A DNA stretch of 64,000 nt, from positions 64,787 to 128,786 of IMG/VR virus record IMGVR_UViG_3300040801_000976; one strand, given 5' to 3'. Position numbers and translations under genes: made by a program. The notes beneath the pieces were generated by a model. It made no database searches and was not told where the DNA came from. It saw only the letters and a program-made list of their open reading frames with translations. This DNA comes from a virus. Of the stretch, positions 1 to 64,000 are shown piece by piece; the stretch's first letter is position 1; each line of letters starts with the position of its first letter.

Positions 1-53
1 AAAAATAATACACACTCCTACAGCAAGAAATACAGTCGTATAAAGATTAAAAA

Positions 54-632
54 ATGAAGGTAAAGATAGGCGAAAGCGAGTTTAAAGTTGTTGTAGCTGA
101 TACAGACGAGAAGCGTGAGGTTGGTTTATCTACTTTAGATAAATTACCAAAAAAACATGGTTTATACATGAAGTTTGATAATGCCACGCGAATCCCGATT
201 ACTACTGAAAAAATGAAATTCCCGTTGGATGTTTTATTTATTAAGGACAGTAAGATACAAAAGATTGTTCCTATGGAAGTAGGTAAAACAACCTCAATAG
301 GAAAAGATTCCGACGCTGTGTTGGAAGTGAATATGGGGGAGGGTGGTAAGTTTCGAACTAATCAAAGGATAGAACTAATAGGATCTAAAGAAGAAGACGG
401 TTCTATAAGTATTGTGGAAGGAGAAATAAAAGCTTCTGGAAATAGACATCTTTTGGACGATAATGGTAAAGTCCAGATGAATTTACTTGGTGAGGAGAGA
501 ATTCTTTCTAGAAAAGATACAGAAAAATTATTGACGTTAGCTAAAAAGAAAGATTACAAAAAACTAGGTAGGTTTTTAGTTAATGTTATAAATAAGCAAG
601 ACAGCCAAGAACCTGAATTTTCAAATAACTAA
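54..632 (+). CDS. DUF192-like protein with C-terminal extension
   Basis: N-terminal VVVADTDEKREVGLS...GLYMKF...MKFPLDVLFI...VLEVN matches the DUF192 pattern; lies in the cargo gene block. Confidence 0.65.
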   Translation: MKVKIGESEFKVVVADTDEKREVGLSTLDKLPKKHGLYMKFDNATRIPITTEKMKFPLDVLFIKDSKIQKIVPMEVGKTTSIGKDSDAVLEVNMGEGGKFRTNQRIELIGSKEEDGSISIVEGEIKASGNRHLLDDNGKVQMNLLGEERILSRKDTEKLLTLAKKKDYKKLGRFLVNVINKQDSQEPEFSNN

Positions 633-634
633 TA

Positions 635-1285
635 ATGCCTAAGTACAAAGAATTATTCGACATATTTTATGCAGAGAACCCCGAATACACATTACCCAAA
701 AAGGATAATACTGAGGTTATTACACCTGGTAAATTAACTAAAAAAGACGAAGACTACGAGTTTGACTGGAAAATTAAAGATGAAGAAAGTAGTGATGACG
801 ACACTTTTATATCAAGAGATTTAAGGTGGAACGATAAAGTATCTAGAAACGCTTTACTTGACGCACAGTTGTACCACGAATCGAGGTTTAATCCTACTGC
901 TGTATCACCAGCAGGTGCCCAAGGCATTGCGCAGTTTATGCCTGAATCTTGGGTAGATGCGATTAATAGGGGATGGGTGTCGCCTGATTCTACTCCATTC
1001 GACCAAGAGGAATCTATTAAAGCTCAGAGTAAATATATGGATTGGGCTTATAATCTCGGTGAAGTGAAAGCTGCAACTACTGAAGAAGAAAGACTTGCTA
1101 GAGCATTAGCTGTATATAATTACGGTATAGGTAACTTTAGAAAAACATTAAACAGATCTTTCGAAGAAAGCAGGGATTGGAAAGAACTAATTCCTAATGA
1201 AACTAAAAAATATATTAAAGACATCTTAAACGATACAAGGCAGTATATTTCTTCTGGAAATTATCAGCCTAAATTTAACAGATAA
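635..1285 (+). CDS. lytic transglycosylase (SLT family), probably virion-associated
   Basis: HESRFNPTAVSPAGAQGIAQFMP (catalytic Glu, GxxQ), ALAVYNYG and ETKKYIKDI are canonical SLT motifs. Confidence 0.9.
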   Translation: MPKYKELFDIFYAENPEYTLPKKDNTEVITPGKLTKKDEDYEFDWKIKDEESSDDDTFISRDLRWNDKVSRNALLDAQLYHESRFNPTAVSPAGAQGIAQFMPESWVDAINRGWVSPDSTPFDQEESIKAQSKYMDWAYNLGEVKAATTEEERLARALAVYNYGIGNFRKTLNRSFEESRDWKELIPNETKKYIKDILNDTRQYISSGNYQPKFNR

Positions 1286-1307
1286 CAATTAAATTATTTA
1301 CAAAACT

Positions 1308-1631
1308 ATGAATTCAAAAAAAGATTGGTTAAATACCTACGGCAATAAGTCGGTACGAAAATTTCAAATGGGTGGTCCTATGGAGGGCGGAGATATGACA
1401 GGAGCAGGTCCTCAAGCAGGTGCTGCACCAGAAGCCCCGGGCGGTAATTTAGACGCAATGTTAGCAGAATATGCTCAGTCTAGAGACCCTCAATTAGCGG
1501 TTCAAATTTGTGACATGCTGGTTGAACTCATTGCTTCACAAGGTGGTGGTGCAGGAGCTCCGGCCGAAGGTCCTGCGATGGCAAGGAACGGAGCTAAGAT
1601 GTCAAAGAAAGCACCTGTATTTAGAGCTTAG
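1308..1631 (+). CDS. small Gly/Ala/Pro-rich putative virion cargo protein
   Basis: 107-aa ORF with RKFQMGG motif, low complexity, followed by a hairpin. Confidence 0.6.
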   Translation: MNSKKDWLNTYGNKSVRKFQMGGPMEGGDMTGAGPQAGAAPEAPGGNLDAMLAEYAQSRDPQLAVQICDMLVELIASQGGGAGAPAEGPAMARNGAKMSKKAPVFRA

Positions 1632-1649
1632 AAATATTTTATAAGTGTC

Positions 1650-1680
1650 AAGGTTTAGGTAGTTTGACTACCTAAGCTTT
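1650..1680 (+). terminator. stem-loop, probable intrinsic terminator or processing hairpin
   Basis: TTAGGTAGT-TTG-ACTACCTAA perfect inverted repeat after the stop at 1631; short T tail. Confidence 0.55.
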
Positions 1681-1709
1681 GGTTAATTTAATAAAGGAAA
1701 CATTTAATT

Positions 1710-2921
1710 ATGCCAATATTGAGAAATAAACAAAAGGCTAGAGAACAGGCTAAGGCGTTGCAAGAAAAAGGCTATACAATATCCTACGGTGATGATCCTT
1801 CTACCTACCAAATACTAGATAAATCTGGTAATGTGGTTGGTTTTACTGGAGGAGAATCGGGATTAGATGTTGGAGGTCTAGCTGAAGGCTCTGGTTTGTT
1901 TCCTGGTAAGAGACGATATAAGAAACTAACAGGTAAGGCGATAGAAGGTATTTTACCAAAATATAAAACATCTACTAAACCAAAGATTGACGATACTGAT
2001 ATTGATCCAGCTCAGAAAGGTGGTAAAGAAGACTTGGAAGGCGATAAACCTGAATATATCAAAGACTTCGAAGAGAGGTTAAAGAATATCGAATCTTCTG
2101 TAGAGTCTACTTCTACAAATAAAGCCAAAACTGTTTCTTCTGAAGTAATAGGTAAGGATTTTACACCAGCAGAGAGTGCATCGAGAGAAGATTATTTTCT
2201 GCACCCTTTAAATAAGAGTGAAAACGCGAAGGGTAGTCAAAATACAGTTGAAGTACAGTCCGGAGGATTTAACGAGGAATCGTTTTACACAGTTACAGGT
2301 AAATTCAGACCTTCGATAGAGGATTTCTTTTCTGCTTATAATTCTGGCAAAGATTACTTACGTGTTGGAGATAAGGTGTTTGATGTAAATGAGTCAATAC
2401 AATCTCTACAAGGCGGTAACGATCCAGTAAGGATTAATACCTTTGTCAACGAAAAAGTATTTACTTCTGATGAACTAAATGCTGCTGAAGCTTTAGATGC
2501 TAAAAGAAAGGGTATTAGGTACTACAAGGTTGGCAACGAAATGTATGATTTATCAACTATTGATGATTTCACAGACCCAGCTTCTTGGTCATCAACCCCA
2601 GCACAACCGACCTCTAGAAATATTTCTGTCCCATCAATAGGTAGGCATGCAATAAATGCTGTATTACCCGGCGGTGGTTATATAACTAAGGTGTTGGATG
2701 CAGTATTATGGGGTAGAAATAGAATGGTTGGAGATAGACTTATTGAACGTACACCAGATATTCAACCATCTGTTGCAGGTAAAAATCTTACCGAGGCAAT
2801 TAATCCTGTAGAAAATACTGTACCACCGTCCACAAGACCAGAGGGTGGGAGAACAAGAGAAGGGTATGAGGTACGTCCTTCCATAGTAGAAAATATTGTA
2901 TTACAAAACTTAAACCGATAG
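1710..2921 (+). CDS. hypothetical protein, putative virion cargo
   Basis: 403-aa ORF, no Cys seen, in the co-oriented block upstream of the giant ejection proteins. Confidence 0.6.
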   Translation: MPILRNKQKAREQAKALQEKGYTISYGDDPSTYQILDKSGNVVGFTGGESGLDVGGLAEGSGLFPGKRRYKKLTGKAIEGILPKYKTSTKPKIDDTDIDPAQKGGKEDLEGDKPEYIKDFEERLKNIESSVESTSTNKAKTVSSEVIGKDFTPAESASREDYFLHPLNKSENAKGSQNTVEVQSGGFNEESFYTVTGKFRPSIEDFFSAYNSGKDYLRVGDKVFDVNESIQSLQGGNDPVRINTFVNEKVFTSDELNAAEALDAKRKGIRYYKVGNEMYDLSTIDDFTDPASWSSTPAQPTSRNISVPSIGRHAINAVLPGGGYITKVLDAVLWGRNRMVGDRLIERTPDIQPSVAGKNLTEAINPVENTVPPSTRPEGGRTREGYEVRPSIVENIVLQNLNR

Positions 2922-2922
2922 T

Positions 2923-4164
2923 ATGGGATATTTATATAGGAAACCTAGAAAATACCAGACTGCGGGGAAAACCTCTCCTTACGGTGAATATTACACCATA
3001 GATCCTAAGGTATCTAAAGCAATTATGTATGGCTCCGATGAATTTGGTTATACACCGTCTGCTATAAGTCCTTATTTGGGTGGGGGTCAGGTTAACAGGG
3101 ATTTAACACTAAGTAAGCGTAGAATACCTGAATATACAGATATACAGAAGGCACCTAGGTTGTCTGCGGTGGGCGCGGTACCCTCGATCCCAACTGATCC
3201 CGAAGAATCCTATACGCTTGGTACCCCTACCAGAGTAGAACGTATGGCGCCTAGGGAACAATCTCCGGTTGGAACTCCAGAATTAACTATCAAACCAAGA
3301 CCGTATCCTCGCGGAGATACTTTATTTGAATCTAATAATGATACTGAGTTTAAATCCCAAAAGGATGGTTTATTTGGATCATTAGAGGGTAATGAGTTAG
3401 CTCTAGGTGCTTTAGCCAAAGCAGGACTTAATTTATCTAATGTTGTTATGAACAGAATGAAGATTGAGAAAGCCGTTGATAGAGCTAGGGATAGAATTGT
3501 TCCTAGAGTTGAAGCTGAGGTTAGGGAGATTAGACCTGTTCAGGATATACCAGAAGAAGTTTTACAAGAACGCAAAGAACAAATAAGTAATATTAAAAGT
3601 GGTTACAGAGGATCGGATGTAGTTTCTGATATATTAAGTAAAGCAATTACCTCTGACCAAAAAGAAAACTTGATGCAACAATTAGGTGCTGAAAGGGCTG
3701 CACACCTTACTTCAGAAAGAAATAGAGTTTCTGAACAACGTGGACAGAATCAAATAGCTCAAACAAGAGCCAGAAATATGTCTGCTGCCCAAGGTGCTGC
3801 TGAAAGTGCTAGAATAAGAGGTGTAGATGTACAGAAAGAAGAAGCTCTGAGAGATTTATACTCTAAAGCTATAAATGAGACAGTTAAGTCTATTGACTCA
3901 GCTGCCGCATATAATATAAGTAAAGATTTAAAAGAAAGTGATTCCGCATTAAAGTCTATAGATAATGATGTGAATACTATTTTATACCAACTGGCTTTAG
4001 ATCCAGACTATAAAACTAAAAAACAACTAAACAACCTACTAGCAATTAAAAGGGGGGAGAGGCAGCAAATTGTGGACGAAGCTTTACCTTCCTATAGTGA
4101 ATTTCTAGGAGGTGGTTTAAAAATTCGTTTTAAAAAAGGTGGTAAGTTATTACCCAAAAAATAA
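2923..4164 (+). CDS. hypothetical protein, putative ejection/cargo protein with coiled coil
   Basis: 413 aa; starts RKYQTAGK, ends FKKGGKLLPKK; Q/E/A/R-rich helical C-half; no Cys seen. Confidence 0.6.
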   Translation: MGYLYRKPRKYQTAGKTSPYGEYYTIDPKVSKAIMYGSDEFGYTPSAISPYLGGGQVNRDLTLSKRRIPEYTDIQKAPRLSAVGAVPSIPTDPEESYTLGTPTRVERMAPREQSPVGTPELTIKPRPYPRGDTLFESNNDTEFKSQKDGLFGSLEGNELALGALAKAGLNLSNVVMNRMKIEKAVDRARDRIVPRVEAEVREIRPVQDIPEEVLQERKEQISNIKSGYRGSDVVSDILSKAITSDQKENLMQQLGAERAAHLTSERNRVSEQRGQNQIAQTRARNMSAAQGAAESARIRGVDVQKEEALRDLYSKAINETVKSIDSAAAYNISKDLKESDSALKSIDNDVNTILYQLALDPDYKTKKQLNNLLAIKRGERQQIVDEALPSYSEFLGGGLKIRFKKGGKLLPKK

Positions 4165-4170
4165 CTTTAG

Positions 4171-4202
4171 AACCCCTCGCCGCCTGGTGCGGGGTTTTTT
4201 TC
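4171..4202 (+). terminator. rho-independent terminator
   Basis: GC-rich hairpin AACCCCTCGCC-GCCT-GGTGCGGGGTT followed by a T run, just after the stop at 4164. Confidence 0.75.
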
Positions 4203-4247
4203 TGTCTTGATAATAATATTAGTGAAAAACTAACAAAATATACATAT

Positions 4248-6233
4248 ATGATATTAAAGAAAAAACAATCCGGAGGACGTTTGTTTGCACCAGCACAACT
4301 AGATTTTGGTGCCCGGGATTTTTCCGGTTTACTGAATCAGTTTGACTCTGGAAGAGCCGGAAGAACATCTTCTGGTGTTAGACTTCCTAGAACTACTGCT
4401 AAAAGTCAACAAGATGTGTCGAGTAAAGGTTTACCGAGCGATATAGCCTATTACCAACAAACTAAAAAAGAAATTGAGTCAGAAATTGAGGACGGTTTTA
4501 TAGCTGATGAAAATTTTGACCAGACTAAAAAATACGAAGCTCTAACAGACAGTTTGTACAGTCTTACAAGCTCTTTCGTACCTACATTCGAAACTAGAAA
4601 GAAACAGTTTGAAGACGCTAGGAAACGATTAAGAACTGAGAAGGCGTCTGGTATGCCCGCCATAATGGGAGATAAAGTGTTAGTTCAAAGTAAAGATGGA
4701 TCAATGGAGTTTCTAGATGATGAACAATTACTACAGTCTCCAGAAGACTATAAGATGTTAACTATACGAGAAGCAGCTGACTTACGATATAACAACCCAC
4801 AATTCAGCGGTGCAACAACACAAGGTCGTTTATTAGATATGGTCATGGAGGATGCGTTTGGTGGCTCTTCATTCAACGATTATATAGGAGATCTTATTAA
4901 ACAGGCTGGTTATACATCTATTGACGGGAAGTTAGCTGACAATGAAAAGCGTATAATTAATATAAATGATATTGTTTTTGAGGGTACTGAGTACAGATCA
5001 AAAAGTAATCAGAAGTCTTTAAATGGTTTAGTTCGAAACTTTGTGACACAAGCTGACCCCGCAGCATCTAACTATGTCCAGGGCATGGCTTTGAAGAATT
5101 TATATAACAAAGCTGCACGCGGGGAAATAGATCTTGAAGATAAATCTCCGCACGAAATAGAACAGATGATAGTTAATAACTACGAATCTTTTGTTTTAAA
5201 AACTATACTACCGTCGTTAAAAGAGGAGTTTGAGTTAGACGGTGATGTAGACGGAGGAGGAGATGGTTCAGATTGGACTACTAAAGATTTAATTAAAACA
5301 AAGGTACCTATGAATATATTTAGATTCGCTAACCTACAAGTATTAGGAACGGGTAGAGAGTCTGTTGAAAGCGTCCCAGGTGTGAAGGAAGATTCGGATA
5401 TGGGTTCAATACTATATAATATACCGAGTACAAAGATACCGGAAACCAATGAATTATTAGAGAATAAGTATGTTGAATTCGAGGGTGATGACGGTAATAA
5501 AATAAAAACCATAGGAGATAATAATCTTCTTAGAGATATCGGAGATCCGTCGGAAGCTACATTGGCTAACGGAGTAAAATTAGAAGATATTACGGATGGA
5601 GGTATGCAAAATATTACTACTAATTGGTCAAGTAATATAAGATTAATCATAGCTCCTGTGATAGATGGTAAGGTGACTTTTGATATACCACAAAATAATC
5701 AGGTTGTAGATTTGGTAAAGGAGTTGGAAGAAGAATTGAAGAAAGTTAATTTAACTCCAGAAGATATTCAAACCAATTCTGATAGCGAAGTAGTTCAAGA
5801 TATCAGAAGAAGGATCAACCAAAAAGCCTCTAAGATTCCAAACAGTAACATAAGTTTTGATTTAGCTGTAGCATTTGATGTGTACATGCCTGTTACCAAA
5901 GAAGCGGAAAGACAGTACGATATGTTCTCAGATGCTTCGTCGGTAGCTGATAAAATAAAATCTAGAATAACAGATCCTATAAGAAATAAGAGTAGATATA
6001 AATCAGCTAAAGCTTTTATGCCTGTGAGCAGTTCTTTTTATAAAACTATGGCTGATGCTAATAAATATAACACCAAAGGGGATTATAGTTTAGCTGAGAT
6101 TAGAGCTATTACAACTACCCAACCACAGGGTCTTGGGTCACAGAGTCAGGATGATGTGATAAAAGATGTTACTAAAAAAGAAGATGGTGGTAAAATACCA
6201 ACCGCGGAAGAGATTAAGAATATTTTATTCTAA
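4248..6233 (+). CDS. hypothetical protein, putative ejection/cargo protein
   Basis: 661 aa; starts KKKQSGGRL, ends KKEDGGKIP; directly precedes the three giant genes. Confidence 0.65.
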   Translation: MILKKKQSGGRLFAPAQLDFGARDFSGLLNQFDSGRAGRTSSGVRLPRTTAKSQQDVSSKGLPSDIAYYQQTKKEIESEIEDGFIADENFDQTKKYEALTDSLYSLTSSFVPTFETRKKQFEDARKRLRTEKASGMPAIMGDKVLVQSKDGSMEFLDDEQLLQSPEDYKMLTIREAADLRYNNPQFSGATTQGRLLDMVMEDAFGGSSFNDYIGDLIKQAGYTSIDGKLADNEKRIININDIVFEGTEYRSKSNQKSLNGLVRNFVTQADPAASNYVQGMALKNLYNKAARGEIDLEDKSPHEIEQMIVNNYESFVLKTILPSLKEEFELDGDVDGGGDGSDWTTKDLIKTKVPMNIFRFANLQVLGTGRESVESVPGVKEDSDMGSILYNIPSTKIPETNELLENKYVEFEGDDGNKIKTIGDNNLLRDIGDPSEATLANGVKLEDITDGGMQNITTNWSSNIRLIIAPVIDGKVTFDIPQNNQVVDLVKELEEELKKVNLTPEDIQTNSDSEVVQDIRRRINQKASKIPNSNISFDLAVAFDVYMPVTKEAERQYDMFSDASSVADKIKSRITDPIRNKSRYKSAKAFMPVSSSFYKTMADANKYNTKGDYSLAEIRAITTTQPQGLGSQSQDDVIKDVTKKEDGGKIPTAEEIKNILF

Positions 6234-6250
6234 TACCACAAAAAATAAAT

Positions 6251-9200
6251 ATGTCAGATAATATCGATAAAAATATAAACGAAGACCTTACTCAGCAAGA
6301 AAACAATATTGAAGTTGTTGAGCAAGAAGTTAAAGATGATGTAAAACAAGTCGACGAGACTAAAGAATTATCTTTTTTCGATAAGGTTATACAGGCTAAA
6401 ACTAAACCCACGGAAACCTCTTACTTACCAGGTAAAGAAGATTTCAAAAAAGAGTTAGAAGAACGGGCTGGTAGAGAGTTAGAAGATGAAGAGGTTGACG
6501 AGGCTTACAAACATATTTCAGATTATTATAACGAGTTAGCTCGAGAGGAACTAGAAAACGCACAAGTATTTAGTTCCTTTGATTATATGTTTGAGGGCGC
6601 GGAGGATGATGTAAATTTTGTGGACGAAGGGGATTATCAACCTACTTTGGATGTTACTGTAGAGACTAACTCTGGTGCAAAAAGAATTCTAGATACATGG
6701 ACAGACCCAACCAGGTCAGTCAGAAAAGGCTCTATCCTATCTAAAAAGTGGATAGACCATAATGGTGAGGTACGTGAGTTAAACACTGATCTATTTGACG
6801 GTATGGTTGGTAATAAAGAGTTCGCCAACGACGAGGGTAAAAATATTATAGGATATACTTATCTGCCATCGGATCCTTATGCTAGAGGAACTGGTCTTGT
6901 TAAAGCTTTTTACGAGGGTGAAGAACCAGACGGTGAGGTAGTAAGTAGATGGGATGCCAACGGTAGGTTTTTAAACGGAAATGACTTAGATTTCAGTACA
7001 TGGAAAGTTCCTATTGCGTCCACATTTAATTTTGCTGTCAACCTGGTAGATACGGCTCTAGCTCTATCAGAGAATGTTTCTGTAATAGCAACACACGGAG
7101 GTGTTACAGACACGGAATTCTACAAGGATTTACGTGATGTTAGAAATAAGTTACAATCGTTCAATGTATCTAAGTCTGACTGGGATCAGCAAAAGATGTT
7201 TACTGTAAACAATATGGTAGACCTCGGTATTAATGTAGGTTTACAATTACTTACAGCTCGTGGGTTAGCAACAGCTTTTGGTAAAATATTAGGAGCTTCC
7301 GCCAAATCTGTTAAAAAACTATCTGCCATGCAGCAGACATTACAACAAACTACGGATCCTGTTAAGAAAAAGGCACTAAGAAGTTCGATTGATAAACTAA
7401 CTGCTACAATACAAAAGGCCGGTAAGGGTAGCCAGAGAAGTACTTTATTTATGCTAGGTGCTATGGCAGCCAAAGACGCTTCACAAGAGGCTAAACATGC
7501 TGGTTTTACAGACTTAGAGTCAGCTTATATCTATGCAGCTAGTTTAGGTGGTATGATGTGGGTGAATCAGCTAAGTAATCTAGGATTCGAGCGCGTGGGG
7601 CTAAATAGAGCTTCTAAAATTACTAATAATATATCTAAGCGTATTTTTAATGAAAATACAGCGGCTAAAGTAGTAAAAAATCCTAAGAGTTTAAAAGGTT
7701 TAGTTAGTAAATATTCCGATGATTTAATAAAAAAGTATAAAGAGGCAACAAGTAAAACGGGCTACGCATCTCATATGCTCTCTGAGGCAACGGAAGAGGA
7801 AGCTGAATTACTTATGCAAGAAGTAGTCAATCATACGGCAAATTTATATTCTGCTCTTGGTTACAGGGAAGAAGATAGACCTAAATTTAAGACAGTATTT
7901 GACGAGGGGTATTGGGGAGAATTCATGACAGAATCTGTTATGAGTGTATTAGGCGGTGCTATGGGTGGTGCTATGGCTAGAGGATTATTTATACCAAAGT
8001 CTGAGTTAAATAAGATCAAAGAGTCAGAATTACCCGTTACAGGTAAAGAGGCTGATGCTTTTAAACGTGTAGCATATATGTCTACCAGAACGCAGGAAGG
8101 TGCTCAGTGGGAAGATATGATGATGACCAAGATGAAAGATAAGAGGGAGAAAGGTTTATTTGGCAGAGAAGATATTTCTACCCTATGGGATAAAGAGTTG
8201 GGTAGGTATAAAAGAATGACGGAACTAACGGAGGAGGAATCAGAGAAATATTTTAGCCAGGCGGAGACTGCTTATAGAGCATCAATGGCACAGTATCAAT
8301 ACTACAAATTAGTATTCGCAAATGAATCTGGTAAGTTTGAAGATATAGTAAAAAATAACCCAAATTTTGCCCATTTAACAGAAAGCCAGCAGTTACAAGA
8401 TGCTACTATGGATAAGATACAGAGAAAATCTGAAATTCTTAATAGTGCTGATTTGGGTACTATGGAAATAGATACTCTGATTACTAAACTGTCTGATACC
8501 AAAAACAAACTTAAAAAGGATGAGGATGGGAAGGTAGATGATGCTAAATACCAGGAAGAGTTAACTGAGGTATCAGGAGCAACCAAGTTATCTGTAAAAG
8601 ATGTAGAAGAGTTGGTTGAAATAAATCAATTTCAAAAAGATGTGTCGTCTGGCGCAATACTAGAAAATGCTTTTATAGACTTACAGCTTACAAGCGAAAA
8701 CTATAGAGATGTATTTTCCCCCGAAACTTTTAGAATGCTTATAGAGTCTGATTCAGAGGCTCAAGATAGTTATCAAGAAAGTAAATTATTGCTAAAAGAG
8801 CTTCAGGACAAAATGTCTGAGTCATTCGATAAAGTATCGGAAGAAGGTGGTCTAACAGACGAGCAGAAGTCTATATTACTTTCTGGTAAAGCTGTGTTAA
8901 ATCCTGACACAAAAGAAAGGTTATTGGAGGTTGTTAGAAATACAGGAGTGCCGTTGGTTGAAAGGAAAAAAGCCGCTGCTATGCATGTTTTGAACTCAAT
9001 GAAAACCAATGGATTATTACAGAATGAGGAGAAGTATTATGGTCAACAGTTAAACTTTTTAGCTAATCTTGAAAAGACTGTTAATACTGACCCAAGTGCT
9101 TTACCACAGACCATAGAGGGTATGTTGGATAAGATACCACCAGACTACGAAGTATATCCATTTACCCAGAATGAAGAAGTAGAAGCTGTAAAATTAGCTT

Positions 9201-12200
9201 ACGCAAACAAAACTTTAAAGAAAATTGCTACGGCTAAGTCTGAGAGTGAATTATCTGACATTTTGTACGATGAAAAAGATGTTACTGCCGCGAACTACGC
9301 TGCGGATTATGCTACACCAGATTTTCCATTCGCAGGTACCAGTTTAGAGGGTGAACCTCTAATGTTTAACGAATCACCTAATGCCGCTCCTATATACGAT
9401 GCCGTTGGTTTTTCAGAAGACGCTAAAGAAAAAGCACAATTACTCGACGCTATAAATAACACGCAGTCAGTAGAAAACGCAGATGAAAATAGGCCCGATG
9501 CACTGTTTGATTTTGACGATAGTAATCCAAACAAAATAAAATACTTAACTTCTAGTTTAGAAGAAAAATATTTATCGTTAACCGGTGGTGAAGAAAATCC
9601 TCGTACTTTTGCTAATTTATCAGGAGCAAAAAAACTAGCTGATAAATTACGTATGCGAATAAAGCAACTACATTTTCTTGTAGAGAATGTTCCTGCTCTA
9701 CTAACAATACAACAAATTAACGAAGAACAGTTTGGTGAATTAAGAGATGATCTAACATACTTTACGAAGCATCTAAATAAAATAGTAGATACTAAAGCTA
9801 TACGTGAAAACGATGCTTATAAATCGCAGTATTTATTAAACCTAGTTCAGCAGCAAGTCAGTCTAATTAAATTATTAGAGAAAACGGAAAGGTTAACTAA
9901 GTTAGCGGAGAATTCGTCCGTGGACTTACAAAAAGCTTATTTTGGTGATGCTGTGAGCTACGCGTCTGATTCAATAGAATCAGTATCGGCAGTATTTTTA
10001 CGAGATGGAGGGCAAGCAGTTATACAGTCAAATCCTGCATTGGAAGGTATCGAAGACTTAACTATAGGCTTGAACTACGAAGATACAGATCAAATAAATG
10101 TAAAGAAGTTGTTCGATTCGTTGTACGAAATTAGGAGAAAACTACAAAAAGCTCGTGTCGACAACCCAAAATTTGTAGATGAGTTAGTGACACATCTTTC
10201 TGATAAAAAAGGTACAGATAAAAGTTTAATTAATACTATACTACTTACACTATCCCCATCGGATTATATTTTTAGTCGAATGAGGTCTGTATATGATGAA
10301 GCGATAAAAGCAGCTGACAGTGTAGAGAAGCTAGAAGCTTTACAATTACCTACGATAAGCCAATTACGTTTAGCGGAGGAAGCTGTTACTGCGTCAACAA
10401 CATCGTTTCTGTATTATGCTAATATTTTACGCGGCAGTAAAACGAAGATGTTACCCATAGCGGTATTTTCTGGAGCTCAGGGTACAGGTAAAACCCAGGT
10501 AGTTGGTAAAGATGCAGCTAAATACGCTCAAGAAGTTCTATATAAGTTAGAACAGGATAAAGCATCTAATAAGTTACCGAAAATATTATTTGCATCTAAC
10601 TCGGAAAGTCAGGCTAAAAATTTACGTGTTTCAGCCGAAAAGGGTGATGTTGTCAGCGGAAGTTTAGAAGGTAAGAAAGATGTAACACAGGAAGATCTCT
10701 GGAACTTATTCGTCGGCTCAGATTTATCTGTAAAAGATATTGCTGATAAACTTACTGACATAGGAGCTATTTTTTATGATGAAATAGCTGATGTAGAGTT
10801 TGATGCCAGTACTGCTGGTGTTAAGAAAGGATTCGATAATCCTAAAGAAGCTTTTGTCTTAAATGCTATTTTAGCAAAACTTTCTCAGGTTAACGATTAT
10901 AGGAAATCACTGAAGCAGGAAGCTCTGGTATTAATAGGACTCGGGGATACGGCACAGGGCGGTTATATGGAAGGATCACCTAGTCCTAGAAACCCAGACG
11001 GTAAAGAACAATTAACAGGTAGAGTATTTTCGGTAACAGATCCTACTACTAGTGTTTATAAAGGTTCTGTAGAGTTAAAACACCCGTTCAGATATCGCGT
11101 AGGAGAATTAATAAAAGCTCCTAAAGAAATTCTTGAGAAATTAGACCCGAGGATGAGGTTAGATTCCAAGGAGATGCAGCCCGTTACATTTAACTATAAT
11201 TTCGAAGAAGGTACTTTTACTGGAGTTAAAAAATCTAATACTTGGAACGATATAATAAACGACGAAGATTTAGCTCAATCTATTAGAACTAAACTAGGCG
11301 CACCAAATAGTGGAGGAAACTTTACTATATTAGTTGTTACTGGTAAACATAGTTACGATGGAGTTGTAGACTCTAACTCTGCATTGGGTAAATTGTTGAA
11401 GGAGTATGAGGGAGATGAACGTATATTACTACGTGGGTTCTATAATGTAAAAGGTTCGGAAGCAGACTATGTATTAGTTAATATGCCTAAAGATCATTTT
11501 ATACACTCTAAAGAAGAGGTGGAATCACCGGACTTTGCTTCCCCAGAGCAACTTACAAACAGACTACGTATAATGGCTTCTGTTATTGGTAGAGCACATA
11601 CGTTTACCAATATAGCTGTGACGGGAGATTATCCCATACACTCTAATAAAAGTACTACCACCATTATTCCGGTCAACGAAACCAATGAGTTTAAACGTGC
11701 TTGGAGTGAAATGTTATCTGGAGCCATATTATCTAACTATGACGTGATTCCAGAGTCAGTAATACCTAATATTGAAGTAGGAAAAGAGTCTGATAAAAGT
11801 GGTTTTGATACATCGGTTACCGACGAAGAGGGTATTGCCGGAGTGTCGGATCCTTATACTTCATCCGCCACAGAATCTACGGAGTATGCAAACTCTGTTG
11901 CCAGGGAGTTGGGGATAGAAGAACTTACGGAAGATAATGTTATTGCGGCACGAGAGTTAGCAAAAGAGTTGGAAGATAGTTCCACAGGTACAGATAAAGA
12001 TAATGCTGGTTCGCTTAAAGTGTTGCTGAACAATATCTTCAGCGTGATAAAAAATGAAAATGAAGGTGAGGTAATATCATTTGATGACTCAGATCCAATT
12101 GGTAATAATTCTTCTTTCCAGAATATGTCAGACAAGAAGATTATGCAGGAAATAGAGAAACAGGAAGGTAAGATTCTGTTTTTCGGACAGTTAGGTCAAG

Positions 12201-15200
12201 AAGTTACGCAACAAAAATCTTTAGAGAGTAAAAGAAATTATAGTTCTCACCTTTACGACAATGTTCCGTCTGCAGAAAATTTTAAGCCTGAATTCTATAG
12301 TGCATTGGGTTTAGGACCTAGTGGTACATCAGGCATGAGAGATTATAAATATCATGTGGTTAGTTATGAATTTGCTACACAAAACAGGGTTCAGGCATTT
12401 AATCATGTTATAGTAGCCGAAAATAAAAATGGAGAAAAGTTTATAATAGGAACATTAGGAAAAAGAGCTAACTACGATCCTAACGGTGATATAGCTAAAT
12501 GGATGGATGCAAGAGAAGAGAAGTTAAAGTTAATAACCGAAGCCTACGCTAACGATGAAGAAGTTAATGTTGACGAAGTACTAACTCCTAGCGAGAGAGT
12601 GTCTTTTAGTGAAATGCGTAACGACTTTATGTTACCGGATTCCGGTAGAAGAGGATCTAAATTTAACAAACAAAATAGATTCTTCATCTACAACGAAGTA
12701 CCTAACGGCGCTAATATAATAGATGGTGTAACGGTAGGTAACACTGACTCAGGTAATAGTGTAATACTTAATTTAGCAAAGCAAATTGACGAAGTTAGAG
12801 CGGAATTACCAAATATAGACAAACTGTCTGCTGGGGAATTTGTAAAAAGTAAGCTCGACGACGCAGACACAGTAAATAGAATTGATTCTTTTAAAGAGAA
12901 GGGTAAATTTATACCTGTAAAAGATATAGTTAGTACAGATACTAAACAAAGAATTAATCCGTTCGAAATCATAAACGGTAATATGTTTTATTCTATAGGT
13001 GGTTATGACATATTAGGTATCAAACTACGAAGAGGAACTGTATATTTTGCTAAATCAACAAAGGCCTGGGTTCCAGTGCTAGGATTAAATACCACGGACA
13101 ACACGCTAATACTGGATAACGAATCCTTAAAGCCGGGTGCTAACTACGACGCGGAGTTTACTAAAATCTCTAATTCATTAAGAAATTTACGTGTAGATAA
13201 AAACTTTCAAAAGAAATTTTCTGATAGTACTTTTTCTGAAAGAGTAGCATCGTTGATGGGATATAAAACAACTATATTCTCAGAAATAAGTAATAAAAAT
13301 AATTTAAAAAAAGAATTACGTAGAATATCAACAGAAAATACAACAAACACGTTTTTTGGTAATTCTAGGTTAACACTAAAAACAGCTATTAAGTTATGGA
13401 ATAAAACAGGAGCGCCTTACTCTATTTCTAAGCCTTATGTTATAATGAGAGGAGAGAATGCTGGTAAATCTATGATATTTTATTCGTTTGATAGATCTAA
13501 AAATTTACTGGATATGTCAGAGGATGCTATTATGAGTGAATATAACGCGATGTTGGATAATATGAAAAACAATCCTACAGCGATGACTTCCAATAGAAAT
13601 AATCTAGGTTATATATTACTGGACTCTAAACCAACTACAATTCAAGAACTAAATGAATTGTATCTAGGTGTGAGTAATAAAGGTATAACAGATAAATTTA
13701 ATAAAGTTGTTATAAGAGGTAATGCCGAAAGTAGATTAATATCATTACTGGCTCATTTACATATAGCGATAAATAGACCTACTTCTACTTCTAAAGTATA
13801 TCAATTACTAGAAGATGTGGACGATAACATCAATAAAGATGCGGTCTATTCCTGGGTAAAATCTAAAGGAGATTCTCAACTTAAGGATATTAGTACAGTT
13901 TTGCGTTCTATATTTCAGGATGAAAATCTTGGGAAAATAGCCATGACTAATACAGATGAAGCCTTAAATAATTTTATAGAAGATATTAAGAAGTATAAGG
14001 ATAATAGACAAATGTTAGATTCAATTTATGATTCTTATTATTCTGTTAATGCAACACAAGAATTATTAGATCGTTATGGTATAAATAAAAATAACATGAC
14101 AGATTTACTAATAACTGGTGGGGAAGGTTCGGTAGGTAAAATTGTATTGAACAAACATGGCGTACCTGCGGTATATGGAACAGAATCTACTGTAATAAAA
14201 TACATTCCTAGTTCTTTGGTTAATAGTTTAAGTCAAGGTGAAAAATCTTCTATAACACCTTCGTTGGATCTATTGAAAATGTTCACTTTAATACATTCTA
14301 CTTCTCTTACAGAGGATAGTAAGAATAATATCTTTGAACAGTTAGATGAGATTATGCCAAATATTGATGGTTTAGGTAAAGGCTTAATGGTATCACCGCT
14401 TGCTGTCGACAATAAAAATCCTATATCTAGAGCGATAACATCAACAAAACAACCTTTAAGTGAGATGTTGACAACTAATGTAAAGCAGATAAAGGAACCT
14501 AGTATAGTGTTTGATGTACATACAGAACTTGATTCAATATCAACTCCTCGAAAACAATTTAGAGTTGCCGAGGAAAAAAGTTCGGAAAATAAGAATTTAT
14601 CTGAAACCACCTATGAAGATAGAATTAAATCTTCAGACCTTAGAGAACTAAGTAGAATACAGAAAGAAGTAAATAAAGATAACTCATTGTCTTCTGATGA
14701 AAAATTAAATATATCCTTAAAGATAAAAGAGAGAGTAAAGAGTTTGAGGGGAGAAGGTTCGTCTGTTTTTGATTTTAGAAAAATGTCTTTAGTAGAATTT
14801 GTTGGTGATACAGTAACTCCGGAAGTAAAAGTTGTACTGGAACAGTTTGATAAATTACGACCAGTAATTAAAAATAAAGAAGAGTTAGATAATATTTGGG
14901 TACAGGGATTAATTACTACACTTAATAATCAACTAAACTCACAGATAAGTAAGTATATATCGAATATACAACAATCGTCTGGAGAAATGGTACAACTATC
15001 AGACATCCAGGTGGTCGAGGCTGCTAAAACAATAGTTGAAAATAACGAATCTATACCCAAATTAGATATTGAAGGGTTTGATGTGTCATCGTTAGAACTT
15101 AAATGGGATACTAATCAGGACAACATGGGAAATAGATTGGCTATGTTATTGTCATGGTCTGTAGCAGAGGGTGATGAGAAAGCTAAACTTAGAGATATGC

Positions 15201-15793
15201 TTTTAACTAATCCTAATGACCCAGAACTAATAGATCGTCGTCGGATAATGGACGAAGAAGTATTGTTCTCAGATGTCTTACAGGCAAATGTTGAAGATAG
15301 AGTAAATTTATTAAGACAGTATTTTTCAAATGTCATAAATAATTACTATAATATAACTAGTCAAGCCAACGCAATTTCCATGATAAGAGAGGTATTAGAA
15401 ACAGTACCAGATAGTTATGTGGGAAAAGCCGAATTAACCAAAGATATTACTGATTATTACAAAAATACTATTGTAGAGTCTCTAAGACCTACTTTTGCGG
15501 AGAGAGCTAGTTCTTTGTTTGCAAACAACCAGGATTTTGTGGATAATGTGGATAAAGATATACAAAATTTAGTTATTAAAGAGGTAGTTCCTTTGATAGA
15601 ATCTATGCAAAATGTAGATCAGTACCTGGAGTTTTTACAGCAAGGTACTCCATCAGATCCTACTAAACTAAATATGAATCACATAACTGCACAAAGTGAA
15701 TTTTCAGATTTATTAAACGAAAGTTTGAGGATTCCAAACGAAGCAAAAGACAAGATACTGGAGGCTATAGATATAATGGTAGCATGTAAATAA
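6251..15793 (+). CDS. giant virion ejection protein (3180 aa) with N-terminal hydrophobic Gly-rich helices and a central SF1 helicase-like P-loop domain
   Basis: Walker A GAQGTGKT (10472-10495), ILFASNSESQA, FYDEIAD, LGDTAQ, KGSEAD, IGRAH in SF1 motif order; hydrophobic segments such as SVMSVLGGAMGGAMARGLF; adjacent to the vRNAP as in crAss-like phages. Confidence 0.75.
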   Translation: MSDNIDKNINEDLTQQENNIEVVEQEVKDDVKQVDETKELSFFDKVIQAKTKPTETSYLPGKEDFKKELEERAGRELEDEEVDEAYKHISDYYNELAREELENAQVFSSFDYMFEGAEDDVNFVDEGDYQPTLDVTVETNSGAKRILDTWTDPTRSVRKGSILSKKWIDHNGEVRELNTDLFDGMVGNKEFANDEGKNIIGYTYLPSDPYARGTGLVKAFYEGEEPDGEVVSRWDANGRFLNGNDLDFSTWKVPIASTFNFAVNLVDTALALSENVSVIATHGGVTDTEFYKDLRDVRNKLQSFNVSKSDWDQQKMFTVNNMVDLGINVGLQLLTARGLATAFGKILGASAKSVKKLSAMQQTLQQTTDPVKKKALRSSIDKLTATIQKAGKGSQRSTLFMLGAMAAKDASQEAKHAGFTDLESAYIYAASLGGMMWVNQLSNLGFERVGLNRASKITNNISKRIFNENTAAKVVKNPKSLKGLVSKYSDDLIKKYKEATSKTGYASHMLSEATEEEAELLMQEVVNHTANLYSALGYREEDRPKFKTVFDEGYWGEFMTESVMSVLGGAMGGAMARGLFIPKSELNKIKESELPVTGKEADAFKRVAYMSTRTQEGAQWEDMMMTKMKDKREKGLFGREDISTLWDKELGRYKRMTELTEEESEKYFSQAETAYRASMAQYQYYKLVFANESGKFEDIVKNNPNFAHLTESQQLQDATMDKIQRKSEILNSADLGTMEIDTLITKLSDTKNKLKKDEDGKVDDAKYQEELTEVSGATKLSVKDVEELVEINQFQKDVSSGAILENAFIDLQLTSENYRDVFSPETFRMLIESDSEAQDSYQESKLLLKELQDKMSESFDKVSEEGGLTDEQKSILLSGKAVLNPDTKERLLEVVRNTGVPLVERKKAAAMHVLNSMKTNGLLQNEEKYYGQQLNFLANLEKTVNTDPSALPQTIEGMLDKIPPDYEVYPFTQNEEVEAVKLAYANKTLKKIATAKSESELSDILYDEKDVTAANYAADYATPDFPFAGTSLEGEPLMFNESPNAAPIYDAVGFSEDAKEKAQLLDAINNTQSVENADENRPDALFDFDDSNPNKIKYLTSSLEEKYLSLTGGEENPRTFANLSGAKKLADKLRMRIKQLHFLVENVPALLTIQQINEEQFGELRDDLTYFTKHLNKIVDTKAIRENDAYKSQYLLNLVQQQVSLIKLLEKTERLTKLAENSSVDLQKAYFGDAVSYASDSIESVSAVFLRDGGQAVIQSNPALEGIEDLTIGLNYEDTDQINVKKLFDSLYEIRRKLQKARVDNPKFVDELVTHLSDKKGTDKSLINTILLTLSPSDYIFSRMRSVYDEAIKAADSVEKLEALQLPTISQLRLAEEAVTASTTSFLYYANILRGSKTKMLPIAVFSGAQGTGKTQVVGKDAAKYAQEVLYKLEQDKASNKLPKILFASNSESQAKNLRVSAEKGDVVSGSLEGKKDVTQEDLWNLFVGSDLSVKDIADKLTDIGAIFYDEIADVEFDASTAGVKKGFDNPKEAFVLNAILAKLSQVNDYRKSLKQEALVLIGLGDTAQGGYMEGSPSPRNPDGKEQLTGRVFSVTDPTTSVYKGSVELKHPFRYRVGELIKAPKEILEKLDPRMRLDSKEMQPVTFNYNFEEGTFTGVKKSNTWNDIINDEDLAQSIRTKLGAPNSGGNFTILVVTGKHSYDGVVDSNSALGKLLKEYEGDERILLRGFYNVKGSEADYVLVNMPKDHFIHSKEEVESPDFASPEQLTNRLRIMASVIGRAHTFTNIAVTGDYPIHSNKSTTTIIPVNETNEFKRAWSEMLSGAILSNYDVIPESVIPNIEVGKESDKSGFDTSVTDEEGIAGVSDPYTSSATESTEYANSVARELGIEELTEDNVIAARELAKELEDSSTGTDKDNAGSLKVLLNNIFSVIKNENEGEVISFDDSDPIGNNSSFQNMSDKKIMQEIEKQEGKILFFGQLGQEVTQQKSLESKRNYSSHLYDNVPSAENFKPEFYSALGLGPSGTSGMRDYKYHVVSYEFATQNRVQAFNHVIVAENKNGEKFIIGTLGKRANYDPNGDIAKWMDAREEKLKLITEAYANDEEVNVDEVLTPSERVSFSEMRNDFMLPDSGRRGSKFNKQNRFFIYNEVPNGANIIDGVTVGNTDSGNSVILNLAKQIDEVRAELPNIDKLSAGEFVKSKLDDADTVNRIDSFKEKGKFIPVKDIVSTDTKQRINPFEIINGNMFYSIGGYDILGIKLRRGTVYFAKSTKAWVPVLGLNTTDNTLILDNESLKPGANYDAEFTKISNSLRNLRVDKNFQKKFSDSTFSERVASLMGYKTTIFSEISNKNNLKKELRRISTENTTNTFFGNSRLTLKTAIKLWNKTGAPYSISKPYVIMRGENAGKSMIFYSFDRSKNLLDMSEDAIMSEYNAMLDNMKNNPTAMTSNRNNLGYILLDSKPTTIQELNELYLGVSNKGITDKFNKVVIRGNAESRLISLLAHLHIAINRPTSTSKVYQLLEDVDDNINKDAVYSWVKSKGDSQLKDISTVLRSIFQDENLGKIAMTNTDEALNNFIEDIKKYKDNRQMLDSIYDSYYSVNATQELLDRYGINKNNMTDLLITGGEGSVGKIVLNKHGVPAVYGTESTVIKYIPSSLVNSLSQGEKSSITPSLDLLKMFTLIHSTSLTEDSKNNIFEQLDEIMPNIDGLGKGLMVSPLAVDNKNPISRAITSTKQPLSEMLTTNVKQIKEPSIVFDVHTELDSISTPRKQFRVAEEKSSENKNLSETTYEDRIKSSDLRELSRIQKEVNKDNSLSSDEKLNISLKIKERVKSLRGEGSSVFDFRKMSLVEFVGDTVTPEVKVVLEQFDKLRPVIKNKEELDNIWVQGLITTLNNQLNSQISKYISNIQQSSGEMVQLSDIQVVEAAKTIVENNESIPKLDIEGFDVSSLELKWDTNQDNMGNRLAMLLSWSVAEGDEKAKLRDMLLTNPNDPELIDRRRIMDEEVLFSDVLQANVEDRVNLLRQYFSNVINNYYNITSQANAISMIREVLETVPDSYVGKAELTKDITDYYKNTIVESLRPTFAERASSLFANNQDFVDNVDKDIQNLVIKEVVPLIESMQNVDQYLEFLQQGTPSDPTKLNMNHITAQSEFSDLLNESLRIPNEAKDKILEAIDIMVACK

Positions 15794-15828
15794 TCTAGGA
15801 TTAACATATTAAAAAAAATAAGAGAAAG

Positions 15829-18800
15829 ATGAAAAGAAAGATCAGTTGTGTTCCAACACTTTCGTCTATTTCTCAAAGAATGGTTAATAGCATTAAAAAA
15901 GGAAAAGGTATGGCTCCTAGTGAGTTATACCTTTTTGTTGTTAAAGATGTTATGCCAACTATTCTAGGAGAACAAGATGTCCGTAAAGAATTAGATAATA
16001 TTGCCAAAGGTGAGTTTAACAGTAACTTGGGTGAGTTGCTCATGGGAATTGGTATGTCTATAAACCAGATAGCCAAACTTAGTAATGATAAGTCGCAGAC
16101 TGTAAGTACTACGGATATGATTTCTATCTGGAGAGATACATCAACCAAACTATTAGCCAACTTAGAACCAACTCCGGGTAGTGGTGTATCTAATATCAGT
16201 TTAGACGAAAACACTACTCAAGAATTAACAAGCGACGATGAAGTAGAGGCACCCTCTAAAGTAGATACTGAAGATATTCCTGGGGAAATTTCTATAAGGA
16301 AACCTTTAGGGTCTAAAAATATAAACGAAGTGTTAGACCACTACCTGGTAGGAGATCTACGTAAAATACCTGATAGTTTACAATCATTCTTCCAAAGTAT
16401 GATAAGTAAAGTTTGGTTAAGTGGAGATAATCAGACTAATTTCACTAGCGAGGCTATAAAAGCAAAATTGAGAGATAGTCTAAATGCTGTTGTACGGAAT
16501 TATTATTCCGGCAATGCGGTAGAAATGATCACATCTTCTATTGTTAGTCGTAAAAATTTTATCTCTACAGACAACCTAAATACCTTGATATTTAACGCAG
16601 AGTCAGCAATACCTTCCGATAGTAAACTTGTACATGAAGATGTAGATTTTGGTATTAAATATTATACTAACTCTAGTATATTAGGTACCGATAATATGCC
16701 TATGTTACTTGTAGTAGGTGAGGATCCTACTATGATGTTGGAACAATTCCTGACAAACGAAGAATTATTTGGTGAAAGAGCTGGTAATAATACTGTTATA
16801 CCAGAATCGCTACAAGATGGTATAGATAGAAAATATAGTTCGATAGATAGAGAAACAGTTCAAGATAATTACTACATACCAGAGGTTAGAAATACTTATT
16901 TCGCACAGATTATTAACAACGAGTTAGATACTTTTATTAGGTCTTACGCACCAATGTTAGATAGTACCTATAAAGAAATATTTAGAACTTCGTTTGGTGA
17001 TATACAATCTTTTGGTAGTAGTATGGCAAACAAACTTACAAAAATCAACATTTCTACCACACCTTTATTATATAAAGGTAGAGAAGCTAAGGATGTTAAA
17101 TCTTCCCTAGGGTCATTAAAGTCAGAATTATCTAAGTCCTCTAATTATTACGGAACACTAGCTAACTCTTCTTTACTATCAGAACTGGATACTAACGGTA
17201 ATAAAATGATTTCAGTTAGGTTAGATAATAAAGAATACAGCGGTGTTATGTTGGATCTAGGACCTAAAAATCTTATCGTAGTCAATGACGGAAACTCCTG
17301 GTTAGTACCTATATCTAATGTTGATGGAGATGTAAGTATGGTACAAGCTCAGGAATTATTTAGGGATAGTAGTAACATTGATATGTTCTATGAAGCAGCT
17401 GTCATATCCGCTGTAGATTTTTTAAATAGAAATGCCACGGATATTGAAGGATTACGAAATAATACTACAGAAGCTAAATTCGATAAAAGTACATTTTTCA
17501 ATATTATCAAAAATACCAACACACCTCTAACAGAAGATGTGGATAATATTAATCTATTTTCAAATGAGGGAGGGAGAAAGTTTTTACAAGAGTCTGACTT
17601 AGAAATAGCTTCTGAAGTATTTCAATTTTTACCTGGTAATATAGCTGACGCGTCTAGGTACCTGGCTAGAATAGCATCTGATACAAGCTCGGTGTACAAA
17701 GATATAGCTAGGTCATTATACTATAGATTTTTTAAAAAAGGTAAATACTTAGTAACTTCTATAAACCCAGAAACCGGTAGACTGGAGACCACAGAACAAA
17801 TGTCTATGTATGAAAGATATCATAGATTTAATGATACAGTGGCGCGAAATTCATTAATCTCGCTAATGGTTCAGTTAAGATCCTCGTCGTTAGATAATAA
17901 AGCAATGGTTCAAGATAACGAATTCATCGTTACAAATGTACAAAAAGGAACCACATTACAATCACTTATCTCCGAAATAGAAAATTCAAATACAGAATAT
18001 TTTGCAGGTAAACGTGTAACACCAGACAAGGTATATGAAAACTTTACTGTAAAGGAATTAAGAGGTAATGAGTATGCTATAGAGTTTTATAGATTTAGTA
18101 GTAAATCTTCTCCAGATATTAAATTTTATATCAAAGACTTGGGTACCAATAACGACGGTAGAGCTAAAGGAAATAAATTTGAGGTTGTTGAAAAAGATGA
18201 CTCAAGTTCACTGAACCTTGAAAATATCGGTATATTATCGGGGTTTATGGGTTTACCAGCATTTTTATCTAACAAAAACTTCTACAACCAACTATATGAT
18301 GACTCCGTTACCGGAAATGATGTAAGTAATTTCTTCGCTAATGTAATAGCACTAAAATTAGCAAACGGGAATAAATTGTTAGGTAATAAAAATTATACAA
18401 GTTCTGGTGCTTCAAAACTAGCCCTAGTAAGATCAGAAGGTGACATCAAACATACTTTCGCCAACAACATGTATGGTTATACTAATTTATTAGATACTAC
18501 CATAGAGAAAGTCCTAGGTAACTCCAAAAGAGCCTATATAATGAGTCCTGAGGGTCATAAATTGTCCGTATCCATAATTACTAACAAAGCTAAGTCGAAG
18601 CAGGAGTTGGTGGACCAGGTAAAGGATAATAAACTGTCTGAGTCAAATTTATATCGACATAGCGAGTTTGCTACTGGTGATATGAGGTTAACCAATAACG
18701 GTGTTACTAAAAACGGTATTCGTGTAGGTGTTGACGGAAAAGGTAACGCAAAGCTGGATAGTTTAGAACACGTTATCTACTTGATGGAAAACGCATACTT

Positions 18801-21800
18801 GGCTCATGCAGAAAAACGTAATTTTTTAGAGTATCTATCCCAAGCGGGTACAATGTCAGATAGAACAACTGTGAATTTAGATGGTGTATCGTTTGAAAGT
18901 ATGCAAGCATTGCCGGTAAAAGAAGGTAAGTTAGATGAGGAATTACTGAGGAAGAAATTTTTTGAAGTACAACGAAATTCACAAAAAGGAATAAATGAGT
19001 CATTGTTAAACGGATGGAATGGATTTATTCGGAAAATTAAATCCGGTGAAATTGTAATGAATTCTGGTAATATAAAGCTATTACCTAACTCATTTACATC
19101 CATAAGTTCTTTATACAACACATTAGAAAAGGTTAAATTTGATCGTAATGAAGTACTAAAAAAATCTGGTTTAACAGACAAATCTTTTATTGACGATTCT
19201 AAAAAAATAGCTAATATAAGATATAGTATTATAATGATGGATAATGTAATTTCTTCGCAGGGCGATGGACTACGATCTTTATTTCTAGATACTTATCTAA
19301 ATACATTTAAACAGTATCTAAAAGACGTAGAGTATAAAATAAGTCCAAAAGCAGTTAGTATATTAGCTAATAGATTTCCATCAGCACTAAGTTCATCCAA
19401 TGGATTTGAACACAATAGGGTTATTGCGCAAGAAATACTTACAAGATCTTTCTTTTATCAAGATACTATAGCAGAACAAAATCTTATTAGTATACTCAGT
19501 GGTAATGTATTTCAATATAAATCAAAAATACCTAGTGTATTTGAAAAACTTAACGCTAAGAATTTTAAAAGCGATATAGATAAATTACGATGGTTAGGGG
19601 AGCAAAAAGGTTATGAAAATAAATCTATAGTCGAATCGACGTTCGCTGAATTAGAGAAGTTAGGTTCAGAAGGTAATAGATTAGGCTTCATAAAATCAAT
19701 ATTAGACTCTAATTTATCTGATAAGCAAAAGCTTTCTTTATTATATTTCGACGATCTATATACACAAATAACTCCAATGTACGTCGACCGTGTTAAACGT
19801 AACCAAGGTTCTGGTACTAGCTTTCAAAACTACGTTTTTGCTGCAGATAATTCTTCGGGATTTTTAATAGATAAAACTAGTAAAGAAATATTGGTAAAAG
19901 ATCCAGAAACAGTAGTAAAATTATTGGGTAGTGGTTCGTTGTCGCAGGATATTTATGATGCTGTTCAAATGGCACACCCACTATTTTTTTACAAACATAA
20001 CATGTCTTTAGGAGATAAATTCTCTAACTTTAGATCTAGGAGCATTATTAAAGATGTCAATGCTTCTAATTTTGAAGATACATCGGAGTACTTGTTACAG
20101 AAAAAAGCTACTTTTCCTATGTTTAATTGGGAATTTATTTTTAGAGGTACACCTGAACATAATAACTTATTCTCATTAATGAATTCTCGTATTAAACTGG
20201 ATATAGACGGATTGTTTTTGGATGAAAACCCATTATTGCCATTTCCAAACTTTGGTACAACTATTTCAGAAGAAGTACTACTTAATCACGGTGAGTATTT
20301 AGGAGAATTACTTGTAGATGGAAATAAAACTACAGCATCAGAACTATTATACTTACACAACAATAATGAAATAGATTTAAGTACTTTAGATATAAAGTCG
20401 AATAAGGTATATAAGACAGGCTTTTATACATTACAAGATATTTATAACTACTATGGTGGTGCGCAAGGTGATTTGGATGCTTATAACTCAGCTGATAATA
20501 AAACTGCTTTTATAGAAGAATTTCCTTTTGGTTGGACGTGGTTTAAAATAGGTGAAATAATTACTAATTACCGAGGTGTAGAAAATAATTATCCTATAAG
20601 AAATAGTTACATTTCTAAATTAGGATTTACATCTCAATCTAAAACTGGTAGTAGAAATATAAATGAGGAAACTATTCTATCGGATAAATTGTCTAAATAT
20701 GATGAAGTAGAATACGCGGAAATACCAAATAGATTTTCTGGTCCTGTTCTTGACGCAGAGCATGAGCCGGACACGACCGCTGAACTTAGTATGTCAGAAG
20801 AAGCACAAAACAATATGGTTTCAATGATAACTCAGGTTATGTCAGCTTCTATTGCACAAGGAGAATCGTTTAATGAGGTGGAGGCTATGTTTGGTGCACT
20901 AGGTACATTAAGTGATCTTCAGTTAAATATAATAAATGAAAAACTATCTGATTATGAAGCATCATCATCTTCGCTAAATAAACTTTCTGACTCAGTGAGA
21001 CGCTATGCTTTGGAGTTAGCTCAAGAAACCATGACTACTAGAAAAGATCCTGGTTCAACGTCTGCTTTCTTAGGATTAGGCACCGAAAGATTAGATAAGA
21101 TTTCATTTGATTTAAAACAAATTTTACCACTAGTGCGACAATCTTTAAATGCACATTTAAATAGTCAGACTGTTAGGTTTAAAATGAAGGGTGGTCAATA
21201 CATTGTCTCTCCTTCCCACGATCAGATTAAAACTTATAGCTTTGGTAAGTCCACAAATCTGTTCAGAAGTTCTATGAACTCTGGTAATAACGATGTAAAC
21301 TCTATGATAGTTGATGCAGTTAAAACAGATACATTACCAAACGGATGGGAATTAAACACAGTAACAAGTTTAGATCAGTTCGATAGATACCATACTAATA
21401 CAGACACAGTGTTTATTCGAGAAGATAAAGAATCTGTTTCCGACCTAGTACCTGTAAAAGTATCGGAACTATTAAAAGACAAATCAAATTTAATATCTCT
21501 AATAGAAAATGGTTTAATATCATCTGCCTGGGTAAACCCAGACCCGGGTAATACAGTTTCTGCTAAAGCACGTTCTATTGAAGGTAATACACTTTCGTGG
21601 TTAAATTATTTTAAAGATGGTAAAAATATATATAACACTGATGAGTATTATAGTTATTACTTAGCAGGTAAAGCACCTTTATATTTATCTAATCTAAAAG
21701 AAAACACTAAAAATAATGCGGAATATTTATCTAAAGCTAGAAAGTTCTTTAGTGACGAAACAGAGGGTTCCGGTGTTCCGAAATTATTGTGGGCAAGGTA

Positions 21801-24800
21801 TTATTATAATTCTTTAAATAAAAATAATACATTATCCTTATCTCCATTATTACCCGAAAGTAGTATAAATAAAGCTTATGAATCTTTTGATATAAATAAC
21901 GAGGAACAGTTTTTAAAATTTTTAAATTATATAAAAAGACAAAAATCTGACCCAAGATTTTTTACAAACCAGTTTAAATCACAACTTCAATCACAACTTG
22001 AAAACGGAAACTGGCGTGCTAAAGAAGCAGAATTCTATATGCCTCCTATGCATCAGTCCGCTTTTTTAATAGATTACGGGGATTCAATACAAGATATAAT
22101 TGGTACTCAAGAACAACCAGATGTAGAAAGGGTCCGTGATAATTTATCTGAAGAAGAAATTAACATAATTACTAATAGATTTAATTCCTCTGAAGCACAA
22201 TCCATAAAAGATAAATTGAAAAATACTACTTTTTTACGGTTAAAGGAGGAACAGAACCAGCATATGTTAGATTATTTCTTAGCTAAAATTAATAACTTAG
22301 AGAAATTATCGCGTAAAAGTAGTCTTAAAGAATCGGAGAAAGAAAGTTTAATGCGTAGGTCCCCGTTATTTTTATTACAAAATTCAGTGCGTAATAAAGA
22401 TACTTTAAGTAAAGCTGTAGATAAATTACTAACCAAAGAAGTGGTGCTGGCTAATAGTTCTAATACAAAAGACCTAATTACACTAAAACAAGAGTTAATA
22501 AACAATAGAGGTAGTGCTTCGGAAATACTAGATGATGCCTTATTATCTTTTAAGGAAAAATGGTCCGCTACTCTAGCTAATAACTTTGAAAAAAGTTTGA
22601 CTTTTATAACTGCACGAATTCCTGCACAAGGTAAACAATCTTATACTGTAGGAAAAATAAAGAATTTTATTTATTCGACCAGAAATGCGATATATGGTCC
22701 TCTAGAGATGTTAACCGTAACTGGCGCAGACTATGATATAGACAAACAAAATAATATGGCATGGGATGTAGACGACCACGGTACCGTTATTGATTGGACA
22801 CCTTATCTTGATAAAAGTGGTAAGATTAATGCTGTTAAGATTAATAATGTAATTAATAAATCTACTAGTGAATTTAGGGAACAATTAGAACAATTAGGTT
22901 TAACAGATATAGATAATAGAGTATCTGCTTTTAAAAAGAATAAAATAAACTTTATATCGAGAGCAGTACAAAACTTTGTGGTAGATAGATTAATGAAAGG
23001 TGCTTTAGACCCAGTAAATGGTATCGAAGCAGCTACAGCAGTATCTATGCGTAAGTTAGGTGTTATAAAAGAAGTGATGGATAGTTTTAATTTTGAAAAT
23101 TTAGGTATAGATAAATATAAATTAACTACTACTGATGGTAAATATAATTTTTCTGAAAGTTTAGTTAAAGCTATTCAAAAAAGACAACATGCCTTACCGT
23201 TCTCCCCCAGCACTAAAATGATTTACGAAAGAGTAAATATGGATGGTAAAACCGGCGTCGGTATTTATGCTTCAGCACTGAAAGCTTATTTAGCAACCTA
23301 TTATGCTTGGTTAAAGAACAATAGTATCACTAATTATAATTCTACTTTGACTAATAGGTACACTATGGATGATATATTAAACGCTAGCGAGAAAGAATTA
23401 CAGTCAATACATGATGCTATCGTTGACGAGGATACTGATAGAACTTGGATAACTTTTACCAATAAATTTGCTCCTAGTATAAATAGGGATGCTAAGAAAA
23501 TACCAAAAGGTACAAAAACTGATTTATCTTTGGATAATAATGCTTTACATTTTATATGGAAAGATCCTGAAACTGGGTTATTTGAGATAAAATCAGATAT
23601 TTATTCTTTAGCTAATACTGGTAAACACATGCCTTCTGTAGGAAAAACATTATCTAAGATAAAAACTCAGAGAGCTAAAGAAGTTTATAAAAGAATTGGT
23701 TTTGCAGACGAACAAGAGCAGGTAGCTTTATTATCCAAATATATGGATGATTTAAATTTGTTAGATAATTACAATACAGAATCACAGGCTTGGGAAGACT
23801 TATCCGAATTATTATCAGCGGCCACAGATAATGCTAAAGAACTTATACTAGGCAAAATTGGATCTAATGCCACAACCAGTTCGATTATATCTGTTATGGT
23901 TGTTTTAGGAATAGATTTACAAAACGCTTTACTATTAATTAATGACACTAAAATAAAAGATATTGTTAGTTTAGTAGAACAAAAATCTAGATTGTTAGGA
24001 GTCAAAGACTCTTATATACCAGCTTTATCTAAACTATTAGAGAATAAGATAGATAAATATAAGCCAAACGAAGAGTTGTCTGACGAAAAAATAGAACAGT
24101 TAGTGAGGAAATCTGCTACCGCAAATACACCTGAAAAAGAAATTAACGCGCGTATTGAGAAGCAAAAAGTTCTTCGTAAACACTATAATCCTTATGAACA
24201 ATTTATGTTCTTTACCAAAGCAGCAGATGAATTAACTAAACTAAGTAGAATACTATCAATAAACCAAGGCTTACCAAATAGTGAATTTGAAGTATTTAAC
24301 TATATCAGAAATGTAGAAGATGCTATAGGAGCACCAATTGAAGAGTTTGTGGGAGATTCTAATATGTCAGCAGCAGATATTGATGCTAAAAGATTAGAGA
24401 TAATAAAAAAATACGACGTTACAAAAACTGTATTTAATATTCCTTATATTTTATTAAAAAATGAACATTATTTTTCGTATATCAAAAGTTTATTAAAAAG
24501 CAATAATATATTAAAAAATCTATCTTATACAGTAAGATTAGTATATAATGACTTAAATACCAACTTACCTGTAGACAAAACTTCTGTGACAAAAAGCGAG
24601 TTTACTAACTATATAAATACATTAACTGATTTTGTTATCTCTAAATTTTACAAATCTCCATCAGTAAATAGTATTGTAAATTTAGGTAAATATGGTTCTT
24701 ATGACTTATCCAAGGTTTCTTCTGGCGATACTGATATAAAAGGTAGACAAGAATTTATAAAAGAATTTCCTGATATATTAAATAATATTAAAAAATCTTC

Positions 24801-27246
24801 CGAAGAACTAAATAATAATACATTATTATCTCAAATAAGTCGTAAAGAAACGGAGACAGATATTATAACTAAAGAATCTTTTGATATACTAGGTGGTATA
24901 AACACCGAAACTACCACAGTAGGTGATATAGCTAACTTCAAAATATTGTTAAAAAATATTCAAAAAACACATCCAGATTTATACAATGCTTTATTTAATT
25001 ATAGCTTGATTATAAACAAAGGTGGTTTAGGTAAATCTTCTTTAACATCTTTATTTGATTTGAAAATATTTGAAGACTTTGAAAACTTTTTAAATACTAT
25101 TGAAAAGGAAAAATTAATAGAAGAAGAATTTCATAGTTTATCTAAAGATGTAAAGGGTTTATTAATTCCTATGTTATTGCAACAATTCCCGACCAAGACC
25201 GGTGTAAAAATATTAGAAAAAACCTTAGATAAATCAGGCCTGACGGATGAAGAATTAGAGCAAGAATTTTCAGAGTCTCAAGAAAGTGAAGAGAATCTAC
25301 ATGAATTCATGGAAGAGGATTTTTCTAATATTCACAGGGATTATAGAGAGGAGATAGCTAAAAACTACGATGTTAGTAGTATATTATCTGCAAAAATCAG
25401 TGGTAATATACACGCTCCGGATATTTTTAAAAGTAGAACTAACAATTTGGTGTATGCCTATAATGAGAAAGTGAATGATTATGTACCTATAACCAAAACA
25501 ATATCTAACAGGGTTATACCTATAGATATAACCACAGATACTGATGTATTAAATAATCTTTCTACAATAGGATATGATTGGGGGTGGGAAATAGAGATGC
25601 CTAACGGAACAAAAGCTAGATTACTAAATCTATCGGACAGGGCCAAAGGTACTTATAATGTACTACAACCCGACGGTACTGTGATACAGATGAAAGATAT
25701 TGATATTATGACATTTAATCCAAATGTTAGATTATATTACGAAGCTATAAAAATCCTACCAGGTAAATTTGAAAAAAAATATCCTTATAATTTTTTCAAA
25801 GATAAAAATACTGGTGATATAACTGTAAATGATGGTGATAGTGCTATACCTATTAAAATCGAAGTAAAAGACACAGATGTAATTAGAAGTTCAGATAAAA
25901 CAGTATTAACATCATACTTGGTAGACCTTATTAATAGTAAGGTAAAAAATAAACCTAAAGAGAATAAAAAATTTGATGATATATTAAAGTTATTTGATGA
26001 TCTAGTAAATGAAGTAGAAGTAGCTATACAGCTGTCGTCTATGCCAGATAATACTGATGTGTTTGAAGCTCAACAAGCCATAAAATCAAATCCTAATCCC
26101 GCTATCAATCATGTAAGATCTGTTTTATATAATCTACCTCTGGTACTAAGATATTCATTATTAAGAAAACCTGAATCACAAAAAATAGATTATATTAAAA
26201 AGATAGTAGGTTCTAATATGAATATTACTTCTTGGCCTAAAGTACGAGGTTCTAAAGTAAAAGATATGAGTGTTCCTAAAATATTTGAGTCGGATATAGA
26301 ATTACTTACCAAGGAAGAGTTAGCTTCCCAATTACAGATTATGGATTATTTACCTATATTAAAGTGGGTAGGTATTTCAGAGAATGTTTATAGAAAAGCT
26401 ATAAATAAAAAAGTTTTGGTAGATGGTAATAAAGTATATACAGATCCAACTATTATAAAAAATATAGACGAAGATGTAAAATTTGATAAAGCTATACCTA
26501 TTCCAGAAGTAATCAGACAAAACTCACTAAATAATATTAGTCCTGTAGTTATAGAACGATTGGGTGCTTTTGTTAGAAGTAGATTTACTGGTGTTTCTGT
26601 TAAAGTGTTGGGAACATCTGATATAGTGGCACAGTATGGTGAAAAATACAATCACGCTGCTTTTGTGAAAGATGGTACTATTGTGTTAAATAGAGACAAA
26701 GCCACATTAGATAGTGCTATGCACGAGATGGGCCACCTATATCTTGCAGAGATTAAGAATTCAGATAAAGAATTATATATCAATTTAATGAGTTTAGCTT
26801 CTAGACACGAAGACTATAATTTAGTAAAAAAGTTATACCCTGAACTAAGTCCGACAGATATTGCTGAAGAAGTGTTTGTTGGTTTATTATCTAAAAATAA
26901 ACGATCCAAACTTGAGAATGCGGTAGTAAATGAGATGGCAAATACATTGTCTGATGAAAATGGGAATCTTTGGGGTAAAGTAATAAACTTTTTTAGAAAT
27001 TTATTCAAGGGATTTGTTGGTAATTCAACTATAAATAACGACTTTATCGACTTAGACACTAATTTGACAGAAGCGTTAAACACTATCAGTGATGATATAT
27101 TATATGGGAAAAACTCTAAACTATATAACTTTACATCTAGTTTTAAACAAGATATTAAAAAATCTAATCCTTCATATGAAATGAGTACATCGGAAGCACG
27201 CGCTTATTTAGAAGAAAGAGGTTTCATAAGATGGATTTGTAATTAA
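15829..27246 (+). CDS. virion RNA polymerase (crAss-like two-barrel single-chain RNAP, phi14:2 gp66-type) with C-terminal zincin-like domain
   Basis: ARIPAQGKQS...TGADYDIDK catalytic DxDxD (22729-22743), GKTGVGIYA, SAATDNAKE; HEMGH...AEE near the C-terminus (from 26722). Confidence 0.88.
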   Translation: MKRKISCVPTLSSISQRMVNSIKKGKGMAPSELYLFVVKDVMPTILGEQDVRKELDNIAKGEFNSNLGELLMGIGMSINQIAKLSNDKSQTVSTTDMISIWRDTSTKLLANLEPTPGSGVSNISLDENTTQELTSDDEVEAPSKVDTEDIPGEISIRKPLGSKNINEVLDHYLVGDLRKIPDSLQSFFQSMISKVWLSGDNQTNFTSEAIKAKLRDSLNAVVRNYYSGNAVEMITSSIVSRKNFISTDNLNTLIFNAESAIPSDSKLVHEDVDFGIKYYTNSSILGTDNMPMLLVVGEDPTMMLEQFLTNEELFGERAGNNTVIPESLQDGIDRKYSSIDRETVQDNYYIPEVRNTYFAQIINNELDTFIRSYAPMLDSTYKEIFRTSFGDIQSFGSSMANKLTKINISTTPLLYKGREAKDVKSSLGSLKSELSKSSNYYGTLANSSLLSELDTNGNKMISVRLDNKEYSGVMLDLGPKNLIVVNDGNSWLVPISNVDGDVSMVQAQELFRDSSNIDMFYEAAVISAVDFLNRNATDIEGLRNNTTEAKFDKSTFFNIIKNTNTPLTEDVDNINLFSNEGGRKFLQESDLEIASEVFQFLPGNIADASRYLARIASDTSSVYKDIARSLYYRFFKKGKYLVTSINPETGRLETTEQMSMYERYHRFNDTVARNSLISLMVQLRSSSLDNKAMVQDNEFIVTNVQKGTTLQSLISEIENSNTEYFAGKRVTPDKVYENFTVKELRGNEYAIEFYRFSSKSSPDIKFYIKDLGTNNDGRAKGNKFEVVEKDDSSSLNLENIGILSGFMGLPAFLSNKNFYNQLYDDSVTGNDVSNFFANVIALKLANGNKLLGNKNYTSSGASKLALVRSEGDIKHTFANNMYGYTNLLDTTIEKVLGNSKRAYIMSPEGHKLSVSIITNKAKSKQELVDQVKDNKLSESNLYRHSEFATGDMRLTNNGVTKNGIRVGVDGKGNAKLDSLEHVIYLMENAYLAHAEKRNFLEYLSQAGTMSDRTTVNLDGVSFESMQALPVKEGKLDEELLRKKFFEVQRNSQKGINESLLNGWNGFIRKIKSGEIVMNSGNIKLLPNSFTSISSLYNTLEKVKFDRNEVLKKSGLTDKSFIDDSKKIANIRYSIIMMDNVISSQGDGLRSLFLDTYLNTFKQYLKDVEYKISPKAVSILANRFPSALSSSNGFEHNRVIAQEILTRSFFYQDTIAEQNLISILSGNVFQYKSKIPSVFEKLNAKNFKSDIDKLRWLGEQKGYENKSIVESTFAELEKLGSEGNRLGFIKSILDSNLSDKQKLSLLYFDDLYTQITPMYVDRVKRNQGSGTSFQNYVFAADNSSGFLIDKTSKEILVKDPETVVKLLGSGSLSQDIYDAVQMAHPLFFYKHNMSLGDKFSNFRSRSIIKDVNASNFEDTSEYLLQKKATFPMFNWEFIFRGTPEHNNLFSLMNSRIKLDIDGLFLDENPLLPFPNFGTTISEEVLLNHGEYLGELLVDGNKTTASELLYLHNNNEIDLSTLDIKSNKVYKTGFYTLQDIYNYYGGAQGDLDAYNSADNKTAFIEEFPFGWTWFKIGEIITNYRGVENNYPIRNSYISKLGFTSQSKTGSRNINEETILSDKLSKYDEVEYAEIPNRFSGPVLDAEHEPDTTAELSMSEEAQNNMVSMITQVMSASIAQGESFNEVEAMFGALGTLSDLQLNIINEKLSDYEASSSSLNKLSDSVRRYALELAQETMTTRKDPGSTSAFLGLGTERLDKISFDLKQILPLVRQSLNAHLNSQTVRFKMKGGQYIVSPSHDQIKTYSFGKSTNLFRSSMNSGNNDVNSMIVDAVKTDTLPNGWELNTVTSLDQFDRYHTNTDTVFIREDKESVSDLVPVKVSELLKDKSNLISLIENGLISSAWVNPDPGNTVSAKARSIEGNTLSWLNYFKDGKNIYNTDEYYSYYLAGKAPLYLSNLKENTKNNAEYLSKARKFFSDETEGSGVPKLLWARYYYNSLNKNNTLSLSPLLPESSINKAYESFDINNEEQFLKFLNYIKRQKSDPRFFTNQFKSQLQSQLENGNWRAKEAEFYMPPMHQSAFLIDYGDSIQDIIGTQEQPDVERVRDNLSEEEINIITNRFNSSEAQSIKDKLKNTTFLRLKEEQNQHMLDYFLAKINNLEKLSRKSSLKESEKESLMRRSPLFLLQNSVRNKDTLSKAVDKLLTKEVVLANSSNTKDLITLKQELINNRGSASEILDDALLSFKEKWSATLANNFEKSLTFITARIPAQGKQSYTVGKIKNFIYSTRNAIYGPLEMLTVTGADYDIDKQNNMAWDVDDHGTVIDWTPYLDKSGKINAVKINNVINKSTSEFREQLEQLGLTDIDNRVSAFKKNKINFISRAVQNFVVDRLMKGALDPVNGIEAATAVSMRKLGVIKEVMDSFNFENLGIDKYKLTTTDGKYNFSESLVKAIQKRQHALPFSPSTKMIYERVNMDGKTGVGIYASALKAYLATYYAWLKNNSITNYNSTLTNRYTMDDILNASEKELQSIHDAIVDEDTDRTWITFTNKFAPSINRDAKKIPKGTKTDLSLDNNALHFIWKDPETGLFEIKSDIYSLANTGKHMPSVGKTLSKIKTQRAKEVYKRIGFADEQEQVALLSKYMDDLNLLDNYNTESQAWEDLSELLSAATDNAKELILGKIGSNATTSSIISVMVVLGIDLQNALLLINDTKIKDIVSLVEQKSRLLGVKDSYIPALSKLLENKIDKYKPNEELSDEKIEQLVRKSATANTPEKEINARIEKQKVLRKHYNPYEQFMFFTKAADELTKLSRILSINQGLPNSEFEVFNYIRNVEDAIGAPIEEFVGDSNMSAADIDAKRLEIIKKYDVTKTVFNIPYILLKNEHYFSYIKSLLKSNNILKNLSYTVRLVYNDLNTNLPVDKTSVTKSEFTNYINTLTDFVISKFYKSPSVNSIVNLGKYGSYDLSKVSSGDTDIKGRQEFIKEFPDILNNIKKSSEELNNNTLLSQISRKETETDIITKESFDILGGINTETTTVGDIANFKILLKNIQKTHPDLYNALFNYSLIINKGGLGKSSLTSLFDLKIFEDFENFLNTIEKEKLIEEEFHSLSKDVKGLLIPMLLQQFPTKTGVKILEKTLDKSGLTDEELEQEFSESQESEENLHEFMEEDFSNIHRDYREEIAKNYDVSSILSAKISGNIHAPDIFKSRTNNLVYAYNEKVNDYVPITKTISNRVIPIDITTDTDVLNNLSTIGYDWGWEIEMPNGTKARLLNLSDRAKGTYNVLQPDGTVIQMKDIDIMTFNPNVRLYYEAIKILPGKFEKKYPYNFFKDKNTGDITVNDGDSAIPIKIEVKDTDVIRSSDKTVLTSYLVDLINSKVKNKPKENKKFDDILKLFDDLVNEVEVAIQLSSMPDNTDVFEAQQAIKSNPNPAINHVRSVLYNLPLVLRYSLLRKPESQKIDYIKKIVGSNMNITSWPKVRGSKVKDMSVPKIFESDIELLTKEELASQLQIMDYLPILKWVGISENVYRKAINKKVLVDGNKVYTDPTIIKNIDEDVKFDKAIPIPEVIRQNSLNNISPVVIERLGAFVRSRFTGVSVKVLGTSDIVAQYGEKYNHAAFVKDGTIVLNRDKATLDSAMHEMGHLYLAEIKNSDKELYINLMSLASRHEDYNLVKKLYPELSPTDIAEEVFVGLLSKNKRSKLENAVVNEMANTLSDENGNLWGKVINFFRNLFKGFVGNSTINNDFIDLDTNLTEALNTISDDILYGKNSKLYNFTSSFKQDIKKSNPSYEMSTSEARAYLEERGFIRWICN

Positions 27247-27260
27247 TAATTATTATTTCG

Positions 27261-27293
27261 AGAGTACGGTGTAAATTACCGTACTCTTATTTT
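27261..27293 (+). terminator. intergenic hairpin, possible terminator or attenuator
   Basis: AGAGTACGGT-GTAAATT-ACCGTACTCT 10-bp perfect stem followed by TATTTT. Confidence 0.55.
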
Positions 27294-27306
27294 AAACTGA
27301 ATAAAG

Positions 27307-30300
27307 ATGGCAAAAGATTGTAAATTTGTATATTTTGATGGTGACGGTAAGCCTTCTGTAGATTACTATAATTATATCAATAAACATGGTCATGTTAATG
27401 CAGAAACTAATTATATTAATAAAACTTTAGCATTAGCAACTACTAAGTTTCAAAAAGATATTGATTTGAGAAAAGTACTTGAAGATGAGGCTAATTCTCC
27501 TAAATCAGATGTTAGTTACAAAGCTGTAACAACAGTTATATCCGAACACACACAGGATATTCCTGATGAAGTAGTTACCTTTATGGCTAAACAGCAGCGT
27601 ACACAAGATATTATAAATGAATATAAAGAACAAGGTAATAAAATTGATTGGAAGAAAGCCAATAATCAAGCTACTAAGTTTTTTGAAAAAGAAGATAACG
27701 CAGAAATATCTAGTCTATATAAATCCGAAGTCAGATCTAAATGGTCCAATCAAGCTAAACAGGGAGATTTAGTCCATGAATCTATACAATATGCTTTGGA
27801 AGAAAGGGAGGATAGCGAAGACAAAAGTTTAGGTAAAATACCGGAGTTTGTAGCTAAATCCAGGAGAAAGATGGATGATCGTTACGGTGAAGGAAATCAT
27901 TTGAGTTTTAACACTATTTCTCTAGTATCTGATATTGTAAAGGAAATCACCAATTTAGAAAATAAATACAAGACTACTTTTCAGGTGTTGCCTGAAGCAG
28001 AGCTAAAAAGTAAGAAGTTACAGATAAATAATCAAAAGTTGTCTGGTAAAGTAGATATTTTACTATATTCTCCACAGTTAAATAAAGCTGTAGTGATGGA
28101 TATTAAAACCAAATCTTCGGACAAAGTACATAATTTTGATAATGTTAATCTACCTAAGATGACAGGTCCGTTCTCATCTTTAGTGGGTAATTCCGAAGAG
28201 ATGGCAAACGTACAGACCACTATTTATTCTGATATTTTAGAGAATGATTATGGTGTAAATGTATTAGAAACAAAAACTTATGTGGCTACAGGACAACTAA
28301 AACAAGATGGTAATGAAGTTGGTAATCGTGAGTGGAGATTCTCGTATTTAGATCCCAAAACCACAAAGTTTGTTGAAGGTCAAAGATACTCTGGTTTGAC
28401 ATACGATACTTATGATAAAAGTGATAGTGATTTAGAAAAAGATCTAAGTATAGATAAAGCTATAGATTTTTTATTTAAAGGAAAATTCGCCACAACTATA
28501 GATAGAAAAGATCAGTTTGTCGAAAGTCAGATGTCTACTATACAAAAATCAGAAGAGTCTGGTAAATTTTATTGGAGGAATACGTTTGATAGAAGTTTTG
28601 AATATGCCGTTACTACTGATGAATTAGAGAAAAAAATAAAAAAGGCGTATGATAAATTTTCTGAGAGTAAAAAGACGGCATCGCAGGATTTAATTTATTT
28701 GTTTAAACACGGAGACGCTCCTAAAGATTCAATATGGAATAACGAATTTTATCGAAGAAAAGCTAATAAACTATTCGAGGGTATAAATCCTGAAACACAT
28801 ATTTTACTAAATAGTTCTCAAGTAAAAAGTCTAAAGGGTATAGGTAAAGATATACTTATAGCTCAAGACAAGAATACAAAAGAACTTACATTAATGTCTA
28901 TATCTCCTACATGGGATATGCAACAATATTTTCACGAAGAGGGTTCGGACGAAGCTAGAACTACCATCCTAGGTCCTTATATGACAGATACCACAGTATC
29001 AAAACTATATAATGAAGGTATAATACCTAAAGCAACAACACACTCTATGAATATGCTGAGATTAGCTTTAGTTGCTGCTGACCTTAGAAAAAACAATCCT
29101 TCTTCTATGGGTAAAGTAAAAAAACTAGTATCTCTAACCGTGATGGGGGAGAGTCATAACTTCAGGACCTCTTCTATGGCAGAACAAATAGCCCTACTTC
29201 GTGAATTACATTCTGTTATTAGCAAAAATAACGGTGATATACCAAAACCTCTGGATGATATTGTGATGGATAAAGATTTACGAGATCCATCTAACTACAA
29301 TAGTAAATATTTCGACGATTTTGTTTCTAGATTTATTCATGACCAAGATGTATTTGGTGGTATTAAGATTAGAAAAGAAACACAACAAGCCATAAATAAT
29401 CTTAGGAAAACACTAGAAGAAGCTGGTAAAGACGAGGATAGTTTGTACGGACAATTTCGAGTAGAACAGAGTTTAATGAATTATGGTAAACAAGTATATA
29501 CAGAAGTAGCTGGTATAAAGAATGTATCTCTTACTGAAAAAAAAGCAATTATAGCTGATTCCCGTGTACAAGAAGCTATGAATGCATATTTAGCATATAA
29601 GAATCTAAAAGTTAATACAGACCCTTTGTTTAAAGGAAAATTTCTACATATGCTTAATTCTGCTAAAACAGCTAACGATCCTTATGCTGATATGTTAGAT
29701 AAATTAGTAGCTCAACATGAACAACGTGTCCGAGAAGATATAATGGAATTTATGTCTGAGCATGATCGTTTGGTAAAAAACCTTGTCAAAAAAGAGGGTA
29801 TAAATGCTGCACAACAAATGGTTTCATTAGATTTTTATGAAAAAATATTTAAACCATTAATGCGAGATGAATACCGATTCGATGAGAATAATACGGAAGA
29901 TTGGATGAGGTTCAAAGATCCTAAAGATAAAAATAATGATCTAAACGATGACCAGCGAGCTTATATTGAATTCTTTAATAAACATATTAAAGATGCCTCA
30001 AGGGCTATGTTACCTAAGAAATTATTCACGAACATGTTTCCTGATCCAGAAAGTGGTATAACAAACGATTCTTGGAAAGAAGGTTATTTACCCATTATAC
30101 CCGGTACTGCTACCGGCGAGATGCAGAAAACCATGAATATGGAAAATGGACAGGATGTTTTAGAGGTTATAAAAAGATCATGGAGTAAAGCTTTTAAACC
30201 AACGGATGATGGCAAAATAGAAAAAGAACCATGGAGTTACGAGGCGGCTTTTATGGAACAAGTTGATGCTAATAAAGGACGTGGTACAAGACAAACTAGA

Positions 30301-31881
30301 AATTTGTTAGGTATGACAGATGAAGGAGAAGCTTTACCACAAAAACGAGACGTAGAAAAAAATCCCGTGGTACTATTGAATATGTATGTTGTTAATGCCT
30401 TTCGATCTAAACATATGGCTCAAGCAGCGTTTGCATATCATGCTTTAGACTCATCTTTAATAGCTCAAAGTTTGTTAATGAAAGAAGCCGGCGTAGACAT
30501 AGAGCCTTTACGAGAAATTTTACGTAATGTTAGTAAGATAAGGATACATAATAAATTCAAGGATGAAGACTTGATGGGGAATATGCTAGACCTAATGAAT
30601 AGGTTTAGTTCCGTTGCCTTATTTGCTGGCTCATTACGCCAATTCTTTACAGAAGGAGCTACAGCTACTGCACAAACTGGATCATCTTTGTTAGGAAATG
30701 CTTTTAATAATATATTATTTAAAGGAGAGAAAAAATATACTGCTAAAGATTATGCCTGGGCTTCAAAACACGTTGGTTCTGGTTTTGGACATCAGGTTAT
30801 GATTGAATATGGTCTATATAATTCTGATCTAGGGCAATTCTCATCTTCTGATTATGTAGCTACAAAAAAGAATTCTTTATATCAAACAAAACATTTATTT
30901 GCTCCTATACACCAGGTAATGAAACAATCTTTTCAAACAATTACTATGTCACAGATGCATAAAGAAGGTGTGACGGAGAAAGCGTTTGAGTATAATAAAG
31001 ATCTTGGTAGATGGTCTTATAATGAAACTCAAGATCCTAGGTTTTATGTTTACAATGCAACCACACCATTAGAAGGTCAACAATCTAAACCACCAGAAAC
31101 AAAAGAAGAGTTAAGCAGGTATAATCTATGGAAAGCGCATAGAACAACAATGCAGCAAGAGGGTAGTGGTATCAAAAATAATCGTATGACACGTCCTTTT
31201 ACTATCGATCACCTACAATCTATGAAAAACTATACAGTAAGATTACTGGGTGCCATGGATTCTTCACAGATGACAGCTATGGAATATGCTGCTACCGGAC
31301 GTGCTCTCGGCAAATTCAAAAGGTGGATGAGGCAAAAACTAGACAATATATACGCTAAAACTTACAAGTCAACGAAGGAAGGTCAGTGGGTTGAAGGAGA
31401 TAATGGTTGGGAATTTGTTGCCGAAGAATTTGAGGGTTATGTACAATCTTTTATGGGTTTAGTAAAAGAAGTGAGAAAACAAGGATGGAGTAATGCTGTA
31501 GAAAATATGTCTAATAGACGAAAAGAAAATTTATCAAAATTACTAGCAGACTTATTTTTATGGATGATCCTTATGTACACTGTTAATTTGTTGATGGAGG
31601 ATGAATTATATGACTCTAAGTTAGGTAAAGAAGTGGTAAAAGGTATGGGTAATGCCGTGGGTGATATCATGCCTATCCAGGGTTTATACGGAATTACTAC
31701 AAGTAGTCCTATGGCTGCTGTAGGTGTAACTTCGAATATAGGATTTAATTTTTTTAGATCCGTGGGGTATGCATTTACTTTAGATTTTGAAAATGCTAAC
31801 AACGCAGCTAGTAAAGCAATGGAATCCTTTGGATTATATAGATTTACAGATGGTTTAATAGAGTTTGCAGAAAATAAATAA
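27307..31881 (+). CDS. large virion ejection protein (1524 aa) with N-terminal PD-(D/E)xK nuclease-like domain and C-terminal hydrophobic segment
   Basis: GDLVHESIQ...PEAEL...GKVDILL...VMDIKT...QTTIY resembles the RecB/Cas4-type nuclease motif order; LLADLFLWMILMYTVNLLM near the C-terminus. Confidence 0.7.
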   Translation: MAKDCKFVYFDGDGKPSVDYYNYINKHGHVNAETNYINKTLALATTKFQKDIDLRKVLEDEANSPKSDVSYKAVTTVISEHTQDIPDEVVTFMAKQQRTQDIINEYKEQGNKIDWKKANNQATKFFEKEDNAEISSLYKSEVRSKWSNQAKQGDLVHESIQYALEEREDSEDKSLGKIPEFVAKSRRKMDDRYGEGNHLSFNTISLVSDIVKEITNLENKYKTTFQVLPEAELKSKKLQINNQKLSGKVDILLYSPQLNKAVVMDIKTKSSDKVHNFDNVNLPKMTGPFSSLVGNSEEMANVQTTIYSDILENDYGVNVLETKTYVATGQLKQDGNEVGNREWRFSYLDPKTTKFVEGQRYSGLTYDTYDKSDSDLEKDLSIDKAIDFLFKGKFATTIDRKDQFVESQMSTIQKSEESGKFYWRNTFDRSFEYAVTTDELEKKIKKAYDKFSESKKTASQDLIYLFKHGDAPKDSIWNNEFYRRKANKLFEGINPETHILLNSSQVKSLKGIGKDILIAQDKNTKELTLMSISPTWDMQQYFHEEGSDEARTTILGPYMTDTTVSKLYNEGIIPKATTHSMNMLRLALVAADLRKNNPSSMGKVKKLVSLTVMGESHNFRTSSMAEQIALLRELHSVISKNNGDIPKPLDDIVMDKDLRDPSNYNSKYFDDFVSRFIHDQDVFGGIKIRKETQQAINNLRKTLEEAGKDEDSLYGQFRVEQSLMNYGKQVYTEVAGIKNVSLTEKKAIIADSRVQEAMNAYLAYKNLKVNTDPLFKGKFLHMLNSAKTANDPYADMLDKLVAQHEQRVREDIMEFMSEHDRLVKNLVKKEGINAAQQMVSLDFYEKIFKPLMRDEYRFDENNTEDWMRFKDPKDKNNDLNDDQRAYIEFFNKHIKDASRAMLPKKLFTNMFPDPESGITNDSWKEGYLPIIPGTATGEMQKTMNMENGQDVLEVIKRSWSKAFKPTDDGKIEKEPWSYEAAFMEQVDANKGRGTRQTRNLLGMTDEGEALPQKRDVEKNPVVLLNMYVVNAFRSKHMAQAAFAYHALDSSLIAQSLLMKEAGVDIEPLREILRNVSKIRIHNKFKDEDLMGNMLDLMNRFSSVALFAGSLRQFFTEGATATAQTGSSLLGNAFNNILFKGEKKYTAKDYAWASKHVGSGFGHQVMIEYGLYNSDLGQFSSSDYVATKKNSLYQTKHLFAPIHQVMKQSFQTITMSQMHKEGVTEKAFEYNKDLGRWSYNETQDPRFYVYNATTPLEGQQSKPPETKEELSRYNLWKAHRTTMQQEGSGIKNNRMTRPFTIDHLQSMKNYTVRLLGAMDSSQMTAMEYAATGRALGKFKRWMRQKLDNIYAKTYKSTKEGQWVEGDNGWEFVAEEFEGYVQSFMGLVKEVRKQGWSNAVENMSNRRKENLSKLLADLFLWMILMYTVNLLMEDELYDSKLGKEVVKGMGNAVGDIMPIQGLYGITTSSPMAAVGVTSNIGFNFFRSVGYAFTLDFENANNAASKAMESFGLYRFTDGLIEFAENK

Positions 31882-31890
31882 TCAAAAATA

Positions 31891-32454
31891 ATGACAGAAA
31901 TAAAATTAAAAACAAAATCAACCAGTAATCACGTAGAATATGCTGGCAATAAAGGTGTACTAGAATTAATGCAAAGGCAAGTAGATCACGAATTTGAGAA
32001 TGAACGTCTATACCTCTCTATGTCTATATGGTTACATAGTAATGGATTTATTCAAACAGCTAAATTTTTTAGCAGACATTCTGTAGAAGAACGAGGTCAT
32101 GGAATGGATTTTATAAACGCTATGTTAAAACAAAAAGTAGCAATAAAAACACCTTATACAACGGACATAGAGCGTGATTTTACAGATGTTAGAAGTCTTT
32201 TGGTAATAGCAGTAGAACAAGAAGAGAAGACGTCTAAAATGATACTAGAATTGCATAAGAAAGCTATAGAAGAAAATAGTTTATTCTCGGAAGTAAGTAC
32301 TAAATACGTAGAAGAACAGATGGAGGAAACACAATTATTTAACTCTTTATTAAATCTATATGATTTGTGTGATGGGTCTAAAATAGATTTTGAACTTGAG
32401 GTTTTAGCACTTAAAGATTCTAAGAATAATAAATATAAAATGGGTATGTTATGA
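31891..32454 (+). CDS. ftnA: ferritin (non-heme, FtnA-like)
   Basis: HEFENERLYLSMS, EERGH, EQE and EEQMEE carry the ferroxidase-centre residues. Confidence 0.88.
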   Translation: MTEIKLKTKSTSNHVEYAGNKGVLELMQRQVDHEFENERLYLSMSIWLHSNGFIQTAKFFSRHSVEERGHGMDFINAMLKQKVAIKTPYTTDIERDFTDVRSLLVIAVEQEEKTSKMILELHKKAIEENSLFSEVSTKYVEEQMEETQLFNSLLNLYDLCDGSKIDFELEVLALKDSKNNKYKMGML

Positions 32455-32666
32455 ATATAACTATTGATACAATTAATAAAACGATTATTATTAACGAATT
32501 AGTTAATGTAGAAATTTTATATAAAAATCTAAAAGATATATTAGGTGAAAAATACAAATCTTATAGTATCGCTTCAATTATATCAAGTTATTGTACACCA
32601 ATTCCTTGTAAAGGAAATTATGAAATTAATTCTTCCGGTCATAATTTAATAAACACTACTGGTTAA
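32451..32666 (+). CDS. hypothetical protein
   Basis: 71-aa ORF with ATGA overlap on the ferritin stop. Confidence 0.5.
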   Translation: MNITIDTINKTIIINELVNVEILYKNLKDILGEKYKSYSIASIISSYCTPIPCKGNYEINSSGHNLINTTG

Positions 32667-32669
32667 ACT

Positions 32670-32715
32670 AAAAAAAATAGCCGAGTCCAATTAAGGGCCC
32701 GGCTATTCTGGTTTT
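32670..32715. terminator. bidirectional terminator at the strand switch
   Basis: A run + AATAGCCG...CGGCTATT hairpin between the convergent gene blocks. Confidence 0.75.
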
Positions 32716-32740
32716 AAAACTATTATTATGAAACAAAAAG

Positions 32741-33076
32741 TTATTCTGGTAATCTATTTAATATAGTACTTACTTTCGTGTCAATTGATTGCAGTTGCGT
32801 AATTAACATTGCTACTACTTCTTTGCCAGCTTTGTCATTATCCAATCTCCTCAACTCCTCTCGTAAATTATTTATCGACTCTTTATCAACCTTATCTTTC
32901 TCTAATTTTTCAATATTATTTTTTAGAGATATTATATCTCTCTCATGAGTTCTGTCTTTTTCATTAGAAGAAGATTTGAATCCTAACATTGTAACGATAA
33001 ATGTAACCAAAGCGGTTAATCCCGAAGGTATTAAATAGTGTAACCAGGATACTGTAGTAGGATCTTTGTCCAACAT
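32741..33076 (-). CDS. small membrane protein with coiled coil (holin-like architecture)
   Basis: single TM segment LIPSGLTALVTFIVTMLGF followed by a charged heptad-rich tail. Confidence 0.55.
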   Translation of the reverse strand: MLDKDPTTVSWLHYLIPSGLTALVTFIVTMLGFKSSSNEKDRTHERDIISLKNNIEKLEKDKVDKESINNLREELRRLDNDKAGKEVVAMLITQLQSIDTKVSTILNRLPE

Positions 33077-33127
33077 TTTGATACTTTAATTTAAAATTAA
33101 TAATTATATCTATAAACCACACCGTAG

Positions 33128-33201
33128 TTGACCTGGGAAGATTTGAACTCCCAATCTTCTGGACCAAAACCAGACGTGTTAACCAATTACACTACAGATC
33201 A
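33128..33201 (-). tRNA. tRNA-Gln(UUG)
   Basis: Cloverleaf: acceptor TGATCTG/CAGGTCA, anticodon arm TCTGG-TTTTGGT-CCAGA, T arm GGGAG-TTCAAAT-CTTCC; no encoded CCA. Confidence 0.93.
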
Positions 33202-33210
33202 GTATTTAAG

Positions 33211-33283
33211 TAGCCCATAGGGGATTCGAACCCCTGTTACCAGGATGAAAACCTGGCGTCCTAAACCTCTAGACGAACGGGCT
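33211..33283 (-). tRNA. tRNA-Glu(UUC)
   Basis: Acceptor AGCCCGT/ATGGGCT, anticodon arm CCAGG-TTTTCAT-CCTGG, T arm AGGGG-TTCGAAT-CCCCT; no encoded CCA. Confidence 0.95.
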
Positions 33284-33303
33284 ATTTATTTTAATTACAC
33301 TAG

Positions 33304-33387
33304 TGGGGTATGTAGGATTCGAACCTACTCAGTCTTACGACATCAGATTTACAGTCTGACCCGGCTCTCCAACTCCGGCGCTACCCC
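33304..33387 (-). tRNA. tRNA-Tyr(GUA)
   Basis: Anticodon arm TCAGA-CTGTAAA-TCTGA, long variable arm, T arm GTAGG-TTCGAAT-CCTAC; no encoded CCA. Confidence 0.95.
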
Positions 33388-33530
33388 AGTGTAGAAGTCA
33401 TCCACACCTCTTCTACATGACAACTTTATGGTTTCGAATTGTTTTACGTCTTGTTCTGAAAGACACGTAGTATAAGGATTCTAAGTACTACACCGCACGC
33501 TTGTTGCTTCACCATGAACGCGATAGGGTA

Positions 33531-33806
33531 TTAAGGTAATTGTGTTTTTATCATTTCGACCACTAAAGTATCATTATTAATATGTTTATTACATATAGAA
33601 TAACCATAGTAAGAGATTATTGGATGGTTAGTATTAATTTCTGCCACACCAGACTCATCTGTATAAGTTACCTCGGTAGAATTATGTTTATAAACAAAAG
33701 CTAACGGTATAGGTTTGTTTGTTAACTTATCTTTAACAACCACTACCATACTATTAATATTTAAAGACCATAATAATAATGTAATAATAACAAATAGATT
33801 TTTCAT
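33531..33806 (-). CDS. small secreted protein with carboxypeptidase-regulatory-like (SusC N-terminal extension type) domain
   Basis: Signal peptide MKNLFVIITLLLWSLNINS then VKDKLTNKPIPLAFV...TYTDESG, the Bacteroidota CarbopepD_reg pattern. Confidence 0.65.
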   Translation of the reverse strand: MKNLFVIITLLLWSLNINSMVVVVKDKLTNKPIPLAFVYKHNSTEVTYTDESGVAEINTNHPIISYYGYSICNKHINNDTLVVEMIKTQLP

Positions 33807-33962
33807 TTTTTTTTATACTGAGTAGTATAAAAAGTGGTTTTTAAAATACCCCAGAACCACTAAACTGCGCCAACCTACGATTTGGACATTACCGTATCAC
33901 CCATATTTACACTGGGGAGAGGGTTATATGTGTCTTCGATCTCTGGTACCTTAGAGCTTGTG

Positions 33963-34037
33963 TAACCCCTCTGGGACTTGAACCCAGGATCCCCGCCTTA
34001 AAAGGGCGGCTCTCTAACACAACTGAGCTAAGAGGTT
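33963..34037 (-). tRNA. tRNA-Lys(UUU)
   Basis: Acceptor AACCTCT/AGGGGTT, anticodon arm CCGCC-CTTTTAA-GGCGG, T arm CTGGG-TTCAAGT-CCCAG; no encoded CCA. Confidence 0.93.
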
Positions 34038-34040
34038 AAA

Positions 34041-34318
34041 TGTACCTGGTGACTAACCTAAAGTTTGGTACAAAACTACAACTGTTTACATAACATCTCC
34101 CAGACAGTTGCCTACGGTTGGGTTTAAACTGAAAACCTCACTCTCCTAAAACAGTTGGTTTTAAAGATTAACCAAAACTACTTAGTATCGTTAAGCTAAC
34201 GAACTATGCACGGTAACCGTTTGCATAGATTAAACGGTACATTAAAGTGTGTAGCACTATCAGGTGTTTTAGCTTCAACACACTGTAAAAAGCCGAACTA
34301 ACGATATTCTACCGGTAT
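34041..34318 (-). ncRNA. candidate structured ncRNA of unknown family
   Basis: About 280 nt with no ORF in the track; several perfect 6-8 bp helices and an interleaved pseudoknot-type pair; directly 5' of tRNA-Lys. Confidence 0.45.
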
Positions 34319-34349
34319 ATTAACGTAATATACAACGAGTCAATAGTAT

Positions 34350-34727
34350 TTAAACACGATTTTCGGGAAATTCTTCCGGATCAGGCTCTGTAAGAATTAA
34401 TTGTTTTAATCTATCTTCATCCGGAATATATTGACCATGTTCGTTTTTAGTTATATAGTTTTGATATAAAAAATCAGTGGATTCTTCTTCCAAGATATTT
34501 TTTATAATAGATTCCCAAGACTTAAACGGCGTAAAGTGTAGCCGATACAAGTAATTACAGATTTCCTTAGCTTGTGCCTTTACAAAATTATACTGAAATT
34601 CTTTTTTATCGCACGTTGTAAGAAAATTAAATTCTTTTTTTATCTTTTCCTGAAATTTAAAAACTTTATCAAACTCTGCTTGTTCTTTTTTTTCTACCTC
34701 TACATTAATAGTATTCATATAAAACAT
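34350..34727 (-). CDS. hypothetical protein
   Basis: 125-aa ORF in the minus-strand block. Confidence 0.6.
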   Translation of the reverse strand: MFYMNTINVEVEKKEQAEFDKVFKFQEKIKKEFNFLTTCDKKEFQYNFVKAQAKEICNYLYRLHFTPFKSWESIIKNILEEESTDFLYQNYITKNEHGQYIPDEDRLKQLILTEPDPEEFPENRV

Positions 34728-34748
34728 TTTACATTATTTCCTAGTAAC

Positions 34749-34761
34749 AATATTATAGTAA
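34749..34761 (-). promoter_or_regulatory. putative phage promoter element TTACTATAATATT
   Basis: Intergenic 13-mer shortly upstream of a start codon; identical copy at 63758-63770. Confidence 0.35.
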
Positions 34762-34798
34762 ATTTTTACTAGAAAGGAAACTAAGAAATAATAAATTT

Positions 34799-35530
34799 TT
34801 ACCCTCTGGTTTTATTATCATGATGATCTATGGAAATTATTTTTTGTTGGTCCATGATAACTCTTAATTGTTGATATTCAATTGGAGAATAAGAACCATA
34901 GTATTTGTATAGATTATCAATTCCAACATCAAATATCTTACCGTTAGTATACCAGTGGTTTGACCCTACCCACTGTATATTTAACTTATTGTTTAATGTA
35001 CCATGACAATGCCCATGAATCATCCAAGAGCCTTTGTAAGAGTGGTCCCAAGATACCATAGGAAAATGAGACAAAATTATTTCTTGTTTATCTACAATTA
35101 TTTTTAAATACTCATGGACTTCGGAGAATAAAGCTGTAGCAGGTGTATTTCCCGATTCACCTTCTTGTGGTTTACGTAACATGTCATCTATTGTCCAATA
35201 ACAATTCGGTAGTGTTACATCATTTATAATGTGGTCGTCATGGTTACCAGCAATAAAGTAAATTTCTTTACACAAAATTCTCTGTCTAAAATCAAATATA
35301 CTTTCTTTACCTCCAAAAGACCAGTCACCCACAAAAATTAACACATCCTCTTGTGACACAGTATTATTTATAGACTCTATAATACACTCATTCATTAATT
35401 CCAGAGAATCAAAGTCACGACATCCTTCCTTATTTTCCCACTCGGAAACTCCTCTACAAATATTTTTATGGTTATAGTGAAAATCTGCAGCAAAAAATAT
35501 TTTACGTTCTTTAGATTTAAATTTAAGCAT
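34799..35530 (-). CDS. calcineurin-like metallophosphoesterase (RNA-repair associated)
   Basis: ADFHYNH, VGDWSFG, GNHD, SHFP and HGHCHG motifs. Confidence 0.9.
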   Translation of the reverse strand: MLKFKSKERKIFFAADFHYNHKNICRGVSEWENKEGCRDFDSLELMNECIIESINNTVSQEDVLIFVGDWSFGGKESIFDFRQRILCKEIYFIAGNHDDHIINDVTLPNCYWTIDDMLRKPQEGESGNTPATALFSEVHEYLKIIVDKQEIILSHFPMVSWDHSYKGSWMIHGHCHGTLNNKLNIQWVGSNHWYTNGKIFDVGIDNLYKYYGSYSPIEYQQLRVIMDQQKIISIDHHDNKTRG

Positions 35531-35943
35531 TATAAATTATATCTTTTATAAAATGACCTTATCACTTTAAACCCCACACATCGACCACCTAGTAAACCTC
35601 GTTTTATATCTCTAAGAACAGATAAAATTATGGGTGTTTCAAACTTTTTAATTGTAATGTCACAACCAGTACTTAATCTGCGTAACTTTTTTAATGTTTT
35701 ATTATTTAAGTTTGTAGCATCTACAATAACATTATAACCGTGGTCTAATGCTGTTGTTAAAGTACTATGTTCTATTTCCGTTACTAAAACTTCCCTACCA
35801 GGCACCCAATAATCCCCTAACATAGATCTTATTGAATCTCTATTCACAATAATCCATCTATCGGATTTATTTTTAACAAAAGACCTGGCCCAGGTACTTT
35901 TACCTGAAGCCGGAGGTCCTTGCAATATTATAACTTTCTGCAT
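35530..35943 (-). CDS. polynucleotide kinase (T4 PNK kinase domain / AAA_33)
   Basis: GPPASGKSTWA, NRDSIR, IVDATNL. Confidence 0.85.
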   Translation of the reverse strand: MQKVIILQGPPASGKSTWARSFVKNKSDRWIIVNRDSIRSMLGDYWVPGREVLVTEIEHSTLTTALDHGYNVIVDATNLNNKTLKKLRRLSTGCDITIKKFETPIILSVLRDIKRGLLGGRCVGFKVIRSFYKRYNL

Positions 35944-35950
35944 GTTTATA

Positions 35951-37213
35951 TTAATTTAAATCTTCTTGATCAACCACTCCTTCATCTCTTAGTTTAGATT
36001 CACCGAGTCTAAAAGCATCGGATTTATATTTTAAAGCTACCCACTTACCGTGTCTATCAATAAACCAAACCACAACACCTTCTTTAAGAGTGTCTTTTGC
36101 CATTTCGGACTGTCCTTGAGCGTAAGCAATAACCTTTTCTTCTAGAATTTCCAAAGATCTATCGGTTCCTAAATAATAGAATTTCTCAAATAAATGAGGT
36201 TTCTCAAATCCTAGCTCTTCAGCCCTATTGTAAACATACTCTCTATTATAATCAACAGTTTTACCATCTTCATTATTCATGGTTATCCTATAAAGCAGAG
36301 AACGATAATTACCGGCCTCACATCCATAAGGAAATCCTTTTTGAATATGCGAACCTGTTTTTTCGTAACCAAATAGTTCTAAATATAGTTGTTCACCTTT
36401 AAAGAGTAAACCTTTAACTTTATCAAGAACCTCTTCCCTCATTGTGTTTTCATGATAAGGATTAACCCTTTTTTCTGGAGAATGAATAACACGTCTAGTT
36501 CCATTTATATATTCCCATGAAGACACAGAACTACTACCCGTTAACCTACCTTCTTTTTTGGTAGAGAATAAATTCCAAACAAACCTTTTAATCTTTCTTA
36601 TGGGATTTTCTGTTACATAAATAACTCTACCGGATCTATGAGAAGTACCGTGAATTTTTTCTTCAATATAACAAACAGTACCGGCAGGTATTTTATGTTT
36701 ATTACGCATGAAATGTTCAGTAGAAAAATGTTCCTTAAACATAGGTACTTCTAATTTTTTCTTAGACTTTTTAGATTTATTGTTTGAAGAAGAAGAGTAA
36801 TTTCTGGTTGGTGGAATATATTTTTCACAAAATTTAACACCATTTATACTGTCGAGTTCTGTTCCTATCTCTAAAGAAATATCCTCTTTCAAATATTTTA
36901 AATAACTAACAGGAAACAGAAATCCGTCACTAATCTCACCGCGTAATTTTATACACTTCACGCGACCGTCGTCTTCAAAAAAACCCGATTTAGAGTTATC
37001 TTTGTTTAGTTCACTATGTCTATACAAATTATTATTATGTAAGAAATCAGGTAATATTCTCATATTAGAATCAACATATATCATAATATCACCCTTTCTA
37101 GTTTCTTTACCAACAACAACTTGCGTACCAAATATTTTAGCAAGTAATAATTTATCTGCGTTAGGATGGTTTTCTATTTTAGCTAATTTTACCACCGCTG
37201 CTTGATTATTCAT
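35951..37213 (-). CDS. ATP-dependent RNA ligase (DRB0094/Rnl5-like, N-terminal OB domain)
   Basis: HPNADKL...KLRGEISDG N-terminal module; motif I EKIHGTS, ELFG, EGVVV, LKYKS. Confidence 0.85.
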   Translation of the reverse strand: MNNQAAVVKLAKIENHPNADKLLLAKIFGTQVVVGKETRKGDIMIYVDSNMRILPDFLHNNNLYRHSELNKDNSKSGFFEDDGRVKCIKLRGEISDGFLFPVSYLKYLKEDISLEIGTELDSINGVKFCEKYIPPTRNYSSSSNNKSKKSKKKLEVPMFKEHFSTEHFMRNKHKIPAGTVCYIEEKIHGTSHRSGRVIYVTENPIRKIKRFVWNLFSTKKEGRLTGSSSVSSWEYINGTRRVIHSPEKRVNPYHENTMREEVLDKVKGLLFKGEQLYLELFGYEKTGSHIQKGFPYGCEAGNYRSLLYRITMNNEDGKTVDYNREYVYNRAEELGFEKPHLFEKFYYLGTDRSLEILEEKVIAYAQGQSEMAKDTLKEGVVVWFIDRHGKWVALKYKSDAFRLGESKLRDEGVVDQEDLN

Positions 37214-37331
37214 AATTATATAAATTTTTATTTATTTTGTATCTAGTTTAATTTTAATAATAAGATCATTTACTAAATTATTAGAAACTTTAGTAGGTAA
37301 AGTTGTTTTATCTATAACTTCGTCAAACTCT

Positions 37332-38300
37332 TTAATTTTTTTCTTCTGCTAAATCTATTAAATAATCATAGTCAAAATCTCCTTTACGTACTTTTAATAA
37401 CCAATCTCTATTAGGTCTTTTTAATATTAATTTACCCTCTTTACATGCCTCAATACCCATCTCTAATAATCTAAAACAATGCATTAGATTTTTACCATCG
37501 TAACCTTTTCCGTGTTTCTGATTAGCATCATATCTTACAGGATTTCTTTTTTCGACCCATTCCCAATATTCTTTATATTCTTTACAGTAAGAAGAATATC
37601 CTTCATGGTTACAATATATTAGATTATAATTTGCTATAGCTTCCTTAGGTATAGAAGATAATCTTAATTCATTTGAATGTTCTCCGACTAAACCCTTATA
37701 GTTATATTTATTATTATTAAAATATAGATAATAAATGTTATGAACATTGTTTGCTTTAGATAACCCATAATTTTCTTGGCGAACAGCAGGTCCCCGTTGT
37801 ATTTTAAACCAATCTTTTAACGAAGTTGTTCCTAATGCAGTAAATATATAACAAAAATCTAATATATCTTTTTTCTCTTTACTTACGGGATTCAACACCT
37901 TTTTATTTAATCCTCGTGCTTTCTTAATCTGCCCCATAGCATACCCACCCAAACTATAACGTATATTTTTAGTAAGAAATTTATCTTTCTCATTTAGTAT
38001 CAAATCATACTTTCTGGTTTTTGTTATAATTTTATCTTCTGGAACATACAATAATTCTAGGATATTTGGATTTGCTGACTGTGCTAATTGTAAAAATCTT
38101 CTTACTTCATAATAAACAATATCATTTTTCTCGTCATCTATTTGAATTGGAGCATTTAGTTTTAAATAATCGCTAATAGGTAGATTAAATACACCTTTTA
38201 CATCTGTATCGGAAGTAGGTAATTCTAACCCATACAACCTACTCCCAACTACAGAGTAAAAAATTATGTTATCGGATTTTAATAATTCATCTATAGACAT
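37332..38300 (-). CDS. Pol-beta-family nucleotidyltransferase (RlaP/YcgL-like); C-terminus frameshifted, natural stop probably at 37232
   Basis: VGSRLYGLELPTSDTDVKG, NPNILELL, GYDGKNLMHCFRLL; a family-like tail continues in another frame after an A7 run. Confidence 0.85.
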   Translation of the reverse strand: MSIDELLKSDNIIFYSVVGSRLYGLELPTSDTDVKGVFNLPISDYLKLNAPIQIDDEKNDIVYYEVRRFLQLAQSANPNILELLYVPEDKIITKTRKYDLILNEKDKFLTKNIRYSLGGYAMGQIKKARGLNKKVLNPVSKEKKDILDFCYIFTALGTTSLKDWFKIQRGPAVRQENYGLSKANNVHNIYYLYFNNNKYNYKGLVGEHSNELRLSSIPKEAIANYNLIYCNHEGYSSYCKEYKEYWEWVEKRNPVRYDANQKHGKGYDGKNLMHCFRLLEMGIEACKEGKLILKRPNRDWLLKVRKGDFDYDYLIDLAEEKN

Positions 38301-38547
38301 ATGTCCAATCAAATTTATTTAATAACTGATTTAACTCTCCACCTCCTACTAAACATTTTATATCTTGAATGTCCCCAGCGGGATGTTTGACTTCATATCC
38401 TTGTACATACGATTTATAGCGTCTCTCTGATCTAGTGGTTATTTCCAAAACCTGACCCGGCTTTATATCATTAAATATACTATAACGAGATTTACCTCTT
38501 AAACCACTATGTGCCTCAATAAAAGTGGTAAACTTTAAACCTTCCAT
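38287..38547 (-). CDS. hypothetical protein
   Basis: 86-aa ORF, tightly packed in the operon. Confidence 0.55.
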   Translation of the reverse strand: MEGLKFTTFIEAHSGLRGKSRYSIFNDIKPGQVLEITTRSERRYKSYVQGYEVKHPAGDIQDIKCLVGGGELNQLLNKFDWTYVYR

Positions 38548-38548
38548 A

Positions 38549-38740
38549 TCAAATAAAAGTTATAAATTTACCACATTCTTTACATAATACAGCATCTCTA
38601 TTTGCTACTGTACCCTTAACATGGTTTTCAAATTTATCACAACAAGTATTCGCATGTTTTAGTAATTCCCTAACTTCTGTACCAAATTCTTGATCGTTAG
38701 GGTATAATTTTTCTAATTGTTTTATTATATCTAAAGCCAT
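38549..38740 (-). CDS. hypothetical protein with Cys pairs (possible Zn ribbon)
   Basis: TCCDKF...LCKECG; ATG at 38740 preferred over 38785 to limit overlap. Confidence 0.5.
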   Translation of the reverse strand: MALDIIKQLEKLYPNDQEFGTEVRELLKHANTCCDKFENHVKGTVANRDAVLCKECGKFITFI

Positions 38741-39195
38741 AATATTATTAATATATGTGTAAATTGTAGTATTTCTATTCCCCAAATTAAATTTTTTCGA
38801 GGAATATTACTGCAGGATATTACTATAATAAGATTATTTACCAACACTAAATTTAAAGCATCAAATTCTAGTATTAGTGATATATTGGCTAGTAGTATAC
38901 CACCAATTGCTCCAATCATATGTATATATTTTGTTATTATAGATCCTGTAAAATTAGAAGCTGCGCCAACTAGGGCTACTAACCAGATAGCCACGGGCAT
39001 GAGTACTTTATCGTCTGTCAAAAATATTAAAGGTACAGTAAAACTAAAAACAAACAAAGTAAATAACCATCTATATTTACTCTGTAAACAATAAAAACTC
39101 TGCGATATAGATTTTTGTGCACCATATTTATTCCATATGAATATTACATAAGAATAAAACACCAAACTCGATATTATTATTAAAATATTTGTCAT
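38731..39195 (-). CDS. multi-pass membrane protein
   Basis: Five or six hydrophobic segments; SISQSFY and IHMIGA motifs. Confidence 0.7.
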   Translation of the reverse strand: MTNILIIISSLVFYSYVIFIWNKYGAQKSISQSFYCLQSKYRWLFTLFVFSFTVPLIFLTDDKVLMPVAIWLVALVGAASNFTGSIITKYIHMIGAIGGILLANISLILEFDALNLVLVNNLIIVISCSNIPRKNLIWGIEILQFTHILIILWL

Positions 39196-39629
39196 AAAGT
39201 ATTTTGTAATTCTTTTATAAATTCATCTCGCGTCTTCTTATTCCATCGTTTAAAATCCTGATAAAGTATGTTAAATTTTTCTGGTAAATCTGGTATGGCC
39301 CAAGATATATAAACACTGTTTATAGGAAATTTAATATTTTCCAAAGTACCTATTTTTAGATTGAATCTAAACGTTATTTGATCTAATTTTTCTTTTAAAA
39401 ATAATTCTGCTTTATTCTCTAACTCTATGTTATCGTTCTTATCATAATAAGGTTTACCAAAAACAATAATATCTTTTTCGATATTTATAACCTTTATTAA
39501 ATTATCTTTACCATACATAAAGCGATCCAAAGTCTTAATATTATCTTCAATATAATTAGGAAATTCTAATATCTCTCGCCGATAAAGTAATATAAATTCA
39601 TTATTTAATAATAATGTAATATCATTCAT
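39192..39629 (-). CDS. hypothetical protein
   Basis: 145-aa ORF with ATGA overlap to the next gene. Confidence 0.6.
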   Translation of the reverse strand: MNDITLLLNNEFILLYRREILEFPNYIEDNIKTLDRFMYGKDNLIKVINIEKDIIVFGKPYYDKNDNIELENKAELFLKEKLDQITFRFNLKIGTLENIKFPINSVYISWAIPDLPEKFNILYQDFKRWNKKTRDEFIKELQNTL

Positions 39630-39634
39630 AGTAT

Positions 39635-40570
39635 TTAATTATTTATTAATTCTAAGAACTGCTTATTGTTTAGTACAAATCCAGCAGCACCCTTATGTCC
39701 ACCACCCTCATATTGTTTAGCAATAACAGAACAATCAACTTCTCCATTATCGTTATAAAGGCTAAACTTCCAATTTACTCCATCATAATGAAAACAAGCA
39801 CACCCATCATATCCATCTTTATGATAATCAATATCAAAATTAGCAGGATTAAATCTTTCTTTATTAATGCAGATGAATTTTAAGGTATCTAAACATGTAT
39901 GTCCTAAATCAATATTAAATTGAACTTCAAATCCATTCTTATAAACTTGTTTGGCTTCCGTGCAGAGATATTGATAAATAGATTTGCCTTTAGAAAATAT
40001 TTCATTTAAAGTATCACTTTCTCCATGTTTTTTATCGGAAATAAAATATAGTAAATGTTCATAAGCTTCTTCATAGCTACTAATGCACTGCATTGCACCA
40101 TATTGAAATTCTAATACTTTTTGTTCTTCATCTGTATTTTTATGACGAAAGCTATCATACATTCCAAGTAATCTAACTATTTCAGGCATAATTTCGTTAG
40201 GAAAGAAGTATTTCCAAGTTAGTTCACAAGCTGCAAAATTAGTGTCTCTTAAACCTTTATATACTAAATCGTTATTATCTTTTATTGCAGAAATATGGTG
40301 ATCAATCCATATCAATTCTTTATCAAGATTATGCCAAAGTTTAGACATCTCTTCTTTAGGAAAACTAATATCACACATTATTACTTTATCGTATTCTGAT
40401 AGATCTGGTATAGGTTGTCCATAGTTGTAACCTATAAACTCAATAGTATTAATTGGTTTTTCTTTTTTATTTGGGATTTCTTGTTGATTAAACCAATATT
40501 TAACTATTGCTGCTGACATCCAACCATCGAGGTCGATTGAATGATATATACAAACTATTTTACTCATCAT
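39635..40570 (-). CDS. DHH-family phosphoesterase (DHH/DHHA1)
   Basis: YHSIDLDG, CDISF, WIDHH, GGGHKGAAGF. Confidence 0.9.
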   Translation of the reverse strand: MMSKIVCIYHSIDLDGWMSAAIVKYWFNQQEIPNKKEKPINTIEFIGYNYGQPIPDLSEYDKVIMCDISFPKEEMSKLWHNLDKELIWIDHHISAIKDNNDLVYKGLRDTNFAACELTWKYFFPNEIMPEIVRLLGMYDSFRHKNTDEEQKVLEFQYGAMQCISSYEEAYEHLLYFISDKKHGESDTLNEIFSKGKSIYQYLCTEAKQVYKNGFEVQFNIDLGHTCLDTLKFICINKERFNPANFDIDYHKDGYDGCACFHYDGVNWKFSLYNDNGEVDCSVIAKQYEGGGHKGAAGFVLNNKQFLELINN

Positions 40571-41364
40571 GGTGATGTTATTAATTTATTAACTAATTCT
40601 TCTACAATAGATTTTACATCTTTATAAGAATACATAGGTTTATTTTCTTTAATATAGTTTTTGGCAGATGTTTTTGTAGAAAAAGTTTTTAAAGGTTCTG
40701 GATTTTCATAACATATATCTGCGGTAACCTCAATAAGTGAAAAATCTTTTCTAACTAACCAATAACTATCACCCGGATAAATATTAACCCCATCTTCACT
40801 AGTAAATAGAGGTTTAACTACGTCATCAATATAAATATTCTCATTTAAATGATTAAATAATATTTGTGTATTACAATTGGGATTTAACCATATCTCATTT
40901 ATAGTACAAATACAACCCGATCTATCTTTTACCGTATCTCCGATTGAAAATACTTGTCCATCACTAAGTCTTTTAATTCTAGATATTATAAAATATTCTC
41001 TAGAAAGATAGAAATCTAAATTTTTACCTAAACCGGTTTTTGATACCGAATCATTCCACACTTTGTCCCGTCTTCTTTCCCAGTTTTTATATTCAGGTGT
41101 AATAACATGTGGAAAACAAGACCATGTACCTTGTATAGTTTTATACCAATATATATTATTACAAATATTTTTTAGTTCTAATATTTCATAATTTACAAAC
41201 TCTTCGAAGAACTCAGGGTAATTTTCTACATATTTAGCGCAATACCTTTGACCAGAATCTCCAAAATATTCTGGGAAAGTTCTTGGATGATAAGTAACAT
41301 AACTACCCACTTTATCTCCATTTCCAGGGAAATCTTTTAATATTTTATACTTTTTAGATGTCAT
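40567..41364 (-). CDS. hypothetical protein
   Basis: 265-aa ORF with ATGA coupling. Confidence 0.65.
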   Translation of the reverse strand: MTSKKYKILKDFPGNGDKVGSYVTYHPRTFPEYFGDSGQRYCAKYVENYPEFFEEFVNYEILELKNICNNIYWYKTIQGTWSCFPHVITPEYKNWERRRDKVWNDSVSKTGLGKNLDFYLSREYFIISRIKRLSDGQVFSIGDTVKDRSGCICTINEIWLNPNCNTQILFNHLNENIYIDDVVKPLFTSEDGVNIYPGDSYWLVRKDFSLIEVTADICYENPEPLKTFSTKTSAKNYIKENKPMYSYKDVKSIVEELVNKLITSP

Positions 41365-41365
41365 A

Positions 41366-41713
41366 TTATTTAATTTTAGGTTGGTTCAAAAATTCATTAA
41401 ATAATTCTTTTGTTGTGTATTTTGTATTATATTTTTTCATACCATCCCAGTAGAACCATTTATCATCTTCTTTTATATAATCACATTTATCAATCCAATC
41501 AGCAAATTCTATAGCTTTATCTTGGTTTAATTTTAAACCTTGATTTTCTACAATTATATCTTTAAAAGCATTTTCTAATTTTTGAAGTGTAATTTCTATA
41601 ATTTGCTTAATTATACCTATATTAGCTTTAAATTCAATATTATTACTTGTATGAAACTGTTTGGCATACTTTTTAGCAGCTTCCTCTATTTCATTTTGTG
41701 GTATTAGTTTCAT
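41366..41713 (-). CDS. hypothetical protein
   Basis: 115-aa ORF in a translationally coupled small-gene array. Confidence 0.6.
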   Translation of the reverse strand: MKLIPQNEIEEAAKKYAKQFHTSNNIEFKANIGIIKQIIEITLQKLENAFKDIIVENQGLKLNQDKAIEFADWIDKCDYIKEDDKWFYWDGMKKYNTKYTTKELFNEFLNQPKIK

Positions 41714-42018
41714 AATTTTATATCATTCACTATTTCTTTAGCTTCTCTATATTTTCTTTTTAAATAAGAATAAAATTCTTCATATTTATCAGAAAGTTCA
41801 TAATATATTCTGTCGTCTTGTTCAGAATTAAATAATTGAATCTCAGTATTAGCCTTATTAATATTTATACTTACAGCAAAATACCAAGAACATATTGTTA
41901 TGTTTAATAATGTATCATGACTCCTCCAACCTTCTTTGTTGTACATTTCATTATTAATCTTCTGTACAGCTTTTAAACATTGCAATTGTTTTTCAGATAA
42001 AAAATCTTTAACCTTCAT
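41710..42018 (-). CDS. hypothetical protein
   Basis: 102-aa ORF with ATGA overlaps on both sides. Confidence 0.6.
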   Translation of the reverse strand: MKVKDFLSEKQLQCLKAVQKINNEMYNKEGWRSHDTLLNITICSWYFAVSININKANTEIQLFNSEQDDRIYYELSDKYEEFYSYLKRKYREAKEIVNDIKL

Positions 42019-42404
42019 ATCGTTTTAATTATTAATAATTCTTCTTCATTACTTGTATTAATACCTTCTGATTGTAGAAGAGAAATGAAAGATTGTTTGG
42101 CTGTCGGCAAGTCATCTTCCCAATAAGTTTTTGTATAATCTTCCCAATGATTATCATTTATATCAAGTAATTCATCATTAGCTTTTTCAACAAATTCTTT
42201 ACAATCATCCTCAGTAATTTCTGAAAGTTTTCCTAAGATAAGACTGTTGTATGGATTATTATCTTTAAAAATACCATAATCCTTAATAGGATGCATTACA
42301 AAATCAACATATCTCTTATACCATTCTAACTTTTCATAGTCTTTAATATCTTCAGGAACTTCTATTACTAAAATATTTCCAGATTTAGTCTTTATTTGTT
42401 TCAT
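42015..42404 (-). CDS. hypothetical protein
   Basis: 129-aa ORF, coupled to neighbours. Confidence 0.6.
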   Translation of the reverse strand: MKQIKTKSGNILVIEVPEDIKDYEKLEWYKRYVDFVMHPIKDYGIFKDNNPYNSLILGKLSEITEDDCKEFVEKANDELLDINDNHWEDYTKTYWEDDLPTAKQSFISLLQSEGINTSNEEELLIIKTI

Positions 42405-42598
42405 TATTTAATTTCACTAAATTCAAATTCTTCATCTTCATATCCATTATTATCTAACCAATTTTGTATTTCTTCTGGTGGATTATAAGGACTATCTGCA
42501 AATACATCTAATTCACATAATATACTATTATCATCATAAACAGTTATCACATCAATTCCTGTAATACCGTTTGCATATTTATAATTAAGTGTTTTCAT
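42404..42598 (-). CDS. hypothetical acidic protein
   Basis: 64-aa ORF, TAATG overlap. Confidence 0.55.
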   Translation of the reverse strand: MKTLNYKYANGITGIDVITVYDDNSILCELDVFADSPYNPPEEIQNWLDNNGYEDEEFEFSEIK

Positions 42599-42833
42599 TT
42601 AATTCTTTTTTAAGTTTATCTGCAATTAATAAGATTGATTGTTTATCAATTATAGGGAATCTTCCATTATCTGTTATATCTGCTCTATCAGCACAAACTC
42701 TACAAGTTTCTTCAATAGCATCTATCTGAGCTTGTTTGATTAATTGTAAAAAATCATAATCGATAGAATTTTCATCTTCTAATTGGAGTGGTTCCTTAAA
42801 TAATTCTTTTAAATATTTTTCCGCAGGTTTCAT
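42585..42833 (-). CDS. hypothetical protein
   Basis: 82-aa ORF. Confidence 0.55.
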   Translation of the reverse strand: MKPAEKYLKELFKEPLQLEDENSIDYDFLQLIKQAQIDAIEETCRVCADRADITDNGRFPIIDKQSILLIADKLKKELNENT

Positions 42834-42908
42834 TTTAAAATATTATTAATTTTATTTATTAAAAATTTATCGTGTTTGTATAAAATACTAATACTCTTTC
42901 TAAATTTC

Positions 42909-43313
42909 TTAAGTAAGTATATACGCCACTTTACATGAGCTATCTCTTTTCTTGTTAACATACTTAGGATGTTTTCTAACCATAATATCAATATCAATCC
43001 AGTTATCAGGGATACCACCAAGGTTTTTATCGTCAATATAAACATCTCCCGATATTTTTCTACAATCCATTTTAAAATGTTGTATTTGAACAGGTAAATT
43101 ACAATTAAAATAATGAAATGGTATATTATTTTCTACCAAAAAATCTACCGCCATACCTTCGTATCTACCAGTTCTACAACTATTGATTATTATTTCATTA
43201 CCATCATCATACCAAGATTGTATTACTTCTCTACATAATAATTTCGAAAAAGTTATGTTGGGATAGTTATCCCCCGACACGATTGTGCCATCAAAGTCTA
43301 TTACTATTATCAT
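42909..43313 (-). CDS. HAD-superfamily hydrolase (BT0820-like)
   Basis: IVIDFDGTIV, SCR, KISGDVYIDDKNLGG. Confidence 0.85.
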   Translation of the reverse strand: MIIVIDFDGTIVSGDNYPNITFSKLLCREVIQSWYDDGNEIIINSCRTGRYEGMAVDFLVENNIPFHYFNCNLPVQIQHFKMDCRKISGDVYIDDKNLGGIPDNWIDIDIMVRKHPKYVNKKRDSSCKVAYILT

Positions 43314-43926
43314 TTTCTTGCGTTTATTTGGTCAGGATACAAATCTAAAACTGAATCACTTTGCCAGTATTGTTTAGAATTAATATCCATTATTATTAGT
43401 TTTCCATTCCAACCAGCTCCTGTATCTAAATCTATTAGGTTACAAGGCATAATCGGATTTAACGAAGGTTTATAGTTCCAGCCAAAATGTATTTATGTAG
43501 AACTATGACCCACATAAATTTCTTTATAATTTCTAAAATAAAGTTTTTTGTCCGTGGGGTGTAATAAATTATAATTTTCCCACTGTATAGCGGTAGAAAC
43601 CATATGTCTATCCCACATCATATCTTCTGCGTATTGTTCTTCTATAGGAGTTTTCCAATCAATACCACCATGAACAAACAATCTATTTGAATTATCAATG
43701 TGATATACTGTAGTTTTAAAAGTACTCTTTATAATGTCGTTTTACTAATTCATTGTCATTATTATAAGATTTTAAAGCAGCTAAACCATCCGTCAACAAC
43801 ATCTCCTAAAACAATTAAGGTATCTTTTTCTTTATCTATATCTGAACGTTCTATGCATTGTAATAATGCTTTATTAGAACCATGAATGTCACCTATTGCG
43901 TAGGTTTTCCCTTTGTACTGATCCAT
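43310..43926 (-). pseudogene. disrupted Ser/Thr protein phosphatase-like metallophosphoesterase (PrpA/ApaH type)
   Basis: Fragments AIGDIHG...LGDVVDGW, then LFVHGG...MMWDR...VGHS, an in-frame TAA at 43493-43495, then LDTGAGWNGKL; GNHD/E segment absent; two frame changes. Confidence 0.8.
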
Positions 43927-44132
43927 ACTTTATATTTTTCTTCTAATGTTTGAATAAATAATTTATCAGAAGGCTTGGTATTTTTTATAGAAATAGTATA
44001 TCCAATTTTACTATCCCCCAATAATTCTCCATTCTTTTTCCATTTTAATATCTTCTTAGCAGCTTTTTTCTCCGTCATATATAGAGCCATTTTTATAAAA
44101 CTAAGTAGATCTTTTATCGTATTAAATTTCAT
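43893..44132 (-). CDS. hypothetical protein
   Basis: 79-aa basic ORF starting right after the upstream stop. Confidence 0.5.
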   Translation of the reverse strand: MKFNTIKDLLSFIKMALYMTEKKAAKKILKWKKNGELLGDSKIGYTISIKNTKPSDKLFIQTLEEKYKVWISTKGKPTQ

Positions 44133-44443
44133 TTATTTAAAATTAATTACAAATTCTTTAATTATATCTCCATGACATAGTTTAGGCTTACAAAAACAAA
44201 CCAGATTTACGTCGCTATTTGTGGACATAAGTTTAATCTTATACAACTCTTCTATCACAGACCTGTCTTTAATTTATATAACCAACTCTTATATCTTTCT
44301 ATAGCTTCTTCCCTTGAATTCACGACCACACTTGCTTTAGAACTTTTTAAATGTGAGAAAGGGTTCCCAAGAACGGAACCCCTTCCAATATAAATATCAT
44401 TTTCTGAAGCTTGATGTTTATATTTATTTACAACATTAATCAT
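44133..44443 (-). pseudogene. DUF4326-like protein split by a frameshift
   Basis: DIYIGRGSVLGNPF...REEAIERY in one frame; NLVCFCKPKLCHGDII in another frame after about 44272. Confidence 0.75.
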
Positions 44444-44660
44444 ATTCAATAATTTCTTTAAATAAATCACCTTCCCCACTAGAACTTCTTACTTTATCAT
44501 TTATATAAATTCTAAATTTATTTACACCGTCTTCAAACACACAACGTGTGGTAATTTTGGTGCTATAACTTTTAACAGAAGATTCTAAACCGCGAGTTCT
44601 ATGACCACAGCGTGTAATTCTTTGACCACTACCCTGTAGAGAACCAATAAACTGTGCCAT
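44436..44660 (-). CDS. hypothetical protein
   Basis: 74-aa ORF coupled to the dut stop. Confidence 0.55.
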   Translation of the reverse strand: MAQFIGSLQGSGQRITRCGHRTRGLESSVKSYSTKITTRCVFEDGVNKFRIYINDKVRSSSGEGDLFKEIIEYD

Positions 44661-45196
44661 TATTCTATACCAGTATGACCAAAACCACCTTCACCTCGTG
44701 ATGTGTTCGATAGTTTTTCAACTTTTCTAAGATTAACATCTTTAGCTACAGGAACTACTACTGCTTGTGCGATTCTATCCCCAGGATTAATTCGAACAGG
44801 TGTGTTATATAAAGTAGTTAATATTACTTTAATCTCTCCCCTGTAATCGGCATCAATAGTACCCGGACTATTTAATACGGTAATTCCATGTTTAGCAGCT
44901 AAACCACTTCGCGGTCTGATTTGAATCTCATAACCCTCTGGTATAGCAACATAAATACCTGTAGATATAACTTTGCCACCACCCATTGTAAGTGTAATAG
45001 CAGCTTCTTCATTACAATATAAATCAAATCCAGAAGATAATTTAGTTTTCTTTTCTGGATCTGGGTATCTAGAACTATTGATAAAGTCTATATCGAGCTC
45101 GAAAGGAACCTCGGTAATTGTATCCTTCTCTTTTTCTTGTACAATAACTTCATTCGGCACTGAATCTTCTTTAGTCTGTCTTTTTCTTCTCACCAT
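44660..45196 (-). CDS. dut: trimeric dUTPase
   Basis: SGFDL, RPRSGLAAKHG, GTIDADYRGEI, RIAQ, RGEGGFGHTG. Confidence 0.97.
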   Translation of the reverse strand: MVRRKRQTKEDSVPNEVIVQEKEKDTITEVPFELDIDFINSSRYPDPEKKTKLSSGFDLYCNEEAAITLTMGGGKVISTGIYVAIPEGYEIQIRPRSGLAAKHGITVLNSPGTIDADYRGEIKVILTTLYNTPVRINPGDRIAQAVVVPVAKDVNLRKVEKLSNTSRGEGGFGHTGIE

Positions 45197-45575
45197 AATT
45201 AAATATTTTTAATAAATCTTGTTCTGTTATGTCTTTTCCTTTTAATATTTTTTTAACCAATTCCCGTATTTTAGTTATAGATTTCGGACTCTCTTCCAAT
45301 AATGTTTTATAAGGATCTTTATCTCTTAACTGTTTGATTAGTTGAAATTCTAAAAATAAATCGTTTAGTCCTAGGACATTAAAACCAATATCCCCATCAG
45401 AATTAGCAGTAAACATTAATTGTTTTATCCTATCTGTATCATTGCCTTTATAACCCATATGCTCGGCAAAAGACTTAAATATAGTTTGATACTCTTCAAA
45501 AGCTAGAAACTCCTCTAAGATAGGTCTTAATTCTTTTTTAATAGGTTTTATAGATTTAAAATTGTCTTCACTCAT
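45171..45575 (-). CDS. hypothetical protein
   Basis: 134-aa ORF. Confidence 0.6.
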   Translation of the reverse strand: MSEDNFKSIKPIKKELRPILEEFLAFEEYQTIFKSFAEHMGYKGNDTDRIKQLMFTANSDGDIGFNVLGLNDLFLEFQLIKQLRDKDPYKTLLEESPKSITKIRELVKKILKGKDITEQDLLKIFNYGEKKKTD

Positions 45576-46762
45576 AAAATATTTTCTTTTGTTAAAGTAT
45601 GTTTATATACGATAGTAGCTAAAGTATCAGGATTCATTATAAGAAAGTATCTAATTCCTATAGAACCTACCATAGTACCTACAAATAAACCATTATTTTC
45701 ACTACAATTAAATGTGATACTTTTTTTATATAACGATGCTTTAAATAATATTGAAGTATAGTTAGTATTTGACCAGCCTGCGATGTTGTATTGTGCCGAA
45801 CCATTTAAAGGACTTACAAACTCAGGAAGATTTTTACCATTATCACTTACATTTCTACCTTTATACTGTAAAAACCCTTTATATAGAAGTGTAGCACCGT
45901 CTATATTTTTTATTGTTCTGTCTAATGCATTTAAATCCTCAGAAGTATTAAGGACGATTGAATCTACTGGTATAGGGGGATATTTTTCAGGCTCAAGTAT
46001 TTTACCTAAGTTTTCTTTTATCTTCTTGGTCGATTCTAACAATCTTTCACTTTTTTTATGTTCTTTTGTTAAACGACCTGATAAAATTTGTCTGATACGT
46101 ATAAACATATAATTGGTTATATCTTCCCATAACCTTCTTTCTATAACACCTTCCTCAAAAAGGTCGTTGTAGTATTGAATCATTCGATTATAGATCTTAA
46201 CAGAATCGCCCTTATATTTAGAAGCGCACTGTTTTACAAAATCTTTGTGTGTTTGAATTTTATCTGATTCCTTATTAATCTCGATTACAACATTCTTAAA
46301 TTTAGGCCCCCAATGTTTGTAATAATCCATAGATTTGAATAAATGTGGTAACTTATCTAACCAACCAGAACGTTCTTTAGCAGTAGCTTCTGTTTTACCA
46401 GAATATAATAACTCATTTATTTTTTGATCACACCATATTTCAAAATCTATACTTAACCAACGAGCAAACATAACAGCTAATTTCGGGTGAAGCCATGTCC
46501 CTTTCTTTGTCGCATCATTACCACCTTTTCTAACTATCACTAAATCAGCCAAGTCAAGATTTTCTTGACTTGGTATTATCCCCGCATTTATTAATTTTTT
46601 AGCGTATGGTTTAACATGATCATTGATAAAATTTGATAGAATTTGACGACTCTTTCCCCATAATTTAGAAGCTTCTGTAGCATTGATATAAACACTATCG
46701 TCGAACGAAATTTTGATTTTTTGATCGTTTTCTGTATATGTAAATGTTTTAATATTTTTCAT
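45572..46762 (-). CDS. KilA-N domain DNA-binding protein
   Basis: YINATE...GTWLHPKLAVMFARWLSIDFEIWCD. Confidence 0.88.
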   Translation of the reverse strand: MKNIKTFTYTENDQKIKISFDDSVYINATEASKLWGKSRQILSNFINDHVKPYAKKLINAGIIPSQENLDLADLVIVRKGGNDATKKGTWLHPKLAVMFARWLSIDFEIWCDQKINELLYSGKTEATAKERSGWLDKLPHLFKSMDYYKHWGPKFKNVVIEINKESDKIQTHKDFVKQCASKYKGDSVKIYNRMIQYYNDLFEEGVIERRLWEDITNYMFIRIRQILSGRLTKEHKKSERLLESTKKIKENLGKILEPEKYPPIPVDSIVLNTSEDLNALDRTIKNIDGATLLYKGFLQYKGRNVSDNGKNLPEFVSPLNGSAQYNIAGWSNTNYTSILFKASLYKKSITFNCSENNGLFVGTMVGSIGIRYFLIMNPDTLATIVYKHTLTKENIL

Positions 46763-46781
46763 TTAATTTGTTATTTTTAAT

Positions 46782-47453
46782 TTAAAAAGGAAGGCTCCAT
46801 GTTATGGGATCACCTTTAATTACTTTATCACACTTTAAAAATATATCTGACTCCACAAAAGGATTAACTCTATTTAATGGAGACGGATGTCCTGCTTTTA
46901 AAATATGATGTGATTCATTAGTTATTAATTTCTCATAGTTCTGAGCTTTACTTCCCCACAACAGCCATACAATATCATCTTTACGATTTAAATTACTAAT
47001 AATAAAATTAGTAAAATCCATCCATAAATCAAGGTGGCTACCTGGAATACCTCTAATAACTGTATGTGCTGTATTAATTAATAATACACCTTGTCGGGCC
47101 CAAGAATATAAACTAGTATCAATATCAGAAGATCCGTAAGATCTTTCTACTTCTTTTAATATATTTCTTAGCGAAGGCGATACATGTTTAATCTTCTCAT
47201 TTTCTTTACCGTTACCAAAAGCAACGCCATTAAAAGAACCGTCGTGATAAGGATCCATACCCAAAACTACCACACGTACTTCATCACATTTAGTTAGACG
47301 AAATGCTTTAAACATATATTCACTACCAGCTAATGGAAGTATATTTTCTATCTGACGTTGTTCTTTTAGTTCTTTATTAACTTCAAGTAATAACTTTAAT
47401 AACTTATCTTCTCCTAAAAAATCTAACCAAGATTTATCAAATAAATGTTCCAT
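46782..47453 (-). CDS. ung: uracil-DNA glycosylase (family 1)
   Basis: VVVLGMDPYH, SPSLRNI, WARQGVLLIN, LLWG, HPSPL. Confidence 0.93.
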   Translation of the reverse strand: MEHLFDKSWLDFLGEDKLLKLLLEVNKELKEQRQIENILPLAGSEYMFKAFRLTKCDEVRVVVLGMDPYHDGSFNGVAFGNGKENEKIKHVSPSLRNILKEVERSYGSSDIDTSLYSWARQGVLLINTAHTVIRGIPGSHLDLWMDFTNFIISNLNRKDDIVWLLWGSKAQNYEKLITNESHHILKAGHPSPLNRVNPFVESDIFLKCDKVIKGDPITWSLPF

Positions 47454-47659
47454 TACCCAATTTTGACTTTAACATTATAAGAATCATTTGCTTTATTAGG
47501 CAGTACAATTATATTTAACTTCATCTCATCTTGATCTAGAGATTCTTCTATTGCTTCTAATATATCTTGGATATCAATTTGTAGAAAAGCTCCTGTTTTT
47601 TCGTTATCCTTGTCTAGTTTTTTAATTTCTCCTGTGCCTACATATTTATAAATTGCCAT
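47453..47659 (-). CDS. hypothetical protein
   Basis: 68-aa ORF coupled to ung. Confidence 0.55.
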   Translation of the reverse strand: MAIYKYVGTGEIKKLDKDNEKTGAFLQIDIQDILEAIEESLDQDEMKLNIIVLPNKANDSYNVKVKIG

Positions 47660-48132
47660 GAGTTTTGTTCTCTTATTAAATTATAATTTTGTAAATAATA
47701 GATACAATTATTTTTATCTTCGTCTGATAAATTTATATTTGGCTTACGTAAACCGATATAATCTACAATAGAACCGTGTTTAGGTCCAAATCCATATTGA
47801 TGGTCGGATCTTTGATAAAAAGATTCATATCTTTTATTACCATAAAATTCTTTACATAAATGTTTACAATCATAGGCAATATCCTCTATAGCTAACTCTG
47901 CTATAGATTTAGGGGGTTCAGAAATAGTATAAATATCTCCATAAACTTTTATTAAAGTTTCAGCTTTTTGTATTCTATCAGTATCTAAACCAACTTTATT
48001 TAAAGATTCTAATCTTCGAAGTTCGTTTATTTTAGATATTAACTTATTAGATTCTGAAGTATATTTATCATGTAATTCTGTTAAATCTTCTTCTAGACTA
48101 ACTCTATCTTTTACAATTTCAAATAGTTTCAT
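47638..48132 (-). CDS. hypothetical protein
   Basis: 164-aa ORF. Confidence 0.6.
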   Translation of the reverse strand: MKLFEIVKDRVSLEEDLTELHDKYTSESNKLISKINELRRLESLNKVGLDTDRIQKAETLIKVYGDIYTISEPPKSIAELAIEDIAYDCKHLCKEFYGNKRYESFYQRSDHQYGFGPKHGSIVDYIGLRKPNINLSDEDKNNCIYYLQNYNLIREQNSWQFINM

Positions 48133-48152
48133 AATTTTATTAAATAAATTTT

Positions 48153-48182
48153 AAAAAAGGCCCTGAAATAACTCCAGGGCCT
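48153..48182 (-). terminator. rho-independent terminator after phoH
   Basis: AGGCCCTG...CAGGGCCT stem followed by a T run on the minus strand. Confidence 0.75.
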
Positions 48183-48191
48183 AACCAGTCT

Positions 48192-48887
48192 TTACAGACT
48201 TATGGAATCAAATTCATCAAGAAGTTCTTTTACAATAGGATCTCTGTGATTTTCTTTTAGAAATATAGAACTTATAGAATTTACATTATTTCTTTCTATA
48301 ACTTTGTTTAAAAGTAAAATACCAGAGTCCTCTATTCTTTTTAAATCACACTGGTTTAAATCTCCACAAATAATCATTTTTGTACCCTTACCTATTCTAG
48401 TGACTGCCATTTTTAATTGTTCTATTGTTATATTTTGTGCTTCATCAAGTATAACGTAAGAATTACAAAAAGTTCTACCACGCATAAAACCAATAGGTGC
48501 TATTTCGATATCTCCATCATCTATATACTGAGATATTTTAGAAACACCTTTATTTTGATGTCTATCAGGATATATCTTTAATAGATTATCATAAATAGGC
48601 AACAGTATCGGATCCATTTTTTCTTTTATATCTCCAGGCAAAAATCCCCACTCTTCAGTGGTTACATAAGGACGTGTTATAAATATAGTATCTATCTCAC
48701 AACCGTGTAAAGAATTTAACGCTGCGTATAAAGCCAAAAGAGTTTTACCACTACCAGCTTTACCATCAATATAAGTTAAAGTAGAGTTACGAATTTTGTC
48801 ATAACCTACCTCTTGTTCCTTATTTAAAATGATATCCAAAGAAGGTAATCTTTTAGGCGGTATTTTTTGTGTTCTTTTAGTTCCCAT
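48192..48887 (-). CDS. phoH: PhoH-family ATPase
   Basis: GKAGSGKT, GFLPGD, FMRGRTF, LDEAQN, GDLNQCD. Confidence 0.95.
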   Translation of the reverse strand: MGTKRTQKIPPKRLPSLDIILNKEQEVGYDKIRNSTLTYIDGKAGSGKTLLALYAALNSLHGCEIDTIFITRPYVTTEEWGFLPGDIKEKMDPILLPIYDNLLKIYPDRHQNKGVSKISQYIDDGDIEIAPIGFMRGRTFCNSYVILDEAQNITIEQLKMAVTRIGKGTKMIICGDLNQCDLKRIEDSGILLLNKVIERNNVNSISSIFLKENHRDPIVKELLDEFDSISL

Positions 48888-48947
48888 GTAAGTAATATAT
48901 AATTATAAAATAGTTAAACTTCTTTTAAATAGAAACCACACCAAACT

Positions 48948-49565
48948 TTATATATCAAGAAAAATCTCTGGTAATTTTTCCTTCAATTCTTTTAATAAAG
49001 GAACCATTACTTCTCTAATTTGCGGGTGTGCAGCATTAGCTGTTCTTTGTGTTAATATTAAACGCCACTCTCGTAAGTTAGCTGAAACCACTATCTCTGT
49101 CTTTAACGAATTCGGTAATACACTTCTTGCAATTTGGGGTGTTTCTCCAAATTCTATAAGTTTAAAGTATGCATCTTCGGCATTTTTCATCGCATTCAAC
49201 CATACTTTTAAACTATTCTCGTTCTTCAAATACTGTGATAATCCAATAACAGTAATTTGATTATCATACTTATCGTTAGAATAATTACAGTACCTTGTAC
49301 TTTCTTGACTAAACGATGCGAGACGATGTCTTACCATTTCATGGGAAATTCCACGATCAAATATAAATCGTACAGTAATTGTTTCGTGTTCAATAACACT
49401 CAAATGGCCGTTATTCACAATCATACGCACAAATTTTCTAGCAGAATCATCCGTAATCTTATCTTCGCTTTTATAGCAAGTACGTCCGATGGATTCGATA
49501 TTTTTAATTATTTTTTCAGAATCAATATCTGATAAAATTTCGTAAGAAGAATTAACTATTTTCAT
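48948..49565 (-). CDS. thyX: flavin-dependent thymidylate synthase
   Basis: GHLSVIEH, RHRLASFSQESTRY, ARSVLP, NLREWR. Confidence 0.96.
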   Translation of the reverse strand: MKIVNSSYEILSDIDSEKIIKNIESIGRTCYKSEDKITDDSARKFVRMIVNNGHLSVIEHETITVRFIFDRGISHEMVRHRLASFSQESTRYCNYSNDKYDNQITVIGLSQYLKNENSLKVWLNAMKNAEDAYFKLIEFGETPQIARSVLPNSLKTEIVVSANLREWRLILTQRTANAAHPQIREVMVPLLKELKEKLPEIFLDI

Positions 49566-49581
49566 TTATATGTTTTTTATA

Positions 49582-52056
49582 TTAACCACACTGACCATAA
49601 CCACACTCCGGGTTTTTACATTGAGCACACCCGCCCTCAACCACCATAACTTGACCACAAGAAGGACATACACGACCTTCGTCAATTGTAGTATACTTCT
49701 TCAATTGTCTAGCAATAACTTTAGCATAATCAGTAATAATACCGTCGTTATTGTTTAATACTTTTACAACATGATCTATTTTAGCACCTGTGCGCAACGA
49801 TAAAGATGCTAACAAAGTAACAGTACCATATTCAGGAATCTCGAATTCTTCTATTATATTATCAATTAAAACTTCATTATCGTCAGATAATAATACCCAA
49901 TGTTTTGATTTTTGTTTTTTAATAATTCCTGTATTTATAGAATCCGGTATATTAAATTTACCTCTAACCTTTAAAGCAAAAACTTCATAAGGCTTTTCTT
50001 CCAGAATACCTACCATTACAATATATTTTTGTCCTTTTATAGTAGGATGAAAGATATCGCAAGGTAGTTCTCTAGGTCTTTTAGGTGCGTCATATTGCGG
50101 AAATGTTATTTCGGTGTTTGATGTTGTGTTTAATACACCTGTCCTGGAACCTTCCCTATACACAGTAGACCCTTTACAACCACTGCGCCAAGCTTCCATA
50201 TAAATATTTTGTATATCTTCTATAGAAGCTGATTTAGGTAAATTTACTGTCATAGAAATTGAATGGTCGATGCTTTTTTGAATAACTCCTTGCATCTTAA
50301 CTTTATCTAATATATTAATTTCATGAGATGTACTACCATTATATGGTGATATTTTGGCACATGACTCTTTGTTTTCAGACAACTCGTCTAAAGATATACC
50401 TTTTATCCTTGCCCATTTTATAAAATTATTATGAAAAACAAAGTATTTTTTCCATTTATCACCTAGTTTATCCACTAAATCAAACTCTTCGTCATCCGCA
50501 ACTTTTCTACTTCTTTCGTACCATAACGCAAAAACAGGTTCAATCCCAGAGCTTTGATTATTAAGTAATATAGAAATAGTACCAGACGGAGGAATCGTTA
50601 GTATTGCTATATGTCTTCTTGGAATTCCTGTTACATTTATCCTATCAGTAAAATCGGAACCATCAACTTTAGAATCAAATGCTGGAAATGATCCTCTAGC
50701 TTCAGCTAATTTTATAGATTCTTGGTAACTGGTTTTAGCGTGAAGTTTATGAATTTTATCTACAAAAGATATTGCTTCCTCACTACCATATTTTAAGTTA
50801 AGCATAGCTAACATGTCACCATGACCTATTAAAGATATACCTAACCTTCGACCTCTTTCCGTAGATTTAAGAATATTTTGCCATAAATTCAACTCTACAG
50901 ATTTTGTTAAATCTGATTCGGGGTCATTTTTAACTTTTTGTATTATTGCATTGATTTTCTCAATTTCTAAATCAACTATAGCATCCATTATTCTAACAGA
51001 CTTTTTAACAAAAATAATAAACTTATCTATGTTAAATTTTGCTTCTTTAGTGAAAGGGTTTTCAACATAAGAAGTTAGTGGTATAGAAAATAATCTACAA
51101 CTATCGTAGGAACTTAATGGTATTTCCCCGCATGGATTCGTAGATTCTGATCTAAATTCTGGATAAGCATCAGCAGGGCTTTCTTTTATTATATTATCCC
51201 AGAATAAAATACCGGGCTCTGCTCTTCTCCAATTAACTTCTGATATCTTATTAAAAAGATCTCTAGCTTTAATATTCATTCTCATTACACCCGATTCATC
51301 TGTATATAATTTACCTAAAGGTACTGAATATTTATTGGTTAAGACAGCATCTACAGGAAATCTTAGTTGATGAATATCATCATGTAAAACAGCTTCCATG
51401 AATTCATCTGTTACTTTTACAGATACATTGGCTCCAGTAACAGATTCATCATCATCTTTCATAGATACAAAACGAAATATATCTATATGATTTACATGAC
51501 AAGACAGCATAAGTGCTCCACGTCTACCTTCCTGACCAACTTCTCTTGTTGAATTAGAAAATCTCTCGCAAAAAGATACAATTCCACTAGAAGTGCCAGC
51601 AGCATTTTTTACGGGTCTGCCGTGTGGACCTAAATGACTTACATCTAATCCTATACCACCCCGTCTCTTAGCTATTTGAACAATTTCCTGATCATTTCTT
51701 AGAATAGAACCGTAACTATCTTCTTTATTTCCAGAAGTAACAAAACAATTACCTAAAGAAACTACTGAAAATGGATTATCAACACCGGTTATTATTGAAC
51801 CACCCGGCATTAACAGGTTATTAATAAATGATTGTGTCAAATCATCTATATCCAAAGAACAATCTGAGTATTTAGAGTCTATCCTAACTACTTCTTTTGC
51901 AATTTTATAAAATCGTTCAAAAGGAGAACTTTCTACAAATTCTTCTTTATTATTTTTTAATATATATTTTTTTAACCAGATAGTTGTCGCCAACTCATCG
52001 TTGTTAAAGAATTTTAAGGTATTTTCTTTTACAATTTTTTCGTCAAATACTTTCAT
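49582..52056 (-). CDS. nrdJ: class II (adenosylcobalamin-dependent) ribonucleotide reductase
   Basis: NCF, GRRGALM, TNPCGEIPL, PPSGTIS, DHSISMTVNLP, GCKGSTVYREGSR; C-terminal TSCPD-like region and Zn ribbon; no beta subunit nearby. Confidence 0.92.
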   Translation of the reverse strand: MKVFDEKIVKENTLKFFNNDELATTIWLKKYILKNNKEEFVESSPFERFYKIAKEVVRIDSKYSDCSLDIDDLTQSFINNLLMPGGSIITGVDNPFSVVSLGNCFVTSGNKEDSYGSILRNDQEIVQIAKRRGGIGLDVSHLGPHGRPVKNAAGTSSGIVSFCERFSNSTREVGQEGRRGALMLSCHVNHIDIFRFVSMKDDDESVTGANVSVKVTDEFMEAVLHDDIHQLRFPVDAVLTNKYSVPLGKLYTDESGVMRMNIKARDLFNKISEVNWRRAEPGILFWDNIIKESPADAYPEFRSESTNPCGEIPLSSYDSCRLFSIPLTSYVENPFTKEAKFNIDKFIIFVKKSVRIMDAIVDLEIEKINAIIQKVKNDPESDLTKSVELNLWQNILKSTERGRRLGISLIGHGDMLAMLNLKYGSEEAISFVDKIHKLHAKTSYQESIKLAEARGSFPAFDSKVDGSDFTDRINVTGIPRRHIAILTIPPSGTISILLNNQSSGIEPVFALWYERSRKVADDEEFDLVDKLGDKWKKYFVFHNNFIKWARIKGISLDELSENKESCAKISPYNGSTSHEINILDKVKMQGVIQKSIDHSISMTVNLPKSASIEDIQNIYMEAWRSGCKGSTVYREGSRTGVLNTTSNTEITFPQYDAPKRPRELPCDIFHPTIKGQKYIVMVGILEEKPYEVFALKVRGKFNIPDSINTGIIKKQKSKHWVLLSDDNEVLIDNIIEEFEIPEYGTVTLLASLSLRTGAKIDHVVKVLNNNDGIITDYAKVIARQLKKYTTIDEGRVCPSCGQVMVVEGGCAQCKNPECGYGQCG

Positions 52057-52101
52057 TTATAAAATTTAGAAAATTAAGTTCGTTATCATTAATGTAAAAT
52101 T

Positions 52102-52350
52102 TTAAAAAATAGCATCTAATTCTATTAAATTTAATATAAAACTCTTTTCAATTGCATTACCTAGTTTTTCTAATTTAAGTATTTGATTTTGATCAATATC
52201 TTTTATATAAATAAAATCTATATTTGATAATGATTCAAACAGTGGCTCAATAAACTTTATAGACTCTTCTAAATCTAAATTTAATTGAATTTTGGACCAC
52301 GCCAAAATAACCACTTCATTTTTCTTAAACCTTATTTCTACAAATGTCAT
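52102..52350 (-). CDS. hypothetical protein
   Basis: 82-aa ORF with ATGA overlap. Confidence 0.5.
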   Translation of the reverse strand: MTFVEIRFKKNEVVILAWSKIQLNLDLEESIKFIEPLFESLSNIDFIYIKDIDQNQILKLEKLGNAIEKSFILNLIELDAIF

Positions 52351-52844
52351 ATTTTATTTTGAGATAATATTTTCCTTCTTGTTAATTCTTTATAAAGTAA
52401 TTTAAACTCTTCTAAAGAATAAACAATATATCCTTTATATCCTTTTAACTTAAACAACTTCCATCGTAGTTTAAAAACTTCATCAGCATAACCTTTAATC
52501 TCTATGTATACATCAAACTCAGGTAAGTAATAATCAGGAGTATAGTGTATTTCTTGCTGTGAAATACTTTTAATTTCTCTTTTATTGCGTTTTTCCTTTC
52601 TTGCTTTAGCAGTTTGTCTGGGTTTCTGGAATTCTTCGGTATTTACTGAATCAAATAATTTTAATGTAATTTGAGTTTTAAAAGAGATACCAGAATCCTT
52701 CAGATATTCCCAGACTTCCCATTCCAGTTTACTATCAAAATAACGTTTACCAGGATTATTTTTTATCCAAGATTTTAAATTCTTTATAGCTACACCGTTT
52801 TCATCTACTTTATTTACAACTACTCTTCCAGCGTATCGTGCCAT
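52347..52844 (-). CDS. PD-(D/E)xK endonuclease (DUF1064 / resolvase-like)
   Basis: FDSKLE...YTPDYY...IEIKG. Confidence 0.75.
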   Translation of the reverse strand: MARYAGRVVVNKVDENGVAIKNLKSWIKNNPGKRYFDSKLEWEVWEYLKDSGISFKTQITLKLFDSVNTEEFQKPRQTAKARKEKRNKREIKSISQQEIHYTPDYYLPEFDVYIEIKGYADEVFKLRWKLFKLKGYKGYIVYSLEEFKLLYKELTRRKILSQNKI

Positions 52845-54409
52845 ACATCATCTTCTGTTATTATAAAATTTTTAGAATTTAATATTGTTGTAGCGATGGC
52901 TAATGCTTGTTGTAAAGCTTTAATTTGAACATCAACCGGATCTAAAATACCCAATTCTAATGGCAATCCTTGCTTGCCTGTTCTAAGATCTACTACAAGT
53001 CCTTCGTTATATAAATTTAATAAATCATCTATATTTAATTCTGTATCCTTTATTAGTACATTTATAGGAGATTTACATAATGTTTCCATGTGAGAAGAAG
53101 AGAATTTTAATTTTTCCTCAACCCATGCTTTATATAATATGTAACCCGCACCGGGTACTACACCACTTCTAATAGCAGAAGAAACTGCTTGTACAGCATC
53201 ATCTATCCTATCCTTTTGTTCTTTCATAGCTGATTCTGTAAAACCACCTACACGTATCGTAGCTGATTTATTGAATTTAGATAATCTCTTTTTTAACTGA
53301 GATAATTCACCCGTTTTAGAATCACCAGAAGATTTTATCTTTTCTATCTTAGATAAAATTAATTTTTTACGTTCTAAAGCATCCATATTATCTTCCAACA
53401 TCTTATCCTTTAATAACACAGTCTGATTGGGAGAAATTATAGCTTTATCAACAACACTTAGATCTTCTTGCAAATTCATTATAGATAAATTTGCAGAATT
53501 AACATCGGTAGTAAGTACTTTTGTATTTAATATTATAGACATATCATCCATAATATCATAAAAAGTATGGGCAAAACCGTCTGCTTCTACTAAAAACAAA
53601 GAGGTTAAGTTCATGGCGTTATTACGATATATTATATCTACAATATCTTTAGTAAATTCTTTTGCTATTAAAATAATACTACCGTCTCTTTGTGTTTTAA
53701 CAGAATTAGCTATTTTTAACAAAGATTTGATAGAAGATATATTAGAAATTTTATCTGAACATAAAACTACTTGAGGTTTATATAACTCTTCTGTTTTATA
53801 CACATGTGCTTTAGTATACATAGACATACCATCAGTAATATGTACAGTAGTTTGATGGGATTCTGATTCTTCTACTTCTAGTATACCCTCAAATCCAATT
53901 TTATCTATAGCGTGTGCTATAATATCTGTAACTTCTGTATCACCATTTGAAGATATATTAGCAACAGCATCTACTATATTTCTAGAATTAACATTTATAG
54001 TATTTCTCTTTATAAAATCAATAATAATGTCAATATCTTTTTTAACCGACTTCAAATGTTGTATTCTAGAAGTGTGATTTTTCGATACCGCAAATATACT
54101 TTTAATAAGAGATATAGCTAATAAAATAGAAGTAGTAGTACCATCACCCACCGTTTTAGCTGTTTTACGCGCTGTCTCTTTTACTATTAAATTAATAGCT
54201 TGTTCAAAAGGATCTTTAAAATTTAAAAATTCAGAAACACTAACTCCGTCTTTAGTTATATGTGGTGAATTAATACCGTCAAATAGCACAGCTGTATTTC
54301 CGTTCGGACCCATTGTACTAATAACTGTACTATTTATTTTATTTAATATTCTTAATAACTTATCTTTTACTTCTTTATCAGAAATATCTAAAATATTTAC
54401 TGGTTTCAT
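52820..54409 (-). CDS. groEL: GroEL-like chaperonin
   Basis: STMGPNG, ITKDGVSV, VGDGTTTS, DRIDDAV, GVVPGAG, GILDP. Confidence 0.93.
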   Translation of the reverse strand: MKPVNILDISDKEVKDKLLRILNKINSTVISTMGPNGNTAVLFDGINSPHITKDGVSVSEFLNFKDPFEQAINLIVKETARKTAKTVGDGTTTSILLAISLIKSIFAVSKNHTSRIQHLKSVKKDIDIIIDFIKRNTINVNSRNIVDAVANISSNGDTEVTDIIAHAIDKIGFEGILEVEESESHQTTVHITDGMSMYTKAHVYKTEELYKPQVVLCSDKISNISSIKSLLKIANSVKTQRDGSIILIAKEFTKDIVDIIYRNNAMNLTSLFLVEADGFAHTFYDIMDDMSIILNTKVLTTDVNSANLSIMNLQEDLSVVDKAIISPNQTVLLKDKMLEDNMDALERKKLILSKIEKIKSSGDSKTGELSQLKKRLSKFNKSATIRVGGFTESAMKEQKDRIDDAVQAVSSAIRSGVVPGAGYILYKAWVEEKLKFSSSHMETLCKSPINVLIKDTELNIDDLLNLYNEGLVVDLRTGKQGLPLELGILDPVDVQIKALQQALAIATTILNSKNFIITEDDVWHDTLEE

Positions 54410-54419
54410 ATTTTATTGT

Positions 54420-55535
54420 TTAATCAGGTCTTTTAATATCAATACATACAGGAAATCTTAAACTTCCATCTGGAGTTTCACCAAAATGTCGTACAGTAGC
54501 ATTTTCACCTATTAACTCTTCAGCATTATCTAAAAGATATTTACAATACTTCCAAGAACCTCTAATCCCACAACCTACAAATTTATCATTATGTTGGATG
54601 AATACTGTTCCGGCAATATCGTATTTATTCCCTTTTCCTGCAACTATATCATGTATTTTAAATTCCTCTGTTATAAATTGTTTAATTTTCATTAAGGTTT
54701 TTGTTCTCTTATTTACATAAGGTGAATCATATACCCGCGCAATACTACCTTCATACCCATCAAGTAAATGTCTTTTAGTGCATTCTTCGAACTGGTCCTT
54801 GGTAGTCACAACTTCCCATTCTACTAATTTTATATAATCGCATTCGACTAAATGATTGTTTAACCATCTTTTACGTTCTATAGCAGGCATATCAGGATTA
54901 GCTGAATCATGAATATCGTAAACATGGTACTCTAACTTTTCTTCAGAAATCTTTAAATCTTCAACCGATGGTTTAGTTTTTCTAGCAATACTCATTAAAG
55001 TATTAAAATCTTCTTTAAATTCATGGTTATAGATTTCTCCGTCCAATCTGATTGTAGGATATTTTCTATAAAATTTTTTAAGAAAATTTTTTATATGAGG
55101 TACAGTAGGGATATTTTTACCTTTTCTACTTATACATTCTTCATAAACACTGGTCATACGCATACCATCAAGTTTTGGATCAAGTATTAGAGGAAAAGTT
55201 TTATCTTTATCTTTTACTTTATCCCATTCAACAGCTAACATAGGTTTAAAAAATTTACCGTCGATATTCTCTAACGCTTCTTCTTTTGATGTAAAATAAC
55301 CCTCATTAACTTTTTTAGTGTACTTTGCTAAAATTTCAGCATCTGCTTGTTGTACACTTGTAGTTTCATTAGATCTTCCAATATTCTTTGGTTTGCACAC
55401 AGTCCATTTGGAACTAACTAAGTTTCCCTGGTCAACACCAGTTACCATCCTGTATTTTTCTTCCTCTTGTTCTATAAAGTAGACTCTTACTTTATTAGCA
55501 GAGTCTACTTTAAATAGTTTATGATGCTTAATCAT
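54420..55535 (-). CDS. ATP-dependent DNA ligase
   Basis: PMLA, PKLDGMR, LDGEIY, YDI, EGSIAR, KIK, LRFP. Confidence 0.93.
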   Translation of the reverse strand: MIKHHKLFKVDSANKVRVYFIEQEEEKYRMVTGVDQGNLVSSKWTVCKPKNIGRSNETTSVQQADAEILAKYTKKVNEGYFTSKEEALENIDGKFFKPMLAVEWDKVKDKDKTFPLILDPKLDGMRMTSVYEECISRKGKNIPTVPHIKNFLKKFYRKYPTIRLDGEIYNHEFKEDFNTLMSIARKTKPSVEDLKISEEKLEYHVYDIHDSANPDMPAIERKRWLNNHLVECDYIKLVEWEVVTTKDQFEECTKRHLLDGYEGSIARVYDSPYVNKRTKTLMKIKQFITEEFKIHDIVAGKGNKYDIAGTVFIQHNDKFVGCGIRGSWKYCKYLLDNAEELIGENATVRHFGETPDGSLRFPVCIDIKRPD

Positions 55536-57057
55536 AATTTAAACTTAAATCCATACTCATAATCGATTTAAATGTATTATCAAATCCCAAGAATTTAATA
55601 CCAGGTGAACTTCCTGTGGATACTGTTTTACCAAACCGCTTATCAAGAGGGCAAAATGAAGGTAGTACTTCTTTTCTATACTTTAAACCATCATCTTTTG
55701 ATTTTATAGATCTACTATGATAATGCCCTGTACAAATATAATTAAATTTATTAGGATCTCCATAATTCCAAGAAAGTGCACGTGCATCTTCATTATCTAC
55801 TTTATTGTCTCCATGTAATAAAATAATACATAGATTAGGATCGTTATTATCAACAATCATATCGGAGTCAAATTTAACAGGTACACCTTCAAGACTAGTA
55901 TCTAGCATGTAAGCTATTAATTTACCAGCTTCATCAGTTCTATCCATTGATTTATCTGCTTGTAATCGGTCATGATTACCACCAACTATATTCACAGCAT
56001 ATAAATTATTAATAGAACTTAAAAACCTAAATAAGATTTGAAATGGATTTATAATAGAGTCTGCACCATGATAACCGGATTCTAAACCTTTCCAACTATC
56101 TTTATGATTTAAACCAGATACTGATTCAATTATATCCCCTAAGAAATGTACAATAACAGGAGCATCTGTATCTTTTAAAAAGTCTAAAACAATACCTAAT
56201 TTAGATTCAATGATTTTAGAATTATAATTATCCTGTTCCATTCCTATATGCATATCTGGTATCACTAGGTGTACAAATTCAGATATATCTATAGGATTAC
56301 TGTTTAGTGAATCAAACTTTTTAGTCGGAAGTAACATTTTTAAATTGTCAACAATAGACTGTAGGTAGGAATCTTTATTCCTATTTTTTACAATTTCTTT
56401 AGTATATAATTTATTAAGATGACTAGTTACTACACCCCCTTCTTTTTCACCTAATTTATCCAGAATAACTTCTACATTTGATTGTATATAAGTAGATAAC
56501 TCATTTTCCGGCAATTTAAGGTTTTCTGTAGCTTTAGAATAAGGATTAGATTCTTTTGTTATTCCTGCATAATTAAGTATAGAAGAAAATAATCCGGGTT
56601 CTATATCCAATAACTGTTGTACCACAGGTCCAGATAGATTTAATCCTTTTCTGGTATAAGCACAACAAATCTGATCTACAATAGATGACTCATAACGATA
56701 TACTACATCTTTGTACTTAAATACAATACCTTTAAAATTCGTAGCGTCGTCTTTGTTCATTTCCTTATCATATTGTTCTAATTCTTCTAAAGTCGGTTGA
56801 TTAGATAATTTTTCTACCTCATAGTCAGATAATACTGGATCACCGATAGGATCACTATTAATATCGTTACTTAACGAATTATCACTATCTAAACGCACTT
56901 CTTTATGATATAAAGCTATATACCTTCGCATAGTTCGATGAGATAAACCAATATCTTTATGATCATCTAATAGTTTTTTGGCAATCGTCGAGAAATTTTC
57001 ACCGTTGTATAATTTAATATACTTTAAAATTAAGGATTTAATTTTTTTTCTATCCAT
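55528..57057 (-). CDS. metallophosphoesterase/exonuclease (SbcD/Mre11-like fold) with N-terminal extension
   Basis: PDMHIG, LGDIIE, GGNHDR, LHGD, TGHYH. Confidence 0.8.
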   Translation of the reverse strand: MDRKKIKSLILKYIKLYNGENFSTIAKKLLDDHKDIGLSHRTMRRYIALYHKEVRLDSDNSLSNDINSDPIGDPVLSDYEVEKLSNQPTLEELEQYDKEMNKDDATNFKGIVFKYKDVVYRYESSIVDQICCAYTRKGLNLSGPVVQQLLDIEPGLFSSILNYAGITKESNPYSKATENLKLPENELSTYIQSNVEVILDKLGEKEGGVVTSHLNKLYTKEIVKNRNKDSYLQSIVDNLKMLLPTKKFDSLNSNPIDISEFVHLVIPDMHIGMEQDNYNSKIIESKLGIVLDFLKDTDAPVIVHFLGDIIESVSGLNHKDSWKGLESGYHGADSIINPFQILFRFLSSINNLYAVNIVGGNHDRLQADKSMDRTDEAGKLIAYMLDTSLEGVPVKFDSDMIVDNNDPNLCIILLHGDNKVDNEDARALSWNYGDPNKFNYICTGHYHSRSIKSKDDGLKYRKEVLPSFCPLDKRFGKTVSTGSSPGIKFLGFDNTFKSIMSMDLSLNYD

Positions 57058-58196
57058 TAAGCTGAAAGTTTTAATAAGAGTTGGTTTAACTCAACCACTC
57101 TTGTTTCTTTAAAATAAACGTCTGAAAGTTCTGTAAACATATTCTTTAAATGAAATAAAGTACTTTTAAACCCATGGTTATTACAATAGTCACTAATATC
57201 TTTATCATCTGGTCTATTAGTGTGAGGATTAATTTTATTACTCACCCACTTTTGTTTAAAACCAAATTCTTTAACTAGATTATTACTAGCAATTTTACCA
57301 GCTTCATCGTAATCATAAATAATATAAATATTTTTATATGTATTTTTAATATAATTAATTTTACTGGGTGTAAAATGCATAGATTCACCCTGGGGCGCTA
57401 TAACATCAACATTCATAAAGGATTTAAAAGTCATAATATCTTTTAAACTTTTGGTTATTATTAGTGTATCAAAGCCCTCTAATTGCTGCCATCCTTGTAT
57501 ATATTCCGAAGGACAGGTATTACGCCATTTAAATGTGGGCTTTGCTTCTGGTTGATATAATTTAACTTTATCATAAATAACATAAACATAAGCTAGTTTA
57601 AATGTTGAAAATGTTTTAATAATATTAAATTCATCGTCCAATAGATGTTTAACAGATCTAACATCATACTTTTTTAATAAACATTCATCGATACCAAAAT
57701 TTAGCCACCAGAGTAAATCTCTACGTGTGTAATTTCTGGATGAAAAGTATATGTTTTTACTCTCTTTTAGTTTATTATAATTAATTTTTCTTTTTTTAAT
57801 ATACTTATTACCATTGTTGTTGTCAAAAATACCTAATTCAAGTTGTTTATCAATAAAAAAGATAATTTCTTTGATACTAGTTAATTCAATATCATAATGA
57901 ATTCTAGCATAATGTTTGACAAATGAAAAAATATCCCCACTACCATCCCTAAAATCTCTATACCAAACCTCTTCCGGTCTAGTATTCTTCTTTTTAGTTG
58001 GTATAAATAACGAAAAGGAAGGTACATCGTCGTCAGACCTTAGAGGCGAATTAACTGGTTTACCAATATCAAATTCAACACCAGTTAATTCGCAGTAAAT
58101 ATCTATATCGTTTACTTCTAAAAGTAATTTATCAACAATAGCAGATTTATTTTCTATAAATAATTTAAATAAATTCATGAGAATTAATATTCTCAA
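57057..58196 (-). CDS. DNA primase (TOPRIM, crAss-like)
   Basis: SPLRSDDDVPSF, YRDF, IITKSLKDIM, IYDYDEAG, KDISD. Confidence 0.82.
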   Translation of the reverse strand: MRILILMNLFKLFIENKSAIVDKLLLEVNDIDIYCELTGVEFDIGKPVNSPLRSDDDVPSFSLFIPTKKKNTRPEEVWYRDFRDGSGDIFSFVKHYARIHYDIELTSIKEIIFFIDKQLELGIFDNNNGNKYIKKRKINYNKLKESKNIYFSSRNYTRRDLLWWLNFGIDECLLKKYDVRSVKHLLDDEFNIIKTFSTFKLAYVYVIYDKVKLYQPEAKPTFKWRNTCPSEYIQGWQQLEGFDTLIITKSLKDIMTFKSFMNVDVIAPQGESMHFTPSKINYIKNTYKNIYIIYDYDEAGKIASNNLVKEFGFKQKWVSNKINPHTNRPDDKDISDYCNNHGFKSTLFHLKNMFTELSDVYFKETRVVELNQLLLKLSA

Positions 58197-58205
58197 TATA
58201 AACTA

Positions 58206-58916
58206 TTAAATTGAATCTAATGCATTTACAGAAGCTTTTATTTCTTTAGGAGATTCATTCGTAGTATTATTTCTTGGAGCCTCACCTACTGAATCTGGTT
58301 TAGCTTTACGATCTCTAGTTAAACCTTTTTCTCTCATACGTAATTCAGAAGCTGAAATAGGAGGTAAATTATTCTCAGAGTCCATCGGTAATACCCAATC
58401 CATTGTAGAAGCGGTGATAATATACCCTTTACTGTTATTTATCATTTTACACTTCAACAGTTTACTATCTAACCCAAAAGTTAAATTCTGTGACTTAAAA
58501 CCATTTACCAAAGCATTTTGTACTTTTTTAGCGTTATCAGCACTTTTTAGAAACTTTTTAATAGCACTTTCTTCAGTAGAATCTAGTATACCCACAACTT
58601 CTTCATCATATTTATTTACGTCTCCTCCTAAAGCAGAAATTAATCCGCTAATAACTGTGAATTGAGACATCATATTATCAAAAGCAAAATCTTTTGTCGA
58701 ATCAATGTCAAAGAAATTAATTTCAGTTGAAGCTATTGCTTTACGCGTTTCTGGATTTACTTTAGTAAGTCGAATAAAAGTGTTAGCTCTAATCCTAATA
58801 CCTTTGTTTTTTCGGTCGCCAAAATCAACAGATTCCACCACTACGTTTTCATTATGACCAAAATCCAAAGGTGTGGAAATTGGCATACTCTCTATAAATT
58901 TTTGAAATATATTCAT
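58206..58916 (-). CDS. replication-module protein, paralogue B (possible ssDNA-binding protein)
   Basis: Aligns by eye over its length with 58930-59568; lies between recombinase and primase. Confidence 0.6.
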   Translation of the reverse strand: MNIFQKFIESMPISTPLDFGHNENVVVESVDFGDRKNKGIRIRANTFIRLTKVNPETRKAIASTEINFFDIDSTKDFAFDNMMSQFTVISGLISALGGDVNKYDEEVVGILDSTEESAIKKFLKSADNAKKVQNALVNGFKSQNLTFGLDSKLLKCKMINNSKGYIITASTMDWVLPMDSENNLPPISASELRMREKGLTRDRKAKPDSVGEAPRNNTTNESPKEIKASVNALDSI

Positions 58917-58929
58917 ATCTAATTATAAA

Positions 58930-59568
58930 TTAAAGTGTTGTGTTTTCAGACATATTCTTTTTACTAACAGTACCGGCTTTAGATTTTAATCTAAGTTCAA
59001 AATCATCGAATTTTAAATCAGATTCTTTCTTAATCATGGGCTCAACGAACGAGCCTTTAGATGGAATATCTGTGTCTTCACCTTTATAATTAGGTACCAT
59101 TTTCACTCGAAGTGGTTGCTCTGAAGAATTTATATATGGTTTGATTGCCTCCGAAAAAATCGAATTGAGTTTTTCCATTAAAGATTTAACTTCGCTTTTT
59201 TTCCACTTTTTTGATTCTATATCAACAGTATCCGTTATATCTTCAAATTCAGAAAAAACATCTTTAAATTTATCAACAGCTTCATCATATGACATAAATG
59301 CTTTTAGTATATCAATTATTTGAAAACAAAACATTCTTAGATTAATGATAAAAAACTCACTGGTTGGATCTGGAGTCCACCAAGAAAGTTCAGTTTCACC
59401 TATCTTTTTGTCTTCTTTAAATTTAGCAAAAGTAATAAATAAATTTCTCTTTATCACTTCTCCGTTTCTGTTTTTTCTAGGATTAGGATCAACTCTTGTT
59501 ATTCTACAATTATCATGAATATCGGCAGTCAAATCCGCTACCTTTACTTTATTTAATAATGATGGCAT
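58930..59568 (-). CDS. replication-module protein, paralogue A (possible ssDNA-binding protein)
   Basis: Aligns by eye with 58206-58916. Confidence 0.6.
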   Translation of the reverse strand: MPSLLNKVKVADLTADIHDNCRITRVDPNPRKNRNGEVIKRNLFITFAKFKEDKKIGETELSWWTPDPTSEFFIINLRMFCFQIIDILKAFMSYDEAVDKFKDVFSEFEDITDTVDIESKKWKKSEVKSLMEKLNSIFSEAIKPYINSSEQPLRVKMVPNYKGEDTDIPSKGSFVEPMIKKESDLKFDDFELRLKSKAGTVSKKNMSENTTL

Positions 59569-59608
59569 AATTAATGATTAATTATTTTTTGTTTTATAAA
59601 TATCTAAT

Positions 59609-60259
59609 TTAATTATCTGTTGTGATTATAACTTCACCTAAATCATCTAATTCCACATCGGAATTACCTTCTACATCATTCATTTCTAGATCAGTATAAA
59701 TACCAGAAAAAACCTCTGGAAATAGGGCTCTAGCTCCATAAGCTAGACATCTAGCACGCATCATTTCTTTCGGATATTTTAACCAATTTTGTTTTTCAGT
59801 ATATCCAGCTAAAGACATTTGTGCCCAAGTAACAGAGAATTTAGTTTCTAACTCTCTGCCATCTAGTTCTTTTTCTTTCCATATAAATCTAACAGTAGTT
59901 CTTTTATTAACAGAACCGTTTGCTAGTACTTCAGGTTTTCCTGCGTCATCTTTTATAGATACAAAATCTTCTTCCCATAGAAATATAATACCGCGCCTTT
60001 TTAATAATGCACCGACCATAGATGAACCTAATGTAGGCCTTCCATTAATAACATGAATGTTTTGTAATGATACAAATGGACTTAAACCAAGTTCTTTACC
60101 ATGCTGTACGATTGTCATAGCAGCTTCTGGTGTTTCTATGGACTCCGGTAATAATCCAGAATTAATAGCAAAGTTAGCCCATCGTTTAAGTTCTTCATAA
60201 TTATTAAAGTTCTCTAACTTAGTTAAAGCATAATCATTTTCTTGTTTTTTGTTTGTCAT
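59609..60259 (-). CDS. single-strand annealing recombinase (RecT/Red-beta-like)
   Basis: GKELGLSP...IHVINGRP...NWLKYPKEMMRARC...FPEVFSGIY; acidic tail. Confidence 0.8.
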   Translation of the reverse strand: MTNKKQENDYALTKLENFNNYEELKRWANFAINSGLLPESIETPEAAMTIVQHGKELGLSPFVSLQNIHVINGRPTLGSSMVGALLKRRGIIFLWEEDFVSIKDDAGKPEVLANGSVNKRTTVRFIWKEKELDGRELETKFSVTWAQMSLAGYTEKQNWLKYPKEMMRARCLAYGARALFPEVFSGIYTDLEMNDVEGNSDVELDDLGEVIITTDN

Positions 60260-60328
60260 TTCTAATAACCAATATTTTATTTATAATAATTTTATCTCTT
60301 TTAGTTACTAGAATTTAAATAATAATTT

Positions 60329-61435
60329 TTAATTGTCTTTAGATTTAATTAGATTGGTGTCTTCTCTAAGAATATCAATCACCTGAGATATATCAACTAT
60401 ATGATTATCTTTATCAAAGTAAGAGTATTCTTTCATATAACTTGTTCCTGGCATAAATAACATTCTATCATAAGAATTATCTACACCGTCAGTATTTCTC
60501 ACTACATGCCATGATCTAAGTAAAATATTACCCTTTTTTGTAATATATAAATCTACATCACCATCAAAATATTTTACATTATTTTCAGCTAAAGGATTAT
60601 ATATACAAATACCTTTATTGGCAATATTTGCATAAGAACCAAGATGTCTTAAATGAGGTTCGGTATCTTTTACTGTTTTTATCATACCAGTGGTTGGAGG
60701 AACAATCACTACAGGTGTAATTTTATACCTTAAAACTAATTCTTTTAAATATTTTTGAAATCTGTTGTCTAATTCTCTACCATATATAGAACCATGGTCG
60801 TCTAAATCCGGTAGAAAATAATCTGTTGAATCTACAATTAGAATAGTTATAGCTTCTTCATAACCCTCATTAAATTTATATTTTTTGGTTTTTGAATCAA
60901 ATTCTCCTATTTGGTGCATGTAATCAGTAACAGTATTATAAATATCACTAGGTCTATGTTGACCATCAATTATATTTAATACTTGTTCATTAATTACTGT
61001 ATCAAAAAATTCCGATGAATTTTCAATGTCAGCTTGTATAGCGTCATCTTCATTAATATCATATAAACTGCCGACCTGACTATTTAAAGTAGGTATATCT
61101 ATTTGTTTATTATAAATTAATTTGATATAATTACACAAAAGGCTTTGTAACATTTTCATCTCCGAATTTTTCATAGAATAATAAAAAATCTTTAGTGGAG
61201 GTCTATTATGTTCTTCTCGATTATACCATTGATATAGTGTAGTAATAACATAATTTTGATTAATAAAAGAACTTACTCCTGAAGAAGGTAATCCTGTGAT
61301 AATTGTTGTTTGAGCCTGTGTTAAATTTCCTATAATTTTATTATACCTAGGTAATAATGGAAAAGAATAACCTTTAAACATATTACCTTTATTATATTCA
61401 ATAATACTTTTTAAATCTTCAAAAGTATATCTCAT
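60329..61435 (-). CDS. DnaB-like (SF4) helicase homologue with degenerate Walker A
   Basis: IITGLPSSGVSSF, IFYYSMK, ILIVD in DnaB motif order; catalytic Lys and Glu replaced. Confidence 0.65.
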   Translation of the reverse strand: MRYTFEDLKSIIEYNKGNMFKGYSFPLLPRYNKIIGNLTQAQTTIITGLPSSGVSSFINQNYVITTLYQWYNREEHNRPPLKIFYYSMKNSEMKMLQSLLCNYIKLIYNKQIDIPTLNSQVGSLYDINEDDAIQADIENSSEFFDTVINEQVLNIIDGQHRPSDIYNTVTDYMHQIGEFDSKTKKYKFNEGYEEAITILIVDSTDYFLPDLDDHGSIYGRELDNRFQKYLKELVLRYKITPVVIVPPTTGMIKTVKDTEPHLRHLGSYANIANKGICIYNPLAENNVKYFDGDVDLYITKKGNILLRSWHVVRNTDGVDNSYDRMLFMPGTSYMKEYSYFDKDNHIVDISQVIDILREDTNLIKSKDN

Positions 61436-62205
61436 AACATCGCGTCTCCTAATCTATCACTGTTTGATTCACTATCTTTTTGTTTCTTTTGATACTCCAT
61501 TATTTTGTTATTAACTAATTCATACATACCCTCATAGGAGTTTAAAAATTTATACGGTTTGGTCATAAATACCTTTTCTGTCTCATAGTCTATACATTCA
61601 TTGGCCCATGTATACGTAGCTTGTAGAAATATTCCTATATCACGTTTTCTATAAACCTCATAGAACTTTTTTACAACACGAATACTATTGTCCCATAAAG
61701 TCATACCATCGTATGATAAATTAAATTTTGTATTCCACTTTCTGTTTCTTTTTTTATCTTTATACGGAAACATAGATCTAAATATAATAAAATACCTAGA
61801 TACTGAAAGATCACCTTTAAAATATTCATCAGCTATTTCTTTCCGATAATCTTCTGTAAGAAACTCATCTAACACAAAACTTTTTTCCAAAGCATATGCT
61901 AAATTTAAAGTAAATTCATTACCTATTGGTTTAGAATTAAAGTTCAAATCCATAACCAATTGGTTAGCTTTTTTTAAATGAAACAGTAATGTTTGATTAA
62001 CCTTACCGCCAGGCTTTAATAAACCTTTATTATATAAACCATTCACTTCACTTGCAGATATATCGTATTCAATATTGTGTATAAGACATAGTAAATACAT
62101 TACCTGCTCTAACGATAAACTATGATCCTTTATTAATTCTTTTATACTAAAAAGAAATTCAGACCAGTTTTTTACTGTTTTTTCTTCTTTTTTTATTTCG
62201 TCCAT
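61432..62205 (-). CDS. hypothetical replication-module protein
   Basis: 257-aa ORF between polA and the DnaB-like gene. Confidence 0.65.
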   Translation of the reverse strand: MDEIKKEEKTVKNWSEFLFSIKELIKDHSLSLEQVMYLLCLIHNIEYDISASEVNGLYNKGLLKPGGKVNQTLLFHLKKANQLVMDLNFNSKPIGNEFTLNLAYALEKSFVLDEFLTEDYRKEIADEYFKGDLSVSRYFIIFRSMFPYKDKKRNRKWNTKFNLSYDGMTLWDNSIRVVKKFYEVYRKRDIGIFLQATYTWANECIDYETEKVFMTKPYKFLNSYEGMYELVNNKIMEYQKKQKDSESNSDRLGDAML

Positions 62206-62686
62206 CTATCTAAAATATCTGTATCTACTGTTAATAATCCTTTTTCCAAAAACATATCCGCCGCGTCGCACATAGCCTTTTCTTGAATAACCTTCCACTC
62301 TTTAACCCGATCCTTCGGACAAGAGGATAATATCTCATCGTGAACCGGTAAATGTATTTTTGCTGGAAATTTATACTCAATAATATAATTTCGTAATTTT
62401 ATCAACGCTATTTTTAACATTGAAGCATTAGCTTCTTGAATAGGAAAATTCTTACTCTCTCTACCAATTGCATTGAGTTCTCCTTCATTTAGTGGTGGAT
62501 GAAAAAATCTTATACGGTTTGTGGGTGGAAGACCTACTGTATAATTATCATTTTGACCCTCTGCCTCACTTTTATCAAAGAAAATTTTAAGTTGCGGGAA
62601 AGTGTCGAAAAATAACTTCATTAAATCTTTTGATTCTTCTTTGCTAATATCTAACCTATCAGCTAATCCTATATGGGTTAGTCCAT
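62193..62686 (-). CDS. polA: family A DNA polymerase, 3' exon
   Basis: (Y)GLTHIGLADRL, RESKNFPIQ, motif C VHDEIL; joins in frame to the upstream exon after intron removal. Confidence 0.93.
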
Positions 62687-62749
62687 CATATTTGTTAACA
62701 TACATATGTTTACTATGTATCTCTACAACTTATTTTATTATATTGTAGT

Positions 62750-63754
62750 TCAGACTATATCATCATTATAATAATTATCAGGTAAACATGATGTTAATCC
62801 TTTTGGGTTTTTAACCTTAATACCATCATATTTTTGAATATTATAACGTTCGGCGCTCGTGGAAGAATTATTGGTAGGTTCCTCATCTTCTAGTCGTTGG
62901 ACCTTCTTAGATACTTTTATACCGTTCCCTAAGCTTGGCTGCTGATTGTCCTTTTCAGGAGTTCCCAGCAATTCACCGAATTTTTCTTGCGCATAACTAT
63001 CCCATATTTGTTTTTTACGTTCCATATAAACTAAAGCATTTTTGTATAATTTATCACAAAAAATAAATCTTGAATTACCACTTACTGATAGTCTGTGGAC
63101 TGTAGTCGACTCTGAGAATAAACGAGAAATCACTCCTTCACTAGTTAAAAATCTTTGAAGTTGTTGTAAAAGAACTAGACTACCAGATGTAAATTTTAAA
63201 TTAATATAAAGTTTTTTATTTTTTATTTTAATTTTATTAAATCCACCATCCCCATCAAAATAACCTCTAACTATATCCCAATTAAATGGAATTTTTAACT
63301 CTATAATATTAGATTTATTAGGAATAACCCCGACAGTATTTATTAACCAGTTACTGGTAGGTTTGTGTCCAAACAAAATAGTATATTGTTTTTTATCTCT
63401 AGATTCATGAAGTGTAACATCATTACTTAAAAATTTACGATATTTTAACATGTGCTTTTTATTGATACCACCTTGCTTTAAACCAATACTGTGTTTTCTT
63501 GTATCTATCCAACCATCAGCTATTAACATACCAAGCCAATAATCTGCTTCAGGCGATCTACAAATAAAAGGATTATCTTTAATTTTTGCGTTTTTACCGC
63601 CCCTATTGTCAACATATAGACCGACTTCTTTTAAATATTTTACTGCTGTTTGTCTAGAACATATTCCTAGATGTTCTATTTGCGCAGCGTATTTTCCTTG
63701 TTTACCAAGATCAATTACTTTTGATTTTAATTTTGCTATTTCTGTTTTTGTCAT
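62750..63754 (-). CDS. intron-encoded double-motif LAGLIDADG homing endonuclease
   Basis: YWLGMLIADGWI and IVRGYFDGDGGF; ends LYKNALVYMERKK then reads through the ribozyme core. Confidence 0.88.
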   Translation of the reverse strand: MTKTEIAKLKSKVIDLGKQGKYAAQIEHLGICSRQTAVKYLKEVGLYVDNRGGKNAKIKDNPFICRSPEADYWLGMLIADGWIDTRKHSIGLKQGGINKKHMLKYRKFLSNDVTLHESRDKKQYTILFGHKPTSNWLINTVGVIPNKSNIIELKIPFNWDIVRGYFDGDGGFNKIKIKNKKLYINLKFTSGSLVLLQQLQRFLTSEGVISRLFSESTTVHRLSVSGNSRFIFCDKLYKNALVYMERKKQIWDSYAQEKFGELLGTPEKDNQQPSLGNGIKVSKKVQRLEDEEPTNNSSTSAERYNIQKYDGIKVKNPKGLTSCLPDNYYNDDIV

Positions 63755-63757
63755 ACT

Positions 63758-63770
63758 AATATTATAGTAA
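63758..63770 (-). promoter_or_regulatory. putative internal promoter element for the homing endonuclease
   Basis: TTACTATAATATT 3 nt before the ATG; identical to 34749-34761. Confidence 0.35.
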
Positions 63771-63814
63771 GTTTATTTAACATTTGAAATAACATAACTA
63801 AATATTTTTTATTT

Positions 63815-64000
63815 ACGCAAGCCCAAAAGTAATAGTTTTAGAAAATTTTCTTAATTTCTCGTGCTCCACGCATTTACACCTTTTACCTGTTTTTAGTTGT
63901 TCACAATCACTATCCGCTACATCTTTCCATTTATCTTTAAAAATTAAAGAAGCTGACATTGAATGTAAATCTTTTCCTTGTTTTACAGCATTTATAAACG
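63815..64000 (-). CDS. polA: family A DNA polymerase, upstream exon (continues beyond the window)
   Basis: FINAVKQGKDLHSMSASLIF...LRKFSKTITFGLA (DxH and motif B). Confidence 0.92.

Follow-up and report, generated by a model that had tools for sequence, protein, structure and literature searches.

Background

Two neighbouring ejection proteins joined by a disulfide have been described in cyanophage A4: the available text of a cryo-EM report (PMC12002296) shows gp27 Cys1715 bonded to gp26 Cys5, gp27 and gp26 being consecutive ejection proteins, and ascribes to this bond the stabilisation of a helix-in-cleft contact and of the pre-ejectosome's outer layer. In the A-4L record (Anabaena phage) these are each protein's only Cys, gp27 Cys1715 being at -3 of 1717 residues (negative numbers count from the C-terminus). 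RNA polymerase has 0 occurrences in the main text of PMC12002296, and in the parts of it available to us no discussion of Cys depletion, conservation or gene splits was found.

For Schitoviridae (N4, DEV), strong suppression of Cys in the ejection proteins has been ascribed to passage through the oxidising periplasm (PMC11445570). As proposed for the locus studied here, a giant virion RNA polymerase and two ejection proteins are packaged and ejected, but the ejection proteins are reported to be essentially Cys-free, without a terminal Cys rule, and the polymerase is a single protein. It is moreover of a different, T7-like type. A reducible link is also used by two-chain bacterial toxins, the chains of which are joined by one disulfide until it is reduced in the target cytosol; the logic, a cleavable covalent link that holds translocated cargo together up to a reducing compartment, is that of the chain proposed here, while proteins, organisms and delivery route are unrelated.

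Cultured crassviruses have the same module as our locus, i.e., a giant protein followed by a polymerase with a DFDxD motif and an associated protein. The cargo blocks compared were g067-g066-g065 of phi14:2, gp47-gp50-gp49 of crAss001, gp078-gp076-gp077 of DAC15 and gp32-gp33 of crAss002. According to annotation and to the available text of PMC10172136, these cargo proteins are virion proteins by mass spectrometry. The same text estimates several copies of each cargo protein per crAss001 capsid and regards cargo order as probably set by packing and mutual interactions. It reports disulfides in the tail of crAss001 virions; apart from the tail, the portion available names them for gp57 only and not for cargo Cys. 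In the phi14:2 preprint 'cysteine', 'Cys' and 'disulfide' have 0 occurrences.

The original prediction held that a set of cargo proteins linked head to tail through terminal Cys had not been described. We found no paper on such a multi-link rule in crassviruses, and to this extent the statement stands; the single A4 bond and the Cys suppression in Schitoviridae were already published.

Results

Overview of the cargo block

We analysed a 64,000-nucleotide stretch of viral DNA (the window) encoding three giant ORFs on the + strand, 8,509 aa in total; the assignment to a crAss-like phage is drawn from the likeness of the cargo module only. The first chain protein, p1 (6251..15793, +), has 3180 aa (356 kDa) and a single Cys at 3179. 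The middle protein, p2 (15829..27246, +; 3805 aa, 430 kDa), is a predicted virion-type RNA polymerase protein whose only Cys are residues 7 and 3804, and the last one, p3 (27307..31881, +; 1524 aa, 175 kDa), has Cys5 as its only Cys, the C-terminus being free of Cys. The 60 nt separating p2 from p3 contain a 10-bp hairpin followed by TATTTT (27261..27287, +).

Upstream are six further ORFs of the cargo block (54..6233, +; 192, 216, 107, 403, 413 and 661 aa), which together contain a single Cys over 1,992 aa; terminal Cys are absent from all six, and they are therefore placed outside the chain. Pfam domains include an SLT lytic transglycosylase domain in the ORF at 635-1285 and DUF192 in that at 54-632. 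The entire block (10 ORFs, 10,847 aa, genome positions 63803-96667) contains 5 Cys; in the genome's remaining 86 ORFs the Cys content is 0.75%.

The putative catalytic D-x-D-x-D motif of p2 (D2301, D2303 and D2305; 22729..22743, +) is invariant in 32 homologues (alignment A1). Residues 2299-2306 fit the T-G-[AS]-D-[FY]-D-I-D-K context of the crAss-type virion RNA polymerase (the two-barrel type with a DFDxD motif, represented by phi14:2 gp66), as found in phi14:2 g066, crAss001 gp50, DAC15 gp076 and crAss002 gp33. A candidate HExxH motif in the C-terminal domain (H3632, E3633 and H3636; 26722..26736, +) is nearly invariant in the alignments. The window's proteins are larger than, and very divergent from, the cultured crassvirus cargo proteins: the A1 profile gave a weak match to crAss002 gp33 (E 7.6e-7), adjoining the motif, and no match at E <= 1 to phi14:2 g066, crAss001 gp50 or DAC15 gp076. 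Moreover, a phmmer search gave no match among PDB chains, and tblastn with the window's proteins gave none in the phage collection. On the basis of its position in a Cys-free cargo block with a lytic transglycosylase, and of the proteomics of cultured relatives, we infer that p2 is packaged in the virion.

Position of the four cysteines

Recounting ORFs and Cys showed that the prediction of just four Cys in 8,509 aa, all facing a junction, was exact. All four codons are TGT on the + strand: p1 Cys3179 (15785..15787) and p2 Cys3804 (27238..27240) are both penultimate (-2), as predicted, while p2 Cys7 (15847..15849) and p3 Cys5 (27319..27321) are near the N-termini. The outer ends, i.e., the N-terminus of p1 and the C-terminus of p3, are bare, again in agreement with the prediction. 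Under uniform placement, the four inner 7-residue windows would receive one Cys each with a probability of 1.1e-11; the value is 0.019 even when the four Cys are restricted to the six terminal windows.

Start codons downstream of the N-terminal Cys had been named as a way in which the pattern could fail. This does not apply to p3, the ATG of which is 2 codons past an upstream in-frame stop, with the next possible start at codon 54. The p2 ATG is 8 codons past a stop and is followed by another ATG at codon 18; a later start is thus conceivable from the window sequence alone, yet Cys7 is invariant in relatives.

Split inteins and protein trans-splicing were considered and excluded, since the Cys are only 1-6 residues away from the termini, too near to leave space for intein halves. 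Neither the last 355 aa of p2 nor the first 400 aa of p3 matched a Pfam family.

Conservation among relatives

Conservation was assessed with 64 RNA polymerase homologues of at least 2,500 aa and pairwise <50% identical. The N-terminal Cys is present in 60/64, the C-terminal Cys in 61/64 and both in 58/64, one being missing in the other 6, and 31 of the 64 have exactly these two Cys and no other. Cys frequency is 0.049% internally vs 12.6% in the terminal windows. In alignment A1 (32 sequences at 22-34% identity), Cys7 and Cys3804 of p2 are two of the 48 invariant columns, and Cys3804 closes a conserved tail, L-x3-G-[FY]-I-x3-C. The A1 rows were picked for completeness with an earlier result already in view, and the tally over the 64 homologues is thus the unbiased count. 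For p3, Cys5 is one of 22 invariant columns among 14 sequences at 15-24% identity (A2). The predicted conservation of the terminal Cys was in this way borne out.

In nearly all lineages the terminal Cys are at 3-7 and at -1 to -3, some chain Cys being placed farther in (at -9 or +10). The outer ends are bare also in relatives: none of 39 last chain proteins has a Cys within the final 10 residues, and the N-terminal Cys is absent from all four complete first chain proteins. No sequence relatives of p1 were detectable among the loci compared, and its equivalence to other upstream giants is therefore by position only; relatives' proteins in this position carry one Cys, between -1 and -5, and none at the N-terminus. 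Among background ORFs, Cys is found at 2/86 and 12/245 N-termini and at 4/86 and 26/245 C-termini, a range of 2-11% over both ends. Judged by these alignments and counts, the terminal Cys pattern is a conserved rule and not chance.

Gene junctions, splits and fusions

Close junctions between giant genes were collected from 20 lineages (clusters at <=50% identity) of a public viral collection. Cys was present on both sides, within about 10 residues of the facing termini, at 50 of the 51 junctions, and at 97/100 in a wider set of 44 architectures; at one exceptional close junction (lineage L007) the upstream Cys is at -18. Interrupted genes, with gaps of 228-1,073 nt, have paired Cys in 0/6 cases. 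The p2 profile is split at at least five different positions among these phages, every split having a Cys pair, including those that create extra links of 333-362 aa. The window's own p2 spans two or three proteins of other phages, yet is without internal Cys. A fusion of the p2 C-terminal part and p3 (lineage L022; 2,923 aa) has a single Cys at 4 and the junction pair is absent. The prediction that the pair vanishes where genes are fused thus proved right: it is absent in fused forms and present at true splits.

These data bear on the idea that each terminal Cys acts alone, as an anchor to capsid, portal or DNA or by forming homodimers. The joint gain of Cys on both sides of new splits (50/51), the loss of both in fusions and the bare first N-terminus and last C-terminus would all be left unexplained, and we consider a solitary role very improbable. 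Taken together, conservation, chain order and the behaviour at fusions and splits strongly support, at the level of comparative sequence data, a pairwise link across each junction.

The same signature in cultured phages

The same Cys pattern is found in crAss001, DAC15, phi14:2, crAss002, phi17:2 and Lbo-JY46, and the junction-facing arrangement expected for the polymerase clusters of phi14:2 and crAss001 is present in both. Specifically, phi14:2 g067-g066-g065 (GenBank gp078-gp077-gp076) have 4 Cys in 5,398 aa, at -1, 3, -2 and 3, and crAss001 gp47-gp50-gp49 have Cys at -3, 5, -9 and 5, plus one internal Cys. The crAss001 annotation also includes a radical-SAM maturase-like gene. Beyond Crassvirales the rule is seen in phi17:2 (genus Lightbulbvirus), the unclassified Lbo-JY46 and A-4L (Saffermanviridae).

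In crAss001 and DAC15 the first chain gene is on the opposite strand, convergent with the second, and the pattern still holds; Cys position had been predicted to track gene order, and chain order is indeed kept even with differing gene orientation. This orientation argues against a signal at the nucleotide level, and the pattern is also independent of gene adjacency. As gene overlaps of 1-11 nt are frequent at the junctions, coding and start signals are close there, and one might invoke a signal such as translational coupling, or else chance or relaxed selection at the chain ends. However, the spacers range from -11 to +120 nt, a 119-aa gene sits between two chain links of phi17:2, and neither the probability under uniform placement nor the low background of terminal Cys fits such an origin, which we regard as scarcely credible.

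As in A4, where two neighbouring ejection proteins have a single Cys each at facing ends, the chain proteins of the window have Cys at facing termini; A4 has one link, against two or more putative ones here. Neither phmmer nor the A1 profile detected similarity of A-4L gp27 or gp26 to the chain proteins, and the resemblance is one of Cys signature and proposed mechanism only.

Discussion

On balance we favour the reading that the pairs p1 Cys3179/p2 Cys7 and p2 Cys3804/p3 Cys5 are disulfides that thread the cargo for ejection, which we consider probable from sequence comparison and the A4 analogy. In the oxidised virion each pair would form an inter-protein disulfide, and three separately translated proteins would be joined into a single, nearly linear thread of 8,509 residues (~961 kDa) with the polymerase in mid-chain. 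All other Cys would have been purged from the chain proteins, leaving nothing else to cross-link or block unfolding, and bonds 1-6 residues from the chain ends would keep the joined thread almost as thin as one polypeptide. Most likely the link would fix stoichiometry and order in packing and ejection, and the reducing cytoplasm would open it.

Several observations count against this reading. Charge complementarity that could steer correct pairing is absent from the tails (mean net charge +0.68 over the 8 N-terminal and +0.59 over the 8 C-terminal residues). The gut habitat of many relatives is anoxic, and virions assemble in a reducing cytoplasm. The exceptions given above (the 6 long homologues lacking one terminal Cys, the L007 junction and the Cys at -9 or +10) and the purely positional equivalence of p1 also weigh on this side. 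Finally, the available text of PMC10172136 estimates that a capsid holds each protein in several copies, in which case wrong pairs might form or p2 might close into a ring.

The disulfides could instead be static staples of a folded cargo body in the capsid, without any need to exit as one thread. The role of the A4 bond in the pre-ejectosome outer layer (available text of PMC12002296) fits this, and the conserved L-x3-G-[FY]-I-x3-C motif at the p2 C-terminus suggests a docked element and not a loose tail. However, the extreme placement of Cys (3-7 and -1 to -3) is expected of a thin thread and needless for a staple, and strictly head-to-tail pairing that leaves the outer ends bare fits a linear chain; we therefore regard staples as unlikely.

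The original prediction also allowed metal bridges. Its pairwise junction link is strongly supported by the comparison, and the disulfide chemistry is inferred, with backing from the A4 cryo-EM and from the disulfides seen in the crAss001 tail. As the comparative data reveal pairing and not chemistry, a bridging metal ion or an enzymatic thioether might join the pairs, and the radical-SAM maturase-like gene of crAss001 would be in keeping with such chemistry. However, there is a single Cys per side with no conserved adjoining His or second Cys, and the same signature in A4 is a disulfide (available text of PMC12002296), making other chemistry improbable.

A more far-reaching version of the disulfide thread, possible but held with less than even confidence, is that the bonds act as surrogate peptide bonds: each gene split would come with a new Cys pair that maintains one continuous thread, pulled through the tail from N to C in the order of the chain. 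Host thiol reductases would then cut the ~8,500-residue, 961 kDa thread into working enzymes, replacing a protease. If true, the rule would be predictive, would correct start codons (crAss002 gp33) and would extend to several phage groups outside Crassvirales. For annotation, the Cys rule serves to tell genuine gene breaks from genes interrupted by introns and to flag wrong start codons.

No other viruses of the human gut are as abundant as crassviruses, and it is a puzzle how they accommodate ~5 MDa of cargo and bring a multi-protein RNA polymerase through their narrow tail in the right order. Our data suggest that Cys purging and the retention of terminal Cys are two halves of one design for crossing a channel unfolded, and a conserved covalent link between cargo proteins would offer a concrete and cheaply testable hypothesis for ordered delivery.

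Results

Three giant cargo proteins with four terminal cysteines

The window covers the latter half of a virus record of 128,786 bp. Its giant genes belong to a cargo block of ten ORFs (10,847 aa) that has five Cys overall, the Cys content of the remainder of the genome being 0.75%. The block ends with three consecutive genes on the + strand encoding p1 (6251-15793; 3180 aa, 356 kDa), the RNA polymerase-type protein p2 (15829-27246; 3805 aa, 430 kDa) and p3 (27307-31881; 1524 aa, 175 kDa), together 961 kDa. The sole Cys of p1 is residue 3179, p2 has Cys 7 and 3804 only and the sole Cys of p3 is residue 5, all four encoded by TGT; re-reading of the sequence showed that the ORF coordinates and Cys counts of the original prediction were exact. 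The p3 start is secure: its ATG is two codons past the upstream stop, and codon 54 is the next candidate start. For p2, the window sequence alone leaves codon 18, also an ATG, as a possible later start.

Among the small Cys-free ORFs of the block are a DUF192 protein (54-632, +) and an ORF (635-1285, +) with an SLT lytic transglycosylase domain, which is what ejected proteins would be expected to have. The D-x-D-x-D motif of p2 shares its context with the catalytic loop region of phi14:2 g066, crAss001 gp50, DAC15 gp076 and crAss002 gp33, and an HExxH motif near the p2 C-terminus is nearly invariant in homologues. G247, D250, K267, Q303 and Y307 are invariant in the p3 family (p3 residues approximately 247-307) and would fit a PD-(D/E)xK nuclease reading.

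No family in PHROGs or Pfam matched p1, p2 or p3 significantly; specifically, there was no Pfam match for the first 400 aa of p3 and no Pfam family at E ≤ 0.01 for p1 residues 1217-1983 (9899-12199, +), a candidate SF1 helicase region. No match was found for p2 among PDB chains using phmmer, for the p2 core or p3 among phages using tblastn, or for the related locus L058 among phages using megablast, and neither the viral contig scan nor a word-based protein search (near lengths only) gave p3 homologues.

Directly 3' of the p3 gene lies a gene (31891-32454, +) for a ferritin-like protein of 187 aa (Pfam PF00210, E 1.1e-15), which also has a weaker rubrerythrin match. In the 60-nt p2-p3 spacer, 27261-27270 pairs without mismatch with 27278-27287 to give a 10-bp hairpin, and TATTTT comes next; this looks like a terminator within the operon.

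Terminal cysteines are conserved among p2 homologues

Under uniform placement, the four inner 7-residue windows would each receive one Cys with a probability of 1.1e-11; conservation, rather than placement probability, is the real test of non-chance. With p2 residues 1751-2900 as the query, a full HMMER scan gave 173 relatives, and from the best 150 of these we kept 64 long homologues (at least 2,500 aa, Met start, the window's own p2 excluded); the remaining 85 rows, all fragments, were omitted from the Cys count. Within this set, selected from the best 150 of 173, Cys is present within the first 10 residues in 60/64, within the last 5 residues in 61/64 and at both ends in 58/64, while 31/64 have exactly two Cys, one per end. 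The Cys frequency in these homologues is 12.6% in the terminal windows vs 0.049% internally. The alignment of 32 complete homologues, which share 22-34% identity with p2, has 48 invariant columns, and these include Cys7, Cys3804 and the three catalytic Asp; the alignment rows were picked for completeness after the Cys map was known, and the 64-homologue count is the unbiased figure. Cys5 of p3 is likewise one of 22 invariant columns in its family (14 sequences, 15-24% identity).

Cysteine pairs mark junctions and splits and are absent from fusions in related loci

A public viral collection was scanned with the p2 alignment, which resulted in 437 pattern matches, of which 211 encode relatives; the best 80 of these 211 loci were analysed and represent 44 distinct architectures and, when the largest protein is clustered at 50% identity, 20 clusters. 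Close junctions were those at which two + strand ORFs, each 400 aa or longer, lie -30 to +150 nt apart, and were scored positive when Cys was present in both the last 10 residues upstream and the first 10 downstream. Among these best 80 loci, 97/100 close junctions in the 44 architectures have Cys on both sides, and so do 50/51 when one representative per cluster is used. The exceptions are L007, with the upstream Cys at -18 (negative numbers count from the C-terminus), and two broken ORFs in L020 and L078. For background ORFs, Cys was found at 2/86 and 12/245 N-terminal ends and at 4/86 and 26/245 C-terminal ends. TGA recoding improves the reading of 17 and TAG recoding of one of the best 80 of 211 loci, where the long ORFs need read-through; the Cys rule is kept in recoded loci, e.g. 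L051 with 1486, 3111 and 1503 aa and four Cys.

All protein pieces of these loci were mapped onto the p2 profile. The p2 equivalent is present as two, three or four proteins in other loci, cut at no fewer than five different positions, for example in L009 (2534, 835 and 1394 aa), L014 (3316 and 1129 aa), L029 (3178, 333 and 549 aa), L005 (4913 and 474 aa) and L022 (beginning with 1170 and 1729 aa). Every mapped cut among the best 80 of 211 loci has a Cys pair, and short links of 333-362 aa have Cys at both ends. In the window p2 is undivided and has no internal Cys, and the 2,923-aa protein of L022, in which the C-terminal part of p2 is fused to a p3-like region (residues 1452-2892), has its sole Cys at residue 4. 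The original prediction had expected terminal Cys to be conserved, to follow gene order and to vanish where genes are fused, and these expectations are borne out by the both-ends count among the long p2 homologues, by the cultured phages (crAss001 and DAC15, see below) and by the L022 fusion.

Where a gap of 228-1,073 nt interrupts the polymerase gene, a Cys pair is present at the pseudo-junction in 0/6 cases among the cluster representatives, as expected if the halves rejoin at the RNA level and yield one protein. In L011, L015, L020, L032, L044, L048 (1,050-nt gap), L056 and L067 the interruption is at position about 2189-2243 of the p2 homologue profile (A1), just upstream of the catalytic motif, and in two of the gaps lies an ORF with Cys (229 or 246 aa; 2 and 9 Cys). 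These recurrent gaps look like introns or homing elements.

At the outer ends, 0/39 last chain proteins have Cys in the last 10 residues. Five loci were extended upstream, which completed four first proteins, the fifth still being open at the 5' end; the four (2,949-3,591 aa) have a single Cys each, at -1, -5, -2 and -1, with no Cys at the N-terminus, and the cargo proteins further upstream have no Cys at all. No p1 relatives were detected among the loci, also with an iterated profile, and p1 is equated with the upstream giants of other lineages by position only.

The signature in cultured phages

In phi14:2, gp078 (1797 aa) has Cys at -1, the polymerase gp077 (2180 aa) at 3 and -2, and gp076 (1421 aa) at 3, that is four Cys in 5,398 aa. 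The corresponding positions are -3 in gp47, 5, one internal and -9 in gp50, and 5 in gp49 of crAss001, and -3 in gp078, 5, three internal and -1 in gp076, and 4 and one internal in gp077 of DAC15. The three crAss001 chain proteins have masses of 262.5, 276.9 and 154.5 kDa (PMC10172136), about 694 kDa in sum. In both crAss001 and DAC15 the gene of the first chain protein lies on the opposite strand from the genes of the second and third, and therefore a junction signal in DNA or mRNA cannot account for the Cys pattern. In crAss002, gp32 (Cys at -2) is followed by gp33, where the first Cys is residue 35 after Met33-Ser34; the annotated gp33 start (MN917146, 9270-9374) is probably 32 codons too early, since Met33-Ser34-Cys35 is like the usual N-terminus of a chain protein and the preceding stretch is AT-rich.

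Outside Crassvirales the signature is present in phi17:2 (genus Lightbulbvirus; gp039 at -1, gp038 at 4 and -2, gp036 at 3, with a small unrelated gene separating gp038 and gp036), in the Leptolyngbya phage Lbo-JY46 (1552 aa, -1; 2748 aa, 4) and in A-4L (gp27, 1717 aa, only Cys at -3; gp26, 1114 aa, only Cys at 5). With hosts among Bacteroidota and cyanobacteria, the Cys device seems wider than one order.

Discussion

Our comparisons show that selection acts jointly on the two Cys facing each junction, one at the C-terminus of the upstream protein and one at the N-terminus of the downstream protein. Other roles for Cys near protein ends were considered: a lipoprotein signal was rejected because signal peptide and lipobox are absent ahead of p2 Cys7 and p3 Cys5, a split intein because Cys 1-6 residues from the ends leave no space for intein halves, and C-terminal prenylation-type boxes because these belong to eukaryotic chemistry.

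The simplest chemistry for the paired Cys is a candidate disulfide. In cyanophage A4 (A-4L), such a bond between ejection proteins, gp27 Cys1715 to gp26 Cys5, was reported from cryo-EM (PMC12002296); its Cys signature is like that of the window, whereas protein similarity is not detectable. Disulfides occur in the tail and gp57 of crAss001 virions (PMC10172136), so crassvirus particles do get oxidised; the main text of that paper mentions disulfides nowhere else. Complex prediction gave no answer for p2 3450-3805 with p3 1-340, each with an alignment (scores 0.45, 0.27 and 0.28 vs a mark of 0.32). For the C-terminal 355 aa of p2, AlphaFold2 gave a model with a mean pLDDT of 56 that is confident only at residues about 121-240, with the Cys-bearing tail outside this part; a Foldseek search of PDB with this model found no match at E ≤ 0.001, and its weak rows, some of them zinc metallopeptidases, do not count as evidence.

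Two elements are known already, one such bond (that of A4) and ejection proteins free of Cys, and in Schitoviridae suppression of Cys in ejection proteins has been attributed to passage through the periplasm (PMC11445570). In the main texts of the literature searched, we found no published statement of a terminal-Cys rule for crassvirus polymerase cargo, of a multi-link form or of a tie to gene splits and fusions, and "cysteine", "Cys" and "disulfide" have zero occurrences in the phi14:2 preprint. Hence the remark in the original prediction that the linkage had not been described stands for the crassvirus multi-link rule among the papers found, and falls for the bond as such, which is in print for A4.

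The original prediction was that Cys pairs join the three proteins head-to-tail into one ordered train. The main rival is a static staple, in which the junction bonds hold the cargo in place, as described for A4. Many relatives inhabit oxygen-free settings, which counts against disulfides, and a linked thread is also disfavoured by the exceptions to the terminal-Cys rule among homologues and junctions and by the tails, which showed no charge complementarity that could act as a pairing code. Taken together, the window proteins most likely form a putative three-link thread, p1-S-S-p2-S-S-p3. The loss of all other Cys would prevent wrong cross-links, and bonds 1-6 residues from the chain ends would keep the thread thin. 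Such a thread may set order and stoichiometry in packing and ejection, and would be opened by reduction in the cytoplasm.
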